A stretch of DNA of 63,350 bases, taken from positions 55,452 through 118,801 of the forward strand of contig CAZDHX010000001.1 of assembly GCA_964505425.1 (NCBI GenBank). The letters run 5' to 3'. Shown piece by piece: positions 1 to 63,350 of the stretch. Both the position numbers and the translations under genes were made by a program. The DNA is from an uncultured Dehalococcoidales bacterium (lineage in GTDB: Bacteria; Chloroflexota; Dehalococcoidia; Dehalococcoidales; BS750m-G39). How positions within the stretch are numbered: position 1 is the first letter of the stretch; every line of letters begins with the position of its first letter. Under the pieces are notes generated by a model that saw only the letters and a list, made by a program, of their open reading frames with translations, was not told the DNA's origin and ran no database searches.

Positions 1-67
1 TCTTAAAACCCATAGGCTGGGAACCGACTTGCGAGACTGCCTTCAGCTTATCTATAAACTTGCTCAT
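1..67 (-). CDS. 5' fragment of a hypothetical protein running off the left edge (MSKFIDKLKAVSQVGSQPMGFK...)
   Basis: ATG at 67 (minus strand) with an open frame to the window edge. Too short for the ORF track. Confidence 0.6.
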   Translation of the reverse strand, partial: MSKFIDKLKAVSQVGSQPMGFK

Positions 68-116
68 TTGCCGAACTCAATATTAACACTGTTCCTTAAG
101 TGCTTTCAACTTTCTC

Positions 117-204
117 AACCTCACCCCTTTATCTTCCCCCTCTCCATTCTTGGAGAGGGGGAAGATAAAATAAAAGAGGGGCTAGCGCCCCTCTTAAACA
201 CCCC
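117..204 (+). repeat. REP/BIME-like two-hairpin intergenic element, full copy 1
   Basis: AACCTCACCCCTTTATC-TTCCCCCTCTCCA-TTCT-TGGAGAGGGGGAA, A-rich spacer, AAGAGGGGC-TAGC-GCCCCTCTT-AAACACCCC. Same architecture at 37268, 56587, 61147 and 63274. Confidence 0.9.
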
Positions 205-234
205 GTTAAGTTAGCCTCTTTGGGGGGATGGGGT

Positions 235-1677
235 CTATGCTACAGAATCAAGATAGCGTCTGTACCATGCCAGGTGACTTAGCACCCTGGCCGCCCGGCG
301 TGGAGTTGGGTAGACCGGGATTCCTTCTCTGCGGAGGAGGGAGGCTATCTCGGGGTCGCTGGCGAATTCAACCGCCGGCTTCACCATAAGCACCGGCTTC
401 CCATACTCCCGTACCCGCTGCCGGAGCAAATCCAGGCTGTCCTTCTCCCTCTCCCGGAATGCCCGCACTTCCTCCCGGTTAAACACATCCGCTAGGCGCT
501 TGGTGCTGAACCCCACCGGCCCCTGAAGCAGGATAGCATCTACATTTTTATCCTCAATCAGTGCCCAGAGAGAGGAGAAGATTTTGGAATACTCAGTCAT
601 GCTTAAGCCAGCCATATCAACCGGATTGCCGTGAGACCATCTTGGCGGCAGGCAGGCGTTCAGTTTCTCTATGGTGGTCGGGGTGAGGTGGGCGACCTCA
701 AGCCCCTCCCTCTCGACGGCTTCAGCCGCCACCACCCCCAGCCCACCCCCGATGGTCAATATGCCTGTCCGGTTCGTGCGGGGTAATGGCTGATAGAGCA
801 GGGCAGTAACCACGTCGCAGAGGTCGTCGTCATCATCCACCCTTATCACCCCTGCCTGCTTGAATGCCGCCTCATAGACGGCGTCTGAACCGGCCAGGTT
901 GGCGGTATGAGACCTGATGGCTCGGGCAGACTCCTTGGTCCCACCCGCCTTTATGGCTACAATGGGCTTTTTAAGGGTGGTCTCCCTGGCTAGCTGGAGG
1001 AAGCGCCTCCCCTCCCTTAGCCCCTCAATGTAGGCGGCAATGATTCTGGTCTTCTCGTCCTGCGCCATATATTCCAGGTAGTCCTCCAGGTGCAGGTCGG
1101 CTTCATTACCGCCGCAGACAAACTTGCTGAAGCCAATCCCCAGGCTCATCCCGTTGCGCATTATGCGGTGCCCCATGTTGCCGCTCTGAGCTATTAAAGC
1201 TACCGGTCCCGGCGTGATTTTCTCCATCCAGGCGAGGGTGATGAGCTTGGAGTAGGTATTGGCATGTCCCATGCTGTTGGGCCCGATGAAGCGTATGCCT
1301 CCCTCCCGGGCAATCTTGACCAGCTCCGCCTCCAGCTTGCCGCCCTCCTTGCCGGTCTCGGCAAAGCCGCCGGAAACAACAACCGCCGTCTTCACCCCCT
1401 TCTGCACGCATTGCTGCATAATTTGGGGGACCTTGGGGGCGGAAACAGCGATGACGGCTAAATCAACCGCCCCCGGTATATTGACTACACTCTCGTAGGC
1501 GGGTATTCCCAGGATTTCTTTGGCGGTGGGGTTCACCGGGTAAATCTTTCGCTTGGTTGAGGCGAGGAGGTGACGCATGATGCCGTAGCCCCACGACCCC
1601 CTCGTATTAGAAGCGCCGATAACGGCTACGGAGTCGGGGGCAAATAGATACTTCCAGTGCTTGTCGCGTGTTGTCAT
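235..1677 (-). CDS. ADP-forming acyl-CoA/acetate-CoA ligase, alpha-type subunit (CoA-binding plus ligase domains)
   Basis: VAVIGAS CoA-binding fold, GPNSMG, QSG motif, phospho-His segment HTANLAGSD, NPVD. No fused ATP-grasp domain. Confidence 0.85.
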   Translation of the reverse strand: MTTRDKHWKYLFAPDSVAVIGASNTRGSWGYGIMRHLLASTKRKIYPVNPTAKEILGIPAYESVVNIPGAVDLAVIAVSAPKVPQIMQQCVQKGVKTAVVVSGGFAETGKEGGKLEAELVKIAREGGIRFIGPNSMGHANTYSKLITLAWMEKITPGPVALIAQSGNMGHRIMRNGMSLGIGFSKFVCGGNEADLHLEDYLEYMAQDEKTRIIAAYIEGLREGRRFLQLARETTLKKPIVAIKAGGTKESARAIRSHTANLAGSDAVYEAAFKQAGVIRVDDDDDLCDVVTALLYQPLPRTNRTGILTIGGGLGVVAAEAVEREGLEVAHLTPTTIEKLNACLPPRWSHGNPVDMAGLSMTEYSKIFSSLWALIEDKNVDAILLQGPVGFSTKRLADVFNREEVRAFREREKDSLDLLRQRVREYGKPVLMVKPAVEFASDPEIASLLRREGIPVYPTPRRAARVLSHLAWYRRYLDSVA

Positions 1678-1690
1678 ATTATTTGACCTT

Positions 1691-2338
1691 TTATTTGACC
1701 TTGACCAGAATCATAATATCCCCCGGCTGACCATCGGTTATGCGGCGGGCATTTCGCAGTCTTACCTTGGTTCCGGTCTTTACCCCGGCGGGGATTTTTA
1801 CCCGTAGCCTCTTACCCTTTCTGGTTAGGTCTTTCTCCGCCCCCCGGGCTGCCTGCTCTCTGGTGATGGTTATTTCGTAGCTAACCTCCCGCTGTCGGGG
1901 AGGTTGCGCCTGAGCGAATATTTCTTCAAGCCTCACCCCCCGTGGACCGCCAGCCCCCTGCCTATATACCTTGAAGGAAAAACTCCCCTTTCTCCCTTTG
2001 AGGACTTCGCCGAAGATTTCATCAAGGAAGCCAAGGCCAAGCCCGGAGCCGCCGAAGTCTTTCATTAAGTCCTCAAAGGTAGTCCGGGTATAAGGACTGC
2101 CGAAGATATCGCCGATATTGCCCGCCGTGCCGAACTGGTCGTACTGCTTTCTCTTTTCCGGGTCACCGAGGACGCCGAAGGCTTCGTTAATCTCCTTGAA
2201 CCTTTCGTTAGCCCATTGTTCCTTCCCCGGGTTGCGGTCGGGGTGGTATTGCATCGCCAGCTTGCGGTAAGCCTTCTTTATCTGCTCCTCGGTGGCGTTT
2301 TTGGGGACACCCAGAACCTGGTAGTAGTCCTTAGCCAT
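1691..2338 (-). CDS. Short DnaJ/CbpA-like J-domain protein without zinc finger
   Basis: KDYYQVLGV...YHPDRNP (HPD motif), G/F-rich linker, C-terminal VKIPAGV...KVRLR segment. Confidence 0.9.
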
Positions 2339-2439
2339 TACTATTCCTTATTCCGTAGTTTTATACTACAATTTACGCAGTCTTTCCGCAAGTTGACGAC
2401 ACGCTGCCCAGCATGCGATATGCTATAATTAGGTCGGTA

Positions 2440-3597
2440 ATGAGTAAAGCCGGAGTGAGACGCCACGTCAAGATAGTGTGCACCTTGGGTCCCGCCAGCA
2501 GTTCCCCCAAGGTTATGGAGAGGATGCTAAAGGCGGGCATGGATATTGCGCGCCTTAACCTGGCACACGGCACGCTTGAGGAACACAGCCGTCTCATTTC
2601 TGAAGTCCGCTCACTCAGCCGAAGGCTCGGGCTCCCTCTGGGCGTCCTTCTTGACCTTCCCGGTCTGAAATACCGCCAGGGGGGTATCCGGAGCGTTTTC
2701 GGTGAGCACCTTGATTTTGCCTTCTCACGGAAGGCTGATTTCGTTGCCCTCTCTTTCATTTCCTCGGTGCGGCAGGTGCGGGAGGTCAAGCAACTGCTCA
2801 GAAACATGAAGGCTGATATACCGGTCATTGTCAAGATAGAAGAGGGACGGGCTCTGGAAGAAATTGGCGCCCTGCTTGAGGTGGGGGAGGGTATCATGGT
2901 TGCTAGGGGAGACCTGGCACTTGACATAAGCATTGAGAAGGTGCCAACCGCCCAGAAGCGGCTGATAGGCGAAGCCAATCGCCGGGGAAAGCCGGTGATA
3001 ACTGCCACCCAGATGCTTGAGTCCATGGTCAGGTCGTCCAGCCCGACGAGGGCGGAGGCTACTGATGTCGCTAATGCCGTCCTTGATGGCAGTGATGCCC
3101 TGATGCTCTCTGAGGAAACAGCCACTGGCAGTTACCCCGTTGAAGCTACTGAAACAATGGTGAAGATAGCCCTTGAGGCTGAGGCGATACTTCCCTATGA
3201 AGAGATGCTCCGCAGCCGGTGGCAGGATGTCCCACCGGAAAGCAGTGATGCCACCGCCAGAGCCGCCTGCCAGATGGCTCACCAGGTGCAGGCTAAAGCC
3301 ATCGTTGCCTTTACCGCCAGCGGCACTACTGCCTTGAGGGTCTCAAAGTATAGACCGCGCCACCCGATTCTGGCGATAACCCCCTCCGAGTCTGTGGTGA
3401 GCCACCTTGCCTTATCCTGGGGGGTATTACCCGTTAGAAAAAATGAACCAGTAAACCTTGAGGAGGTCTTTGAGCTAGCTGGCGAAGCAGCACTGGAGAC
3501 AAAACTCGCTAGGAAGGGTGACCTTGTCGTGGTTACTGCCGGTATTCCGCTGACTGTTCCCGGAAGCACAAATCTGGTCAAGATACACAGTATCTAA
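2440..3597 (+). CDS. pyk: Pyruvate kinase lacking the B (lid) domain, 385 aa
   Basis: KIVCTLGPAS, RLNLAHG, VKIE, VARGDL, TATQMLESM, PTRAEATDVANAVLDGSDALMLSEETA. Start moved to ATG 2440, just after TGcTATAAT at 2421-2429. Confidence 0.9.
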   Translation: MSKAGVRRHVKIVCTLGPASSSPKVMERMLKAGMDIARLNLAHGTLEEHSRLISEVRSLSRRLGLPLGVLLDLPGLKYRQGGIRSVFGEHLDFAFSRKADFVALSFISSVRQVREVKQLLRNMKADIPVIVKIEEGRALEEIGALLEVGEGIMVARGDLALDISIEKVPTAQKRLIGEANRRGKPVITATQMLESMVRSSSPTRAEATDVANAVLDGSDALMLSEETATGSYPVEATETMVKIALEAEAILPYEEMLRSRWQDVPPESSDATARAACQMAHQVQAKAIVAFTASGTTALRVSKYRPRHPILAITPSESVVSHLALSWGVLPVRKNEPVNLEEVFELAGEAALETKLARKGDLVVVTAGIPLTVPGSTNLVKIHSI

Positions 3598-3611
3598 ACT
3601 ACCCGTCAAGG

Positions 3612-3640
3612 TTGACAGGTACTGTTCCCCAGTTTATAAT
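3612..3640 (+). promoter_or_regulatory. Perfect-consensus sigma70 promoter of degV
   Basis: TTGACA (3612-3617), 17 nt, TATAAT (3635-3640). Confidence 0.85.
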
Positions 3641-3710
3641 ACCTCGTTGTACTAGGTATATCTATCTCTTCTTGTGTTTACGAAGCTCGGTAGGGCGGTG
3701 AGATAAGAAT

Positions 3711-4568
3711 ATGACCGAGACTGCTGTTGTCGTCGACAGCATTGCCTGCATTCCCCGGGAGCTGACTGAGAAGTTTAGAATCAGAATCGTCCCGGCTAAC
3801 ATCTTCTTCAATGGCAAGCTTTACCGTGACCTGGCAGACTTGACCCCCGCCCAGGCTTATAAGTTTCTTAATGGAGCCCCTCAGTTCTGGAAGAGTTCGG
3901 CGGCTTCTCCTGAGGACTATGCTGGAGCTTACCGCGCCCTCGGCAATGCCCGCAATATCCTGGTAATTACCATATCGTCCAAAATCAGCATGTTCTACGA
4001 GAGTGCCCGGGCGGCTAAAGAAATAGTCAAAAGGGAACTGTCTGCAACGGCGATTGAGGTCCTTGATAGCCGGACTGCCGCTGCCGCCGAAGGGCTTATT
4101 GCCCTGGCAGCAGCGCGGGCGGCTAAGGAAGGCAAGACCTTCCGGGAAGTCATGAGCATAGCCAGGAAGGTCAAGAAACGGGTGAGGTTTCTCGGTCTGC
4201 TTGAGACCATTCGGCATGTCTATAGAACGGGACGCATACCCAAGCTGGCTTCCCAGCTAGGCTCGTTGCTTTCTCTCAGACCAATTCTCACCGGCACTGA
4301 CGGCGTTATCCGTTTTGCCGGTGCCGCCAGGACCAAGCGTAGTGGCATTGAAAAGATGCTCCGCATGATGAGAGAACAAATAGGCAATTCAGGGCAAGTC
4401 CACGTTGCCGTAATGCATGCCGATGCCGCTGAAGAAGCCCGGATGCTCAGGGAAAGGATAGCCGCCGAGTTCGACTGCGCCGAGCTTTTCGTTACCGACT
4501 TCACCCCGATTATGGCTTATGCTACGGGCAGAGGAACATTAGCCCTCGCCTTTTACAAGTCCATCTAG
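3711..4568 (+). CDS. DegV family fatty-acid-binding protein
   Basis: AVVVDS, ITISSKISMFYESA, EVLDSRTA, ETIRHVYRTGRI, VMHAD, G.GTLALAF. 285 aa. Confidence 0.9.
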   Translation: MTETAVVVDSIACIPRELTEKFRIRIVPANIFFNGKLYRDLADLTPAQAYKFLNGAPQFWKSSAASPEDYAGAYRALGNARNILVITISSKISMFYESARAAKEIVKRELSATAIEVLDSRTAAAAEGLIALAAARAAKEGKTFREVMSIARKVKKRVRFLGLLETIRHVYRTGRIPKLASQLGSLLSLRPILTGTDGVIRFAGAARTKRSGIEKMLRMMREQIGNSGQVHVAVMHADAAEEARMLRERIAAEFDCAELFVTDFTPIMAYATGRGTLALAFYKSI

Positions 4569-4685
4569 ATTTCCGCTTTTTTACCGCCAGCCTATGCGCC
4601 CACCGGGCAAAAGCTGTTATAATCTTGATGCCCACCACTCAATAGAAGCAGGAATAAAAGCATTTACCACTCAAAGAAGAAAAAG

Positions 4686-5069
4686 ATAAAGGCAACCGGA
4701 AACTGGGTTCGGATACTCCTGGTTATTGCCGGCACACTCTTTGTCGGGCTGGGAGTCCTGGGCATATTTATACCTGTTTTGCCGACTACCCCCTTCCTTC
4801 TATTGGCGGCTGTCTGCTACGCAAGAAGCTCACAGAGGTTTTACCATTGGCTCTTGTATAACAGGTGGTTCGGGAGTTATATCAGGAATTATCTACAAAA
4901 AAGGGGAATTCCGCTAAGGGTAAAGGTCCTGACCATTGCTTTGCTGTGGATAACAATCGGGTGTTCGGTGGCATTTGCCGTTGAGGTTTTTGTCGTCAGG
5001 CTAATCTTGATTCTAATAGCTATCGGCGTTTCTATACATGTCCTCTCACTTCGGACTTTAAAGGAGTGA
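4686..5069 (+). CDS. YbaN/DUF454 family membrane protein (start uncertain)
   Basis: LGVLGIFIPVLPTTPFLLLAAVCYARSSQRFYHWLLYNRWFGSYI. The frame is open back to 4629 with no ATG/GTG/TTG before 4779. Confidence 0.8.
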   Translation: MKATGNWVRILLVIAGTLFVGLGVLGIFIPVLPTTPFLLLAAVCYARSSQRFYHWLLYNRWFGSYIRNYLQKRGIPLRVKVLTIALLWITIGCSVAFAVEVFVVRLILILIAIGVSIHVLSLRTLKE

Positions 5070-5084
5070 AAGAGCGGTTACCAG

Positions 5085-5169
5085 TGGTGGGGAAGCGGGG
5101 ACTCGAACCCCGACGCCTTGCGACACATGATCCTAAGTCATGCCTGTCTGCCAATTCCAGCACTTCCCC
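5085..5169 (-). tRNA. tRNA-Leu (anticodon TAG), CCA encoded
   Basis: Reverse complement GGGGAAGTGCTGGAATTGGCAGACAGG-CATGA-CTTAGGA-TCATG-TGTCGCAAGGCGTC-GGGGTTCGAGTCCCC-GCTTCCCCACCA. 85 nt with long variable arm. Confidence 0.97.
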
Positions 5170-5234
5170 TCGTGGAGAATTTGAGTTAGCCCCGGCTAAA
5201 TTGGCATATGAAAGGGAGGGCGATTAGGGAAGAC

Positions 5235-5450
5235 CTAGCCCATAAACTGCCATAGGAACCCGAACACGGTTATGCCGAGAGTAGCCAGAAGAACATAAAG
5301 AACGACGCCGAAGAAACTGGCGACCATAGCCCACTTGGCAAGTTCCTTGTCCCCCCTGCCCCCCTTTGCGCTAAAGACCCAGAAGGTAACGAAGCCGAAT
5401 ATGGGGATAAAGAAAGACGCGATGTAGACTAACCAGTTGACCCAACCCAT
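5235..5450 (-). CDS. Small two-helix membrane protein, 71 aa
   Basis: Two hydrophobic segments around a basic loop; GAGGAGG RBS 6-7 nt upstream. Confidence 0.75.
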   Translation of the reverse strand: MGWVNWLVYIASFFIPIFGFVTFWVFSAKGGRGDKELAKWAMVASFFGVVLYVLLATLGITVFGFLWQFMG

Positions 5451-5515
5451 TTTGCACCTCCTCAGGTGTTCCTTATATGCTTGGATTTTATCACCGATTG
5501 CTTGCTATTACAATG

Positions 5516-7186
5516 CTATAATTCTACAATTCCCCGGTCGGTGAGCCTGATTTCGGGGATTACTGGCAGGGCTAGAAATGAGAGGGTGGCAAATGGTGAA
5601 ATTAGCTTCGTGCCCATCTCGGCGGCTGTCCTCTCCAGCCCCTCCAGCTTGCTCACCACCGCCTCCAGCGGCTCATCAGATAGTATGCCGGCGATGGGCA
5701 GAGGCAGGCTGGCTAAAACCCTGCTCCCGCCAGCAACCACCAGACCACCCTGTAGCCGTTCAATCTCCTTGATGGCAGTGAGTATATCCTCGTCGCTGGC
5801 GCCGACAGCGATAATGTTATGAGAGTCATGGGCAATAGATGAAGCCAGCGCCCCTTTCTTCAAGCCAAATCCGCTGACCAGCCCCACGCCAATGTTCCCC
5901 GTCGCCTTGTGCCTCTCCACCACCACCAGTTTTAGAATATCCCTACTCATATCGGGGACAGAGCTGATTTTCTCCATTCTCTTGCGGGTGATTATCTGGC
6001 CGGGGACAATCTCAATAACCGGCATGGCTTCCCCTGAAGCTGGTAGCCTTAGCGCCTCAATATTAAAGGGTTTTATACTTACCGTATTGGTGAGTCCTCT
6101 GCCGCCGGCTGGGGGGAGGGGAAATACGGGCTTACCCTCTTGAGCGACGATTTTACCCTGGTAGAAGACCATCTCAATCTCAAGGCGTCTGAGGTCACTG
6201 AGGACAATCAGGTCGGCCATATAGCCGGGGGCTATCCCTCCCAGCCCGTCCCGCCGGAAGTACTGTGCCGGGTTGATGGTGGCAAGCTGAATTGCCCGCA
6301 CCGGCTCAAGCCCGAGCTTTATCGCCTTTCTGACTACGGCGTCAATATCGCCGTCCCGCAGCAGGTCAGCGCAACTACGGTCATCAACGACAAACAGGCA
6401 TCTATGGTAGGTCTTATCCGTGACCAGGGGGAGCAATGCCTCCAGGTTTTTCTCGGCAGAGCCTTCCCGGATCATGACAAACATGCCCTGTTTCAGCTTC
6501 TCCCTGGCTTCATCAAGGGATACCGATTCGTGGTCGGAATAGATGCCGGCGGCAATATAGCCGCTTAAGTCTTTGCCGCCGACGCCGGGGGCATGGCCGT
6601 CAACAATCTTCCCCTCAGCCAGGCTGATTTTGCTCAAGACCGTCTCATCGCCGCCGAGCACTCCGGGGAAGTTCATCACCTCCCCCAGCCCGATGACCTC
6701 CTTCAGTTTTAGAAGCTGGCGGATTTCTTCGGCGTTGATGCTGGCGCCTGAGGTTTCAAGGTGGGTTGCTGGCACGCAGGAAGGAGCCATGAGAAACAGG
6801 TCGAAGGGGAGGCGGCGGGCGTAGTCAAGAACGTATTTTATGCCCTCAAGACCGCAGACGTTGGCTATCTCGTGGAGGTCAGTAATAATGGCAGTCGTCC
6901 CGCGGGGTATTACAGCTCGGGCGTATTGGCCGATATCGAGCATTGAGCTCTCGGGGTGAATATGACCGTTGATAAGTCCGGGGGCGATATATTTGCCATT
7001 TAAGTCCAGAATCCTCTTTGCCTGATGGTAGTTCCCCACCCCGGCTATCCTGTCCCCATGGATAGCCACGCTAGCCGCTTCAATCTCGCCGCTGAAGACG
7101 TTAATTACCCGGGCGTTAGCCAGAATCAGGTCGGCGGGAGTTTCCCCTTTAGCCACCGAGATTAGTTCGGCGAGCCCCTTGACCAT
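5516..7186 (-). CDS. ade: Adenine deaminase
   Basis: GHIHPESS, DLHEIANV, GLGEVMNFPG, VDGHAP, SDHES, IREGSA, HDSHNI. Confidence 0.95.
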   Translation of the reverse strand: MVKGLAELISVAKGETPADLILANARVINVFSGEIEAASVAIHGDRIAGVGNYHQAKRILDLNGKYIAPGLINGHIHPESSMLDIGQYARAVIPRGTTAIITDLHEIANVCGLEGIKYVLDYARRLPFDLFLMAPSCVPATHLETSGASINAEEIRQLLKLKEVIGLGEVMNFPGVLGGDETVLSKISLAEGKIVDGHAPGVGGKDLSGYIAAGIYSDHESVSLDEAREKLKQGMFVMIREGSAEKNLEALLPLVTDKTYHRCLFVVDDRSCADLLRDGDIDAVVRKAIKLGLEPVRAIQLATINPAQYFRRDGLGGIAPGYMADLIVLSDLRRLEIEMVFYQGKIVAQEGKPVFPLPPAGGRGLTNTVSIKPFNIEALRLPASGEAMPVIEIVPGQIITRKRMEKISSVPDMSRDILKLVVVERHKATGNIGVGLVSGFGLKKGALASSIAHDSHNIIAVGASDEDILTAIKEIERLQGGLVVAGGSRVLASLPLPIAGILSDEPLEAVVSKLEGLERTAAEMGTKLISPFATLSFLALPVIPEIRLTDRGIVEL

Positions 7187-7713
7187 CAGCTCTCCTCCAT
7201 GGCATATATGTCAGGGAGATAGCGGAACCTCTCATTCCAGTCTATGCCGTAGCCGACGATGAATTTATTGGGGACGGTTAAGCCCAGATAGTCAATGTTG
7301 ACTGCGGTCTTACGCCTTGAGGGCTTATCGGTCAGGGTGCAGAGTTTTAAAGAGGCTGGCTTTTTCTTGCCCAGGTGCTCTAAAACGAAGGCGGTGGTGA
7401 GGCCGGTATCTATAATGTCCTCAATGACCAGCACGTGCCGGTCTTTAATCTCAGACTGGACATCCTGCACCAGCTTAATCTTCCCCGGACTCTGGCCGCC
7501 GCCATAGCTGGACAGCCGTATAAAATCCACCTCAAGGGGGAAGTCAAGGAGGCGGATAAGGTCAGCCATGAACATGAACGAGCCCTTGAGGACGCCGATG
7601 AGAAGGGGGCGCTTATCGCGGTAGTCCCGCCCGATTTCAGCCGCCAGCCTCCTGACGGTGGCGGCAATCTCTTCCCCGGTGAAGAGGGGAGTGAGTTTAG
7701 GCTCAGAACCCAT
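7186..7713 (-). CDS. hpt: Hypoxanthine phosphoribosyltransferase
   Basis: GVLKGSFMFMADL, VLVIEDIIDTGLT, FIVGYGID. Stop overlaps the ade start. Confidence 0.95.
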   Translation of the reverse strand: MGSEPKLTPLFTGEEIAATVRRLAAEIGRDYRDKRPLLIGVLKGSFMFMADLIRLLDFPLEVDFIRLSSYGGGQSPGKIKLVQDVQSEIKDRHVLVIEDIIDTGLTTAFVLEHLGKKKPASLKLCTLTDKPSRRKTAVNIDYLGLTVPNKFIVGYGIDWNERFRYLPDIYAMEES

Positions 7714-7800
7714 AGCTACGAGTGATTATAATTCTTACCATTGGTCCTGTCCACCGGAGGTTTGTCTTTACCCTTACTTGAGGGTATAATTGGGCAACGC

Positions 7801-8451
7801 TTGGTTGGAGTTTGGAAATTGCCCTGGTTCTATTATGTGGGCAGGGTAATAGCGAGGGCGCTGTTTAGCCTGCTGACCCGCTTGGAGGTGGAGGGTAGGG
7901 AGAATATCCCCGCCGATGGACCGTTGCTGGTGGTGGCTAATCACCTTAATCTCACCGACCCCCCCTTGCTTGCCATAAGCCTGGGCAGAGAGACGATATT
8001 CATGGCTAAGGAGGAGCTGTTTCGCTCCCCCTTAACCGCCTACTTCGTGGGCAACTTTGGCGCCTTCCCGGTGCATAGGGGTAAGCTGGACAGGAAGGCG
8101 CTTCGCCAGGCACAGCAGGTCTTGACCGACGGTCGGGCGCTGATTATGTTCCCTGAGGCGACGAGGAGCAAGAGCGGCCGCCTTCAGCGGGCTTACCCCG
8201 GCTCGGCGCTGATTGCCATGCGCGGTGGGGTGCCCATCCTTCCGGTGGGCATTAGCGGCACGGAGAGGGTCAGGGGCATAGGCTGGATATTCCGCCGCCC
8301 CCGTATCACGGTCAACATCGGTCGCCCCTTTAATCTGCCGTCCAGCGGCAGATTGAGCAGGGCTGGGCTGGTGGATAATACTGATTTGATAATGGAGCGC
8401 ATCGCTGAGCTCCTGCCGCCAAAATATCATGGGGTTTATGGCAAGCGGTGA
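7801..8451 (+). CDS. plsC: 1-acyl-sn-glycerol-3-phosphate acyltransferase (PlsC family)
   Basis: NHLNLTDP (HX4D), FMAKEELF, MFPEATRS, PVGISGT. Start uncertain; TATAAT at 7785-7790 argues against the 7741 start. Confidence 0.85.
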   Translation: MVGVWKLPWFYYVGRVIARALFSLLTRLEVEGRENIPADGPLLVVANHLNLTDPPLLAISLGRETIFMAKEELFRSPLTAYFVGNFGAFPVHRGKLDRKALRQAQQVLTDGRALIMFPEATRSKSGRLQRAYPGSALIAMRGGVPILPVGISGTERVRGIGWIFRRPRITVNIGRPFNLPSSGRLSRAGLVDNTDLIMERIAELLPPKYHGVYGKR

Positions 8452-9290
8452 AGATTGAGAAGACCGGGGAAATTGGTTTTTGCTACGGGGTTAAGCGTGC
8501 CATCGATATTTTAGAGAAGGTTGCCCGTGAGCGTGGCAGCGTGGAAACGCTGGGGGCGGTGGTGCATAACCAGCAGGTACTGCAGAGACTGGCTGGGATT
8601 GGGGTCAGGGTAGTGCCGACGATAGATGATATACGGGGCAATATGGTGGCCATTAGCTCTCACGGCGCCAGTCCGCAAATGGAAGAAAAGCTTCGCACCC
8701 GGCGTATTGAGATAGTGGATACCACCTGCCCCTTCGTTCACCGGCTCCAGATTGCCGCCCGCAGATTGGCCAGAAACGGCTTTTTCGTTGTTATCTATGG
8801 TGATGCCGACCATACCGAGGTCAAGAGCGTCCTCGGTTGGGCTGGGGGGAAGGGGGTGGCAACCCTTGATGATAAGCTTGTCGCCAGGCTGGACCCTCTG
8901 CCCCGCCGCCTGGGTATCCTCTCTCAGACCACCCAGATACCAGCTCATTTTACCGAGTTTGTCAAGCGGCTCATTGACTCGGTCTTTACTCGGGATTCCG
9001 AGCTGCGCATTATTGACACCATATGTCATGATATTAGAAGACGGCAGGCGGAAGCCCTTGACCTGGCGGACAGGGTGGACCTGATGCTGGTTGTTGGTGG
9101 GCGGGGCAGCGCTAATACCAATCGTCTCGCCGAGTTATGCTCGGCGTTGACCGAGACTCATCTTATTGAGACGGCGGAGGAAATCAAACCCGCCTGGTTT
9201 CGGGGTAAGAAAAATATCGGTGTAACCTCCGGCGCTTCTACCTCGCAGCAAACTATAGACGAAGTCCTGGCCCGGCTGGAAGGCTTATAG
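8448..9290 (+). CDS. ispH: 4-hydroxy-3-methylbut-2-enyl diphosphate reductase
   Basis: GFCYGVKRA, SHG, DTTCPFV, HTEV, SQTT, TICHD, SANT, TSGAST. Confidence 0.95.
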   Translation: MKIEKTGEIGFCYGVKRAIDILEKVARERGSVETLGAVVHNQQVLQRLAGIGVRVVPTIDDIRGNMVAISSHGASPQMEEKLRTRRIEIVDTTCPFVHRLQIAARRLARNGFFVVIYGDADHTEVKSVLGWAGGKGVATLDDKLVARLDPLPRRLGILSQTTQIPAHFTEFVKRLIDSVFTRDSELRIIDTICHDIRRRQAEALDLADRVDLMLVVGGRGSANTNRLAELCSALTETHLIETAEEIKPAWFRGKKNIGVTSGASTSQQTIDEVLARLEGL

Positions 9291-10406
9291 CTTCATCTCC
9301 TGAGCCACCACCTCGCGGTAGAAATCGGCGTCACCGAAGGAGACCTCAGCCGCCTTAGCCCGCCGGGTGTAGTATTGTAAGTCGTGGTCTATGGTCACGC
9401 CGATGGCGCCGTGGATCTGGTGGGCTAAAGCCATTACCCGCTGGCAGGCTTCACCCGCCCACGCCTTGGCGATGGCTATTTCTTTGGTGGCGGGGAGACC
9501 CTCGCTCAGCATCCAGGCAGCTTGATAGGTAGAAAGCCTGGTGCCGTCAACATCGGTGGCCATATCGACGCAGTAGTGCTGGATAACCTGAAAGCTGCCG
9601 ATGGGGCGGCCATACTGCTTTCTTTCCTTGGCGTAACTGACCGTCATGTCCAGCGCCTCCTGGATACAGCCTACCATCTCACAGCACTTTGCCACCGCGG
9701 CTCGCTGGATTATCTTTTGCACCTCTTGCCACCCCTGGTCCAGCTCACCCAGGATATTTTCTTTAGGGACTTTAACTTCCTTAAAGACCACCTGGCACAG
9801 CTTGTCGTTGGCGATGGTGTTGAGCACGGTGGAGCTTATCCCCGCACTTTTAGCATCGACGATAAATATAGTTATTCCCTTATCGGTCCTGGCTACCACC
9901 AGCATGTAATCAGCAACATTAGCATCGGGGACAAAGAGTTTTGTCCCGTTTATAACATAGCCATCACTATCGGCGGTAGCCTTGGTCTTGATGGCGTCGG
10001 CGTCATAGCTGGCGCTAGCTTCGGTCAGGGCGAGGGTGAAGATTATCTCACCGCTGGTTATTTTGGGTAAATACGCCTGTTTCTGCTCCTCGCTGCCGAC
10101 ATCGGCGATGGCTAGCCCGCCGAGGATGACGGTGGAGAAGTAGGGACCGGGCAGGCAAGCCCGCCCCATTTCCTCGAGCAGAACTGCCAGGTCAAGGAAG
10201 CTCATGCCGCTGCCGCCGTACTTTTCGGGGAATGCCAGCCCCATCCAGCCCAGCCCCGCCATTTCCTGCCACAGCTCCGGTGAGTAGCCGGCTTCGCTCT
10301 GTTCAATTTCCTTGACCACCGTCTTGGGGAATTTATCGGTAAGAAAATCGCGAGCCATTTTCTTTAGCATTTCTTGTTCTTCAGAGAGAGCCAGATTCAT
10401 TATCAT
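9285..10406 (-). CDS. Acyl-CoA dehydrogenase family protein, beta-type partner of a split ACAD pair
   Basis: ACAD fold (LALTE, INGTKLFV, RKQYGRPIGSFQVIQH, QIHGAIG). No IYEGT-type catalytic loop. Downstream of a second ACAD gene. Confidence 0.85.
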   Translation of the reverse strand: MIMNLALSEEQEMLKKMARDFLTDKFPKTVVKEIEQSEAGYSPELWQEMAGLGWMGLAFPEKYGGSGMSFLDLAVLLEEMGRACLPGPYFSTVILGGLAIADVGSEEQKQAYLPKITSGEIIFTLALTEASASYDADAIKTKATADSDGYVINGTKLFVPDANVADYMLVVARTDKGITIFIVDAKSAGISSTVLNTIANDKLCQVVFKEVKVPKENILGELDQGWQEVQKIIQRAAVAKCCEMVGCIQEALDMTVSYAKERKQYGRPIGSFQVIQHYCVDMATDVDGTRLSTYQAAWMLSEGLPATKEIAIAKAWAGEACQRVMALAHQIHGAIGVTIDHDLQYYTRRAKAAEVSFGDADFYREVVAQEMKL

Positions 10407-10435
10407 GCCTCCTAGTTATCTACGTTATCTACTGG

Positions 10436-11608
10436 TTATTCGCTGGGTAATTCCAGCTTTCTTAAAGCCAGGATGTTCTTCAGCACCTCGGTGGTGCCAG
10501 CCTGAAGGCTATAGCCCTTTGATGACAGGTATGAGTGATAAGCCATGCCCTGCATCGGCGCCAGTTTGGACTGGGGTGATAGCTGTCCGTAGAGCCCCAG
10601 AATCTCTATCGCGGTGGCAGCTAGGCGCTGCTCAAAGGCAGTGCCGTATGCCTTGCTCATGGATGATTCCCAGTTTGGCGCCCGCCCCTCATCCATGACC
10701 GTCGCCACGCGGTACATATGCAGCCGCCCGATTTCAAATTCAATCTGGAGCTGAGCCAGCTTGGGTCGAATAGTCGGGTCTTCGGATAGGGGCTTGCCCT
10801 TTCTCTTGGTCTCCCTGGTGTATTTGATGAGGGTGTCAAAGAGGGGGTAGTTAGCCATCAGGCGCTCCATGCCGCTCCTCTCGTAGTCAAGCTGGTTCAG
10901 AATCTGATAAAAGCCCTTGTTTTTCTCCCCGATGAGGCTTTTCTTGGGGATGCGCACGTTTTCAAAGAAGACCTCGTTGAAGTGCACCCCACCGGTGATA
11001 TCGGCGATGGGCTGTACATCAACCCCGGGCAGGCTGGTCTCGAAAAAGAACTCGCTGATGCCCCGGTGCTTGGGGGCATCGGGGTCAGTCCTGGCGACCA
11101 GGTAAATCCAGTTCATGTGGCTGCCGCCGCTGGTCCATGTCTTCTGCCCGTCGATTATATAGTCGTCGCCGTCCTCAACGGCTCGGGTCTTAAGTGAGGC
11201 GAGGTCGCTGCCGGCGTCGGGCTCGCTCATGCCCAAGCCGACATAAGCTTCGCCCTTTAGTATCATAGGCAGCAGCTCTTTTTTCTGCTCCTCGGTCCCG
11301 TAGTGGACGATGGCGCCGCCAATCTGTCGGTCGGCGAACCAGTGGCAGGCGGCTGGTGCCCCGTAGCGGAGCATCTCTTCGGTCAGGATGAGCCGGTCAA
11401 TAAATGACCGCCCCTGCCCTCCAAGCTCCTTGGGCCAGGTGAGCCCAATCCAGCCCTGTTTTGCCACCCGCTTGCTGAACTCCGGGTTATGCCCCATTAT
11501 CCAGGCATCGCAGGTGGGCTGCCATAGTCCTTGCCTTATCTCCTCTTCCAGAAACTTACGAACCTCAAGTCTGAACTTCTCCTGCTCATCAGTTAATCTA
11601 AAGTCCAC
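10436..11608 (-). CDS. Acyl-CoA dehydrogenase, alpha-type subunit of a split ACAD pair
   Basis: LGMSEPDAGSDLASL, DGQKTWTS, FNEVFF, LDYER, LQAGTTEV. Confidence 0.9.
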   Translation of the reverse strand: MDFRLTDEQEKFRLEVRKFLEEEIRQGLWQPTCDAWIMGHNPEFSKRVAKQGWIGLTWPKELGGQGRSFIDRLILTEEMLRYGAPAACHWFADRQIGGAIVHYGTEEQKKELLPMILKGEAYVGLGMSEPDAGSDLASLKTRAVEDGDDYIIDGQKTWTSGGSHMNWIYLVARTDPDAPKHRGISEFFFETSLPGVDVQPIADITGGVHFNEVFFENVRIPKKSLIGEKNKGFYQILNQLDYERSGMERLMANYPLFDTLIKYTRETKRKGKPLSEDPTIRPKLAQLQIEFEIGRLHMYRVATVMDEGRAPNWESSMSKAYGTAFEQRLAATAIEILGLYGQLSPQSKLAPMQGMAYHSYLSSKGYSLQAGTTEVLKNILALRKLELPSE

Positions 11609-11663
11609 GCTTACTCTCTCCTTCTAATCGTTGGTCTGAGTCTCTAGTCTGGTGGTCTGAAGC

Positions 11664-11912
11664 CTAGGTGGTGTGTAGGGCGAGACAGGTCACAGTCCGG
11701 GAAATGCCGGGAATGGGGTGGATTTTTCCGGTGACCAGGTCACCAATATCGTTTAGAGTGGCTCCCTCCATTATGGCGATGATGTCATAGGGGCCGGTTA
11801 CAATGTCAACCGATTTTATCCCTTTCAACCTTTCCAGGGCGGCGGCTACTTCCTTGTTTTTGCCCACCTCTGTCTCAATCAGGACAAACGCTCTAGCTGC
11901 CATTAAACTCAC
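11664..11912 (-). CDS. Stand-alone Lrp/AsnC ligand-binding-domain protein
   Basis: AFVLIETEVG...VTGPYDIIA...IPGISRTVT. No HTH. Confidence 0.85.
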   Translation of the reverse strand: MSLMAARAFVLIETEVGKNKEVAAALERLKGIKSVDIVTGPYDIIAIMEGATLNDIGDLVTGKIHPIPGISRTVTCLALHTT

Positions 11913-12037
11913 TCCTCTATATCAGCTTAAAGGATTGTAATACTGAGCTTGCTCTACTGTCAAGGTCATCGCCTTGCAGTGAGTGTTTGGCTTGGCTTAT
12001 AATGAGCTACCTTGTAGCGAAATTCAAGGAGGACGAG

Positions 12038-13195
12038 TTGGAATACTTTTTAACCGAGCAGCAGAAGGAAATTAGGAAGCTGACGCGAACCATAGCTGAG
12101 GAGCAGGTATTGCCAGTGCGGGCAGCGCTTGATGAGAAGGAAGAGTTTCCCCTGGAGATTATGAAAATCCTCGCTGACGCTGGCTTGTTCGGTGTCTATA
12201 TCCCTGAGGAGTACGGTGGTCTGGGGGGTGGCATTTTTGAGCTCTGCCTGGTGGTGGAGGAGCTGAGCCGCGTGTGTAGTGGCGTGGCCGTTAGTTATGC
12301 CGCCAGCGGGCTGGGGACGTTGACCCTTTTACAGTTCGGCAGCGACGAGCAGAAACGCCGGTTCCTGCCTGATATCGCTGCTGGCAGGAGAATGGCTGCC
12401 TTCGGCTTAACCGAGGAGGGTGCCGGTAGCGATGCCGGTGGCATAAAGACGACGGCCCAGCGCACCGATAAGGGTTATATCCTTAACGGGACGAAACAGT
12501 TTATTACCAACGGCGGTGACGCTGAGGTATATACTATTATCGCCTTAACCGATAAGGAGAGGGGACCTCGCGGTGCCAGCGCTTTTCTGGTGGAGAAGGA
12601 CACGCCCGGCTTCACCTTCGGCAGGAAGGAGAAGAAGCTGGGCATCCGTGCTTCTTCAACCAGGGAGCTCGTTTTTGAGGATTGCCTCGTCCCCGCCGAG
12701 AATATAATCAGTCGGGAGGGGATGGGTTTTATTATGACCATGAAGCTGCTGGACTACTCCCGCCCCGGCTTGGGCGCCCAGGCGCTGGGGTTGGCTCAGG
12801 GGGCTCTGGAGGCGGCGGTGGACTATGCCAAGCAGCGTGTTCAATTTGGGCACCCCATTTTTGCCCAGCAGGCTGTCCAGCACCTGCTGGCGAATATGGC
12901 CATTCGGGTAGAGGCGGCTCGGGGGCTGGTCTATGCCGTCGCCAAGACGATAGATAGCGGCGCCAGGGATTTCACCAGAGATTCGGCGATGGCTAAGGTC
13001 TTTGCCTCAGACACGGCGATGAGGGTTACCACCGATGCCATGCAGGTCTTTGGCGGCGTCGGTTATATGCGGGATTATCCCATTGAGAAGATGTTCCGGG
13101 ACGCCAAGATTACCCAGATATACGAGGGTACCAATCAGGTGCTGAGGAATGAGATTGCCTTTGAGTTGAGGAAGCAGAAGTGGGTGCTGAAATAA
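12038..13195 (+). CDS. Acyl-CoA dehydrogenase (butyryl-CoA dehydrogenase-like)
   Basis: FGLTEEGAGSDAG, NGTKQFITNG, KLGIRASST, QIYEGTNQV with the catalytic Glu. TTG 12038 follows AGGAGG. Confidence 0.92.
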   Translation: MEYFLTEQQKEIRKLTRTIAEEQVLPVRAALDEKEEFPLEIMKILADAGLFGVYIPEEYGGLGGGIFELCLVVEELSRVCSGVAVSYAASGLGTLTLLQFGSDEQKRRFLPDIAAGRRMAAFGLTEEGAGSDAGGIKTTAQRTDKGYILNGTKQFITNGGDAEVYTIIALTDKERGPRGASAFLVEKDTPGFTFGRKEKKLGIRASSTRELVFEDCLVPAENIISREGMGFIMTMKLLDYSRPGLGAQALGLAQGALEAAVDYAKQRVQFGHPIFAQQAVQHLLANMAIRVEAARGLVYAVAKTIDSGARDFTRDSAMAKVFASDTAMRVTTDAMQVFGGVGYMRDYPIEKMFRDAKITQIYEGTNQVLRNEIAFELRKQKWVLK

Positions 13196-13277
13196 TTGAA
13201 GCTGACCAAGCTTGACAGTGATGACGAGGCTTGGCTTATAATAGGGGGCTTATCTTTGGGGGTGGAGGTGGGAAATA

Positions 13278-13781
13278 ATGCAGGTAAATGTAGCTCAGCT
13301 ACTTAAAGGAGATATCGGCTCGGTGCGGGACTATGAGGTGGATGGGGTTATTGATGTTACCGAGAACGGCAAGAGCAGCCCGGTTCGGGGCAAGCTCAGT
13401 TTGACCCGCACCGACCGTAGCATCTTGGCAAAGGGGGTAGTAGATTCTGAGGTTGAGCTTACCTGTAGCCGGTGCTTGAACCAGTTTCATTTCCCGCTAA
13501 CCCTGAATATTGAAGAGGAGTATTTCCCGACTACAGATATAATGAGTGGTGCTTCCCTGCCCACCTCTGATGAGCCTGACCGGTTCACTATTGATGAGCA
13601 CCATGTTCTGGATTTGACCGAGGCGCTGCGCCAGTGCGCTGTGCTGGCTATCCCGATGAAGCCCCTCTGCCGTGAAGACTGCGCCGGGTTATGTCCTAAT
13701 TGTGGTCACAATCTTAACCTGGGACCTTGCAGTTGTCCGCCGCAGGGAGCGGACTCTGCCGATAAGGAGAAAGGAAAATAA
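13278..13781 (+). CDS. DUF177/YceD family protein
   Basis: CSRCL and PMKPLCREDCAGLCPNCG; directly upstream of rpmF. Confidence 0.92.
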   Translation: MQVNVAQLLKGDIGSVRDYEVDGVIDVTENGKSSPVRGKLSLTRTDRSILAKGVVDSEVELTCSRCLNQFHFPLTLNIEEEYFPTTDIMSGASLPTSDEPDRFTIDEHHVLDLTEALRQCAVLAIPMKPLCREDCAGLCPNCGHNLNLGPCSCPPQGADSADKEKGK

Positions 13782-13784
13782 GCC

Positions 13785-13985
13785 GTGGGAGCTTTACCAA
13801 AGCGAAAATATGCCAAGGCGCGTCAGGGTAAGAGACGCCGCCATCTTGGTTTAGCGTCACCTCGTTTGGACTATTGCCCTCAGTGCCATAGTCCCAGGCT
13901 GCCTCATCATGTCTGTCCCGTCTGTGGGAGCTATGCTGGCAGGGAGGTCATCGAGGTCAAGAGCCCCAAAAAGAAGACCGAGTGA
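13785..13985 (+). CDS. rpmF: 50S ribosomal protein L32, Zn-binding (C+) form
   Basis: ALPKRK, CPQC...PHHVCPVCGSY. Confidence 0.95.
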   Translation: MGALPKRKYAKARQGKRRRHLGLASPRLDYCPQCHSPRLPHHVCPVCGSYAGREVIEVKSPKKKTE

Positions 13986-13991
13986 TGACCG

Positions 13992-14921
13992 ATGGCTGAA
14001 ACAATGAAGACAGCCTACGTCTTTCCCGGGCAGGGCGCTCAGTGGGTGGGGATGGGGCGTGACCTGTACCAGAATTTTGATTCGGCTAAAGCCGTCTTTG
14101 AGCAGGCTGACGAGGCGTTGAGCTTTCCCCTCTCTAAGCTGTGCTTTGACGGTCCGGAGGACGAGCTCCTCCAGACGGTAAACGCCCAGCCAGCGATAGT
14201 AACCGTTAGCTTCGCCTGCCTGGAGGCGATGCGGGGTGTGAGCGGGCTTGAGCCCGCCTTTGTTGCCGGGCACAGTCTGGGAGAATATACCGCGCTGGCG
14301 GCGGCGGGGGTGCTTGATTTCGCCACCACCGTCTATCTTGCCAGGGAGAGGGGGAGGCTGATGCATGAGGCGGGGCAGATAACGCCCGGCGGCATGGCGG
14401 CCGTAATCGGGCTTGATGAGCCAGCACTGGCTGAGGTCTGTTCCGAGACTGGCGCTTGCGTTGCTAATATCAACTGTCCTGGTCAGATAGTAATCAGCGG
14501 GGCTGAGGACAAGTTAGCCAAGGCCATGGATTCGGTTAAGGTGAGGGGGGCGCACCGCGTCATCCCTTTGCAGGTAAGCGGCGCCTTTCATACCCCCCTG
14601 ATGCAGCCGGCGGTTGACGGCATGGCTGAGATTATAGCCAAGCTTTCCTTTAATAAACCAGCCGTCCCCATTATCGGTAATACCACCGCCCAGCCGCTGA
14701 CCACGGCTGAGCTGGTCAAGGAGGAACTCCTCCGGCAGCTGTGCAATTGCGTCCAGTGGCAGCGTTCTGTTGAATATATGCTCGGCGATGGGGTATCCTC
14801 TTTTGTTGAGATTGGGCCGGGGAGAGTGCTGGCTGGTCTGATTAAGCGGATTGACAGGGATGTTAATATAGTTAATATCGGCGATGCCGAAGCGGTCGAG
14901 AATATAGGGGTTAAAAAATGA
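13992..14921 (+). CDS. fabD: Malonyl-CoA:ACP transacylase
   Basis: FPGQGAQ, GHSLGE, N.PGQIVISG, VSGAFH. Confidence 0.95.
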   Translation: MAETMKTAYVFPGQGAQWVGMGRDLYQNFDSAKAVFEQADEALSFPLSKLCFDGPEDELLQTVNAQPAIVTVSFACLEAMRGVSGLEPAFVAGHSLGEYTALAAAGVLDFATTVYLARERGRLMHEAGQITPGGMAAVIGLDEPALAEVCSETGACVANINCPGQIVISGAEDKLAKAMDSVKVRGAHRVIPLQVSGAFHTPLMQPAVDGMAEIIAKLSFNKPAVPIIGNTTAQPLTTAELVKEELLRQLCNCVQWQRSVEYMLGDGVSSFVEIGPGRVLAGLIKRIDRDVNIVNIGDAEAVENIGVKK

Positions 14922-15649
14922 ACCTTTCTGATAAAGTGGCTATCGTTACCGGTGGTGGGCGGGGGATAGGGAAGGCGATTGTCCTCAGGCTGGCTGAAGC
15001 CGGGGCTAATATTGTCGTCAATGACGTTGAGCCGGTTGACGCCGTAGTCGGGGAGATCGAGGCTATGGGCAGGCAGGCCTTGCCGGTTTTAGCCGATGTC
15101 AGCTCGGCGGCAGACGTCGATAAAATGGTGACGGAGGCTATTACCGCCTACGGGCGGATTGATATTCTGGTGAATAATGCCGGCATTGCCCGAGACCAGC
15201 TTCTGCTGCGGATGACGGAGGAGGAGTGGGACAGCGTGCTCGCCGTTGACCTGAAGAGCGTTTTTCTCTGCACCAGAGCCGTGCTAAAGCATATGGTCAA
15301 ACAGCGCAGGGGCAGGATTATCAGCATTTCCAGTATTACTGGCATCGTGGGCAACCCGGGGCAGGCTAACTATGCCGCCGCCAAGGCGGGTATTATTGGC
15401 TTTACCCGGACGATTGCCAGGGAGGTAGCCTCCCGCGGTATAACGGTCAATGCTATTGCCCCCGGCTTTATTGAGACTGAGATGACCAAGGGGTTGAAGA
15501 CGGAGTGGAGAGAGGAGCTTAAAAAGCGGATTCCCCTTGGTTGCTTTGGCACCCCCCGCGATGTGGCGGAGGCGGTCGCCTTTCTTGCTTCTGATGCGGC
15601 AGGCTATATCACCGGGCAGGTCTTGGGTGTGGACGGGGGTATGACATAG
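14918..15649 (+). CDS. fabG: 3-oxoacyl-ACP reductase
   Basis: TGGGRGIG, NNAGIARD, NYAAAK, VNAIAPGFI; follows fabD. Confidence 0.93.
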   Translation: MNLSDKVAIVTGGGRGIGKAIVLRLAEAGANIVVNDVEPVDAVVGEIEAMGRQALPVLADVSSAADVDKMVTEAITAYGRIDILVNNAGIARDQLLLRMTEEEWDSVLAVDLKSVFLCTRAVLKHMVKQRRGRIISISSITGIVGNPGQANYAAAKAGIIGFTRTIAREVASRGITVNAIAPGFIETEMTKGLKTEWREELKKRIPLGCFGTPRDVAEAVAFLASDAAGYITGQVLGVDGGMT

Positions 15650-15704
15650 CCTGGAATTTAGCGGTTGAAATGCTATAATGTTAGCTCAGGTTGGGTGATG
15701 CTCT

Positions 15705-16112
15705 ATGGGAGTACGGCACAAGGCGAGGGCGATAGCCCTGCAGGCATTATACGAGGTCAACTCGGTGGGGCATGACGTGGAGAAGGTCTTGCCCCGCCTT
15801 CTGGAGGAGAGCGGGCTGTCCGAGGAGAACGCTGCCTTCGCCCGAGGGCTGGTGGGGGGCGTTATTAAGAACAAGAAGGAGATTGACCAGCATATTGAGA
15901 ACTTTGCCCCGGCCTGGCCGGTGGAGCAGATACCAACCGTGGATAGGAATATTTTGAGGCTTGCAATATTTGAGATTTTGCTTGATAATAGTGTCCCAGT
16001 TAAGGTAGCCATAAATGAGGCGGTCGAGTTAGCCAAGACGTTTGGCAGCGATAGCTCGCCAAGGTTTGTTAACGGAGTCCTTGGTTCAGTTAGTGCCCTT
16101 GCTAGTCGGTAG
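15705..16112 (+). CDS. nusB: Transcription antitermination factor NusB
   Basis: [42 protein letters not shown]. Confidence 0.96.
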
Positions 16113-16130
16113 AAAAGAGGGAGGTAAATA

Positions 16131-16391
16131 ATGCCCAGAGTTTTTGAGCGGATAAAGAAGATAGTTGTTGAACAGCTCGGCGTGGATGAAGCCGAGGTGA
16201 CGCCGTCGTCCAACTTTGTTGACGATTTAGGCGCCGACTCTCTGGATTTGGTCGAGCTGATTATGGCTCTGGAGGAAGAGTTCAGTAAATCAGGCCAGAA
16301 GATGGAGATACCGGATGAGGATGCGGAGAAGATACAGACTATTCAGGATGCCATTGATTATATTAAGGACCGCGGCATTGAGGATGGTTAA
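16131..16391 (+). CDS. acpP: Acyl carrier protein
   Basis: [20 protein letters not shown] phosphopantetheine site. Confidence 0.97.
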
Positions 16392-16416
16392 ATAAATTAG
16401 CCCCGTTGCGCTAAGG

Positions 16417-17334
16417 TCAGGACTTTAGATGCCTGATTGCCCTTTCTCTGCCAACTAGGAAAAACGGGGGGCTGTGCACTTTCGTTTTATGCGTTCCAAG
16501 GTCCAGGCTCTGTTTGTTATTGTAGAAGAGCGAGAGGCGAAGCTCGTAGTCGGCATACTTTAGCTCCCCGTATCCCGATAGCTGACCAATAATGATGATG
16601 AACCTGCCAGTTTGACCTGCCTCTATCGCCTGGGATAGGTTGACGCTCTTTTTGGCTCCCGGCTCGTGGGGATTGAGTAGTACGTTATATTCCCATGCCA
16701 TCGGGGGAGTGTGGTAGGTGGTGGAGTCGTAGGTGATGCGGACTGCCCTGACATCTATCTCCAGCCATTTCAGGGGGATAGCCTCGTTGCTGCTGTTTCT
16801 AAGCTTTACGTCCATGATGGGGAAGACGCCCTTCTTGCGAGGCGGTCCCTCGCTCTCAGGAAGCCACTCTTTTCTGAACTTTACAATAGCCGCCGGGTCA
16901 TCAATTAGGGCTACCTTAACCACCTCTAACGGTTCGTTTAGGGTAACCGGCTTTTCTCTGACGCGTTGGCTGGCGGCGGCGGCGGGTCGGTTACTCCAGT
17001 ACATCTGGGCTGGTTTCAGCGGCTCGGCCAGGGTGGGCCGGGCTAGCTTTTTTCGGGTACGCCGGCTGGCAACTATATCGAGCCAGTCGTCTCGGTAGAG
17101 CTTGACCTGGTTAGCGTCGAGCTTGCGGTAGAACCCTCCGTAGATCATGGTCTGCATGTGGCACTCAAGGCAGAGGACAGCCAGGTTGTCAATGTTGTTG
17201 TTGGCGGGGTTGCTGTCGATGTGGTGAATCTGGACGGGCTTTCCCTGCCGGCGGCAGACGCAGCAGGTGCGGTTGGAGAGGAATTGTATCTTGGCGGCGA
17301 CATCGGGGGGGATAATGGACGTTCTTCTCTTCAT
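16417..17334 (-). CDS. N-terminal HNH/zinc-finger endonuclease-signature protein with an unknown C-terminal domain
   Basis: CCVC...IHHID.NPANN.IDNL.VLCLECH. TATAAT promoter upstream. Convergent with acpP. Confidence 0.75.
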   Translation of the reverse strand: MKRRTSIIPPDVAAKIQFLSNRTCCVCRRQGKPVQIHHIDSNPANNNIDNLAVLCLECHMQTMIYGGFYRKLDANQVKLYRDDWLDIVASRRTRKKLARPTLAEPLKPAQMYWSNRPAAAASQRVREKPVTLNEPLEVVKVALIDDPAAIVKFRKEWLPESEGPPRKKGVFPIMDVKLRNSSNEAIPLKWLEIDVRAVRITYDSTTYHTPPMAWEYNVLLNPHEPGAKKSVNLSQAIEAGQTGRFIIIIGQLSGYGELKYADYELRLSLFYNNKQSLDLGTHKTKVHSPPFFLVGRERAIRHLKS

Positions 17335-17542
17335 GGTGCCACCGCCTATGTTAAGTTAATATGTTGAGTTAGTTGGATTTTCGGGAGACAAAGTCATTAT
17401 AGCTCTAAGCAGTTGCTAAAACAATAGTTTTTTGAGAACTTGGGGAAATTTTTTTGCCAAGTGGGGAAGAAATCTTTTACCTTATTGTTGACCTCCCCCC
17501 CCTCTTAGACTGCCTTAAACTTGAAACTGTTTGGGAGAAGGC

Positions 17543-17571
17543 TTGACAATTGATTGAAACAGATGTACTAT
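17543..17571 (+). promoter_or_regulatory. Strong sigma70 promoter of the AT-rich gene at 17596
   Basis: TTGACA (17543-17548), 17 nt, TACTAT (17566-17571), directly preceded by TG. Confidence 0.75.
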
Positions 17572-17595
17572 TAAGGAAGTGAAGGGTAGTCAAGC

Positions 17596-18396
17596 ATGTT
17601 AAAGGAATGCCACGGAAACCAAAGTCTAAATTATGTAGGAACAATTATTGACATTGAAACTATAGGTGACTTCTGCCGCGGCTACCCTAAAAATGACTCT
17701 AGGGAATATCAAGAGCACAAGTTGGTAATCTTCGGATATATCAACAGACAAGGATTTCATATTTATTGTGCTCAAGGAATTGAAGATATTCCAGAATTGG
17801 AAGAAAAGGCAAGTAAACTTCTAGAAACAATAGACAAAGAAAGACCTCTTTATGCTTTCCAATGTCACCATGAAATGAGCGTACTCCTTTATCGTCTAAA
17901 ATCAAAGACTCTTTTTGACAAGGAATTACAAGCTAGAGAGTATGAACCAAAGGAAGAGGCTCTTAGAAATCTAGGGATTCCCAACAGTTTTGGCGACCCT
18001 TTTCAAAATGAACGGAAGCCAGGTTATGCATGTCAAATAGCTTGGTTGAATAGTCGTTATGATGATGCTATTCAACATAATCGCGCTTGTCTCTTAAAAG
18101 AACAAGCGCTCTTGTTAAAAGGACGTGGAATAACGCCTATACCACTCGATTTCAAAGAAATGGATAGCTCATATATAAGTCCCGATTCATCGCAATCGTT
18201 CCAGCCATGGACAAGAGAACAAAAGAATTATGTTATTAAAGCGTGGAGTGAAGGGAAAACGATAAAATCAATATCACAAGACTGCAAAAGAAAGCCCAGA
18301 GCAATTTGGATGCGCTTACAAAGACTTGGTAAGATACCTTCTGACATTCCTTATACCGTCGAAAAGGAATCTTGGGCATTAAGAGATTTACCTTGA
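17596..18396 (+). CDS. Hypothetical protein: RNase H-like/DEDD exonuclease-like domain plus C-terminal HTH
   Basis: IIDIET (ExoI D-x-E); C-terminal PWTREQK..V..AWSEGKTI..I.....R.PRAI..RL.RLG. AT-rich relative to flanks. Confidence 0.55.
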   Translation: MLKECHGNQSLNYVGTIIDIETIGDFCRGYPKNDSREYQEHKLVIFGYINRQGFHIYCAQGIEDIPELEEKASKLLETIDKERPLYAFQCHHEMSVLLYRLKSKTLFDKELQAREYEPKEEALRNLGIPNSFGDPFQNERKPGYACQIAWLNSRYDDAIQHNRACLLKEQALLLKGRGITPIPLDFKEMDSSYISPDSSQSFQPWTREQKNYVIKAWSEGKTIKSISQDCKRKPRAIWMRLQRLGKIPSDIPYTVEKESWALRDLP

Positions 18397-18414
18397 AGGA
18401 TTATTATTAAGTAG

Positions 18415-21400
18415 TTATATCACCCCTTTTAATATACCCTCTAGCGTCTGTTCCCACCCCTTAACTCTCTCATAGCTCACCTTTATCTGGCTGGTGCCCA
18501 TCTTGACGCCATCGGGGAGGGGGAGCGCCCGCTGGTGGGGGGTGAATTTCATGCCGTTAAAGAGGCGGAGGATAATCTGCCCTTCCTCAGTGGATATAGA
18601 CTCAACGCCCGCCTTTGCCGCCAGAATCTTGACCTTGACGGCATAGAGCAGGTTTTTTACTTCCGCCGGCAGAGCGCCAAACCTATCGTTTAATTCTTCA
18701 GCTATAGCCTCTATCTGCTCAACTTTGTCCAGCTTGGCTAAGCTTTGATACAGGCTCAGTCTGGTGTCAAGGTCGGCGACATATTCCTCGGGGATAAAGG
18801 CTCTTAGGGGCAGGTCGATGGTCGGGGAGGGGAGGCGGCGTGGGGGTTCTTCTTTCCCGGCAATGCGGGCTTTCCTCTCCTCAACGGCGTCGGCGAGCAG
18901 TCGGCAGTAGAGGTTAAAGCCGACGGCGGTGATGAAGCCGCTCTGCCTCTGTCCCAGCAGAGTTCCCGCCCCCCTTATTTCCAGGTCTCTCATGGCGATG
19001 CCAAAGCCAGCTCCGAGCTCGGTGGCTTCAAAGATGGTCTTTAGCCTCTTCTCGGCGTTGGGCGTGAGGTACCTTCCCTTCTCGTAGAGAAAGTAGGCGT
19101 AGGCGTGGTTGGCGCCGCGCCCGACCCTGCCCCTTAGCTGATAGAGCTGGGTTAAGCCGAACCTGTCGGCTCGGTTGACAATGAGGGTGTTGACATTGGG
19201 CATATCAAGCCCCGACTCAATGATGGTGGTGCAGACCAGGAGGTCGCTTTTGCCGCGGGCGAAGTCAGCCATCACCACCTCCAGCTCGGCTTCGGGCATT
19301 TGACCGTGGGCGGTGGCGATTCTTGCCTCCGGTATAAGCTCGCGGAGCTTATCGGCGACATAGTTAATGCCCTGGACCCGATTATGGACGAAGAAGACCT
19401 GCCCGTTGCGCTCCAGCTCCCTTAGAATAGCCTCCCGGATTAGCCGCTCGTTATATTCAGCGACATAAGTCTTGATGGGGAGGCGCTGCTCGGGAGGGGT
19501 CTCCATGGTGCTCATGTCCCTCACCCCGACGAGGGACATGTGAAGGGTGCGGGGGATGGGGGTGGCGCTCAGGGTGAGGACATCAACCTCCTGCCTCAGT
19601 TTCTTAAGGTGCTCCTTGTGAGCGACGCCGAAGCGCTGCTCTTCATCAATAATGAGCAGCCCCATATTCTTGAAGACGACATCCTTTTGCAGCAGGCGGT
19701 GGGTACCGATGCAGATGTCAACGCTGCCCTCGGCTAGCCCCTTAACGATAGCCTCCTGCTCGCTGGGGGTCTTAAAGCGGCTCAGGACCTCAATTCTTAC
19801 CGGGAAGGCGTCCAGCCTCTGGCTGAAGGTGGCGAAGTGCTGCTGGGCGAGCACGGTGGTCGGCACCAGCACCGCTACCTGCTTGCCATCCGTCACTGCC
19901 TTAAAGGCGGCTCTGATGGCGACCTCGGTCTTGCCGTAGCCGACATCCCCGCACACCAGCCGGTCCATGGGCTTGGCTTTTTCCATATCCCCCTTCACTT
20001 CTTCCTGGACCTTTATCTGGTCCGGTGTCTCCACGTAGGGAAATGAAGCCTCAAGCTCCTGTTGCCACAGGCTGTCGGTGGAGAAGGCAAAACCGGGGAT
20101 AACCTCCCGGCTGGCATAGAGGGCAAGTAGTTCCTGGGCGACATCCTCAGCGGCTTCCTTCGCCCGCTGTTTGGTCTTGGTCCATTCTTGGGTGCCGAGG
20201 CGGTTCAGCAGCGGGGGGCGGTCGCTGGCGCCGATATAGCGGTTTATACGGTCTATCTGGTCGGTGGGGACATAGAGCTTATCGCCGGCGCCGTATTGCA
20301 GCCAGAGGTATTCCTTCTCGCTGTCCTCGGTGCTCATCCGGGTAACACCGGCAAATTTGCCAATCCCGTGCTCAACATGGACGACATAGTCGCCGGGGGC
20401 AAACTCAATAGCCAGTTTGTGGTGGGGTACAGCCCTTCTCTTGACCAGTCGGCGTTGCTTAATGAAGCCGAAGATTTCGGCATCGGTGAAAAGGGTGGTG
20501 TTATCCATCGCCCACCCCTCAGCCAGCAACCCCTGGACTAGTGCCAGCGAGCCGGGTGGGGGTATTTGCTTTATATCAGTGGTGAGGGAGGCAATAATAT
20601 CCTCCTGCTCAAGTAGCTCAGACAGTCGGCTGGCCTGGTGGCTGACGATGATGATTCTTTGTTTTTGCTTTAGTAGCTGTTTTACCTTGTTGACGAAAGC
20701 CGGTAGCTGCCCGCCGTAGCTGGGGGCGGTGCTAAAATTCAGGCGGTGGGCTTTTTCGCCAACACCCCAACTGGCGAGCATGAGGTGCGGCTTTTCTTTT
20801 ATCCCTGGCTCAAGCTCTTCCCAGGTGAAGTATGGTCTGGGAGTCTTCTCCGCCCGCAGCTCGCTGGCCTGGGCATCAAGCTCGTCTATTGCCTGCTTGA
20901 CAAGCCGGGGCTCATCAAGCACCAGCCGGCAGGGTGGATGTATGAAGCCGAAGATGCTGTCCTCTGGGGTGGTCAGCCGTTCGGTGGCGGGACCAATGGC
21001 AACGGACGATAGCTGACTCAGCGAGCGCTGGCTTGCCGGGTCAAAGCTCCGGATGCTTTCTATGGTGTTGCCGAGGAAATCAAGCCTGAACGGCAGGTCG
21101 CTGGTGGGGGGATAGATGTCAACAATGCCGCCGCGACGAGCCATCGTCCCCGGCATTTCCACCAGTTTTTCTAGCCTGTAGCCGATGGCTTGCCATTTTT
21201 CTATTAGCTCAAGCGGCTCAATAGTCGTCCCCGCTTTTAAGCTGTGGCCGGCGGCGGTGAAATCGCGGTAGGACGTTGTCTTCGGCATTATGGCGGGTGC
21301 CGAGGCAACAACGAGAGGGTTTTGGTCTCCATTTATATCGGCCAGCGCCGATAGCACCTGTACCCTTTCCTGCTCAGTAGAAGCGTCTGAGGCAATGCGC

Positions 21401-21672
21401 TCGTAGGGGAAGGCATCTGGCTCGGGGAGAATTTTTATCTGGCTTGAGTTGCTCCAGGCGAGTAGCTGCTCATAGAGCCTTCTTGATTTTTCCGGCTGCG
21501 CCGTGATTACTACCATCGGCAGTGGCATAGACTTATATAGGGCAGCGATAAGATACGGCTTGGCGGCATCAATGACTATTACTCCGGTGCTGGCATTATC
21601 TCGCAGCTCATCTAAAAGCTGGCGGTAGGCGGGCATCTCAGTTATAAGATTGAGTAGCTTGGTTAAATCCAT
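18415..21672 (-). CDS. mfd: Transcription-repair coupling factor
   Basis: CarD-like GDYVVHVEHGIG, GDVGYGKTEVA, IIDEEQRFG, SATPIPRT, QLRGRVGR, DLEIRGAG, TRCF tail. The ORF-track start GTGCTAAAAT is itself an extended -10, so the start was moved to ATG 21672. Confidence 0.97.
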   Translation of the reverse strand: MDLTKLLNLITEMPAYRQLLDELRDNASTGVIVIDAAKPYLIAALYKSMPLPMVVITAQPEKSRRLYEQLLAWSNSSQIKILPEPDAFPYERIASDASTEQERVQVLSALADINGDQNPLVVASAPAIMPKTTSYRDFTAAGHSLKAGTTIEPLELIEKWQAIGYRLEKLVEMPGTMARRGGIVDIYPPTSDLPFRLDFLGNTIESIRSFDPASQRSLSQLSSVAIGPATERLTTPEDSIFGFIHPPCRLVLDEPRLVKQAIDELDAQASELRAEKTPRPYFTWEELEPGIKEKPHLMLASWGVGEKAHRLNFSTAPSYGGQLPAFVNKVKQLLKQKQRIIIVSHQASRLSELLEQEDIIASLTTDIKQIPPPGSLALVQGLLAEGWAMDNTTLFTDAEIFGFIKQRRLVKRRAVPHHKLAIEFAPGDYVVHVEHGIGKFAGVTRMSTEDSEKEYLWLQYGAGDKLYVPTDQIDRINRYIGASDRPPLLNRLGTQEWTKTKQRAKEAAEDVAQELLALYASREVIPGFAFSTDSLWQQELEASFPYVETPDQIKVQEEVKGDMEKAKPMDRLVCGDVGYGKTEVAIRAAFKAVTDGKQVAVLVPTTVLAQQHFATFSQRLDAFPVRIEVLSRFKTPSEQEAIVKGLAEGSVDICIGTHRLLQKDVVFKNMGLLIIDEEQRFGVAHKEHLKKLRQEVDVLTLSATPIPRTLHMSLVGVRDMSTMETPPEQRLPIKTYVAEYNERLIREAILRELERNGQVFFVHNRVQGINYVADKLRELIPEARIATAHGQMPEAELEVVMADFARGKSDLLVCTTIIESGLDMPNVNTLIVNRADRFGLTQLYQLRGRVGRGANHAYAYFLYEKGRYLTPNAEKRLKTIFEATELGAGFGIAMRDLEIRGAGTLLGQRQSGFITAVGFNLYCRLLADAVEERKARIAGKEEPPRRLPSPTIDLPLRAFIPEEYVADLDTRLSLYQSLAKLDKVEQIEAIAEELNDRFGALPAEVKNLLYAVKVKILAAKAGVESISTEEGQIILRLFNGMKFTPHQRALPLPDGVKMGTSQIKVSYERVKGWEQTLEGILKGVI

Positions 21673-21863
21673 ATTTTCTTCCCCAAACACCTCTAGGGCT
21701 AGCCGATACGGCCTAGCCCTCCAGAAAAATTTTAGCACAGGCGGGGGTAGGGGGCAATTAAGCTTGTTCGGAAACCTATCTGTGGGGGAAAACGCTCGTG
21801 TGTGATTGCAGGTATCAAGTCAAGGCAAAACACGAAGATTTGCTGAAGGTGTGGTATCTGGAA

Positions 21864-22520
21864 TTAACTGAATTCCATGCTTAGTAAAAACTGATTATTA
21901 CCAATGCGTTTTAGATTGTTGAACAAATCCTGCGAATTTAATGCCAGCCCGAAATTCTCTCTGGTTTCGGCTACCGTTGTCGTATAGAAGTCATCACGCA
22001 ACGAGGCGGTGGCATCATGCAGAAGTATCACATCCCAGCCCCTGTTAAAGGCATCCCGTAGCGAAGACTCGACGCATATAGAAGTGTCAATGCCGGTAAA
22101 TATAATTGTGTCAATACCCAGTGACCTTAGCCAGAGTTCGAACTCAGTATCCTGAAAGATCGAATCGCGTCTCTTCTGAACAACAAGGTCATCGCCTTGA
22201 GGCTGGAGGGCATCAATGAATTCGCTATCCCACGTTCCACGGACACACAAGGGCAGCTTCCTGATACGCTCACGCCGTTTGCTTGGCAGGATTTTATGTG
22301 ACCTATCAAGCATATCTATACCGGATTTCTCGCGTAACGCCTGTGAAAAGAACACTGGTATCTTTAACGACTTTGCTTTGTGGTAAACGTCTTGTATCAC
22401 AGGCACCACCTTCTGATACCTGGATATATCAAAGCCGAGTTTATCAAACGAGCCTCCGGTAGCCACAAACCCATTCTGAATATCTGTGATTGTCAGCGCT
22501 GGTCTGATTTTGTACGCCAT
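21864..22520 (-). CDS. Isochorismatase-family cysteine amidohydrolase, RutB-like
   Basis: D-K-C triad (TDIQNGF / VQKRR / cis-peptide loop TGIDTSICVESSLRDA). GGSFDKLGFDIS resembles the RutB GGYLDLAGFDVS segment. Confidence 0.85.
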   Translation of the reverse strand: MAYKIRPALTITDIQNGFVATGGSFDKLGFDISRYQKVVPVIQDVYHKAKSLKIPVFFSQALREKSGIDMLDRSHKILPSKRRERIRKLPLCVRGTWDSEFIDALQPQGDDLVVQKRRDSIFQDTEFELWLRSLGIDTIIFTGIDTSICVESSLRDAFNRGWDVILLHDATASLRDDFYTTTVAETRENFGLALNSQDLFNNLKRIGNNQFLLSMEFS

Positions 22521-22578
22521 GGCATTCTCCTCAGCATTGTAGCAGAAAGCACGTGGAAACCAAAGCGTGATTACTTCC

Positions 22579-24255
22579 TCAGATTCCAGCTTTTTGCAAG
22601 AATCGGCTTATGGTCGACCTCTCATCTTTATTCAGCAGCCCATTTTCATAGGCGACTGAGTCGAGGAAGAACTGAATATGAGGGGGGGCTTGCCATAATT
22701 CACGATTGGCATAGCGATACCCGTAGCGGGTAGAGCTGGCCAGCGTCTCTTTGCAGACTTCCTCACTATCGTAGTCAGCATTAGCCGTTAGCTCGGGAGT
22801 AAAACCATTCCTACGCGCTATAGCGTCAAGGGTATCATGAACTCCCGTGCTGTGCTGAGCCGCATTCTTGGCTCGGTAGGCGAATTCCTCCGACACTCCG
22901 ATTTTTACGGCTGCTTCTCGATGGGGATGCTTGCCCATGCTATCTTCGGCAGATTTTATCTTCAAATGTGGTGAGACGCTCATCGCCAGTCTAACCACCT
23001 CAGTATCGCAATAGGGAAACAATTGCTCTGAGCCATGTGCCAGCGCAATCTTGTTTTCTCTATCGAAGGTTTCTATATCACCCCTCTGTAAATCATCCCA
23101 CATTCTTCTTTGCAGACCCTCATAACCCTCGGCAGCGATGACCTTGGGGTACCAGGTATAACCGCCCCATAATTCGTCTGGGCCCTGACCGGATAAGACT
23201 GTGTGTATGTCATCCTGGCTGGCTAACTCCAGTGCGGCATAGATTCCGACGCCGGCTTCTATCTGCACCATGTCCCTCTCTTCAACGGCTTGAGCTACCT
23301 TAGGGATGTAAGATTCAATCTCGTCCGGGTTTATTGTCCGCACTTTGTGACTGAGACCGACTTCCCGGGTGAAGTGTTTCGCATATTCAATATCGTCGGC
23401 ACCATCTAGGCCGACTGTATATGCTGTCACCTTAGTGCCTCCCTCAGCCGCTACTTCAGCAACCAGTTTAGCCATCAGACAACTATCTACCCCTCCTGAA
23501 ATAAGTACCCCCACATTTTTAAGGTTATGCATCCTTTTTCTGACCGCACTACCCATCAAATCGCAGTATCCGTCAACGGCGGCAGTCATGTCATCTATTT
23601 CAACCTCAATTCCCATCTGTTGCAGGGAGCATACATCCTCAAACTTAATACCGTTCTTATCAAGTGAAGCGAGTATTCCTGCCCGTAATGGTTTTACATC
23701 GTGCAGACCTATATCCCAGAGCGCCTTTTTCAGCGGGGAAAAAGCCGTCAGCTTACCATTTTCAGCATAGAAAGCTGGCCTGAGACCAGCCGTGTCTCTT
23801 ATCATAATGGTTTGGGTGCCGTCGCTCGCTACCAGGAAGTAGGCCCCATCTAGAATCGGTAGTATCTGTTTCACGGCTAGACTCAGGTCGCCCTGATATT
23901 TTTCCTCTAAGAGGTGGGCAACTACCTCAGATGCGCTTCCCAGATGAATGTCATGCCTTGTTTCCAGGTTCGCTCTCAACTCCTGAATATTGTATAAATT
24001 ACCTTCGTATAGCACCACCAAACTACGGCTGCAATCAAAGGCTGGGTCTTCTGGGGACTCTTTTGCGGCAAATGATATCTTCCCCAGTGCCTGACCGTAT
24101 ATAGACTCATGGTCATTATGCCAGGCTTTTATTGCTCCATTGCTGATAATCCAAGACTTACCATGACCGTTGTAGCCCAGCTTATTCATCATGGAATGTA
24201 CTTGCTCGGTAACTTCGTCTCCATCTCGGTTAATAACACCGAATACAGGACTCAT
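22579..24255 (-). CDS. Asparagine synthase-like ATP-dependent amide ligase with a degenerate glutaminase domain
   Basis: Intact SGGVDS PP-loop and SGQGPDELWGGY. N-terminus MSPVFG lacks Cys1, and the HRGPD, NGEIYN and SDTEV equivalents are altered. Confidence 0.8.
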   Translation of the reverse strand: MSPVFGVINRDGDEVTEQVHSMMNKLGYNGHGKSWIISNGAIKAWHNDHESIYGQALGKISFAAKESPEDPAFDCSRSLVVLYEGNLYNIQELRANLETRHDIHLGSASEVVAHLLEEKYQGDLSLAVKQILPILDGAYFLVASDGTQTIMIRDTAGLRPAFYAENGKLTAFSPLKKALWDIGLHDVKPLRAGILASLDKNGIKFEDVCSLQQMGIEVEIDDMTAAVDGYCDLMGSAVRKRMHNLKNVGVLISGGVDSCLMAKLVAEVAAEGGTKVTAYTVGLDGADDIEYAKHFTREVGLSHKVRTINPDEIESYIPKVAQAVEERDMVQIEAGVGIYAALELASQDDIHTVLSGQGPDELWGGYTWYPKVIAAEGYEGLQRRMWDDLQRGDIETFDRENKIALAHGSEQLFPYCDTEVVRLAMSVSPHLKIKSAEDSMGKHPHREAAVKIGVSEEFAYRAKNAAQHSTGVHDTLDAIARRNGFTPELTANADYDSEEVCKETLASSTRYGYRYANRELWQAPPHIQFFLDSVAYENGLLNKDERSTISRFLQKAGI

Positions 24256-24591
24256 ACAAAATTCCTCCTACTATACAATTTCTGTGCTCAGGTTTGTGTA
24301 ATAACGACCTTTCTTAATCATTCTCTCCAATAATAAAAAGCATGCTATGATGCAGCTTGACGTTATTCGGGGATAGAAAATTACGAGGGGAGAATCTTTG
24401 GTTGTGGACTGAGGTGTTGAGAAGTTAATTACACCACGGGTTTTTAAACCATTATGCATACTATATTAGCATTTTATTTCTGTAGAGTCAACAGGGGTGG
24501 TTTATGGCGCGCTCCGGAATGTCCGGAGAGGGGGTTTCCCAAAATCTGTTACAATGCATATAATTTACGAAGAGGAGCGAGTGATACCCCA

Positions 24592-25242
24592 ATGCAGGAA
24601 AAGATAAGGCAAATTCTTGACCTCTTGAAGAGAGAATATGGTGTTCCTGAGCAGCAACATCGCCCTGACCCCGTTTCAGTCTTGGTCCGAACCATCCTTT
24701 CTCAAAATACCTCGGATACAAACTCCAGGGCTGCCTTTCAGTCATTACTGGCTTCCTTTGATAGTTGGGAGGACATTGGTACTGCCGACATTAGTACTAT
24801 TGCCAATTGCATTAGGTGTGGTGGGTTGGGAACGATAAAGGCACAGCGGCTCAAACAGGCGCTCGAGGAGATTATACGGGAGCGAGGGCGGCTTGAACTG
24901 GATTTCCTGACTCAGCTTACCCCGTCTGGTGCCGAGGACTGGCTTCAGAGACTACCCGGAGTGGGACCGAAAACGGCACGTTGCGTATTACTTTTTTCAC
25001 TGGGGACTCCGGTTCTGCCCGTGGATACACACATCCTGCGGGTGACCAAGCGATTAGGGCTAATCGGACCCAAAGCCTCACCACGTGAGGCGCATTATGC
25101 GCTGGGGGGAGCTGTCTCGCCGGAGGATATCTATCCGTTTCACATCCTTGTAATAGAACATGGGAGAACGACGTGTCGGGCGCGGTACCCTGACTGCCAG
25201 GCTTGCGTCCTGAGAAAGATGTGCCCGAGCTACGGCCTTTGA
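24592..25242 (+). CDS. nth: Endonuclease III family HhH-GPD glycosylase with a 4Fe-4S motif
   Basis: ILSQNTSD, LPGVGPKTA, PVDTHI.RV..RLG, C-x6-C-x2-C-x5-C. Confidence 0.85.
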   Translation: MQEKIRQILDLLKREYGVPEQQHRPDPVSVLVRTILSQNTSDTNSRAAFQSLLASFDSWEDIGTADISTIANCIRCGGLGTIKAQRLKQALEEIIRERGRLELDFLTQLTPSGAEDWLQRLPGVGPKTARCVLLFSLGTPVLPVDTHILRVTKRLGLIGPKASPREAHYALGGAVSPEDIYPFHILVIEHGRTTCRARYPDCQACVLRKMCPSYGL

Positions 25243-25272
25243 ACAGGCAAACACTGGTTGGTAAGCCAGCCT

Positions 25273-26514
25273 CTACTCAGCTCTTAGCGCTTCAATCGGG
25301 TTCAGGCGGGAGGCATTCCACGCCGGATAGAAGCCAAAGAACAGACCAATGCCAATCGATACCGAGACGGCAAGGATAACTATATCAGCGGTAACTACCG
25401 TCGTCATTAGTCCCATGCTGGAGACAAACCAGGCAACTAGCCAGCCCAGGATAACCCCGATAATACCCCCGGCAAAGGTCAGGAAGGCGGCCTCAATGAG
25501 AAACTGGGTCCATATGTCTCGCTCTCTGGCGCCAAGTGCCTTGCGGATGCCTATCTCCCTGGTTCTTTCCAGCACCGAGACCAGCATGATGTTCATCACG
25601 CCGATGCCCCCCACCAGCAGCGAGATGGCAGCAATAGCTCCCAGCAGAAGGGTCATGGTGCCAATCGTTTCGGAGAGGGCGCTGGCTATCTCCTCCGTGG
25701 ACATGATATTGAAATCGTTATCAGCGGAGGCGGCAAGCTTATGGCGGGTGCGGAGCAGGCTGGTGATATTATCAATGACATTCTGCGTCTGCGACTGGTC
25801 GCTTACCGTCAGGGATATGGAGGACACGATGCGACCGCCCTGGGGAGTCCGCGGCTGGGCTACCGCCTGCTGCATGGCAGCCAGCGGGATATAGACGGCC
25901 TCATCTGGGGAGTTAAACCTCGTCCCCTTGCTCTCCAGAACACCGATGACATGCACGATGATATTACCCATACGCATCTGTTGCCCTATAGGATTAGTGC
26001 TGCCAAACAGGGTTTCAGCCACACTGGCACCGAGCACGGCTACCTTGGTACCGCGCTGATAATCCTGCTCCGAGAAGGAAGCGCCGGTGCCAACCTTCAA
26101 GTTGTTTATCTGCATATATTCAGAGGTTATCCCGGTGACCGTAGCACTCGTATTCTCACCGCCCACCACCAGTTGCAGGCTGCTTGAGTAAGAAGACGCC
26201 ACCGCGGAAACATAGGGGACCTGTTCTGATATTGCCTCGGCATCCTCCATGGTCAGTGTTTCCGAGGCGCTACTTCTAACACCGCCAAAGGTGAACGAGC
26301 CGGGGCGGATGCTTACCAGGTTTGACCCCATTGCTTCAATGTTGGAGATAATCTGTGCCTCGGCACCCCGGCCAACGGACATGAGGCTAATCACGGCGGC
26401 GACGCCAATGACAATCCCCAGCATGGTTAGGAAGCTACGGAGTTTATGAGTGACCACGCCAACCCAGGCCGTCTCTAGGGGCTCTAGCCACTTTTTCAGT
26501 TGCTCTTTTTTCAT
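25273..26514 (-). CDS. MacB/FtsX-family ABC transporter permease
   Basis: LRSFLTMLGIVIGV, GGIGVMNIML.SV.ERTREIGIRKALGA, GFYPA..ASRLNPIEALR.E. Confidence 0.95.
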   Translation of the reverse strand: MKKEQLKKWLEPLETAWVGVVTHKLRSFLTMLGIVIGVAAVISLMSVGRGAEAQIISNIEAMGSNLVSIRPGSFTFGGVRSSASETLTMEDAEAISEQVPYVSAVASSYSSSLQLVVGGENTSATVTGITSEYMQINNLKVGTGASFSEQDYQRGTKVAVLGASVAETLFGSTNPIGQQMRMGNIIVHVIGVLESKGTRFNSPDEAVYIPLAAMQQAVAQPRTPQGGRIVSSISLTVSDQSQTQNVIDNITSLLRTRHKLAASADNDFNIMSTEEIASALSETIGTMTLLLGAIAAISLLVGGIGVMNIMLVSVLERTREIGIRKALGARERDIWTQFLIEAAFLTFAGGIIGVILGWLVAWFVSSMGLMTTVVTADIVILAVSVSIGIGLFFGFYPAWNASRLNPIEALRAE

Positions 26515-27179
26515 ACCGTCTCCTCCGACACCACCTCCCCATCCTTGATATGGATGATACGCTGGCAGTGGTGAGCAATGTTGGCGTCATGAGTTATCAT
26601 GACCAGCGTAATACCCTGCTCGGCGTGCAAAGAGGTGAGGATGGAGATTATCTCCTCACCAGAATGGCTGTCCAGGTTGCCGGTAGGTTCATCAGCCAGG
26701 AGGAGGGGAGGGTTCTTTACCAGAGCCCGGGCGATAGCAACCCTTTGCTGCTCTCCACCGGAAAGCTCGGTAGGGCGGTGGTCGGCTCGCTCAGAGAGTC
26801 CCACCTCAGCCAGTGCCCCCAGAGCCCGTGAACGGTCACTTCCGCCAGCATATCTCATACCAAGCTCAACATTAGCCACTGCCGAGAGCCTCGGCAGCAG
26901 GTTAAAAGTCTGAAAGACGAAGCCAATCTTCTGAGCCCTGACTTGAGCCAGTTCACCACTGTTGAGTTGGCTGACTTCTTTGCCCTCCAGATAGTAGCTA
27001 CCGGATGTTGGCTTGTCCAGGCAACCAATCAGGTTGAGCAGGGTTGTCTTGCCCGAGCCGGAGGGACCCATAATTGCCACCAGTTCGCCCTTTTTAATGT
27101 TGAGGCTTACCCCTCTGAGCACGGTCAGCTCTCTCTCACCCATGGGATAGACCTTGGTTATATCTTGTAATCGAATCAC
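26511..27179 (-). CDS. MacB/LolD-type ABC transporter ATP-binding protein
   Basis: [38 protein letters not shown]. Confidence 0.96.
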
Positions 27180-28531
27180 TACCGCGGCCCTCCCATTCCC
27201 GGTATTATTACTCTAGTTGGTCCTCCTTGTTGCTCGTTTGTTGTCGTGGTGGTAGTTGTCCCCTCGGGAACGACTATCGTCTCGCCCTCGCTGAGTCCCC
27301 CGGTTACCTCGGTATATTGCCAGTTGCTGATGCCCGTCTGTATTTCGCGATCTTCGGTAGCACCCTCCAGCAACATGACCTGGACGTATGTCTTTCCTCC
27401 TTGACTGGTAATCGCCGTATTGGGGACCAGCAGAACATCGCTCCGCTGTTGCACTATTATGCTAACAGTTACCGTTAGCCCTTCCCTGAGTTGAAAGTCT
27501 TCGAGCGACTCTATTTCAACCTTGACTTTGTAATTCACTACGCCCGAGGTAATGGTAGCCGTTGGCGAGATGAAGGTGACCTTAGCTGGCAGGGTGAGTG
27601 TTGGCATGGCATCTATCTGCACCGTGGCGTCTCCCCCCAGCTTTAGCTGAAAGATATCCATCTCATTGACCATGAGCTCGGCTTCAAACTTGGTGGGGTC
27701 AACAAGGCGCACCGCCACTACGCCCCTCTGTACCTCATCGCCACCACTGACGTTTACAATGGTAATGAAACCGGCAAATGGAGCAACTATTACCGCCTCT
27801 TGTAGTTTTGCTTGAGCTTGAGCCAGGTTATCATTAGCCGTATCTAGAGCTACTTGGGCTGTCTCCATATCCAGCTGGGCGGCTCTCAGTGTCCAGAAGT
27901 CGCCAATACTAAGAATCTCTGTCCCAAATAAGTCCACCCCCTGTCCCAGATCTAGCCTCTGTGTGGCCTCGGTCAATTTGTCCCCGGCTTGAGTCAGCCC
28001 CTTCCACACATCCCAGTATTGCTCAGAACTCAATCCTATCTCCAGTGCTTCAAGAGCCTTGTTTAACTCCCGTTTGGCATCAAGAATGGACTCCAAGGCA
28101 TAAGGAACATCAAAAGCTAAGGTTTTATAGCTATAGGGATAGGTTATCTTTCTATAGCTGTTCGCCGCCTTTTCCAGGGCAATCTCACTCGTTTTGACCT
28201 CTCGCTCGGCTGTCGTTACTGCTTGCTCCAGATAGACAGTGTCGGCTTTAACCAGCACCTGCCCCGCTTCAACAGAATCGCCCTCTTCCACCAGCACTTC
28301 CGCCACCGTCAGTGGTTCTTGCGTCGAGGTTCCGGATATCTGAAAAGCGAGGTCTTGGTAATTGGCATATGCCAGATTACCGCTGGCAGTAATGTCTACT
28401 GTCAGGTCTCCTCGCTGCACCGTTACCAGTTGGTCCTCTGAAATCGTGGCCGTCTTTTTAGCACAGCTTAGCGGGGGAATAACGATAACGCACAGGATAA
28501 GAGCTATTAGACCGAGCTTTAAGATTTTCAT
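27179..28531 (-). CDS. MacA/HlyD-type periplasmic adaptor, probable lipoprotein
   Basis: Signal peptide ending LSC, barrel-sandwich V.EGDSV.AGQVL, coiled coil, APF.G, DVLLVPN.AI. ATG 28531 follows AGGAGAGG. Confidence 0.9.
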   Translation of the reverse strand: MKILKLGLIALILCVIVIPPLSCAKKTATISEDQLVTVQRGDLTVDITASGNLAYANYQDLAFQISGTSTQEPLTVAEVLVEEGDSVEAGQVLVKADTVYLEQAVTTAEREVKTSEIALEKAANSYRKITYPYSYKTLAFDVPYALESILDAKRELNKALEALEIGLSSEQYWDVWKGLTQAGDKLTEATQRLDLGQGVDLFGTEILSIGDFWTLRAAQLDMETAQVALDTANDNLAQAQAKLQEAVIVAPFAGFITIVNVSGGDEVQRGVVAVRLVDPTKFEAELMVNEMDIFQLKLGGDATVQIDAMPTLTLPAKVTFISPTATITSGVVNYKVKVEIESLEDFQLREGLTVTVSIIVQQRSDVLLVPNTAITSQGGKTYVQVMLLEGATEDREIQTGISNWQYTEVTGGLSEGETIVVPEGTTTTTTTNEQQGGPTRVIIPGMGGPR

Positions 28532-28611
28532 TTTATGTCCACCTCTCCTTTTCCTCTCCTTTACCACTGATAGGACGGAAGACATCGTTTTCCTGATTAG
28601 TATGACAGGGG

Positions 28612-28631
28612 ATTATTAAGAAATTATTAAG
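28612..28631 (-). promoter_or_regulatory. OmpR-type direct-repeat operator upstream of the exporter operon
   Basis: ATTATTAAG at 28612 and 28623 (11-bp period); minus-strand TGtCATACT -10 lies 11 nt downstream. Confidence 0.65.
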
Positions 28632-28650
28632 ATTGACAGTGCCCTAAGAG

Positions 28651-29994
28651 CTATTCTGACAGGGGGAGAGTAAAGGTAAAGCGGCTGCCCTTTCTCAGCT
28701 TGCTCTGGACTTCAATCCTGCCACCATGGGCTTCCACCAGGCGTTTGGCGATGGTAAGCCCCAGGCCACTGCCGCCGGTGGCTCTGGCGCGGGACTTGTC
28801 CACACGGTAGAAGCGCTCAAATATGTTGGGCAAGTCCTTAGCTGGAATGCCCTCGCCCGTATCAACCACGCTGACCCTTATCTGGCTACCCTGTTGCCAT
28901 GCCTCTACCGTTACGCTGCCTCCCTGGCTGGTGTGAGCCATGGCATTCTCCAGGAGGTTGCGCAGGACCTGCTTGATGCGGTGTGAATCAATATTTACCG
29001 ACGGGAGTTTTTCGGCTAGCTTAACCGTCAGCGTTAAACCCTTAGCCGCTGCCTGAGATTGCAGGGTAGCTACTGCCCCATCGATTAGCCTGGAGATGTT
29101 TTCCTTGCGGCAGGCCAGTTTTAGCTCGCCGGCGTCAGCCAGGCTCAGTTCCTGGAGGTCGTCAACGAGCCGTGACAGTGAGGAGACTTCTTCATTGAGG
29201 GAGCGAATAGTATCCGAATCCGGCTTCTTTATACCGTCACGAATTGCTTCCAGATAGCCCCTGATGTTGGACAGGGGAGTCCTGAGTTCATGCGCGGCGT
29301 CGGCTACCATATTTCGCCGCAGCTGCTCAGCGCGTTCCAGGTCACTAGCCATGGAGTTAAAGGACTGAGCAAGCTCGCCTACCTCGCCCTTGTCCCTGAC
29401 ACGGACCCTCTGTGAAAGGTCGCCTTTACCTAAACGCCGGGCAGCCTGAGTAAGGGCTTTGACCGGGGCTAATATGCGCCGTGATAGGAAAAAGGTAAGC
29501 AAAAGGGCAATGGCAACTGCCACCAGTCCTCCCCAGATGAAGAAGCGGCCTATGGCTCCATACACGATGTGTAGTGAAGCAATGTCTACCTCCGGTGATA
29601 GTCCAGGGTCAAGGTAAAGCATGCCAATAGCACCTTTTTCCCACGGAGGAGACATTGGTATTCCCGGTGTATCGGCTTCATATGGCTTTCCTGAAAGCTC
29701 TCCCTCAGAATCAGCGACCACTGTGCCCTCGCTGTCGGTCAGTATAATCCGCCGTCCGTAGAGGTTGCCCCACTGAGCCACCAAGGGCTGAATGCCCTCC
29801 CAGCCCCCCTGCTGGTAGTAATAAGTGGACAGCTCAGCTTCTACTCTTCTGGCCTGCATCAGTTCCATTCGTTCCCCGAACTGGCTGATTTCACTTCGGG
29901 TAGTCCAGTAAGTGAAGAAAAACACGGAGCCGATGGTTACAACTATCACCAGGGCAAAGGCTAATAGGAGACGGAAGTTCAGGTTATGTATCAC
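28651..29994 (-). CDS. Two-TM HAMP sensor histidine kinase (BaeS-like)
   Basis: [20 protein letters not shown]-box AHELRTPL, N-box NLLENA, G-boxes DTGEGI, FYRVD, GSGLGL. Confidence 0.96.
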
Positions 29995-30679
29995 TCTTCA
30001 CCTCCAGTAGCTTGTAGCCGGCTCCGTAAACTGTCTTTATGTATCTGGGGTGGCGGGGGTCAGGTTCAATCTTGCGGCGCAGCTTGAGGATATGAACATC
30101 AATAGTGCGGTCAAAGCCATCAAAATCATAGCTAAAGGCTTTCTCAATAATCTGCGCCCGGCTGAAAACTCGCCCCGGTTCCTTAGCCAGAACTCCCAAT
30201 AGCTTGAATTCAATCGGGGTAAGGTTTAGAGGCTTGCCGGCAAGAGAGGCTTCATGTCTAAGGAAGTCTAAGCTAAGCTCCCCATGTTCAATCCTTTCCG
30301 GAAGGCGCTCTCCAGGAAGGCGTCGGAGCACCACCCGCACTCTGGCCGCCAGTTCCCTGGGGCTGAAGGGCTTGGTCACGTAATCATCTGCCCCTAAGCC
30401 CAGGCCTATTAGCTTGTCCCGGTCAGTGGTCCTGGCGGTAAGCATGATGATAGGCACATCGGATTCATCCCTGAGAATGCGGCAGACCTCAAGACCATCA
30501 ATACCAGGTAGCATGAGGTCCAGAACAATAAGGTCAGGATGGCTCTCGCGAGCTAATCGCAGGGCTTCGGTGCCATCATCAGCAGTGAGAACCCGGTAGC
30601 CATCCCGGTTCAGATAGAGCTTGACCAGCTCTACCGTTTTGGCATCATCGTCAACCACCAGAATCTTTTTTCCCGCCAT
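29984..30679 (-). CDS. OmpR/PhoB-family response regulator
   Basis: [20 protein letters not shown], winged helix [18 protein letters not shown]. Confidence 0.97.
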
Positions 30680-30726
30680 CTCAAAGCCCCCTGCAATTGG
30701 CTATCTTTCCTTAATGTTATACCATA

Positions 30727-30746
30727 AATGTTAAGAAATTGTTAAA
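30727..30746 (-). promoter_or_regulatory. OmpR-type direct repeat at the response-regulator promoter
   Basis: AATGTTAAG (30727) and ATTGTTAAA (30738), 11-bp period; minus-strand TGgTATAAC 9 nt downstream. Confidence 0.6.
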
Positions 30747-30778
30747 AGAAGAGGAGGGGGTATTCCCCCTCCTCTTCT
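30747..30778 (-). terminator. Intrinsic terminator after the secreted-protein gene
   Basis: Perfect 14-bp stem AGAAGAGGAGGGGG-TATT-CCCCCTCCTCTTCT followed by a T tract on the minus strand. Confidence 0.85.
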
Positions 30779-30803
30779 AAAATCTGGCATAGAGCCTTTC
30801 TGG

Positions 30804-31244
30804 TTATTCTGTGGGTTGTGGTGCCTCCCCACCGGGGAAGCCACCGGGTCCGCCGAAGCCGCGATGCATACCAAGACCAGGAAATCCAGGAGCCGATGGG
30901 ATATCTACCTCCGGTTTTGACTCCAACCACGTTTTGTACTGGTCAGCCTGTTCCTGGGTTATCTTGCCCTCGTCTACCAAGCCCTGAAGATAGCTATTCA
31001 GGGCTTCGTCCTGCATCTCGCTTCTAGCCTGGGCAAAGGCTTTTTGCAGCTCCTCAGAGTTGATGGCTGTGCCGGTGTTCTCCTCATAGATAGTGCAGAC
31101 TTTATCCAGCATAGCCTGGTGTTGAGCTACCGGCTGGCCATTATCCCCGTCTCCACTCTGGGCGAGAGCTACCCCGCCTATGCCCCCAAGTAGTACCACT
31201 ACCGTCAAGACTGCGACCAGAAGAAACTTCTTACTCCGCCACAT
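30804..31244 (-). CDS. Secreted helical protein with a G/P-rich tail, associated with the exporter/two-component locus
   Basis: Signal peptide MWRSKKFLLVAVLTVVVLLGGIGGVALA; GGAGGTGA RBS; L..LV.EGKITQEQAD helix motif. Confidence 0.8.
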   Translation of the reverse strand: MWRSKKFLLVAVLTVVVLLGGIGGVALAQSGDGDNGQPVAQHQAMLDKVCTIYEENTGTAINSEELQKAFAQARSEMQDEALNSYLQGLVDEGKITQEQADQYKTWLESKPEVDIPSAPGFPGLGMHRGFGGPGGFPGGEAPQPTE

Positions 31245-31296
31245 TTTTGTTCACCTCCCTTCAGTTATTTGATAGTTCAATCATAGCAATTGAATA

Positions 31297-31312
31297 TTAA
31301 GTTCTGGTTAAG
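31297..31312 (-). promoter_or_regulatory. OmpR-type direct repeat upstream of the secreted-protein gene
   Basis: TTAAG at 31297 and 31308; minus-strand TGcTATGAT 11 nt downstream. Confidence 0.65.
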
Positions 31313-31336
31313 ATATCAACTGAATTCCACCGCTTA

Positions 31337-31429
31337 TCAGACGTGTGAAAAGGCGAAAATCAAGCCGACGGTGACCATAAGGATGCCCAGCCCCAGTAAG
31401 GCATAGAGTAGAACACGTCGTTTAGGCAC
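31337..31429 (-). CDS. Unannotated 30-aa single-TM peptide MPKRRVLLYALLGLGILMVTVGLIFAFSHV
   Basis: GTG start with AAAGGGG RBS, basic N-terminus, hydrophobic helix, TGA TAA stops; own operator and -10 upstream. Confidence 0.6.
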   Translation of the reverse strand: MPKRRVLLYALLGLGILMVTVGLIFAFSHV

Positions 31430-31481
31430 AATGCTACCCCTTTCAACTCGTCGTTATTCTTTGGATAATAGCATCTGAATA

Positions 31482-31497
31482 TTAAATTACGGTTAAG
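31482..31497 (-). promoter_or_regulatory. OmpR-type direct repeat upstream of the 30-aa peptide gene
   Basis: TTAAA at 31482 and TTAAG at 31493; minus-strand TGcTATTAT 11 nt downstream. Confidence 0.6.
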
Positions 31498-31583
31498 GTT
31501 TCGGGGGGTTAATAAATAATCCGCTCTCCTTGTCTGGCATGCTTTAGCTTGCTATAATTAAGCAAGTTTAGCGGGGTAGATAG

Positions 31584-32699
31584 ATGGCATATCGGCGGAT
31601 AGTGGCTAAGTTCGGCACCAGTCTGCTTACCGGCGGCAGCGACCGCCTTGAGCAGGCTATAATGTCCAGCCTGGTGAAGCAGGTGGCGCAGCTGCATAAA
31701 CAGGGGCTGGAGGTAATTATCGTCTCCTCGGGGGCGATAGCCTCGGGGAGGCACCAGCTTGGGTTGGGCAAGAAGGTTAAGGGCGTACCCTTCAAGCAGG
31801 TGCTGGCTTCGGTGGGGCAGCACCGCTTGATGAGCTTATATGAGCAGCTCTTTCGCGAGTATGATATTACGGTGGCGCAGGCGTTGCTGGCTAAGGTTGA
31901 CCTCCTTGACCGCGCCGGCTATCTTAATGCCCGCAATACCCTCCTCGCCCTGCTGGAGCTGGGGGTAATATGCATCGTCAACGAGAACGATGTCGTTGCC
32001 GTTGACGAGCTTCACGAAGCCATGTTTGGCGATAACGATAACCTTTCGGCGATGGTGGCTAACCTTATTGACGCCGACCTGCTGATGATTCTGACCGATA
32101 CCGGCGGGCTCTATACCGCTGACCCTCACCTTGACCCCAAAGCCCGCCTTATTCCTCGGGTGGAGAGGATAGATGCGGAGATTGAGCGCCTGGCGGCGGG
32201 CACGTCCAGCAAGCTTGGCACCGGGGGCATGCTCACCAAGATAGAGGCGGCCAGACTGGCTACATCCTCGGGGGTGGTGGTGGTCATCGCCAATGGCAGG
32301 GAAAAGGATATTATCTTGCGGCTGGCAAAGGGCGAGGCTCTGGGCACTCACTTTTTGCCCGCCGCCAGCAAGCTTGAGAGCCGCCGGCGCTGGATGCTCA
32401 GCGGTCTGGCTGTTAAGGGCAAGCTGGTGGTGGACTCGGGGGCGGCGATAGCCCTCAGGAAGCAGAAAAAAAGTCTGCTCGCCGCCGGTATAGAGGGCGT
32501 TGATGGCGAGTTCCAGCGGGGGGACATAGTGAATATCTATGACCCCGAGGGGTCTCGGCTTGGCTGCGGCATAACCAACTATAGCTCGGCTGACATTGCC
32601 GTAATTAAGGGAACGCACTCGGAGAAGATTACCAGCCTCCTTGGCTACGACTACGGCTCTGAGATAGTGCATAGAAATAATCTGGTAGTATTAGGGTAA
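31584..32699 (+). CDS. proB: Glutamate 5-kinase with PUA domain
   Basis: VAKFGTS, VSSGAIA, NENDVV, FGDND.LSA, GTGGM.TKI, PUA tail VHRNNL. Confidence 0.97.
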
Positions 32700-32708
32700 G
32701 GAGCAAGC

Positions 32709-32996
32709 ATGGATATTAAAGAGGGTATGGGTAAACTCTACCTCGTTGGGAGCGAGCAATTTATCTCGGATATTGACTATAAGTTTTACCAGGACCTGGA
32801 CGCTGAGCCACCTCGGTGGTGGGGGGAGTTTTACCTTGATAGGAGTAAAAAGCTTGACGAGGAAGATCGGTATATTATAGAGCTGAATGACGGTTGCAAG
32901 GGCAACTGCTTTGTGAAGAAGCTGGTCAACCGAGTGTTTCCTGGTATTCCCGCCAAGTCCGTATATCGCGTTAACGGCTTGGGACTGCTTAAGTAG
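32709..32996 (+). CDS. Hypothetical 95-aa protein between proB and proA
   Basis: ATG with AAGGAG RBS; fills the proB-proA gap in the same orientation. Confidence 0.75.
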   Translation: MDIKEGMGKLYLVGSEQFISDIDYKFYQDLDAEPPRWWGEFYLDRSKKLDEEDRYIIELNDGCKGNCFVKKLVNRVFPGIPAKSVYRVNGLGLLK

Positions 32997-33020
32997 GGTG
33001 TAAGAGGGGGGTAGATAAAA

Positions 33021-34295
33021 ATGCAATCCCCAACAAAGGAACTGGAAGAAAAGGCTAAAGCGGCTAAAGCCGCTTCCCGGCGGATGGCATATCTTTCGTC
33101 TGAGGTCAAGGATAAAGCTTTACATAATGTTGCCAAAGACCTCATAGCCAAGAAGGACGAAATACTCTCCGCCAATAAGCTTGACTACCACGCCGCTCAT
33201 AGCTCAGGGATGAATGCCGCCATGTTGGACAGGCTGATGCTTGACTCCAGCCGCCTTGAGGCGATAGCCGATGATGTGCTGGCGGTGGCGGCACTGCCTG
33301 ACCCGGTGGGGGAGGTGTTTGACATGCGCACCCTGCCCAACGGCTTGCAGCTCAGCCGGAAGCGGGTGCCCTTGGGGGTGGTTGGTGCTATCTACGAGAG
33401 CCGGCCCAATGTTACCATTGATATCTCCGTCCTCTGCCTGAAATCGGGCAACGCCATTATCCTGAGGGGGGGCAAAGAGGCAATTCACTCCAATAGTGCC
33501 TTAGCTAAGGTAGTCCAGGATGCGGCAACCAGGGCTGGCATCCCCGATGGGGCGGTCCAGTTCATTGAGAATACCGACCGCGCCCTGGTCGATAAGATGC
33601 TCAAGATGCGTGATTTCATTGACCTCATGATCCCCCGGGGTGGGGCTGGTCTGATAAAGCTGGTAAGGGATAATGCCGCCATGCCGGTGGTAGCCGGTGG
33701 CATTGGTGTCTGCCATACCTATGTTGATAAAAGCGCCGATGTAAATAAGGCGGTGGCTATCGCTTTTAATGCCAAGGTGCAGCGCCCCACCGTTTGTAAC
33801 GCCCTTGACTGTCTGCTGGTCCATACTGATATTGCCCGGCGCTTTCTCCCGCTGGTGGCGGCGGAGTGGGCGAAGGCGGGGGTGGAGATGCACTGTGATG
33901 AGCGGGCGATGGCTATCCTCAAAGCCAATTCTTCCTTGAAACTCAAGCCAGCTACTGAAGGGGACTGGGGCAAGGAGTTTCTCTCTCTGGTGGCGGCGGT
34001 CAGGGTGGTGGACTCCCTTGATGAGGCGCTGGAGCATATTGAGCGCTATGGCTCAGGGCATTCTGAAGCGATTATCACCGAGGAAGATAGCGCCGCCGTG
34101 CGCTTCCTTGACGAGGTGGACGCCGCCTGCGTCTATGTCAATGCCAGCACCCGTTTCACCGATGGTGGTCAGTTTGGGTTGGGGGCTGAGGTCGGCATCA
34201 GCACCCAGAAGATGCATGCCCGCGGTCCATTGGGGGTTAGAGAACTGACCAGCTACAAGTGGATTATCTTGGGCAGCGGGCAGGTAAGAGCGTAA
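33021..34295 (+). CDS. proA: Gamma-glutamyl phosphate reductase
   Basis: VPLGVVGAIYESRPNVT, LRGGKEA, PRGG, VCNALD, GHSEAI, NASTRFTDG, EVGISTQKMHARGP. Confidence 0.97.
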   Translation: MQSPTKELEEKAKAAKAASRRMAYLSSEVKDKALHNVAKDLIAKKDEILSANKLDYHAAHSSGMNAAMLDRLMLDSSRLEAIADDVLAVAALPDPVGEVFDMRTLPNGLQLSRKRVPLGVVGAIYESRPNVTIDISVLCLKSGNAIILRGGKEAIHSNSALAKVVQDAATRAGIPDGAVQFIENTDRALVDKMLKMRDFIDLMIPRGGAGLIKLVRDNAAMPVVAGGIGVCHTYVDKSADVNKAVAIAFNAKVQRPTVCNALDCLLVHTDIARRFLPLVAAEWAKAGVEMHCDERAMAILKANSSLKLKPATEGDWGKEFLSLVAAVRVVDSLDEALEHIERYGSGHSEAIITEEDSAAVRFLDEVDAACVYVNASTRFTDGGQFGLGAEVGISTQKMHARGPLGVRELTSYKWIILGSGQVRA

Positions 34296-34299
34296 CTGG

Positions 34300-35022
34300 C
34301 TATAGCTTCTCTAGGGCAGCCTGCTGGGTTTCAAATAGCTGCTTGATACCCTTTTCCGCCAGGGCGAGCAGGGAATCAACAGTCTCTCTGGGGAAGGGTT
34401 TTGCCTCCGCTGTGCCCTGGACCTCGACGAACTCGCTCTTGCTCGTCATCACCACGTTAAAGTCAACGGCGGCGTGGCAGTCTTCATCATAGCACAGGTC
34501 CAGTAGCTGGTTACCATGCGCGATGCCGACGCTGGTGGCGGCGACGGCGCTGTTCAGTGGTATGGACGATATTACCCCCATGTTAGCCAGGGTTTGAAGT
34601 GCCTGGTGCAGGGCGACGTAGGCGCCGGTAATGGCGGCTGTTCTGGTGCCGCCGTCTGCCTGCAGGACATCGCAGTCTATAATCAGGGTTCTTTCCCCGA
34701 GCATGGTGAGGTCGGTTACTGCCCGCAGGGAGCGCCCTATTATACGTTGAATCTCCTGGCTTCTACCCGCCACCCTGCCCAGTGATGCTTCGCGGGGGGT
34801 GCGGGTGCTGGTGGAGCGGGGGAGCATACCGTATTCGGCGGTAATCCAGCCGCTGCCCTTGTCCCTGAGGAAGAGGGGCACCTTCTCGTCAGCGCTGACC
34901 GAGCATAGCACTACCGTCTTTCCCAGTTCTATCAGTGCCGAGCCTTCGGCAAAGCTCTGAAAACCGGGGGTTATCTTTACCGGTCTTAGCTCATCCCAGG
35001 CACGCCCGTCAGCCCTTTTCAC
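34300..35022 (-). CDS. rph: Ribonuclease PH
   Basis: RADGR..DELRP, GSALIELG.T.VLC, AEYGMLP, EIQRIIGRSLR, DVLQADGGTRTA. GTG 35022 follows AAGGAG. Confidence 0.97.
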   Translation of the reverse strand: MKRADGRAWDELRPVKITPGFQSFAEGSALIELGKTVVLCSVSADEKVPLFLRDKGSGWITAEYGMLPRSTSTRTPREASLGRVAGRSQEIQRIIGRSLRAVTDLTMLGERTLIIDCDVLQADGGTRTAAITGAYVALHQALQTLANMGVISSIPLNSAVAATSVGIAHGNQLLDLCYDEDCHAAVDFNVVMTSKSEFVEVQGTAEAKPFPRETVDSLLALAEKGIKQLFETQQAALEKL

Positions 35023-35145
35023 CTGACTCTCCTTATTGAGGTATGTCAGAGTATAGCACTGCTCGGTGATATTGGCAATCAAAGGGGCTTGACAGCCTTT
35101 GATGGAGCATACTATTCTATATATTATGAGTCCCGAGGGGGAGAA

Positions 35146-37194
35146 ATGCGTATAGAAAGCATAGGCACTACTGAGCACCTGGGCTCGGTGAAGATTTACG
35201 GCGTGCGCCGGGTCCTTGAGTTAGACTCGGGGGTGAAACCCCTTCAAGATGACATTCCGGAAGTCCAGAGAATCGAGAAGGAGGCTCTTGAAGATATTGA
35301 GCGGCGGATGGTGGTTGTGCTCCCCATCAAAAACGAAAACCTTAAGGTCTTTGAGGGTGTGCTCAGTGGCGTACCTCACGACTGCCTGATGATAGTAGTC
35401 TCCAATAGCCGGAGGGGGGAAGTGGATACCTTTGGCAATGAGCGGGATATCTTAGCTCGGTTTTGCCACGCTACCAAACGCCAGGCTTTGATTGTTCATC
35501 AAAAAGACCCTGCCCTGGCTGAGGCTCTCAGACAAGCCGATTATGGTGAGGTCCTGGCTGAGGATGGGTTGGTGAGGAATGGGAAGAGCGAGGGGATGAT
35601 GATAGGGATTTTATTGACTATGCTGCATGGCAAGGATTACGTGGGGTTTATTGATACCGATAATTACATACCAGGTGCCGTCTGGGAGTATGTGAAGCAC
35701 TACGCCATCAGCTTTAGCCTAGCCCAATCCCCCTATGTTATGGCCAGGATTTTATGGCATTATAAGCCTAAGATTGCCGGGGAGATATTTTTTAAGAAGT
35801 GGGGGAGGGTCTCGGAAATAAGCAATAAATACATAAATCACCTCTTATCGACAAAGAAAAGATTTGAAACCGAGATTATAAAGACAGCCAATGCCGGAGA
35901 GCACGCCATGAGCATAGAGCTGGCCAAGATGCTCACCTACGGCTCCGGCTATGCTGTTGAAGTGCAGGAACTGATGTCCATCTTTGAGCAGTTTGCCGAG
36001 ATACTGCCTATAAGCGACAAGACGGCGGCGGAGAAGGGGGTAGAGCTAATTCAAACCGAGACGATAAACCCCCACCTTCATGAGGAAAGGGGTGGCGAGC
36101 ATCTGGTGCAGGACATGTTATTGCCCAGCCTTTCCGTCATCTACCATAGTCCCCTTTGCGAATTATCCACCAAGCACCTCATCTTTAACCAGTTGCTGGA
36201 GCAGGAGTGTTTGAAGCCAACGGATGAGGTCCCCAAGATGAGGCTTATCCCCCCGCCTCAAAAAGCAGATATGCAGAAGTTCGCCCGGGCAATTGAGGCG
36301 CAGCTCCCCGGGTATTCAGTGCCCAAGGGACGAGTATTACGCGAGAGGTTAATCAATGCTGAATTTGGTCGGTCAGAGGCGGCGGTGCGAAAGGTGGTGT
36401 TTACCGATTTGGACGGCAGTCTGCTTCACCCCCTCACCTATTCCTATACCCAGGCGCTGGATGCCTTAAGACTGCTGCAGGAAAAGGGGATACCAATCGT
36501 ATTCTGCTCGGCAAAGACAAGGGCTGAGCAGGAGGTTTATAGAAGGGAGCTGGGGGTAAAAGACCCATTTATAGTTGAAAATGGGGGGGCTATCTTTATT
36601 CCACGGGATTATTTCCGTCTCAATTTTGCCTATGACAAGGCGACCACGGATTATCTTGTGATTGAGCTGGGCACTCCCTACCCGGAAGTGAGACGAAAAC
36701 TAAAGAAGGCTGTTGAGGGGGAGACTGGCTGCCGTGTTATCGGTTTTGGCGATATGAGTGTAGAGGAGGTGGCTCGCCAGACCGGTCTAAGTTTGACTCT
36801 TGCCGAGTTTGCTAAGCAAAGGGAGTACAGCGAGACGGTCAAGATTGAAGGTAATAAGAAGGATATAGACCGCGTGGTAAAGAAGATTGAGCAGGCAGGG
36901 CTTAACTGTGTCTTCGGGGGAAGGTTTTACGGGGTGACGGAAGGGAGCGATAAGGGTAAGGCAGTCAAGGTCCTGTCCGAGCTTTTCAAGCTAAATATGG
37001 GCAAGATAAAGACCATCGGTATCGGGGATACTGATAGTGATTTGCCGATGCTGGCGGTGATGGACCTGCCAATATTGGTGCAGGAGCAGCGCAATCGGTG
37101 GCGAAAGCTGAAGCTGCGGAATGTACGTAAGGTTAAAGGGGTGGGACCGGAGGGGTGGAGTGCAGCGGTTAGAGGGCTGGTGGTCGTCGACTAG
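35146..37194 (+). CDS. mgsD: Bifunctional mannosyl-3-phosphoglycerate synthase/phosphatase
   Basis: N-terminal MPGS (VLPIKNE, FIDTDNYIPGAV.EY, YKPK, WGRVSE, NAGEHA) fused to a HAD-IIB phosphatase (FTDLDGSLL, ENGG, IGD..SD). ATG 35146 follows GAGGGGGAG. Confidence 0.9.
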   Translation: MRIESIGTTEHLGSVKIYGVRRVLELDSGVKPLQDDIPEVQRIEKEALEDIERRMVVVLPIKNENLKVFEGVLSGVPHDCLMIVVSNSRRGEVDTFGNERDILARFCHATKRQALIVHQKDPALAEALRQADYGEVLAEDGLVRNGKSEGMMIGILLTMLHGKDYVGFIDTDNYIPGAVWEYVKHYAISFSLAQSPYVMARILWHYKPKIAGEIFFKKWGRVSEISNKYINHLLSTKKRFETEIIKTANAGEHAMSIELAKMLTYGSGYAVEVQELMSIFEQFAEILPISDKTAAEKGVELIQTETINPHLHEERGGEHLVQDMLLPSLSVIYHSPLCELSTKHLIFNQLLEQECLKPTDEVPKMRLIPPPQKADMQKFARAIEAQLPGYSVPKGRVLRERLINAEFGRSEAAVRKVVFTDLDGSLLHPLTYSYTQALDALRLLQEKGIPIVFCSAKTRAEQEVYRRELGVKDPFIVENGGAIFIPRDYFRLNFAYDKATTDYLVIELGTPYPEVRRKLKKAVEGETGCRVIGFGDMSVEEVARQTGLSLTLAEFAKQREYSETVKIEGNKKDIDRVVKKIEQAGLNCVFGGRFYGVTEGSDKGKAVKVLSELFKLNMGKIKTIGIGDTDSDLPMLAVMDLPILVQEQRNRWRKLKLRNVRKVKGVGPEGWSAAVRGLVVVD

Positions 37195-37267
37195 GCTTTT
37201 TTCTACCTCACCCCCTCTTTACCCTAAAAAATCTGTGATTTTTCAGGGAACCCGAATTTAATATGGT

Positions 37268-37353
37268 AACCTCACCCCCTGTATCCCCCTCTCCTTCTCA
37301 AGGAGAGGGGGAATTTAATTAAAAGAGGGGCGTTAGCCCCTCTTAAACACCCC
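37268..37353 (+). repeat. REP/BIME-like two-hairpin element, full copy 2 (extra partial leader at about 37205-37250)
   Basis: AACCTCACCCCCTGTAT-CCCCCTCTCCTT-CTC-AAGGAGAGGGGG, spacer, AAGAGGGGC-GTTA-GCCCCTCTT-AAACACCCC. Confidence 0.9.
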
Positions 37354-37409
37354 AGTTAACATAAAAGGTTGTGGTATAATATAAAGAGCAAAGAAAGTTT
37401 GCAAGAAGT

Positions 37410-37796
37410 ATGAAGCTTAAAATCTATCTTCTATACTACGGCGGGTGGCTTCTGGTTTTATTGGGGGCACTATTGCTTTTGGGCTCTTTTGTTCTGCCAA
37501 TTTTGCACTTTTCGGGTGTAAGGTGGGAGTGGTTTGGTAATCCGTCACCGGGTTTTGTTTTTGCTATGTCTATTAGGATGTTTGTTTCGGGTGGCATAGC
37601 GGAGGGGTTAGGGGTGTGGTTGGTTCGGTTGGCGCACAAGAAGGCGTGGGAGGAACAGCTACCAAAAGAGACAAGAGAGATAGTAGAGCGCGAAGCTAAG
37701 GATTTTTGGCAAAAGGTTAAAGATAAAGAGGAGCACAAAATCGCACAAGACAAGGGCGACGAGGCACGACGCTGGTTTGACACTACTAAGAGATAA
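37410..37796 (+). CDS. Hypothetical membrane protein: two N-terminal helices and a charged C-terminal tail
   Basis: ORF with its own TGtGGTATAAT promoter; hydrophobic N-half; AT-richer than flanks. Confidence 0.7.
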   Translation: MKLKIYLLYYGGWLLVLLGALLLLGSFVLPILHFSGVRWEWFGNPSPGFVFAMSIRMFVSGGIAEGLGVWLVRLAHKKAWEEQLPKETREIVEREAKDFWQKVKDKEEHKIAQDKGDEARRWFDTTKR

Positions 37797-37812
37797 AGAA
37801 GGTGATTAAGGC

Positions 37813-38025
37813 GTGAAAAGAGGACGGCTTCTGTTTGAGTTCTATATCAGAGTTATCGCGTGGGTTGGTGTAGTTCTCTTTGGATTATCCAATGCTCTGC
37901 GATGGATACAAATCTCCCCCGCTGACACTGTTTGGACAGTTCTCGTATGGATATTTTTCTTTGCTATACTCATAACAGGGTTCTTTGATTTGCGGCGATT
38001 CGTTGATAGGATTAAGGCAAGCTGA
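37813..38025 (+). CDS. Small two-TM hypothetical protein
   Basis: GTG start after AAGGTG; two hydrophobic segments. Confidence 0.65.
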   Translation: MKRGRLLFEFYIRVIAWVGVVLFGLSNALRWIQISPADTVWTVLVWIFFFAILITGFFDLRRFVDRIKAS

Positions 38026-38034
38026 AAAATTCTA

Positions 38035-38083
38035 TTCCCCCTTCCCCTTGTCAAGGGGAAGGGGGATAAAGGGGGATAGGGTC
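38035..38083 (-). repeat. REP-like element, hairpin-A-only copy
   Basis: TTCCCCCTTCCCCTTG-T-CAAGGGGAAGGGGG-ATAAAGGGGGATAGGGT. Confidence 0.85.
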
Positions 38084-38111
38084 AATTAAGTAATGTAAGG
38101 GGAAAGAAGAA

Positions 38112-38249
38112 ATGCGTAAAAAGAGGAAGATAAATCCTGTACGGACGGATTACCAGAAAGGGTACGACAGAGGATACAAAGCAGGTAGAAAAGCCAAGAG
38201 TAGAATTTACACTCTATCGGGGCATCTTGGGAAACCACCGAAGGTTTAG
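38112..38249 (+). CDS. Possible 45-aa basic small protein MRKKRKINPVRTDYQKGYDRGYKAGRKAKSRIYTLSGHLGKPPKV
   Basis: ATG after AAGGGG; TAG at 38247-38249, abutting the pncC stop. Below the ORF-track cutoff. Confidence 0.45.
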   Translation: MRKKRKINPVRTDYQKGYDRGYKAGRKAKSRIYTLSGHLGKPPKV

Positions 38250-38250
38250 G

Positions 38251-38736
38251 TTATAAGCTCAAAAGGTATTCTTTCAGCCAGCCTAGGGCCGCCTCGGCGG
38301 CGCTTTTTTTATTCTGCTCCCGGTCTCCCTTGAAGTTGTATTTACGGGTGAGAGTTTTTGCCCCGTGCGCCAGCCCGACAAAGAACAGCCCCACCGGCTT
38401 CCCCGCTGCCGCCCCACCGGGCCCGGCGATGCCGGTATCAGCCAGGCAGATATCAACGCCCAGTATTTTTCTGCCACCCTGCGCCATCTCTTTGGCTACT
38501 TCAGGACTGACCGCACCGTATTGGTAGAGGGTCTCCTCTTTTACCCCCACCACCCGGACCTTGACCTCGTTGCTGTAGGCGGTTACCGAGCCTTTATAGT
38601 AGTCCGAGCTGCCGGGGACATTGGTGATGAGGTGTGAGACTAGCCCGCCGCTGGCGGACTCAACCACCCCCAGGGTTAACCCCTTCTTGAGGAGCAGGGC
38701 GCCGACCTCTTCCTCTACATTTACCTCCGGGCTCAT
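38251..38736 (-). CDS. pncC: CinA C-terminal domain / nicotinamide-nucleotide amidohydrolase
   Basis: VESASGG, PGSS.YY.G....YSNE.K, GAVS.EVA..MA.G, TGIAGPGG, KPVG. Confidence 0.9.
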   Translation of the reverse strand: MSPEVNVEEEVGALLLKKGLTLGVVESASGGLVSHLITNVPGSSDYYKGSVTAYSNEVKVRVVGVKEETLYQYGAVSPEVAKEMAQGGRKILGVDICLADTGIAGPGGAAAGKPVGLFFVGLAHGAKTLTRKYNFKGDREQNKKSAAEAALGWLKEYLLSL

Positions 38737-39869
38737 ATGAACCTCTCCATCAGGGAGTATATCGTCTCTTCGTCAACCTGCTTGCCGTTGCCGCTAAGCC
38801 TTTGCCTTGCCTGCTCCACGCTGTCATGCTTGAGGGAATTATCCAGGTCAGCCAGCCCCTCGTATATACCCAATCTTCGCCCGAGCTTGAAATTTTGCTG
38901 CTCTTCCGGCGATAGGGACTGGAATCTGGCGATGGTAGCCAGCATCTTCCCCTTGTCTTCGGGCAGTTTCCCCTCAATCTCCTGGAGCAAATTGGTAATA
39001 TGGTCGCTAACAAGGTTTGACTGGCAGTTGAGGTTTTCAATCAGTAGTTTCTCCTCTTCTATAATCTCCTCATCTGTTGCCCGAACGAAATTGCCGTTTT
39101 TGACCTCGTCGTATAAGGGCATGCCCGCCTTGACGGTCAGGGTCCTGATGCGGATAAAGTCCGGGTTTATCTCGTTTAATACCCTTGCCGTTTCGGTGGC
39201 ATGCTCCCGCCACATCTTCTTTCCCCCCAGCCCGAGGAGGACATATTCACATAGCGAGATGCCCGATTTCACTATGTTTTTGCCGCCTTTAATGTGCTCG
39301 GCGGCGGTAACCCCCTTGTCCATGTATTCGAGCAGGGGGTCATAGCCTGATTCCAGCCCGATGTGGAGTCGGGAAAGCCCGGCCTCATGGAGCTGTACTA
39401 GTTCCTCAAGTTTCTTTTTGGCGGCTGTCTTGGAGCGGCCGTAGCTGGTCACCCGGGTGATGGTGGGCAGGGTCTGCTTCAGGAATTTTATTACCTCAAC
39501 CAGCTCAGGAGTCCTCATAATCAGGGTATTGGCGTCCTGGAGGAAGGCGCTGGTGCCGCCGTTATAAAGCCAGAGGGCAACATTAAAGGAGGCTTCGTTT
39601 GGCGGGTTGTTGAGAATAGCCGCCGCCACCGCCTTCACCTTCTCCCCGTAGCCGGACTTCCACGAAGTCTCCTTCAGCCTGTCCTGTATTGCCTTGACGG
39701 CCAGTATATCCTGCTTTATTTCCTCCACTGGCCTCAGCTCAAATTTTTGCCCCTTGTAAACATGGCAGAACTTACACCGGTTCCAGGGGCAGTTCCTGGT
39801 TACTCTGAGGAGCAGGGAATAAGCCTCGCTTGGCGGTCTGATTGGTCCCAGTTCAAAGGAGTCAGTCAT
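38733..39869 (-). CDS. Radical SAM protein (IRPPSE family, C-x4-C-x2-C)
   Basis: IRPPSEA.SLLLRVTRNCPWNRCKFC, FLQDAN, IGLESG. Confidence 0.85.
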   Translation of the reverse strand: MTDSFELGPIRPPSEAYSLLLRVTRNCPWNRCKFCHVYKGQKFELRPVEEIKQDILAVKAIQDRLKETSWKSGYGEKVKAVAAAILNNPPNEASFNVALWLYNGGTSAFLQDANTLIMRTPELVEVIKFLKQTLPTITRVTSYGRSKTAAKKKLEELVQLHEAGLSRLHIGLESGYDPLLEYMDKGVTAAEHIKGGKNIVKSGISLCEYVLLGLGGKKMWREHATETARVLNEINPDFIRIRTLTVKAGMPLYDEVKNGNFVRATDEEIIEEEKLLIENLNCQSNLVSDHITNLLQEIEGKLPEDKGKMLATIARFQSLSPEEQQNFKLGRRLGIYEGLADLDNSLKHDSVEQARQRLSGNGKQVDEETIYSLMERFI

Positions 39870-39878
39870 TTTTCCTCT

Positions 39879-40541
39879 TTACAGGTAGCCGAGCACATAT
39901 TGCTTGATGAACTCAAAGTTGCGCTTTACCTTCTCCTCGCCAACGATAATATCCATATGTCCGGGAAGCAGGTACTCTATCTCCAGCTGGGATAACCTCT
40001 CTATGGACTGCTTGAGGGCGCTGGCACTGCCGCCGGGCAGGTCAACCCGCCCCGTATTCTGGTTGAAGATGACATCCCCGCAAATCAGGATTTTCTCACT
40101 CTGTGAGTAGAAGCAGACGCTGTCCGGGGAATGCCCCGGGGAGGGGATGAGCTCGAATTCCATTTCTCCGGTGTTGAGCTTGTTATTCTTAAATAGTTCA
40201 TCCGGGGTGAACTCCACGATGGGAGCGCTGAAGAATTTTGAAGTCTGGATAACACTCGCTTCCCAGGAAGCCTTTTGTACGGGGTGGATGATTATCTTGG
40301 CTCCGGAGATTTTCTTGAAGGCTTCATTCGACCAGCTGTGGTCGCCGTGGAGGTGGGTATTGGTGATAATATCTATCTCCTTGGGGTCAATGCCGTCCTG
40401 CTGCAGGTCTTGGAACAGAGCCGGCAGGAATTGGGTAAGACCGGGGTCAATGATGACGCTGGTCTTGTCCTTAATTACATAGGTATTGCAGTCCATCATT
40501 CCCTTTTCCGGGTAGAAGTATAGATTTTTCGTCAGCCTCAT
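39879..40541 (-). CDS. Metallo-beta-lactamase-fold hydrolase (glyoxalase II-like)
   Basis: THLHGDHS, SPGHSPDS, GDVIF, GRVDLPGG, LPGH. Confidence 0.9.
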   Translation of the reverse strand: MRLTKNLYFYPEKGMMDCNTYVIKDKTSVIIDPGLTQFLPALFQDLQQDGIDPKEIDIITNTHLHGDHSWSNEAFKKISGAKIIIHPVQKASWEASVIQTSKFFSAPIVEFTPDELFKNNKLNTGEMEFELIPSPGHSPDSVCFYSQSEKILICGDVIFNQNTGRVDLPGGSASALKQSIERLSQLEIEYLLPGHMDIIVGEEKVKRNFEFIKQYVLGYL

Positions 40542-40562
40542 GTTATTATTCCTTCTGTTATA

Positions 40563-40580
40563 TTGACTTGCACAAGTCAA
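40563..40580. promoter_or_regulatory. Perfect 8-2-8 palindrome between divergent genes, candidate operator
   Basis: TTGACTTG-CA-CAAGTCAA. Confidence 0.55.
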
Positions 40581-40643
40581 CTTTACATTATATAGTAACC
40601 GTGGGCTAAAATAAAATGCAATGGCTATAAAAGGAGGTTTTAC

Positions 40644-40856
40644 GTGAAGAGCATAGGTATGTTGGCTGGTATAATTGCCTTCCTTTGTATGATAATGGGT
40701 GTTCTCACCCTGGTGGGGGCGTTTCCTGAACTTGAGTCACTTCCTGAGGAGTTTACCTGGAACGTTTGGTTCTGGCTCTCCGCCCTGCTATTTTTAGCCA
40801 ATATTGCCTGTATCGCCGGTGGTGGTCGCCGGGGTGGCGGTGGTGAGGAGTTTTAG
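40644..40856 (+). CDS. Small two-TM membrane protein
   Basis: GTG after AAGGAGG; two hydrophobic helices. Confidence 0.75.
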   Translation: MKSIGMLAGIIAFLCMIMGVLTLVGAFPELESLPEEFTWNVWFWLSALLFLANIACIAGGGRRGGGGEEF

Positions 40857-40881
40857 CCGGCTTGATTAGGCAAGCGTAATT

Positions 40882-41163
40882 GTGTCTATTTCCGGAAGGG
40901 TGACAAGGATTTCACTGCATGTTCAGCCCGGTGCCTCCAGGAATGAGGTGCTGGGCTTTACCGGTGGTGTATTGAGGGTAAAGGTAGCGGCACCACCGGT
41001 TAGGGGTAAAGCCAATAAAGAACTGGTTGCTTTTCTCAGCCAGATATTGGGTGTGAGCCAGGGAGCTTTAACCATTATACATGGTCGTGCTTCCAGAAAT
41101 AAGGTCCTGGCTATTGATGGCTTGAGCGAGGAGCAAGTTGTGAAACGGCTCCTCCCCGGCTAA
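40882..41163 (+). CDS. DUF167/YggU family protein
   Basis: VQPGASRNEV, LRVKVAAPPV.GKAN.EL, I.HG..SRNK. Confidence 0.92.
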   Translation: MSISGRVTRISLHVQPGASRNEVLGFTGGVLRVKVAAPPVRGKANKELVAFLSQILGVSQGALTIIHGRASRNKVLAIDGLSEEQVVKRLLPG

Positions 41164-42017
41164 GCCCTATTCTTCTTACCCTTCTTTCGGCGCCAGTAGA
41201 TAATGCCGAGTACGGTTCCCCAGACGGGGATGAATATTATCAGCCAGATGACTAGAATGGCAAGCCACTGCCCGAAGGTAACAATCCCTCTGACTGCGGA
41301 CTTGAGTGCTTCCAGGGCACTCCAGCCGGCATGAACCAACGGTTTTTCTGAGGCCTCTGGCTTCAGGTAAACCGAAATCAGGCTCATTGATGCCGTTCGC
41401 TCCAGATATTGCATTTGCCCCTTGATTTGCTCTATCTCCTGACGCACGCGGGAGAGGCTGTCATAGATTTTGAGGATGTCCTCAACATCGGTGGCTTCTT
41501 CCAGGAGGGCGAGGTACTGTTTTTCCGTTGCCTCGGCGTTGTTGAGCCTTGCCTGGAGGTCGGTATACTCTTGGGTGACATCCTGGCTATTGGTGTTCTC
41601 CGATGTTACCCTTACTGCCAGCGCTCTGAGTTCGGCGAGCGCCTGGTCAAACTTTTCGTCGACCACCCGGATGGAAATCCACCCCCTCATCTCATCTTCC
41701 TCCCCCGAAATCTGTGATGATACCACATAGCCGTCAAACCTCGCCGCAAGCTGGGCGATATCATCACGGGCATTGATTACGTCTTTTACTATCAGCGACA
41801 TATCTCCGGCGCGGACTATCATCCGGTCTTCATAAGTCGCCGTTACAGTCGTAGTCGTATATTCCTCGTCCCCCTTCACCACCGTTGGCGGCACTGATGT
41901 GGGATATGGTGCTTCTTGTGGCATCATTGCCCCTTCCTCTGGGGATGGCGCCGCGGCACATGAGACCGCTCCCAGCAGTAGCGACACTAAAACAAGTCCA
42001 ATTATCAGCCTTTTCAT
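41160..42017 (-). CDS. DUF4349 family lipoprotein with a C-terminal TM anchor
   Basis: Lipobox AVSC, RMIVR.GDM, DVT.EY.DL.ARL, IEQIKGQ..YL, C-terminal TM and basic tail. Confidence 0.88.
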   Translation of the reverse strand: MKRLIIGLVLVSLLLGAVSCAAAPSPEEGAMMPQEAPYPTSVPPTVVKGDEEYTTTTVTATYEDRMIVRAGDMSLIVKDVINARDDIAQLAARFDGYVVSSQISGEEDEMRGWISIRVVDEKFDQALAELRALAVRVTSENTNSQDVTQEYTDLQARLNNAEATEKQYLALLEEATDVEDILKIYDSLSRVRQEIEQIKGQMQYLERTASMSLISVYLKPEASEKPLVHAGWSALEALKSAVRGIVTFGQWLAILVIWLIIFIPVWGTVLGIIYWRRKKGKKNRA

Positions 42018-42100
42018 AACAAAATCCTTCCTGTTAGCCGTAGTCTACTATACTATAACGCAGAGGGAATGAAAAGGTTAGGACGCTGAGAGGTCTCTGT

Positions 42101-43120
42101 CTAAGATAATGTATTAATAGGATTAAGCTCAGTCGCTTCATTTAATAAACCAGCGAAACGAAATGTATCAATTACAAGCGTTTGTGCCTCATCTTGACGG
42201 ATTTGTCTCTTTCCCTTTGACCCTTTATTATATATGGGGTTTACCAATGCTTTGGCTTCGTCAAGTAGAGCTTGCTTAGCAGGAGGCACTTTCTTAGAAT
42301 AAGCGTCTATGTAAGCAAGGAGCCTATTCTTCTCCTTATTCGCTGATACATCTAGCGGTTGCCCATTTTGTGTTACATAGGTTTGCTTAGGAACTTTCCA
42401 GAGTAGCGTACCTAGTTTGATAACTACATTTCGGCAAGTGAGAGCGCAAGCATTCCAGCTAGCTGGGCTACTGGAACTAAGGTTATCAACAGCTACTATC
42501 AGTTCACCCCCCACAGGGGTTTCAAGAGCATCAAGTTTGTCAGTTATCAATTTGTAATTTGGGCCCAATAGGTCTACCCTGTCCTTCTCTCTAGTTGCTT
42601 CAATCCAAATGCTACTTACATAGTCATAAATATAGGCTCTTAGTGTTATTAGGATAGACTTGATTCTACTTTGGAATATGTTTGTTTGAAGTATTAGATT
42701 GGTAATCTCTCGGCTGTCCAAAGCGCTAGTTGGAGGGGGTGGTAGCTGGTTTTCCATTTCATAGACGCTTAGTGTTACTAATTTATTCTTTACAGGTGTT
42801 CTTTCGCCCTGAGGTTCTTTCAGTAATTCGTTAATTACATCGTCAATATTTAGCTTTTTCACATCTTCCACGGCACACAATTTTGTGTACATTAGCCCAG
42901 CTTCCCTATATGCTGGGTCAGTAAAGGGTTTTCCTTGATAAGGTAAATTGCGCAAGCCGTGGGTCAATATATCTATCAGGGCGGCCATTGCCATGTCACC
43001 TCTCATATTCGCCAGCAGCCGCGCTTGACTGAGCACGCTACTGAGGGGTTCGGCGCCATTTAGTCGCTCTATTATCGCTTGCGCCACTGTGATTTTTCTG
43101 TCTAAATCGCGGCTAATCAT
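42101..43120 (-). CDS. Hypothetical protein with an AbiTii-like N-terminal domain
   Basis: IIERLNGAEPLSSVLSQARLLANMRGD...ALIDILTHG resembles the AbiTii pattern (LS.LL.KA..LA..LG......WI..EL.GY). AT-rich, with own extended -10. Confidence 0.5.
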   Translation of the reverse strand: MISRDLDRKITVAQAIIERLNGAEPLSSVLSQARLLANMRGDMAMAALIDILTHGLRNLPYQGKPFTDPAYREAGLMYTKLCAVEDVKKLNIDDVINELLKEPQGERTPVKNKLVTLSVYEMENQLPPPPTSALDSREITNLILQTNIFQSRIKSILITLRAYIYDYVSSIWIEATREKDRVDLLGPNYKLITDKLDALETPVGGELIVAVDNLSSSSPASWNACALTCRNVVIKLGTLLWKVPKQTYVTQNGQPLDVSANKEKNRLLAYIDAYSKKVPPAKQALLDEAKALVNPIYNKGSKGKRQIRQDEAQTLVIDTFRFAGLLNEATELNPINTLS

Positions 43121-43175
43121 TGTAAATCTATTTTATCACATCCCATTGATTGTAAATAGGATAAAAGATTGTCTC

Positions 43176-45566
43176 TTACTTCTCCACCCTAACCCAGAGC
43201 CTCTCGCCATCGGTGGTGAATTCTATAGTTCCCTGCTCATCGGTGCGGAATGTGTTTTCTGAGCCTAGAGCCTGCTCAAGTCTTGTCATGACCTCATCGC
43301 TGGGGTGACCGTAGCTGTTCTCCCCCACCGATATGACCGCCACCTCCGGGTTAGCCGCCGCCAGAAATTCGGCGGTGGTGGAGGTTTTTGAGCCGTGGTG
43401 GGCAACCTTGAGCACGGTGCTGGCTAATTCAGCCCCGCGGCTGATAAGCTCAAACTCTGCCTCCCACATAATATCGGCGGCGAGCAAAAAGCTCGCCCTG
43501 CCCCGTCTCAGGCGCAATACCACCCCGTTGTTGTCTATATCGGACTCGGTGCCGGTTAAGAGGGGAGTTTGGGGGTTGAGCACGCTTATCGTTACCCCAT
43601 CGCCCAGGTCAACCTCCTGTCCCGCTTGCGCCAGTGTATATTCAATGTCCTTTCCCTCAATAAGGTTTAGCCATTCTTCATATAGAGGCGAGTCATCATC
43701 TAAATCGGGGTAGAGCACCTGCTCCACCTGATATCGTTGCAGGACCGCCACCAGCCCGCCGATGTGGTCGGCGTGGGGGTGGGTCAGTACCACCAGCTCT
43801 ATAGTCCTGTCCCAGAAGGGCATCTTATCCCCCAGCCCCAGGGTCAGGGCTTGGGGGCTGGGCCCGCCGTCAACCAGAACCTGCTGATTTCCCTTTTGAA
43901 TCAGGACGGCGTCACCCTCGCCGACGTCAAGGAAGCTTACGTGGAGCTCGTCATCGGGCATAGAGGCGGCGGCTACCGATGCCAGGATAGCCATTATTAA
44001 CAGCGGCGGTATAACCCACTTAATGGGCAGTCGTGAAACGAGGCTGGTGGTCCTTGTTGCCCCCGACCTCAGCCAGTTTTTGAGTCTCTGGCTGCTGATA
44101 AGCCAGATAGCAGCGGCTAGGGCGGAATAGTAGACCACTATCGCCGCGGTGCCAAACGAGCCCACCTTGATAGATGAGGGAAGAGAGGCGAAGCCGGTTA
44201 CTATCAGCAGCATATAGGATAAGAACAGCCAGGCAAGCCAGCCCAGAGCCTGGGCGACAAGCGGGACAAAAAGCCCGATTAGCCCCACCAGAGCCCCGCT
44301 GGCAATAACGAGGGGCATTGCCGGCAGGGCAAGAAAGGTAGCCAGGGGACCAGCCAGGGAAACGATACCGAAGTAGTGGGCAACGAGCGGCCAGACGGCG
44401 ATGGTTGCCGCCAGGGTGACACCAAAACTGTCGGTAACGATGTTGGCCAGGGATACGCCTATCCCCTCCTCGCCAATGGCTTTGTTAACCGCCCTTCTCC
44501 CCAAATTCATGAGGGGTGGGGCGAGGAAGATTAAGCCCGCCATGGCCAGGAAGCTGAGCTGAAAAGAAGCATCCCACAGGATTGTGGGGTTAATGCCCAC
44601 CATTATGGCGGCGGCGAAGGCAAGCGAGGTGATGGCGGTGCGCTGCCTGCCCAGAAGCTCGGCGGCGAGGAAGACACTGGCCATAATCGCTCCCCTTATT
44701 ACCGGGGTGTGCATGCCGGTAATCAGGGCAAAGAGCCAGATTGCACCCAGCGCCAGCCAGATGTATATATAGCGTCTCCTGCCGAAGAGCCATATGCCGA
44801 TGCTGAGCAGCATGCCTGCCATGATAGCCAGGTGGAGCCCGGAGATAGCCAGCAGGTGAGCGGTGCCGGTGTGAACGAAATCGTCCTTAATATCCGGGGG
44901 GATATTATACCTGATGCCCAAAACAATCCCCTGGGCTAGAGATGCCTGCGGCTCGGGGAGGACCTGAGCCAGGGTGTTAGATAGGCTGTTTCTCAGTGAG
45001 TAGAGCCATGCCAGCGGCTTAAAACCCTTGCCGGTGTCCAAAGTTTCTATTTTGGGGTAGAGCATGGTGGCATAGATTCCCTGGCGTTCCAGGTAGCCTT
45101 CATAGTCAAATTCGCCAAGCTGGGGTGGTGTCTCCAGCTTTCCCACCACCTGAAGCTCATCGCTGTAGTGATAGGTGGGGTAGCGGGGGGCAAATAACAG
45201 GGCATCACCGGATATTTCCTGCCACCCCTCACCCCCTTTTATTTCGATATCTGACAGGCGGATATGGGTCGTCTTATCCCCTACCTCGGGGTCGGCGTCG
45301 ATAACGCCCCTGATTTCAACCTGCTGGCTGTTGTAGTACTGTATATGGCTTTCGTCATCGGGGGGCAAAGACGCCGGAAAGAGTAGAGCGCCGCCAAAGA
45401 AGGCGATAAGGCAGACTGCGGCCAGGATTATTGCCCGGCGATGTTTAGAAAAGAAAAGCAGGGGGAGTGGGGCAAGCCCGATAAAGATTAAGGCCCAGGG
45501 CAGGGCGAACTTTGACCCCAGATAAATCCCCGCCACCCAGGCACAACTTAGATAGATAAGCGCCAC
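43176..45566 (-). CDS. comEC: DNA uptake channel ComEC/Rec2
   Basis: OB domain, HLLAISGLH, RGAIMA, SFQLSF.A, MBL domain DVGEGDA, THPHADHIGG, KVAHHGS, YGHP. Confidence 0.96.
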   Translation of the reverse strand: MALIYLSCAWVAGIYLGSKFALPWALIFIGLAPLPLLFFSKHRRAIILAAVCLIAFFGGALLFPASLPPDDESHIQYYNSQQVEIRGVIDADPEVGDKTTHIRLSDIEIKGGEGWQEISGDALLFAPRYPTYHYSDELQVVGKLETPPQLGEFDYEGYLERQGIYATMLYPKIETLDTGKGFKPLAWLYSLRNSLSNTLAQVLPEPQASLAQGIVLGIRYNIPPDIKDDFVHTGTAHLLAISGLHLAIMAGMLLSIGIWLFGRRRYIYIWLALGAIWLFALITGMHTPVIRGAIMASVFLAAELLGRQRTAITSLAFAAAIMVGINPTILWDASFQLSFLAMAGLIFLAPPLMNLGRRAVNKAIGEEGIGVSLANIVTDSFGVTLAATIAVWPLVAHYFGIVSLAGPLATFLALPAMPLVIASGALVGLIGLFVPLVAQALGWLAWLFLSYMLLIVTGFASLPSSIKVGSFGTAAIVVYYSALAAAIWLISSQRLKNWLRSGATRTTSLVSRLPIKWVIPPLLIMAILASVAAASMPDDELHVSFLDVGEGDAVLIQKGNQQVLVDGGPSPQALTLGLGDKMPFWDRTIELVVLTHPHADHIGGLVAVLQRYQVEQVLYPDLDDDSPLYEEWLNLIEGKDIEYTLAQAGQEVDLGDGVTISVLNPQTPLLTGTESDIDNNGVVLRLRRGRASFLLAADIMWEAEFELISRGAELASTVLKVAHHGSKTSTTAEFLAAANPEVAVISVGENSYGHPSDEVMTRLEQALGSENTFRTDEQGTIEFTTDGERLWVRVEK

Positions 45567-45578
45567 TATTCACCACCA

Positions 45579-46076
45579 TTAGTCGGCGACAGTAATCAGC
45601 TCTTTAATCTGCTCGTAGGTTGAGGGTCCTATCCCGTCAACATTGGTTATTTCGGTGATATTGCGGAAGCCGCCATTTGTCTGGCGATAGCTGATGATTG
45701 CTTGAGCCCGACTTTCGCCGATGTCGGGCAGGGCTTCTAAGAGCCAGGCTTCAGCCCGGTTAAGGTCAATCTTTTGTGGTCCTTCCTTCTCCCCGATACT
45801 GGGGATATAGAGCTCAAGCCGGTCAGGGTCGGCGTTATCAGTGGTGCCCCCGGCGGCTTGAATCAGGGCTTCAAGGCTATCCCCGGATTGCAGGGGATAA
45901 AAACCAGGGTTACTTACGGCACCACCGAGGTAAATCTCGCCCTCCAGTTCTTGGCTTGGTGGTGGGGAAATCTCTATGTGGTGGGCGGGGCTATACCTTG
46001 ACCAGATTACTGCGCCCCCGATGATAATAACGGCTATCAGCAGGATGATGCTCAGCGTCCAGTATTTCTTGGTCAT
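45579..46076 (-). CDS. comEA: ComEA DNA receptor (TM, SLBB and HhH domains)
   Basis: GAVSNPGFY, IDLNRA....LEALPDIG..RAQAII.YR...GGF...E.ITNVDGIG. Start moved to ATG 46076. Confidence 0.93.
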   Translation of the reverse strand: MTKKYWTLSIILLIAVIIIGGAVIWSRYSPAHHIEISPPPSQELEGEIYLGGAVSNPGFYPLQSGDSLEALIQAAGGTTDNADPDRLELYIPSIGEKEGPQKIDLNRAEAWLLEALPDIGESRAQAIISYRQTNGGFRNITEITNVDGIGPSTYEQIKELITVAD

Positions 46077-46147
46077 GGCAAGCCTCCGTAATGTTAGCTT
46101 CACCCAGTATAGCAGAATAAGAGTGGGCAATGAATATGTTTCGGGGG

Positions 46148-46184
46148 TCTGGACAGGGGGTGGGGACTGGGGTATAATAGCGCC
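46148..46184 (+). promoter_or_regulatory. Sigma70 promoter, copy 1 of a 37-bp duplicated sequence
   Basis: TGGACA-17-TATAAT; 33/37 identical to 46720-46756. Confidence 0.8.
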
Positions 46185-46206
46185 AATATTATTATGGAGG
46201 TGAATC

Positions 46207-46611
46207 TTGTTAAAAGCTCTAAAGATCTTGATAATCATCTGGTCGGCGTTTGGGATTTTGATTGGTCTGGGCATGATATTTGCTCCTCAACAAATGGGTA
46301 ACATGCAGGGTTACGCAACGGAGGGACCCGCCTACATACCCTATATGCTGGCTTCGATTGGCGCCATGCTCGTGGTGAGTTCATCCTTTATCATAGCCGC
46401 CGTGTCACGGGACCTGCTGAAGAACATTCTCTGGGTACAGTTTGCCATAGCGGGGGCTATTATTTCTGTAGCCGTCGCTGTGTACGCAATGCTGATGGGT
46501 TTCGTTAACTTCCAGCAGGTGGGAATGAGCGTTATCATGGATGGCGCCTTCGCTGTGGCTTTCCTGGCGCTGTATCCCTGGGGTGGTGCGGCACGCAGTC
46601 GCAAGAAGTAA
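46207..46611 (+). CDS. Four-helix hypothetical membrane protein
   Basis: TTG after GGAGGTGA; four hydrophobic segments. Confidence 0.75.
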   Translation: MLKALKILIIIWSAFGILIGLGMIFAPQQMGNMQGYATEGPAYIPYMLASIGAMLVVSSSFIIAAVSRDLLKNILWVQFAIAGAIISVAVAVYAMLMGFVNFQQVGMSVIMDGAFAVAFLALYPWGGAARSRKK

Positions 46612-46669
46612 GTAAGTTTAGATTTTTATAATTGGTCTGCTTGTAGGTCGTACTTTCCGTAGGAGACTT

Positions 46670-46694
46670 GAGAGGGGGCTTTAGCCCCCTCTTT
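46670..46694. repeat. REP-like element, hairpin-B-only copy (possible terminator)
   Basis: GAGAGGGGGC-TTTA-GCCCCCTCTTTT. Confidence 0.75.
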
Positions 46695-46719
46695 TCTTTT
46701 GCTCCTTGCCTTCCGGCGG

Positions 46720-46756
46720 TCTAGACAGGGGGCGAGGGCTGGGGTATAATAGCGCC
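46720..46756 (+). promoter_or_regulatory. Sigma70 promoter, copy 2 of the 37-bp duplicated sequence
   Basis: TAGACA-17-TATAAT. Confidence 0.8.
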
Positions 46757-46783
46757 GGTTTCATGCCTTATTGAGGAGGGCTT

Positions 46784-47716
46784 ATGCAATCGGGCACTGT
46801 TTTGGCTACCTCCATAACATCGCTCATTGGTTTCCTCCTCAATAGCACCATTCTGGCTCTTGTCCTCTCGCGGGGAAGAAAACTTTATCATTACCTTTTC
46901 AGCGGCTTTCTTTTCATCTGTGCCCTGTGGGACCTCGGCATATTTCTGTCCATGATACGGAACACCCATGTCAACGAGCTGCCCATCTATGGCAAAATAA
47001 TCTGGTGGCCGTGCGTTTTCATGTTCGCTATTATCTTTCACTTCACCTGCTCCTACCTCAACCAGCCGAGGAAGAAGAGGATAATTTTTATCTGGGCCGC
47101 TTCTGCCCTTATCTTTATTCTCGGCGTCACCGGCTTGGGGGGAAAGATTGTAGGCGTTTACAACTATAGCTGGGGGAACATCTACCGGCCCGATTCCATG
47201 CTACTTATGGGTAACCTCGCGGGGTTACCACTTGCGTACTTCTTCGGCGTGTCGGCGCTTTACTTCCTGTTCCGTGCTTACAAGAGGGAACGCTCGTCAC
47301 TAAAAAAGCGCCACATTCTCTACATCCTTATCAGCTTTTTTATAGTCCATCTGGCCGTGTCGAAGGTGGCTATACTTTACGGTATTGACAATCGTTACTT
47401 GATGCCGACCTGCATGTTCTTAAACGACATTGCCGCCGCCTTGGTAGGCATCGCCATTATAAAGTATCGGCTCTTTGACATCACCGTTATCATAAAGAAG
47501 ACGACCATATATTCGGCGCTGGCGGCAATCGTTATCTTTGTCTTTAGTATGTCCGAGCACCTGCTGTCTACTTATGTGGGGCAGCTGCTGGGCGAGGAAT
47601 CAATGTATATTCACCTCATCTCAATAGCCGCTGTGGTTGGTGTTTTCATGCCGGTTAGGGGGAGGCTGGAGCGTGCTATCGAGCGCGCCTTTGCCCAAAA
47701 GAAGGTGAAGTTCTAG
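46784..47716 (+). CDS. HisKA_7TM-like multi-pass sensor domain with no output domain
   Basis: About 9-10 hydrophobic segments with KYRLFDI...TTIYS. The ORF ends right after the last helix; no kinase or cyclase domain. Confidence 0.6.
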   Translation: MQSGTVLATSITSLIGFLLNSTILALVLSRGRKLYHYLFSGFLFICALWDLGIFLSMIRNTHVNELPIYGKIIWWPCVFMFAIIFHFTCSYLNQPRKKRIIFIWAASALIFILGVTGLGGKIVGVYNYSWGNIYRPDSMLLMGNLAGLPLAYFFGVSALYFLFRAYKRERSSLKKRHILYILISFFIVHLAVSKVAILYGIDNRYLMPTCMFLNDIAAALVGIAIIKYRLFDITVIIKKTTIYSALAAIVIFVFSMSEHLLSTYVGQLLGEESMYIHLISIAAVVGVFMPVRGRLERAIERAFAQKKVKF

Positions 47717-47729
47717 CCGCCGAGGGTGG

Positions 47730-48392
47730 TCAGAGACCTCTGAGCACAGTCCTTAGTGCCTCTTCCGTCTCAGGGGCGGTAACCGCTATTATCTGGTCTC
47801 CAGCCTGAAGGGTAGTGTTGGCGGTAGGCACCTTTGGCTTTTCTTTCTGGCGAATAATTAGCGTCAGGATGCTTCCCTCTGGTAGCGAAAGCTCCTTTAC
47901 CTTTTTGCCGATAGTCGGTGATTTGGGCGGAATCTTTACCTCCACCACCTCCAGTCCCTTCTCCCTGATATCTAAGAGGTGGGTAAGGGGGTGGGTTGGC
48001 ACCTCTTCTTCTATATCTTCAAGAATAACGTTGGTGCTGCTTACGGTAACATCAATGCCCAGCTTCTTAAAGATAGCTTCGTTCTTGGGGTTGCTGATTC
48101 GGGCTATAGTGCGGGGCACGTTGAATTTGTGCTTGGCTATCTGGCAGGCAACCAGGTTATCATCATCATCGCCGCTTACGGCAATGAACATATTAGCCCG
48201 CCCCGTGCCCACTTCGGTCAGGGTAGTTACCTCGGAGCCGTCGCCGCGGATGCAGACACTGCCCAGTTCGTTATTGATAAACTCGGTTTTGAGGGGGTCC
48301 TTTTCTATGATTAAAACCTCATGCCCTTCATTAAGCAGGGCTTTAGCCAGGTAAAAGCCCACCTTGCCCCCGCCGATGACAATGATATACAT
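47730..48392 (-). CDS. trkA: TrkA/KtrA-family protein (RCK-N plus RCK-C)
   Basis: IGGGKVG, GDGS....L...G, DDDNLVACQ.AK, ARISNP, TrkA_C domain. Confidence 0.9.
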   Translation of the reverse strand: MYIIVIGGGKVGFYLAKALLNEGHEVLIIEKDPLKTEFINNELGSVCIRGDGSEVTTLTEVGTGRANMFIAVSGDDDDNLVACQIAKHKFNVPRTIARISNPKNEAIFKKLGIDVTVSSTNVILEDIEEEVPTHPLTHLLDIREKGLEVVEVKIPPKSPTIGKKVKELSLPEGSILTLIIRQKEKPKVPTANTTLQAGDQIIAVTAPETEEALRTVLRGL

Positions 48393-48400
48393 GTTTTAAG

Positions 48401-48814
48401 CTATTCCTCCACTCCCTCTATTTTGTCCTTTAGCATCTGGGCGAAGGTCGTGGTCGGGGTGAGGGCTTCTATTCCCAGAGAGCTGAACAGCTCCCGGCGC
48501 AGAGGGTCATAGATGCGGCAGACTACCTTGGGCACATTGAAGATGTGCTTGGCGATTTGAGCCGCCATAATGTTGTGATTATCTACATCGGTTACGGTGA
48601 TGAAGGCATCGGCTTTCTCTATATTTGCCTTCTTGAGCACTTCCTCATCCATGCCGTCACCCGCCAGTGCTGTGCCGGTAAACTCGGGGGAAAGCCGGTG
48701 GAAGCTGTAAGTGTCAGTGTCGAGGATGGTGACGCTATGCCCCTCAATGTCTAAAAGCCCGGCTAGCCAGGCCCCCACTCGACCACAGCCCATAATTACT
48801 ATATTCATAAGCAA
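48401..48814 (-). CDS. TrkA-N-only (RCK-N) protein
   Basis: GCGRVG, GDGMD..VL..A.I, D..NIMAAQ.AK, RIYDP.R. Confidence 0.9.
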   Translation of the reverse strand: MLMNIVIMGCGRVGAWLAGLLDIEGHSVTILDTDTYSFHRLSPEFTGTALAGDGMDEEVLKKANIEKADAFITVTDVDNHNIMAAQIAKHIFNVPKVVCRIYDPLRRELFSSLGIEALTPTTTFAQMLKDKIEGVEE

Positions 48815-48817
48815 ACT

Positions 48818-49246
48818 CTAACTGGTACCACGTTCGTGATACAATATAATACGGCAGGGGGCGTTGGTCAGCACATAAGGCACCACTGTGCCCAGGCTAA
48901 ACTGCCCGAAGCGCCGCTTGTGGGGGACGCCCATCAGGATTAGGTCAACCCCCCGCTCCACTGCCTCATCAACGATAGCCGGACCTGCTTCACGGGCTTG
49001 AAGCACATCGCTCTCCGCCTCATAGTTCTCCTCCTCAGCCACAATTTCGGCTTGGTCTAGTATTTCTTCCGCCTTTCTAATTTCAGGCTCAATCTCTGCC
49101 TCCAGTGGCAGGGAACGTTTTAGGGTAATAACGCAAATTGCCCGGACCTTAGCCTTATCCTTTTTGCCTAGCTGGCAGGCTAGCCTCATTGCCTCGCTGT
49201 CAACCGGGGTGCCGGTTACCGGTACTAGAATCTTCTTGAACTTCAT
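48818..49246 (-). CDS. Universal stress protein
   Basis: KKILVPV.G, AIVDEA...GVDLILMG, G.VV.YVL.NAPC. Confidence 0.92.
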   Translation of the reverse strand: MKFKKILVPVTGTPVDSEAMRLACQLGKKDKAKVRAICVITLKRSLPLEAEIEPEIRKAEEILDQAEIVAEEENYEAESDVLQAREAGPAIVDEAVERGVDLILMGVPHKRRFGQFSLGTVVPYVLTNAPCRIILYHERGTS

Positions 49247-49302
49247 TGCCCTCTATTCCTGTTTAGGGGGGCGTTTGGTATTATAACCTTCTGCTTTAAA
49301 AT

Positions 49303-50781
49303 CTACAACACCTTTCCCCCGGGCTTCTTGGGTAGGTGGGTTAATGGCAGATGCGCCCTCCAGCGGTAGACGACGTAAATGATTAAGCCGATAGCCATCC
49401 AGCCCATCCCCACCCAGCGGCTGTAAGGCTGGATGATTATCACTACTAGCCATATTACTACAGTGGCAATTAAGCCGAGGACGGTAGTGGTTGGTAATTC
49501 ACGTCCCTTAAGCCTGATATTCCCGCCAATCTTGAATGGGCGTGGCAGCTTAGGTTTTCTCAGCCGCAGAGCTAGAACTGCGGCATGAGCCAGGGCGAAG
49601 CAAAGCAGGGAGCCGAAGACATATAGCCCGCCTAAATCGGCAAAAAAGTTGGTAACGAAGAAGCCGGGGGTTAACACACCGATGGCTATCAGGCAAAACA
49701 GGATAATGGCAAGATAGGGCGTCCGGAAGCGGTGATGCACCTGACTTAAGGTTGCCGGTAGCTGGTGATGTGAAGACAGGTTGAAGGCAAGCCGGGAGAT
49801 ACCCATTAGTCCGGCGTTGGTCGCGGTAAGCAGGATGGTGGCTGCCAGTATGGCAACCAGTGGGGCGAAGATAGCTTGCAGTGTTGCCGAAGGTAGATTA
49901 GCGGCGATGCCAGCCACCGGGTCTCTTGCCCAGCCGTTCACCGGGTCGCCAAGGAGCTGGGGGGTCATGGCTGACAGGGCGACAATTGAAATGCCGGCAA
50001 ATAGAATGAGAACGGCGACAATCATCACGACATACGCCTGGGGCACCTTCTTCGCTGGCTGGCGTGTCTCTTCGGCTAATTGAGATACAGTTTCTACCCC
50101 GGTAAAACACAGGGCGGCAATGGCAATGCCAAAGACCAGATTTTGCATTGATGGCCAGTTGCCGTGACCAAACATATGTTGAAACAGAATCCCCGGGTTG
50201 GGCATGAGTATTAATATAATACCCAGGACTACCAGCGTAACTTGGGTAACAATATCTATGGCGATGAAGAATATATTTACCCTTGTCGACTCTCTTACCC
50301 CCAGAACATTTAGCAGCATGAGAAATACAATAATTCCCATGGATGCCGAGGTGCCAATTACTGGCTCTCTTAATATTGGCCAGAAGTGACTGAGATAAGG
50401 GGGGATGGTGTAAGCCGAGATTGACATGGTAACCACGTAGCTTAGCATCAGTGCCCAGCCAGCGATAAAGCCGCCAAGGTCATTAAAGCCATGCCGGGCG
50501 AAGCTGGCTGAGCCCCCAGCCTCAGGTATCATTGCTGAGCCCTCAGCATAGGTAAGGGCGTTAAAGATATAAATAATGCCAGCTATAGCCAGGACAATTG
50601 GGGTGGCTCCCAGAGCTACCAGGGCGACGACACCCAGGGCATAGTAAATAGAGGAGCCAACATCTCCATAGCCAGCACTGAATAGAGCCGGGACGCCCAG
50701 CACCCTTCTTAAGCGGTAGCCCTTAATTCGGCGGGGGCGAAAGACCTTATCCCCTGGTTTGGGTTGCCAGCCATCTTCCAT
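49303..50781 (-). CDS. APC-superfamily permease
   Basis: TM1 GDVGSSIYY, PEAGGS..FA, FTGVET.SQLAEE; about 12 TM segments. Confidence 0.9.
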   Translation of the reverse strand: MEDGWQPKPGDKVFRPRRIKGYRLRRVLGVPALFSAGYGDVGSSIYYALGVVALVALGATPIVLAIAGIIYIFNALTYAEGSAMIPEAGGSASFARHGFNDLGGFIAGWALMLSYVVTMSISAYTIPPYLSHFWPILREPVIGTSASMGIIVFLMLLNVLGVRESTRVNIFFIAIDIVTQVTLVVLGIILILMPNPGILFQHMFGHGNWPSMQNLVFGIAIAALCFTGVETVSQLAEETRQPAKKVPQAYVVMIVAVLILFAGISIVALSAMTPQLLGDPVNGWARDPVAGIAANLPSATLQAIFAPLVAILAATILLTATNAGLMGISRLAFNLSSHHQLPATLSQVHHRFRTPYLAIILFCLIAIGVLTPGFFVTNFFADLGGLYVFGSLLCFALAHAAVLALRLRKPKLPRPFKIGGNIRLKGRELPTTTVLGLIATVVIWLVVIIIQPYSRWVGMGWMAIGLIIYVVYRWRAHLPLTHLPKKPGGKVL

Positions 50782-50889
50782 AGTCCGTTTGCCGAATTTT
50801 ATGCTTCTTGGTGCTGGCTGTCAACAGTTTTGGCTTGACAATCGGTCTAACTCTCCACTAAACTCAAAATGACGAAGGAGGGTTGGAGC

Positions 50890-51516
50890 GTGAAGCTTCC
50901 CTTCATCCCCCGTGAAGAGGGCTTTTTCGACCTTTTTGAGGAGGGCGCTTGTAATGTAGTCAAAGCAGCCCATTGCCTGAAAGAGCTGGTTGATACCTGG
51001 CAGGATGTTGAAAAGAAGGTAAATGAGATAACCGAGCTTGAGCACCAGGGGGATATTATTACCCACAAGATTGCGGCCCAACTGCACCGCACCTTTGTCA
51101 CCCCATTTGACCGCGAGGACATAGCCAATCTGGCTCATACCATGGATGATGTCATCGATTTTATCCACGCTGCCAGCGATGCCATGCTTCTTTACAAGGT
51201 AGACCCGCCGGGCGATAGGGCTAAGGAGCTTGCCGATATAATAGTGCAGGGGGCAACCGAGATAGAAAAGGCGATGCCCCAGCTGAGACGCCGCGGCGAT
51301 TTGAAGCATATTCTCAAACGGTGTGTGGAGCTTAACCGCGTGGAGAATGCGGCTGACCGGGTATATCGCTCAGCATTGGCTGAGCTTTTTAGTGATTCCA
51401 CAGATATTGCTCATATTATTAAGTGGCGCGAGATTTACGCTCATATGGAGAGCGCCACGGATAGGTGTGAGGATGTGGCTAACGTCCTAGAAGGGGTAGC
51501 CATTAAGAATGCCTGA
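50890..51516 (+). CDS. DUF47/PhoU-like Pit accessory protein
   Basis: LEHQGD.IT, F.TPFDREDI..L...MDD.ID, E..AD, KWREIY..ME...D.CEDVA. GTG 50890 follows AAGGAGG. Confidence 0.93.
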   Translation: MKLPFIPREEGFFDLFEEGACNVVKAAHCLKELVDTWQDVEKKVNEITELEHQGDIITHKIAAQLHRTFVTPFDREDIANLAHTMDDVIDFIHAASDAMLLYKVDPPGDRAKELADIIVQGATEIEKAMPQLRRRGDLKHILKRCVELNRVENAADRVYRSALAELFSDSTDIAHIIKWREIYAHMESATDRCEDVANVLEGVAIKNA

Positions 51517-52504
51517 AGGTATCCTCCTTCTGACGCCTATTTTACTGTTAATATTAGGGGCAGAATTTGTCAACGGGTGGACGGATGCTCCTAATGCCAT
51601 TGCCACCGTAGTTTCCACTCGCGTCCTTTCCCCATCTAAAGCAGTGATTATGGCTGCCGTGCTTAATGTCGTTGGTGCCATGGCAACGGGCACGGCTGTA
51701 GCCGCCACCATCGGCAAGGGTATCGTGAGCCCGGAGATTATCACTCTCCCTGTAATCGCGGCGGCAATGCTGGCCATTATTATCTGGAGTTCAGTATGCT
51801 GGGTCTACGGGATACCCACCAGCGAAAGCCACGAGCTAGTTGCCGGGCTTACCGGAGCCGGACTGGCTGTTGCCGGTCCGTCGGTTTTACTCTGGGGTGG
51901 GTGGCTGAAGGTAATCATCGGTCTCGGCATCTCCACCTTTCTTGGTTTTTTCTTGGGTGTAGGAATGATGACCGGTCTCTACTGGTTACTCCGGAGAATT
52001 AGACCATCGTTTATCCGTAGAATCTTCAGCCGGCTTCAGATACTCTCGGCGGCTTTCATGGCTTTTAGCCACGGCAGCAACGACGGGCAGAAGTTTATGG
52101 GGGTCTTTGCCCTGACGTTGATGCTGGGTGGGGTAATGACGGAGTTTTCGATTCCCATATGGATAATGCTGCTCTGCGGCGCGGTAATGGCAGTTGGAAC
52201 AGCTATCGGCGGGTGGCGCATCATCAACACCATGGGTTTCAAGCTGACCAGACTGGAACCGGTGAACGGCTTTGCCGCTGAGACTGCGGGTGGGGTGTCT
52301 ATTATGCTGGCTTCCGCTTTCGGCATACCCCTGAGCACCACCCATTGCATAAATACGTCTATTATGGGCGTTGGTGCTACCAGGCGGTTTTCAGCAGTGC
52401 GCTGGGGGGTAGCGGGCAACATTGTTCTGGCCTGGATAATAACCTTCCCTGTCTGCGGGATACTGGGTTATGTCTTTGCCTGGCTTTTGGCGTTTGTATT
52501 CTAA
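51509..52504 (+). CDS. pit: Inorganic phosphate transporter (PiT)
   Basis: NGWTDAPNAIATVVSTR, PTSESH, HGSNDGQK, PLSTTH. Confidence 0.95.
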   Translation: MPEGILLLTPILLLILGAEFVNGWTDAPNAIATVVSTRVLSPSKAVIMAAVLNVVGAMATGTAVAATIGKGIVSPEIITLPVIAAAMLAIIIWSSVCWVYGIPTSESHELVAGLTGAGLAVAGPSVLLWGGWLKVIIGLGISTFLGFFLGVGMMTGLYWLLRRIRPSFIRRIFSRLQILSAAFMAFSHGSNDGQKFMGVFALTLMLGGVMTEFSIPIWIMLLCGAVMAVGTAIGGWRIINTMGFKLTRLEPVNGFAAETAGGVSIMLASAFGIPLSTTHCINTSIMGVGATRRFSAVRWGVAGNIVLAWIITFPVCGILGYVFAWLLAFVF

Positions 52505-52509
52505 TCGGC

Positions 52510-53145
52510 TTATAAGCTGATTTCTCTGGGCTTCACCCGCTGCTTTTCGGCTATAATAATCGCCTCAATAGCTGAGACCGCCAGGCCAATTTTACCTTGC
52601 TTGTTAACCACTACATAGTCAAACAGGGGTAGCTTTTTCATTTCCTCCTCGGCGGTCTTTAGCCGCAGGGCTAGGTCAAGGGACGACTCAGTGCGGCGCT
52701 GGCTAAGCCTTCTTTCCAGTTCCTCCTTTGATGGGGGGGCAAGAAAGATAAATACCGCCTGAGGTATGATTTTCTTTATGGTGGCTGCCCCCTGAATATC
52801 AACCTTTACTATGGTGTCCTTTCCCTTATTGAGCGCTCGCTGGAGCGGTTTTTTGGGCACTCCGTACCAGTTGCCGTAGACATTTGCCCACTCCACCAGC
52901 TCATTATTTTTAATCATCTTCTGGAAACTTTCCGCAGAGACAAAGTGGTAGTCGACATTATTTTTTTCTCTGGCTCGCCGGGGGCGTGTGGTTACGGTGG
53001 TGATAACCTCAAAAGGGTAAGCCGATTTTTTCATTCGGCTGAGGATAGCGTCCTTCCCCGTCCCTGAGGGACCGGAGAGGACTATGAGTAGTGGCTTTGA
53101 GGGAAGGTTAAACGGGGCTTCACTTTTCAGGCTCGACCTTTTCAT
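52510..53145 (-). CDS. gmk: Guanylate kinase
   Basis: SGPSGTGK, TTRPRR..E...VDYHF, EWA.VYGNWYG, RRTES. Exact start uncertain. Confidence 0.95.
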   Translation of the reverse strand: MKRSSLKSEAPFNLPSKPLLIVLSGPSGTGKDAILSRMKKSAYPFEVITTVTTRPRRAREKNNVDYHFVSAESFQKMIKNNELVEWANVYGNWYGVPKKPLQRALNKGKDTIVKVDIQGAATIKKIIPQAVFIFLAPPSKEELERRLSQRRTESSLDLALRLKTAEEEMKKLPLFDYVVVNKQGKIGLAVSAIEAIIIAEKQRVKPREISL

Positions 53146-53416
53146 CACTCTGCTCAAGTTTTAGCACTGAGCCTCGGCCGGTTTGTAGTCTGCCAGCGAT
53201 TGTTTCCGGGGCAAGGGAGGTCTGAATAATGTGCCCGTCATCGGTAATGATAACCGCTTTGGTCTTTCTGCCATTGGTCATGTCAATGAGTAATCCCTTG
53301 TTTTTCCCTTCCTGGACAGTGCGTTTGGTCGGCGCTGAATTTGGTGAAGCGATGGCAATAACTCTATTTATGGCTACGAAATTATTAAATCCAACGTGAA
53401 CCAATTCGGTGACCAT
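53120..53416 (-). CDS. remA: RemA/DUF370 family regulator
   Basis: VHVGFNN, SAPTKR, IDMTNGRKTKAVI..DDGHI..SL.PETI..RL; upstream of gmk. Confidence 0.9.
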   Translation of the reverse strand: MVTELVHVGFNNFVAINRVIAIASPNSAPTKRTVQEGKNKGLLIDMTNGRKTKAVIITDDGHIIQTSLAPETIAGRLQTGRGSVLKLEQSDEKVEPEK

Positions 53417-53505
53417 GGTTATCACCTCTTCCCTCTTTAATCGCGGCGCTTATTATCATATACCTTTAATAATAATTAGGCAATGGGTTTTGAGCGGAAA
53501 ATGAC

Positions 53506-53534
53506 TTGAATTATAAAACATTTGGTGATATCCT
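53506..53534 (+). promoter_or_regulatory. Promoter of nfnAB
   Basis: TTGAAT-17-TATCCT with an extended TGn; leaves a structured leader of about 108 nt. Confidence 0.6.
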
Positions 53535-53648
53535 GTTTTTACGGATTGAGGACACGTCTTTACCGAAGAAGGGGCTGTCTCCGGGAGGGTTAACCTTGGG
53601 ATAGCCTTTCTGTTATCTGACGGATGAGACAGAGTGAGGGGGCAGTAG

Positions 53649-54485
53649 TTGTATAAGGTATTGTTAAGGGAGGACCTGGTACCGACTATCCATCTCTTTA
53701 AGGTGGCGGCACCGGCGGTAGCCAGGAAGGCTCAAGCGGGGCAGTTTGTCGTTATCAGGATTGACGAAAAGGGCGAGCGTATTCCCCTGACCATTGCTGA
53801 TTGGGACCGGGACGAGGGCACTGTTACCATCGTCTTTATGGAGGTGGGGACAACCACCGCCAGATTGGCCTTGCTGAAAGCCGGGGACGCTATCGCTGAC
53901 TTTGTTGGCCCGCTTGGCGTGCCGACACATGTTGAGAAATTCGGCACCGTAGTCTGTGCCGCGGGGGGGGTTGGGGTGGCTCCCATATCACCTGTGGCGC
54001 GGGAATTAAAAAATGCCGGCAATAAAATTATCTCAATTCTGGGGGCGCGGAGCAAAGACCTCATTTTCTGGGAGGACCACCTGCGCCGTTTCAGCGACCA
54101 GCTGATAGTTACCACCGACGATGGCACTTACGGTCGTAAGGGGGTGGTGACGGAACCGCTAAAAGAATTACTTGAGTCCGATGAGAAGATTGACCGGGTC
54201 GTTGCCATTGGACCGGGCGTCATGATGAAGTTCTGTTGTAAGACTACTGAACCCTTCGGCGTCAAGACCATCGTCAGCCTGAACTCAATAATGGTTGACG
54301 GCACGGGGATGTGCGGCTGCTGTCGGGTGGAGGTTGGCGGCGCGACCAAGTTTGCCTGTGTTGATGGGCCTGAGTTTGACGGGCATCGGGTGGACTGGGA
54401 CTTGCTCCTTGCCCGCCAGCGCATCTACCTTGACGAGGAGAAGCGTTCTTTTGAGCGCTGGCAGTGCCAGTGTGGCGCTGGTTAG
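53649..54485 (+). CDS. nfnA: Electron-bifurcating transhydrogenase small subunit
   Basis: GQFVVIR...GERIPLT, GPLG, GGVG.AP, TDDG..G, MVDGTGMCGCCR...CVDGPEF ([2Fe-2S] with Asp ligand). TTG start. Confidence 0.9.
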   Translation: MYKVLLREDLVPTIHLFKVAAPAVARKAQAGQFVVIRIDEKGERIPLTIADWDRDEGTVTIVFMEVGTTTARLALLKAGDAIADFVGPLGVPTHVEKFGTVVCAAGGVGVAPISPVARELKNAGNKIISILGARSKDLIFWEDHLRRFSDQLIVTTDDGTYGRKGVVTEPLKELLESDEKIDRVVAIGPGVMMKFCCKTTEPFGVKTIVSLNSIMVDGTGMCGCCRVEVGGATKFACVDGPEFDGHRVDWDLLLARQRIYLDEEKRSFERWQCQCGAG

Positions 54486-54501
54486 TTAGGAGGACTGGTA
54501 T

Positions 54502-55899
54502 ATGGCGAAGCTGAATCTGAACCGGCTGCCAATGCCGAGGCAGGACCCAAAAGCTCGGGGTAAGAATTTTAATGAGGTCGCCCTGGGCTATAATCTCAAG
54601 CAGGCTCAGGAAGAGGCAAGCCGCTGTATTCAGTGTAAGAAGCGTAATTGCGTTGAGGGCTGCCCGGTGGGGGTGGATATCCCTGATTTTATCCAGGCGC
54701 TCCGCGACGGCAATATGCCGGAGGCGGTGAGAATACTGAAGAGCAAGAACGCCCTGCCCGGCATCTGCGGGCGGGTCTGCCCCCAGGAGACCCAGTGCGA
54801 GGCTACCTGCTCGCTGGCAAAGAAGGGGGCGCCGATTGCCATCGGTCGGCTGGAGAGGTTTGTCGCCGACTGGGAGCGGGCTAATATGCCGAAAGAAAGC
54901 TCGCCCCCGCCAAAGCCAACACCCAGTGGTAAGCGGGTGGCTATTGTCGGCTCGGGACCGGCGGGACTAACCGCCGCCGCTGATTTGGCTAAGCTCGGGC
55001 ATGACGTCACCATCTTTGAGGCGTTGCATGTCGCCGGCGGGGTCTTGATGTATGGCATCCCGGAGTTCAGGTTGCCTAAGGAAATCGTCCAGAACGAGGT
55101 TGACTACGTGGCTTCCCTGGGGGTGAAGATTGAGCTGGACTCGGTGGTCGGCAAGCTCCTTACCATAGACGAGCTGCTCGGTAACGGCTATCAGGCGGTA
55201 TTTTTGGGCACCGGCGCCGGACTGCCCATGTTTTTGGGCGTCCCCGGTGAGAACCTCAACGGCATCTATTCGGCGAATGAATTTCTGACCCGCGTCAATC
55301 TGATGAAGGCGTATCTATTCCCTGAGTACGATACCCCGGTAAAGCTGGGTAAGAAGGTGGCGGTCATTGGCGGCGGCAATGTCGCCATGGACTCCGCCCG
55401 CTGCGCCCTCAGGCTCGGCGCCGACGAGGTCTATATCATCTATCGTCGTTCCGAGGTGGAGATGCCCGCCCGCCGAGAAGAAGTTGAGAATGCCCAGGAG
55501 GAGGGCATCCAGTTCAAGCTGTTGACCACCCCCAAGAGATTTCTGGGCGATGAGAAGAACTGGGTGGTCGGTGCCGAATGCTACCAGATGGAGCTCGGCG
55601 AGCCTGACGATAGCGGGCGGCGTCGTCCGGTGGTCAAAGAGGGGAGCGAATTTGTTATTGACGTTGACGAGGTGATAGTTGCTTTGGGCACCACCCCCAA
55701 CCCCCTCATCGCCTCAACCACCCCCGGTCTGGAGACGGGCAAGCGGGGGACGGTGGTGGCTTCTGAAGCGACGGGTAAGACGGTTAAGGACAGGGTGTGG
55801 GCAGGTGGCGATATCGTTACCGGCGCAGCGACGGTGATTTCTGCCATGGGGGCGGGCAAGCTCGCCGCCGCCGATATTGATAGGTTTTTGAGGGGGTAG
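54502..55899 (+). CDS. nfnB: Electron-bifurcating transhydrogenase large subunit (GltD-like)
   Basis: CIQCKKRNCVEGCP, CGRVCPQE.QC...C, GSGPAG, YGIPEFRL, GGGNVAMD, YRR, GGDIVTG. No gltB nearby. Confidence 0.88.
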   Translation: MAKLNLNRLPMPRQDPKARGKNFNEVALGYNLKQAQEEASRCIQCKKRNCVEGCPVGVDIPDFIQALRDGNMPEAVRILKSKNALPGICGRVCPQETQCEATCSLAKKGAPIAIGRLERFVADWERANMPKESSPPPKPTPSGKRVAIVGSGPAGLTAAADLAKLGHDVTIFEALHVAGGVLMYGIPEFRLPKEIVQNEVDYVASLGVKIELDSVVGKLLTIDELLGNGYQAVFLGTGAGLPMFLGVPGENLNGIYSANEFLTRVNLMKAYLFPEYDTPVKLGKKVAVIGGGNVAMDSARCALRLGADEVYIIYRRSEVEMPARREEVENAQEEGIQFKLLTTPKRFLGDEKNWVVGAECYQMELGEPDDSGRRRPVVKEGSEFVIDVDEVIVALGTTPNPLIASTTPGLETGKRGTVVASEATGKTVKDRVWAGGDIVTGAATVISAMGAGKLAAADIDRFLRG

Positions 55900-55921
55900 G
55901 TTGAGGGGTGTCTAATGCCCC

Positions 55922-56527
55922 TTACTCTCTTTTCATTAAGAGCGCTATACTTTTGGCTGTGAAATTCTCGGGTGGCGGAAACGGGAAAGCAGCTTCATTT
56001 TTCCGACTTAGCACTTGTGCCGGCGTCTTTGCATGGCGCGCCACTCTCAGCAGTATTCGAGATTTTTTAGTGTACTCATTGGTTGCTACAGTGATGTCAA
56101 TGGTGAATGTTTGAGTTGTGTGTGGGTCTAAACTATAGATGACGAAAAAGATACATTTGTTACCTATGCTGTCAACCCCGTCCATTCTAATAAAATCATA
56201 GCTTATAGATATGTTTGATATTTTTGCCGATAAGTTTGCTGATGAGAATGGTTTCCCATCTTTAGGATTAATTTTGATATCACCGGTTCTTAAATCACAG
56301 TTCTCCCCGTAGAGTTTTACCCAGATATCAAACAGTACTTCTTCAGTCCTATTTTGAACATGAAAAGTAGTCTTTATATTCCATGGTTGCGCTTTCAGAC
56401 TAATCCGCTTAGGAGAGATTATTACAGGGGCTCGAAATTTCTTACAGACGAAAGGAATAGCTACAACAAGTATTGTAACTATTATACCGACTACACCAAT
56501 TATTATGCCAATAGTAAGGGCAGTCAA
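55922..56527 (-). CDS. AT-rich hypothetical protein with an N-terminal TM anchor and a beta-rich soluble domain
   Basis: TTG after AAGGAG; TGgTAGAAT promoter; GIIIGVVGIIVTILVVAIPF helix. Confidence 0.7.
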   Translation of the reverse strand: MTALTIGIIIGVVGIIVTILVVAIPFVCKKFRAPVIISPKRISLKAQPWNIKTTFHVQNRTEEVLFDIWVKLYGENCDLRTGDIKINPKDGKPFSSANLSAKISNISISYDFIRMDGVDSIGNKCIFFVIYSLDPHTTQTFTIDITVATNEYTKKSRILLRVARHAKTPAQVLSRKNEAAFPFPPPENFTAKSIALLMKRE

Positions 56528-56586
56528 AATCCGATACTCCTTATTCTTTCTATACTTATTCTACCACCAGTTTACTTATTAAGTAA

Positions 56587-56669
56587 GGGTATTTAAGAGG
56601 GGCTTTAGCCCCTCTTTTTAATTTTCTCCCCCTCTCCTTTGAAGGAGAGGGGGATTAAGGGGGAGAGGT
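56587..56669 (-). repeat. REP/BIME-like two-hairpin element, full copy
   Basis: Reverse complement ACCTCTCCCCCTTAAT-CCCCCTCTCCTTC-A-AAGGAGAGGGGG, spacer, AAGAGGGGC-TAAA-GCCCCTCTT-AAATACCC. Confidence 0.9.
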
Positions 56670-56715
56670 AGCTATTTCCCTTTGGGCGGGATTTTTAGTA
56701 GAATTAAAGCCGATT

Positions 56716-57606
56716 ATGGCTGAAGTTGAGCCGGTTACTGACGAAATCTACCGCTTGGGAGTGCAAATTCCCGGGGCAAACGCCGTCTTTGCCGTTTACT
56801 TTATCAAGGACGGCGACGGCGCCATCATAGAGCCGGGTCCGGCGGTGGTTGTCCCCGAAATCCAGGGGGCGGTGGTGGAGCTGGGGCTGTCCGAGCCGAC
56901 ATATATCATCCCCACCCATATCCATCTTGACCACGCCGGTGGGGTGGGGAGGCTGGCGGAGGTCTTCCCCGAAACAAAAATCGTGGTCAATCAGCGGGGG
57001 GTGAAGCATGTAATTGAGCCGTCGCGGCTGATTGAGAGCACCCGCATGGCTTTTGGCGATGACTTTGAGACCATCTACGGCCCCATTCTGCCCGTGCCCG
57101 AGTCGCGGCTCAAGGTGGTGGCGGATGGGGAGCAGCTGGCGGTGGGGGGGCGGGAGCTGGTCGTCATCTACACCCCCGGTCATGCCCCGCACCACATATC
57201 CGTCTTTGATACCAAAACGAGGGGGCTGTTTTGCGGGGAGGCGCTCGGTCTTATCTATAGCCCGGGCTATCCGCCGCTGCCGGCGGTAGCGCCGCCGAGC
57301 TTTGATATGGAGCTATACCTCAATGATATGGAACGGCTGAGGGCGCTGAAGCCCAAGCTTTTATTCTACTCTCACGGCAGTGTCGCCAGCGAGCCGGAGA
57401 AGCTGATTACCACTGCTATGGAGAACACCAGGCTGGTCGGCGATTTCATCCTGCGCGATTTGAAGGCGGGGGAGGGTGAGGAGGCAATAATCAGCCATGT
57501 CGGGGACTACCTCCGTGACCACCTCGGCGTTACTCTGGACGAGTATGAGCTGTGGAGCAACGTCAGCGGCTATATCCATTACTTCCGGAAAAAGGGTCTG
57601 GTATAG
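56716..57606 (+). CDS. Metallo-beta-lactamase-fold hydrolase (YtnP/YflN-like)
   Basis: THIHLDHAGG, TPGHAPHH, GEALG, YSHG. Confidence 0.9.
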   Translation: MAEVEPVTDEIYRLGVQIPGANAVFAVYFIKDGDGAIIEPGPAVVVPEIQGAVVELGLSEPTYIIPTHIHLDHAGGVGRLAEVFPETKIVVNQRGVKHVIEPSRLIESTRMAFGDDFETIYGPILPVPESRLKVVADGEQLAVGGRELVVIYTPGHAPHHISVFDTKTRGLFCGEALGLIYSPGYPPLPAVAPPSFDMELYLNDMERLRALKPKLLFYSHGSVASEPEKLITTAMENTRLVGDFILRDLKAGEGEEAIISHVGDYLRDHLGVTLDEYELWSNVSGYIHYFRKKGLV

Positions 57607-57691
57607 TTTTCCTCCCGCTCATTATGGTCAGTTCTTAAATATCCTTATAAAATCCCTTCTTTTTAGACGGAAATTCTAGTAGAATAATCTC

Positions 57692-60250
57692 GTGGCAAGT
57701 GAAGGCGTAACCCCCATCAGGCGGCAGTACCTCAGAATTAAGCGCCGCTATCCCGAGGCGATTGTCCTCTTTCGTCTCGGCGATTTCTACGAGACCTTTG
57801 ACGAGGATGCTCGTATTACCTCGCGGGAGTTGGAGATTGTCCTGACCTCAAGGGAGATGGGGAAGGGGCACCGCGTCCCGATGGCGGGCATCCCCTATCA
57901 TGCCCTTGATAACTACCTGGCAAAATTAATCAATCGCGGCTATAAGGTGGCTATCTGTGAGCAGCTCACCAGGCCCGGCGAGACCAAGGGCTTGGTCCAG
58001 CGCGAGGTCATCCGGCTGGTAACACCGGGCACGGTGGTTGAGCCGAGTCTGCTTGATAGCAAGAGCAACAACTATCTGGTCAGCGTAGTTCCGGGTGGGG
58101 AGGAGGTGGGCATCGCCTACGTTGACATCACCACCAGCGAGTTTGCCACCACCCAGCTTCCCTTTCACCGCGCCATTCCCGAGCTGGAGCGGCTCAAGCC
58201 ATCTGAAATTATTGCCGGCAAGGGCGCCGATTTATCAGCAGTCAAGCTAACTGCCCCGGTAACCCGCCTTGAAGACTACTGGTTTGAGCCTGAAATCGCT
58301 GAGAAGACTCTGCTTGACCACTTCGGCGTGGCTACCCTTGACGGCTATGGTTGTGCCCACTTGCCTCTGGCAACGCAAGCCGCCGGGGCTATCATTCACT
58401 ATATTCAGGAGACGCAGAAGGGGGTTCTGGGGCAGCTAGGACGTCTTTCTACTTACTCCACTGACCTGTTTATGGCGCTGGACGAACAGACCCAGAGAAA
58501 CCTTGAGCTTTTCTCTGGCAGCCGCTCGGGGAGTGTTGGCGGCTCGCTGCTGGGGGTGATTGACCTGACCCGGACGGCGATGGGGGGTAGATTACTGAAG
58601 CGGTGGCTTGGTCAGCCCCTGCTTGATATCGCCGAGCTGAACAAGAGACAGGACGCCATCGGCTGGTTTTATCACAATACCCTCGCCCGCGGTCAGACCG
58701 TATCACTGCTCGGGGAGGTGGCTGACCCGGAGCGCTTGATTAACCGCATAAAGGGTGGTATTGCCGCCCCCCGCGAGTTGACCAGTCTTCGCCGCAGCCT
58801 GGAGGTAATACCGAAGCTCAGGCAGGTGCTTGAGCCAGCAGACTGGCTCAAAGACGAGCTGAAGCCCTGCCCTGAGGTGGTGGATTTGATTTCCCGGGCA
58901 CTTGTTGAATCACCGGGAAGCCTGGAGGAGGGTGGGGTGGTGAGGCAGGGTTTCTCCGAGGAACTGGACAAGCTCCGTGAATCGTCCAAGAATGCCAAGC
59001 AGTACCTGGCTGACCTTGAGCGCCAGGAGAGGGAGAAAACCGGCATCAAGTCGCTGAAGGTGGGCTTTAACAAGGTCTTCGGCTACTATATTGAGGTCTC
59101 CAAGCCAAATCTGCCCCAGGTGCCCCAGGACTATATCCGGAAGCAGACGCTGGTCAACGGCGAGCGCTTCTTTACCCCGGAGCTGAAGGAGTATGAGTCG
59201 TTAATTCTAAACGCCGAGGGCAGGATTGCCGAGCTTGAGGGGCAAATATTCCGTCAGGTGTGTAGCCAGGTGGGGGCGGAAAGCGAGCGCATCTCGGCTT
59301 CAAGCCTCGCCTTAGCCAATATAGATGTCCTCTCCAGTCTGGCTGAGGTCGCCGTGCGCTATAACTATGTCCGACCCAAATTGACCACGGACAGCGAGAT
59401 AGTTATCTCTGACGGGCGCCACCCGGTGGTGGAGAGGAGCCTGCCTGAAGGCAGCTTTGTCCCCAACGATGTTTATCTCTCAAACGGTGACGCCCAGCTT
59501 ATCGTCCTTACCGGCCCCAACATGTCGGGCAAGTCAACCTACTTGAGGCAGGTAGCCTTGATTGTGCTCCTGGCTCAGGTAGGCAGCTTTGTCCCGGCGG
59601 AATCGGTAACTATGGGCATCGTTGACCGCATCTTCACCCGCATCGGCGCTCGTGAAGACCTCCCCGCCGGTCAGTCAACCTTTATGGTGGAGATGGTGGA
59701 GACGGCCAATATCCTGAATAACGCCACCCCCCGCTCACTGATTATTCTCGATGAAATCGGACGTGGAACCAGCACCTACGACGGACTTTCCATTGCCCGC
59801 GCCGTCGCTGAGTATATTCATAGTTATCCCCGGCTGGGCGCCAAGACCCTCTTTGCCACCCATTACCACGAATTAGTTGGGCTGGCCGCCTTTTTGTCCC
59901 GCGTCAAGAACTTTAATGTTGCCGTGAGCGAGGAGGGAGGGGAGGTTACCTTTTTATATAAGATTGTCCCCGGCGGCGTTGACAAGAGCTACGGCATTCA
60001 TGTCGCCAAGCTCGCCGGTCTGCCCAAGTCTGTGGTGCACCGCGCCCGCGAGGTTCTGGAGGAACTGGAGGGGGACAGCCGCACCGCCGCCCCCCAGAAA
60101 CGGCGAAAAGAGATAGCCCAGCAGTTGCCATTATTGGGGCAAAAATCGCCGCTTTTTGATGAACTTGAGAAGCTGGACATTGATTCTCTAACCCCGCTTG
60201 AAGCCATCACCAAGCTCTACGAGCTGCAGAAGAAGGCGAGGGAGGGGTGA
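57692..60250 (+). CDS. mutS: DNA mismatch repair protein MutS
   Basis: RLGDFYETF, MAGIP, GPNMSGKSTY, DRIFTRIG, STFMVEM, DEIGRGTST, FATHYHEL. Confidence 0.98.
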   Translation: MASEGVTPIRRQYLRIKRRYPEAIVLFRLGDFYETFDEDARITSRELEIVLTSREMGKGHRVPMAGIPYHALDNYLAKLINRGYKVAICEQLTRPGETKGLVQREVIRLVTPGTVVEPSLLDSKSNNYLVSVVPGGEEVGIAYVDITTSEFATTQLPFHRAIPELERLKPSEIIAGKGADLSAVKLTAPVTRLEDYWFEPEIAEKTLLDHFGVATLDGYGCAHLPLATQAAGAIIHYIQETQKGVLGQLGRLSTYSTDLFMALDEQTQRNLELFSGSRSGSVGGSLLGVIDLTRTAMGGRLLKRWLGQPLLDIAELNKRQDAIGWFYHNTLARGQTVSLLGEVADPERLINRIKGGIAAPRELTSLRRSLEVIPKLRQVLEPADWLKDELKPCPEVVDLISRALVESPGSLEEGGVVRQGFSEELDKLRESSKNAKQYLADLERQEREKTGIKSLKVGFNKVFGYYIEVSKPNLPQVPQDYIRKQTLVNGERFFTPELKEYESLILNAEGRIAELEGQIFRQVCSQVGAESERISASSLALANIDVLSSLAEVAVRYNYVRPKLTTDSEIVISDGRHPVVERSLPEGSFVPNDVYLSNGDAQLIVLTGPNMSGKSTYLRQVALIVLLAQVGSFVPAESVTMGIVDRIFTRIGAREDLPAGQSTFMVEMVETANILNNATPRSLIILDEIGRGTSTYDGLSIARAVAEYIHSYPRLGAKTLFATHYHELVGLAAFLSRVKNFNVAVSEEGGEVTFLYKIVPGGVDKSYGIHVAKLAGLPKSVVHRAREVLEELEGDSRTAAPQKRRKEIAQQLPLLGQKSPLFDELEKLDIDSLTPLEAITKLYELQKKAREG

Positions 60251-61053
60251 GGGTGAATAGCTCTAATAGCTCCATTAGCCCTATTCCATTGTCAAGATAC
60301 ATTGGTAAATGTATATACTGCGGGTCTACTGATGACTTAACCGATGAACACATTGTGCCACGTGGTCTTGGTGGTCCTTGGCTATTGCTTGAGGCAAGTT
60401 GTAAAAAATGTGCCAAGGTTACCTCGGGTTTTGAACGGGGTGTACTGAGAAAATTCTTTATTCTGGTGCGTACGAAGTTGGGCTTACCGACCTATCACCC
60501 TAAAAATAGGCCAAAAACCTTTCCCTTCCTTGTCACAATAGGCGGGAAAGAAAAGGTCTTGGAAGTTCCAGTGTCTGATTGTCCCACCTTGTTCATGATG
60601 CCGTTGCTTGGGAAACCGGGTTATATTCGTAAAGATACTCAGGTTAAGGGCATGGTGGTGTCAGGGATGAGTTTACACGGAAAAGAAAGCGAACTTCGAG
60701 AATTTAAGGCTAAATACAATATTGAGAGCATATCTTATACTAGAGAGCTACGCACAAGTTTTGCGCGTGTTCTTGCCAAAATCGCGTATGGAATGGCTGT
60801 AGCTAAATATGGCCTTGACATGATTGAAGAAGCCTATGTGCTTCCATGTATACTGGACCCCAAAAATGATGTTGGTCAATGGGTTGGGTGCGAGGCCCCC
60901 CATGAGTCCCCTGCCCTTCTTCAGCGAGAACAATACTTTCATAGGATAGATATCCTTATAAATAAGAGCGAAGTAGGGGCCCGAGTAAGGCTATTTGCTA
61001 ATTACCAGACACCTGAATATCTGGTTATTGTAGGCCGACTAAAGGGGCACTAA
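60247..61053 (+). CDS. HNH-type (HNH_5-like) endonuclease-domain protein
   Basis: CIYCG...LTDEHIVP.GLGG...SCKKC. GTG overlaps the mutS TGA. AT-richer than mutS. Confidence 0.75.
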   Translation: MRVNSSNSSISPIPLSRYIGKCIYCGSTDDLTDEHIVPRGLGGPWLLLEASCKKCAKVTSGFERGVLRKFFILVRTKLGLPTYHPKNRPKTFPFLVTIGGKEKVLEVPVSDCPTLFMMPLLGKPGYIRKDTQVKGMVVSGMSLHGKESELREFKAKYNIESISYTRELRTSFARVLAKIAYGMAVAKYGLDMIEEAYVLPCILDPKNDVGQWVGCEAPHESPALLQREQYFHRIDILINKSEVGARVRLFANYQTPEYLVIVGRLKGH

Positions 61054-61146
61054 CCCCTCCCCCCACACCCGTGTTTTCTTTTTCCAAACCCACCCGCCCT
61101 CAAAGCCTTCACGGTTTATTCCTTCGTTTTATCCCCACCCCCCACA

Positions 61147-61237
61147 GGGGTTAAAGGGGCGTAAGCCCCCTTAAAAAACAAATTCCCCCTCTCCTTCACC
61201 AATTCCCAAAGGAGAGGGGGATAAAGGGGGTGAGGTT
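61147..61237 (-). repeat. REP/BIME-like two-hairpin element, full copy with a longer loop
   Basis: Reverse complement AACCTCACCCCCTTTAT-CCCCCTCTCCTT-(12 nt)-AAGGAGAGGGGG, spacer, AAGGGGGC-TTAC-GCCCCTTT-AACCCC. Confidence 0.88.
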
Positions 61238-61286
61238 ACAAATAATCTCGTTGCTATACATAAGCTAGTGTGCTATATTTTGGGTA

Positions 61287-62486
61287 ATGAAAGCCGGGAT
61301 TGAGGCTATTCCTGAGGGCACGGTTACCTCGCCTGAGGGTTTTTTTGCCGGTGCTACCTCCGCCGGCATAAACAAAAAAGCCGAAGATAAGCCAGACCTC
61401 GGCGTTTTGTTTTCCGAGGCGCCATGTGTGGCTGCGGCTTTATTTACTACTAACCGGATTAAGGCAGCCCCGGTGGTCCTCTCTCAGCAGAAGCTAAAAA
61501 AGGGGAGGGCAGGGGCGGTGGTGGTGAATAGCGGTTGCGCCAACGCTTGCACGGGGGAGCGGGGCATTAAGGACGCGGCCGAGATGGCAGAGCTAACCGC
61601 CGAGGGCATTGGCATGTCGCCGGAGGACGTGCTGGTCGCCAGCACCGGCGTTATTGGCGTGCCCCTGCCGATGAAGCAGATAGCCCCTGCCATTGAGCAG
61701 GTTATCCTCTCCCGGGACGGCGGTCATGAGCTGGCAAGGGCGATAATGACCACCGATACCGTTGCCAAGGAAACGGCGGTCAGGGTCAGTGTGGGCAGTA
61801 GCCAGTTTACCGTTGGCGGGGTAGCCAAGGGGTCGGGGATGATTCACCCTGACCTGGCGACCTTGCTCTGCTTCCTGACTACCGATGCCGCCGTAGAGCT
61901 TGATTTTGCTAAGGCGGCTTTGAAAAAGGCGGTGGACGTCTCGTTTAACATGGTTTCTATTGACGGGGACACCAGCCCCAACGATATGGTATTGCTGCTG
62001 GCTAACGGTCGGGCGGGGGGCAGTACGCCGCCTGATGCCTTTGAGCAGGCTCTGGAAAAGGTCTGCCTTTATCTGGCGAAGCGCATTGCCGCTGATGGGG
62101 AGGGGGCGAGTAAGCTTATTGAGGTAACGGTCGGCGGTGCTCGCAGTCTGGCTGAGGCGAGACTGGCGGCAAGGACGATTGTAAGTTCGCCCCTGGTGAA
62201 GGCGGCGGTTCACGGCGCCGACCCCAACTGGGGGCGGATTATGGCGGCCCTGGGTCGGAGTGGGGTGGAGGTTGAAGAAGTCAAGACCGACCTTTATATT
62301 GGCGATATACGGGTGGTGAATGCAGGCGCGCCCTCACCCTTCGATGAGCGGGGGGTAATCAGGCTACTGGAGGCAAAAGAGGTGGCGATAAGCTTAAGTC
62401 TTAACCTCGGCTCAGCGAGCGCCACCGCCTGGGGTTGCGACCTGTCTGAGGAATATGTCACTATTAATAGTCAATATATGACATAA
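61287..62486 (+). CDS. argJ: Bifunctional ornithine acetyltransferase/N-acetylglutamate synthase
   Basis: [64 protein letters not shown]. Confidence 0.96.
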
Positions 62487-62487
62487 A

Positions 62488-63264
62488 ATGAGCAAGGTTA
62501 TTGTTGTTAAAATCGGTGGGGCTACTTTGGGCAGTCAGGACACCACCATTGAGGACGTCGTCTCCCTCCAGGAGCAGGGTAAGTCGCTGGTTATCGTCCA
62601 CGGCGGTGGCAAGATAATAACCGACTGGCTGGAGAAGAGGGGGATTGCCACCAGGTTTGTCAACGGCGAGCGGGTAACCGATGAGCCGACCCTTGAGGTG
62701 GTGGTCTCGGCGCTGGCGGGGCTGGTCAATAAGGAGATTGTCGCCGATATAAATGCCCTGGGAGGAATGGCAATAGGTATTAGCGGCGTGGACGGAGGCT
62801 TGATTCAGGGCAAAATTAAGGACAGGGAACTGGGTTATGTTGGTGAGGTGGCTAAGGTAAATCCGGCGCCGCTTGAGGCGCTACTAAAGTCCGGCTATAT
62901 CCCGGTGGTGGCTCCGGTGAGCCTTTATGCCGGTAAGCCGGATAAACCAAAGGTGCTTAATATCAACGCCGATGCTGTCGCTGGGGAGGTTGCGGCGGCG
63001 ATTGGCGCTGAGAGGCTTGTCATCCTGACTGATGTCGTTGGCGTCTGCGACCAGTCGGGCAATTTGCTGCCCGATATATCCCCCGATGAAGCCGAGGCTC
63101 TACTGGCTTCGGGGGTGGCTTCAGGGGGGATGATTCCCAAGATTAAGGCGTGTCTGAGGGCGCTCTCCGGAACCCGAGTTACCCGCATCATAGACGGTAG
63201 GAAGCCACACGTCTTGCTCGACGAGATTGAGGGCAAAGGCGGCGGCACAACTATAAATAAGTAA
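62488..63264 (+). CDS. argB: Acetylglutamate kinase
   Basis: VKIGGA, VHGGGK.I, GERVT, NINADAVA, LTDV.GV, GGMIPKI, IIDGR. Confidence 0.96.
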   Translation: MSKVIVVKIGGATLGSQDTTIEDVVSLQEQGKSLVIVHGGGKIITDWLEKRGIATRFVNGERVTDEPTLEVVVSALAGLVNKEIVADINALGGMAIGISGVDGGLIQGKIKDRELGYVGEVAKVNPAPLEALLKSGYIPVVAPVSLYAGKPDKPKVLNINADAVAGEVAAAIGAERLVILTDVVGVCDQSGNLLPDISPDEAEALLASGVASGGMIPKIKACLRALSGTRVTRIIDGRKPHVLLDEIEGKGGGTTINK

Positions 63265-63273
63265 ATATATAAG

Positions 63274-63350
63274 GAGAGTTAAAGAGAGGCGAAGCCTCTC
63301 TTAAGAAAAACCTTCCCCCTTCCCCTTGGTAAGGGGAAGGGGGATAAAGG
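63274..63350 (-). repeat. REP/BIME-like two-hairpin element, variant copy cut by the window edge
   Basis: Reverse complement CCTTTAT-CCCCCTTCCCCTT-ACC-AAGGGGAAGGGGG, spacer, AAGAGAGGC-TTC-GCCTCTCTT-TAACTCTCC. Confidence 0.88.

Follow-up and report, generated by a model that had tools for sequence, protein, structure and literature searches.

The analysed window, 63,350 nt from an uncultured Dehalococcoidales bacterium, contains a modular intergenic repeat of ~90 bases with two hairpins, which is previously undescribed. Read forward, its parts are, in order, a G-rich tail (GGGGTGTYTAAG), a hairpin with a 9-bp stem (hp2), an A/T spacer, a second hairpin with a stem of 10-14 bp (hp1), and a box written as GGGGGTGAGGT or AAAGGGGGTGAGGTWR. 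The hp1 pattern matched six times and the hp2 pattern four times in the window, against 0.00 matches expected by chance for either, and the seven hairpin copies of a first-pass annotation are all present. They are, however, not all of one nature, as only four of these copies or part-copies (A-G) are full elements.

Copy A (118-204, forward strand) comprises box, hp1, spacer, hp2, and tail, and lies directly 3' of a minus-strand acetyl-CoA-synthetase-like gene (235-1677) that reads into hp2 and a T-run. The other full elements are copy B (37266-37354, forward), copy C (56587-56670, reverse), and copy D (61147-61240, reverse), the last with a long hp1 loop. Copy F (63280-63350, reverse) is of type II and cut by the window end, and part-copy E (38035-38085, reverse) has a type II hp1 and box but lacks hp2. 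Copy G (46670-46695, forward) amounts to a lone hp2-type hairpin followed by a T-run and looks like an ordinary terminator. An orphan box without hairpins (CTACCTCACCCCCTCTTTACCC) lies at 37203-37224 (forward), and GGTGTAAGAGGGGGGTAGATAAAA at 32997-33020 (forward), between a 95-aa gene and proA, is a possible collapsed element or empty site; at the matching spot, the related contig L165 carries a full element. Positions 300-37200 hold no element copies, although two variable segments lie there.

Both hairpins fold independently, at -39 to -53 kcal/mol. At least seven arm variants of hp1 and at least six of hp2 occur, nearly all perfectly complementary; the stems are kept perfect via compensatory changes. 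The hp1 loop ranges from 3 to 22 nt. The element shows neither terminal inverted repeats nor a consistent target-site duplication, and the G-rich motifs at its two ends, tail and box, are direct and not an inverted pair.

Variable slots and their cargo

The window was compared with about 20 related contigs (referred to by L numbers). This comparison confirmed that the accessory genes beside the hairpins are true lineage-specific insertions. At four slots (mfd, mgsD, nfnB, and mutS), the single gene present changes from relative to relative.

In the mgsD slot, an insertion of the window lineage (37195-38250) separates the stop codons of mgsD and cinA, which are 7-40 nt apart in the seven relatives that lack it. 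Beyond the element tail of copy B, toward cinA, it encodes two membrane ORFans of 128 aa (37410-37796, forward) and 70 aa (37813-38025, forward), preceded by an extended -10 (TGGTATAAT, 37372-37380, forward) and followed by part-copy E at their 3' end. The slot is empty in the seven relatives and holds a HicB-like gene in L166, accompanied by half of an hp2 and the tail of another subfamily; the window does not share its cargo with a relative whose mgsD is 97% identical. A homologue of the 128-aa protein (91% amino acid identity) is found in the nfnB slot of L081, and the pair as a whole shares 87% nucleotide identity between these two slots.

The nfnB slot carries a 201-aa ORFan in this genome (55922-56527, reverse), whose stop is overlapped by an hp2-like hairpin with a T-run (55902-55924, forward) directly after the nfnB stop. 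The accessory genes had been described as AT-rich, which holds for this gene (GC 0.38) but less so for the ORFan pair, which is only mildly AT-rich (about 0.46 versus 0.54). The geometry proposed earlier for 37268 and 56587 is correct: in copies B and C, the tail is followed by about 18-20 nt, an extended -10 (TGGTATAAT / TGGTAGAAT), and the gene. Behind copy C, a copy of the mutS promoter region (56672-56704, forward) now drives a metallo-beta-lactamase-fold (MBL) gene (56716-57606, forward), with a second copy at 57654-57691. The MBL gene is missing in L081-L084 and present in L117 and L177-L179. Among the relatives, the nfnB slot holds seven different cargos.

The mutS slot contains an HNH gene, DUF4411 with HTH-M78, GNAT, or nothing. 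In the window, it is occupied by an HNH_5 cassette (60275-61099, forward; ORF listed at 60247-61053, with its own hairpin and T-run at about 61040-61085), and the 55922, HNH, and MBL genes are all absent or replaced at their window positions in L081-L084 and L177-L181. The cassette is 90% identical to units after nfnB in L177-L183, where it occupies a different slot; in L180 this value compares with 77-81% for the flanks. The unit directly follows GAGGGGGTAG (nfnB) or GGGAGGGGTGA (mutS). Compared with the empty site in L081, the indel of HNH gene and copy D is bounded by a 9-nt direct repeat (GGGGTGAGG), with the left copy at the mutS stop codon (60244-60252, forward) and the right copy in the box of copy D (61227-61235). 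In L083, hp2 is truncated at its loop beside the GNAT cargo. Over 12 kb, the window differs structurally from L081 at four points, and each of them involves an element.

At 46 kb, a 134-aa membrane protein without a Pfam hit (46207-46611, forward) is preceded by a sigma-70-type promoter (TGGACA, 17 nt, TATAAT; 46139-46184, forward), and copy G is read as its intrinsic terminator. A second promoter copy (46711-46756, forward), 87% identical to the first, stands in front of a gene for a 310-aa product (46784-47716), whose counterpart in L162 carries HisKA_7TM. Both genes are missing in L163-L165 and present in L162. The 310-aa and 134-aa proteins are not paralogues.

Slot contents at mfd include AbiV, DUF3800, DUF4238, and SLFN, depending on the relative. 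In the nfnB, mutS, and mfd slots, cargo fills the space from the conserved gene's stop codon to the element tail. Throughout the slots compared, cargo faces the tail, with a 201-aa ORF in L087 and the window MBL gene as possible exceptions, and the junctions coincide with the end of the element. Half-hp2 scars or duplications mark cargo junctions in L166, L083, and L165. Across many relatives, hypervariable single-gene slots have the element as their constant border, but the far junction of each cargo is equally constant because it is placed at the stop codon of a conserved gene, as would be predicted if cargo were replaced between conserved anchors. Six window copies were open to comparison, and every one of them falls within a variable segment or at its edge.

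Three variable segments of the window are free of the element: the acpP-mfd slot (16385-18411), which contains the second free-standing HNH gene of the window (at 16417); the slot between DUF4349 and comEC (42083-43187); and an island of 9.8 kb (21741-31549). Conserved intergenic gaps of the clade are mostly shorter than 30 nt. The only tRNA is a tRNA-Leu (5085-5169), and no tRNA duplication was found in the window. Neither the larger window ORFs that were scanned (those up to about 11.6 kb, at about 16.2-47.7 kb, and from about 54.5 kb on) nor the listed Pfam calls of the relatives' genes include an integrase, transposase, or HUH gene, in agreement with the first-pass annotation. Natural transformation had been put forward as a possible supply route; comEA and comEC are indeed present in the window, but L163 and L164 have lost comEC by deletion, so that not every member of the clade would be competent.

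Distribution and transcript context

The element is clade-specific and highly repeated, and it abounds in a single group of uncultured Dehalococcoidales and the phages of that group: it is limited to relatives with a MutS identity of at least 72% and to phage contigs. In sediment and marsh metagenomes, hp1 reaches 70-500x the flank depth, and contigs break at the element. Seven IMG/VR contigs contain it, one of which encodes portal and major head genes, and elements lie inside phage structural operons without cargo. Cargo-free elements also occur between housekeeping genes in L087 and as an element-only insertion at proA in L165. The element that precedes mutS in L081-L084 and L180-L183 is the orthologue of copy C, copy D has orthologues in L082 and L083, and copy F is missing 3' of argB in L081, L082, and L177. 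Element positions turn over independently of cargo.

The element hairpins are the top-ranking terminator-like sites of the region. At proA in L165 and in two phage contigs (L171 and L175), the element exactly fills the gap between stop and start, with the ATG 5-8 nt past the box; at panC in L087 the start likewise follows the box. At all these sites, the box would serve as the Shine-Dalgarno sequence. Judged from the sequence, the primary role of the element is most likely transcript punctuation at the RNA level, as a terminator combined with a ribosome-binding box. Hairpin hp2 with its U-run (on the other strand, hp1 with a U-run) would terminate or attenuate transcription and shield the 3' end, and the box would provide a ready-made Shine-Dalgarno sequence for the gene downstream. 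Against this role, copies B and C and the orthologues of C, as now placed, do not follow a gene that runs in their direction, and phage copies lack a U-run after hp2.

Discussion

We favor, with a probability of about 0.55, a REP/BIME-like punctuation repeat that borders hot-spot slots of the minimal mobile element (MME) type, in which cassettes are swapped by anchor recombination. The element would spread on its own and is also carried by phages of the same hosts. Its AT-rich neighbors would be moron-like cassettes, each consisting of a gene and a hairpin, in some cases together with a dedicated promoter, and their turnover would proceed through recombination with two anchors, the gene and the element that are conserved at the slot. 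Cassettes may now and then be shifted between slots by illegitimate or short-homology events at G-boxes and palindromes. The element possibly helps recombination at the slots, although any causal role is one we infer from its position. The original idea of a repeat-linked cassette system survives only in part, in its slots, tail-side junctions, 9-nt repeat, scars, and cassette relocation, but is at odds with the three element-free variable segments and the cargo-free elements.

Pure co-location, in which elements and accessory genes independently pile up in the few insertion-tolerant spaces of a compact genome, such as operon ends, and cassettes come and go without any contribution from the element, appears unlikely. 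With conserved gaps this short, a 90-nt element or a new gene would persist at few places only, and both the element-free slots and the independent turnover of element positions agree with it. Against it stand the placement of all six comparable copies, the four window-L081 differences, the element halves within junction scars, and the 9-nt box repeat at the HNH indel.

A dedicated element-centered system is rather improbable. It would rely on an enzyme whose gene lies elsewhere, either a recombinase or a nuclease (tyrosine/Xer-like, HUH/RAYT-like, or HNH), acting at hp2, the tail, or the G-box to insert, excise, or swap single-gene cassettes. The tail-side position of cargo, the half-hp2 duplications, and the 9-nt box repeat speak against the favored reading in that they fit a more specific, element-centered recombination better than plain flanking homology. 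Cargo within a few nucleotides of the tail in four slots and many lineages, the hp2 cut at its loop in L083, the two relocated cassettes (the ORFan pair and the HNH unit), the cargo exchange beside nearly identical mgsD, and three cargos between inverted elements with tails inward (window B/E, L087, and L002) point the same way. Nonetheless, no dedicated integron-like cassette machinery is in evidence, with no integrase, transposase, or HUH gene in the scanned ORFs or listed Pfam calls; the stems are perfect, without attC-like core sites or extrahelical bases, the variable hp1 loop speaks against a double-stranded core site, and a consistent target duplication is lacking. Variable slots without any element and elements without cargo weigh against it as well.

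Fragility, in which double-strand breaks at palindromes, or at G-boxes cut by slot HNH endonucleases that act like homing endonuclease genes aimed at G-box-like gene-end sequences, would drive deletion, insertion, and cassette exchange through repair, is very doubtful: the two HNH genes in variable slots, the placement of the HNH_5 unit right after gene ends and its conservation above the flanks, collapsed-element scars (window 32997-33020, the L081 mutS end, and two in L177), and the longest contigs of only about 1-2 kb for around half of the best 120 of 380 HNH_5 homologues, as expected if repeats flank these genes, are countered by a cleavage specificity that is only putative, cargos that are mostly not nucleases, an HNH_5 gene without PADLOC or PHROG support, and no relatives found in viral contigs.

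Comparison with known systems

One comparison is with MMEs of Neisseria and with integration hot spots that lack mobility genes (the definition is quoted in PMC3787668). The slots resemble them in that close relatives carry different whole-gene cassettes within identical conserved flanks, mobility genes are missing, the window contains comEA and comEC, and junctions fall where conserved blocks end. They differ in that one flank is a dispersed repeat instead of a unique core gene, competence is not conserved, and at least two cassettes occur in different slots of different genomes, which flanking homology alone does not explain. Correia (CREE; PMC2649163), ERIC, and MITE-like elements are likewise dispersed transcribed repeats of roughly 100 nt that can provide expression signals to neighboring genes and mark polymorphic sites, but the element has no terminal inverted repeats or clear target-site duplication, and its ends are direct motifs.

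With integron attC sites and CALINs (attC clusters without an integrase), the element shares hairpin repeats beside small ORFan, toxin-antitoxin, or GNAT-type genes and the lack of a nearby integrase. The suggestion that it serves as an attC-like landing site is nevertheless not supported, as neither attC features nor a recombinase were found: it lacks the R''/L''/L'/R' architecture, the GTTRRRY core, and extrahelical bases, lies at the 5' or 3' side of cargo, and borders genes in either orientation, usually with their own promoter and not in a tandem array.

Phage morons are single genes that bring a promoter and a terminator of their own and interrupt a row of conserved genes. The ORFan pair and the 55922 and 46207 genes each have a promoter-like site and a terminal hairpin, and the same hairpin element occurs in phage contigs; however, the cassettes are chromosomal and outside any prophage, and a search for phage homologues of the cargo found none.

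REP/BIME repeats of Enterobacteria and Pseudomonas, including RAYT-mobilized REPINs, consist of inverted copies of one imperfect palindrome, whereas the element combines two different perfect hairpins with an A/T spacer and a fixed Shine-Dalgarno-like box at one end, has no GTAG or CGTC tag beside the stem, occurs in phage genomes as well, and was seen without a RAYT in a view that covers a window rather than a whole genome. Both are short, GC-rich palindromic repeats of high copy number in extragenic or intercistronic positions, transcribed with neighboring genes, modular, mosaic, and divided into clade-level subfamilies, and some REP/BIME copies act as terminators, attenuators, or protectors of mRNA 3' ends.

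Structure and copies of the repeat

The intergenic element found in the window, a repeat of about 90 bases, begins in the forward reading with a G-rich tail, GGGGTGTYTAAG, followed by a first hairpin, hp2 (AAGAGGGGC, a loop of 3-4 nt, GCCCCTCTT), an A/T spacer of 10-15 nt, a second hairpin, hp1 (TCCCCCTCTCCTT, a loop of 3-22 nt, AAGGAGAGGGGGA), and a terminal box, ATAAAGGGGGTGAGGTWR. Six pattern matches to hp1 and four to hp2 were present in the window, where none were expected for either, and the hairpin repeat proposed in the first-pass annotation is real. Copies A (118-204), B (37266-37354), C (56587-56670) and D (61147-61240) are full elements. Copy E (38035-38085) consists of hp1 and the box only and belongs to a second subtype, type II (CCCCCTTCCCC), as does copy F, which starts at 63280 and is cut by the window end. 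Copy G (46670-46695) is an hp2-type hairpin with a T-run only.

On each strand, the element was predicted to fold into two independent hairpins, at -39 to -53 kcal/mol. Across 47 copies in related loci, we found at least seven variants of the hp1 arms and at least six of the hp2 arms, nearly all of them perfectly complementary, so that structure rather than sequence is conserved. Rfam gave no window hit at the gathering threshold, only sub-threshold hairpin-like matches around copy C, and we found no paper describing such a repeat in Dehalococcoidia. The family is thus undescribed, yet of a known kind, that of dispersed palindromic intergenic repeats.

Distribution and mobility of the element

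The genomes of Dehalococcoidia are small and streamlined, and nearly all members of the class are uncultured; to our knowledge little has been reported on how accessory and defence genes enter and leave these genomes. The window itself derives from an uncultured Dehalococcoidales bacterium of a sediment metagenome. Among species-representative genomes, the best matches of the window MutS are metagenome-assembled genomes at 75-78% identity, and 96% of the words sampled from a 5.9-kb stretch of the window were present in one sediment run. Using nhmmer, the element was detected in the related loci L001-L003, L046, L081-L087, L163-L166 and L180-L183 and in none of about 140 more distant loci; it is confined to the clade in which MutS shares about 72% identity or more with that of the window. 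Six to seven copies lie in the 63 kb window. In marsh and sediment metagenomes, the hp1 region was 70-500 times deeper than the flanking genes, and Logan contigs stop at the element.

The element is mobile in its own right, as follows from three observations. In L165, the element alone is inserted at a position that in the window, L162 and L163 is an RBS spacer of 14-24 nt; copy F is missing after argB in L081, L082 and L177; and relatives with about 85% nucleotide identity to the window have their elements at almost entirely different positions. The empty sites at L165 proA, at copy F and at copy D (in L081) bear Shine-Dalgarno (SD)-like G-boxes that resemble both ends of the element. The left and right G-boxes of many type I copies are alike without being identical, as a strict target-site duplication would require, and those of type II copies differ from each other. 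Box-like remnants were also seen at 32997-33020 of the window, at the end of mutS in L081 and twice in L177; these may be scars of element loss or SD-like empty target sites.

Seven IMG/VR contigs carry the element as well. One of them, L171, encodes a portal and a major head protein, and the five contigs L171-L175 share an alike ORF layout with one to three copies each, some exactly intercistronic. Its presence there could serve as a signal that links phages to hosts of this Dehalococcoidales clade.

Predicted placement of the element in transcripts

In an intrinsic (Rho-independent) terminator, a transcription unit ends in a GC-rich stem-loop with a U-tract after it. In each half of the region, the strongest terminator-like sites are hairpins of the element. 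More specifically, hp2 with its T-run was called as terminator-like in the forward direction in copies C and G and can be read from the sequence in A and B; hp1 followed by a T-rich stretch was called on the forward strand in B, and hp1 with a T-run on the opposite (reverse) strand in D and F. In L083, the orthologue of D closes a minus-strand FAA-hydrolase/PK_C operon that has been lost from the window. The intercistronic phage copies have no U-tract.

In L171 and L175, the element exactly spans the gap from the stop codon of one ORF to the ATG of the next, with a box, GGGGGTGA(A/G)GTAnAT, directly 5' of the ATG. The element at L165 proA spans a stop-to-start gap in the same manner, and panC in L087 likewise starts after the box. 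Together, the terminator-like hairpins and the filling of stop-to-start gaps with a box before the start codon lead us to infer that the element serves as transcript punctuation, a predicted terminator, attenuator or stabiliser with a built-in ribosome-binding box.

Variable slots and their cargo

Pfam scans agreed with the gene calls of the first-pass annotation for the bifunctional mgsD, cinA, comEC, comEA, the nfnB-like gene, the metallo-beta-lactamase (MBL) gene, mutS, HNH_5, argJ and argB. Among the window ORFs scanned, no Pfam family was assigned to the genes at 37410, 37813, 42101, 46207, 46784 and 55922. Exact-sequence look-up gave no record for ArgJ or for the 128-aa protein and found ArgB only on a 1-kb Logan contig, and a homologue search with the 128-aa protein returned only itself. 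PADLOC and PHROG scans of the window cargo matched only the HNH_3 gene at 16417-17334, plus one marginal PHROG match at 17596-18396 (E 0.004).

The genes adjoining the hairpins had been taken to be accessory, and the comparison with relatives bears this out: at mgsD-cinA, nfnB and mutS they are absent or replaced. In seven relatives (mgsD 80-88% identical at the amino acid level), the stop codons of mgsD and cinA lie 7-40 nt apart, and the window has 1,056 bp here, holding an orphan box, copy B, the 128-aa and 70-aa genes (37410 and 37813), copy E and a small ORF. This ORF (38112-38249), between E and cinA, encodes a highly basic 45-aa product of no known family and has a good SD sequence. L166, whose mgsD is 97% identical, carries the orthologue of B; against the tail of this copy lies another gene, HicB-like, accompanied by an extra half-hp2 and tail of another subfamily.

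On the side of mutS that faces nfnB, a conserved element has a different cargo against its tail in each lineage: a 201-aa ORFan in the window, homologues of the 128/70-aa pair in L081 (91% identical in amino acids, and 87% in nucleotides over 531 bp including the element), an NYN-like gene in L082, a 184-aa gene in L083, a 212-aa gene in L046, a 277-aa gene in L002 and an HNH_5 unit in L180-L183. After mutS, the window has HNH_5 followed by D, L082 has DUF4411 and HTH-M78 followed by the D orthologue, L083 has GNAT followed by the D orthologue, and L081 has neither cargo nor D. The mutS junction of L081 is a single copy of the 9-nt repeat GGGGTGAGG that flanks HNH plus D in the window. After mfd, L162 carries SLFN/AlbA_2; in L163, L164 and L165 the corresponding genes are AbiV, DUF3800 and DUF4238, each bounded by the mfd stop codon on one side and a conserved type II element on the other.

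The hypervariable acpP-mfd slot looks like a site for defence genes; in the window (16385-18411) it holds the HNH_3 gene and a low-GC ORFan (17596-18396), where L162-L165 have the genes just named. Toxin-antitoxin-like pairs also occur in the slots of relatives: a HicA/HicB-like pair read from the sequence of L002 (1041-1468), and the DUF4411 and HTH-M78 pair assigned by Pfam in L082 (3450-5124).

The HNH unit (60275-61099) shares 90% identity with the unit located after nfnB in L177 and L180, whereas the flanks in L180 are only 77-81% identical, which indicates that the unit was relocated and probably transferred. Homologues of its gene (60247-61053), each of about 260 aa, number 380 in Chloroflexota metagenomes; for roughly half of the best 120 of these, the longest contig is only about 1-2 kb, suggesting that the gene is commonly flanked by assembly-breaking repeats. 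No relatives of HNH_5 were found in viral contigs. Loci L177-L179, which lie on the contigs of L163 and L164, have the order nfnB-HNH-MBL-argJ with no mutS at the locus, compared with the window at 55900-61290, where mutS lies between copy C, upstream of MBL, and copy D. In L167 (1-300), argJ is divergent and adjoins mgsD, with the same argJ promoter as the window (61250-61290); the breakpoint of this rearrangement is the intergenic region that bears copy D in the window.

Duplicated promoter segments form a junction signature unlike the hairpin element. The 46207 gene with copy G is flanked by two 46-nt promoter copies (46139-46184 and 46711-46756, 87% identical) whose downstream proteins are unrelated, and the MBL gene is flanked by two copies of a mutS promoter region of about 35 nt (56672-56704 and 57654-57691). 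Furthermore, a 9.8-kb segment (21741-31549) occurs only in the window lineage, four relatives having 18-130 nt in its place. It encodes an isochorismatase, an asparagine synthase, an HhH-GPD glycosylase, a MacB/FtsX-ABC-HlyD efflux set and a two-component system, and no hairpin element was found at its borders.

Relationship between the element and cassette turnover

The first-pass annotation had suggested that the hairpins may act as recombination or landing sites for single-gene cassettes, an interpretation that the comparison supports in part. Several counts tie the element to variation: all six comparable window copies lie inside or border variable segments, the element is involved in four of four structural differences between the window and L081, two cassettes have changed slot, and three cargos have inverted elements on both sides. 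Half-hp2 scars and the 9-nt box repeat mark junctions. In four slots, the cargo lies on the tail side of the element. The far junction of each cargo, at the stop codon of the conserved gene, is equally constant, which is what replacement between two conserved anchors predicts. Gene and hairpin are absent together in L081, which lacks both HNH and D; in L165 the element was inserted alone.

The best-supported view is that of a REP/BIME-like punctuation repeat that borders slots of the minimal mobile element type. Plausibly, the repeat and its G-boxes would act as portable short homology or as fragile palindromes, easing the gain, loss and relocation of cargo.

A dedicated hairpin-guided system would go further: the element, or a G-box with hp2, would be the site of a putative trans-acting enzyme, and host and phage would share a machinery, distinct from integrons, that moves moron-like single-gene cassettes (defence genes, toxin-antitoxin pairs, HNH genes and ORFans) among element-bordered slots. 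The border position and the two relocated cassettes speak for it, yet we regard it as unlikely, and it is not needed to explain the data. The element is absent from three variable window segments (16385-18411, the 9.8-kb island at 21741-31549, and 42083-43187), and copies free of cargo sit between housekeeping genes in L087 and inside phage operons. The hp1 loop varies in length, and neither attC features, terminal inverted repeats nor a consistent target duplication were found. In agreement with the first-pass annotation, no recombinase or transposase was present among the larger window ORFs scanned or the Pfam calls listed for the genes of relatives. Minimal mobile elements are exchanged by transformation with homologous recombination in the flanks, and natural transformation had been proposed as a possible supply route here; comEA and comEC are indeed both in the window, but comEC is missing in L163 and L164, so the DNA-uptake machinery is not conserved in the clade. 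There, comEC is entirely absent and comEA shortened (L163 13645-14197 and L164 14450-15002, against 42083-47723 in the window).

The inverted elements around these three cargos (in the window, L087 and L002) recall a composite transposon, a reading we rejected because we found no duplication beside them and no relationship between the outer flanks. The joint 55899->56598 seen in metagenome run X3 was discarded as an empty site, since relatives have an hp2-type hairpin right after nfnB, as does the window (55902-55924). DNA-uptake sequences (DUS/USS) occur about once per kb, and the element, at about one per 10 kb with none in 37 kb of the window, falls far below this density.

If element-centred recombination did occur, it would be a new route of gene mobility; if not, this is a well-documented case of REP-like repeats co-localising with hot spots. 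The element is a specific and abundant sequence marker, common to hosts and phages, that flags hypervariable single-gene slots. Because contigs break at it, it helps to locate accessory and defence genes where metagenome assemblies are fragmented. It is also a candidate host-phage linkage signal, and it makes it possible to test whether palindromic punctuation repeats dispersed in a genome take an active part in promoting cassette exchange.

Comparison with known repeat and mobility systems

Integron attC sites are imperfect R''-L''...L'-R' hairpins with RYYYAAC/GTTRRRY cores and extrahelical bases. The attC-like character suggested for the hairpins does not hold: the stems are perfect, no conserved cores lie at the ends, box and tail are not complementary, and GTTAAG/GTTAAC follows the tail only in A and B, not in C, D or type II copies. 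In integrons and CALINs, the cassettes lack promoters and form arrays of one orientation, each with a site at its 3' end and with IntI or two or more attC sites nearby. In contrast, the cargo genes here point either way and most have a promoter of their own; copies B and C are upstream of the cargo, copies D and E downstream, and no integrase was found among the larger window ORFs scanned. MITEs differ in their terminal inverted repeats, as the two ends of the element, tail GGGGTGTTTAAG and box GGGGGTGAGGT, are similar directly and not inverted.

The likeness to REP and BIME sequences stands in part, in that the element is a short extragenic palindrome of high copy number. RAYT-associated REPs have a conserved GTAG or CGTC tetranucleotide at the foot of the palindrome (PMC3733652), whereas neither adjoins the palindrome foot here; GTAG is seen only within ...GGTGAGGTAG... 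in part of the type I copies, at about 15 nt from hp1, and is absent from B, D and type II. No RAYT (Y1 HUH transposase) was found in the larger window ORFs scanned or the Pfam calls listed for relatives. BIMEs and REPINs combine inverted copies of the same REP, whereas the element always joins two unlike palindromes, hp2 and hp1, in one order. What sets the element apart is its two distinct hairpins, the built-in SD box, the sharing with phages and the border position at slots among which cassettes have moved. These slots resemble the minimal mobile element, in the definition as quoted in PMC3787668: in four of them, close relatives carry different genes between the same conserved flanks, without mobility genes.
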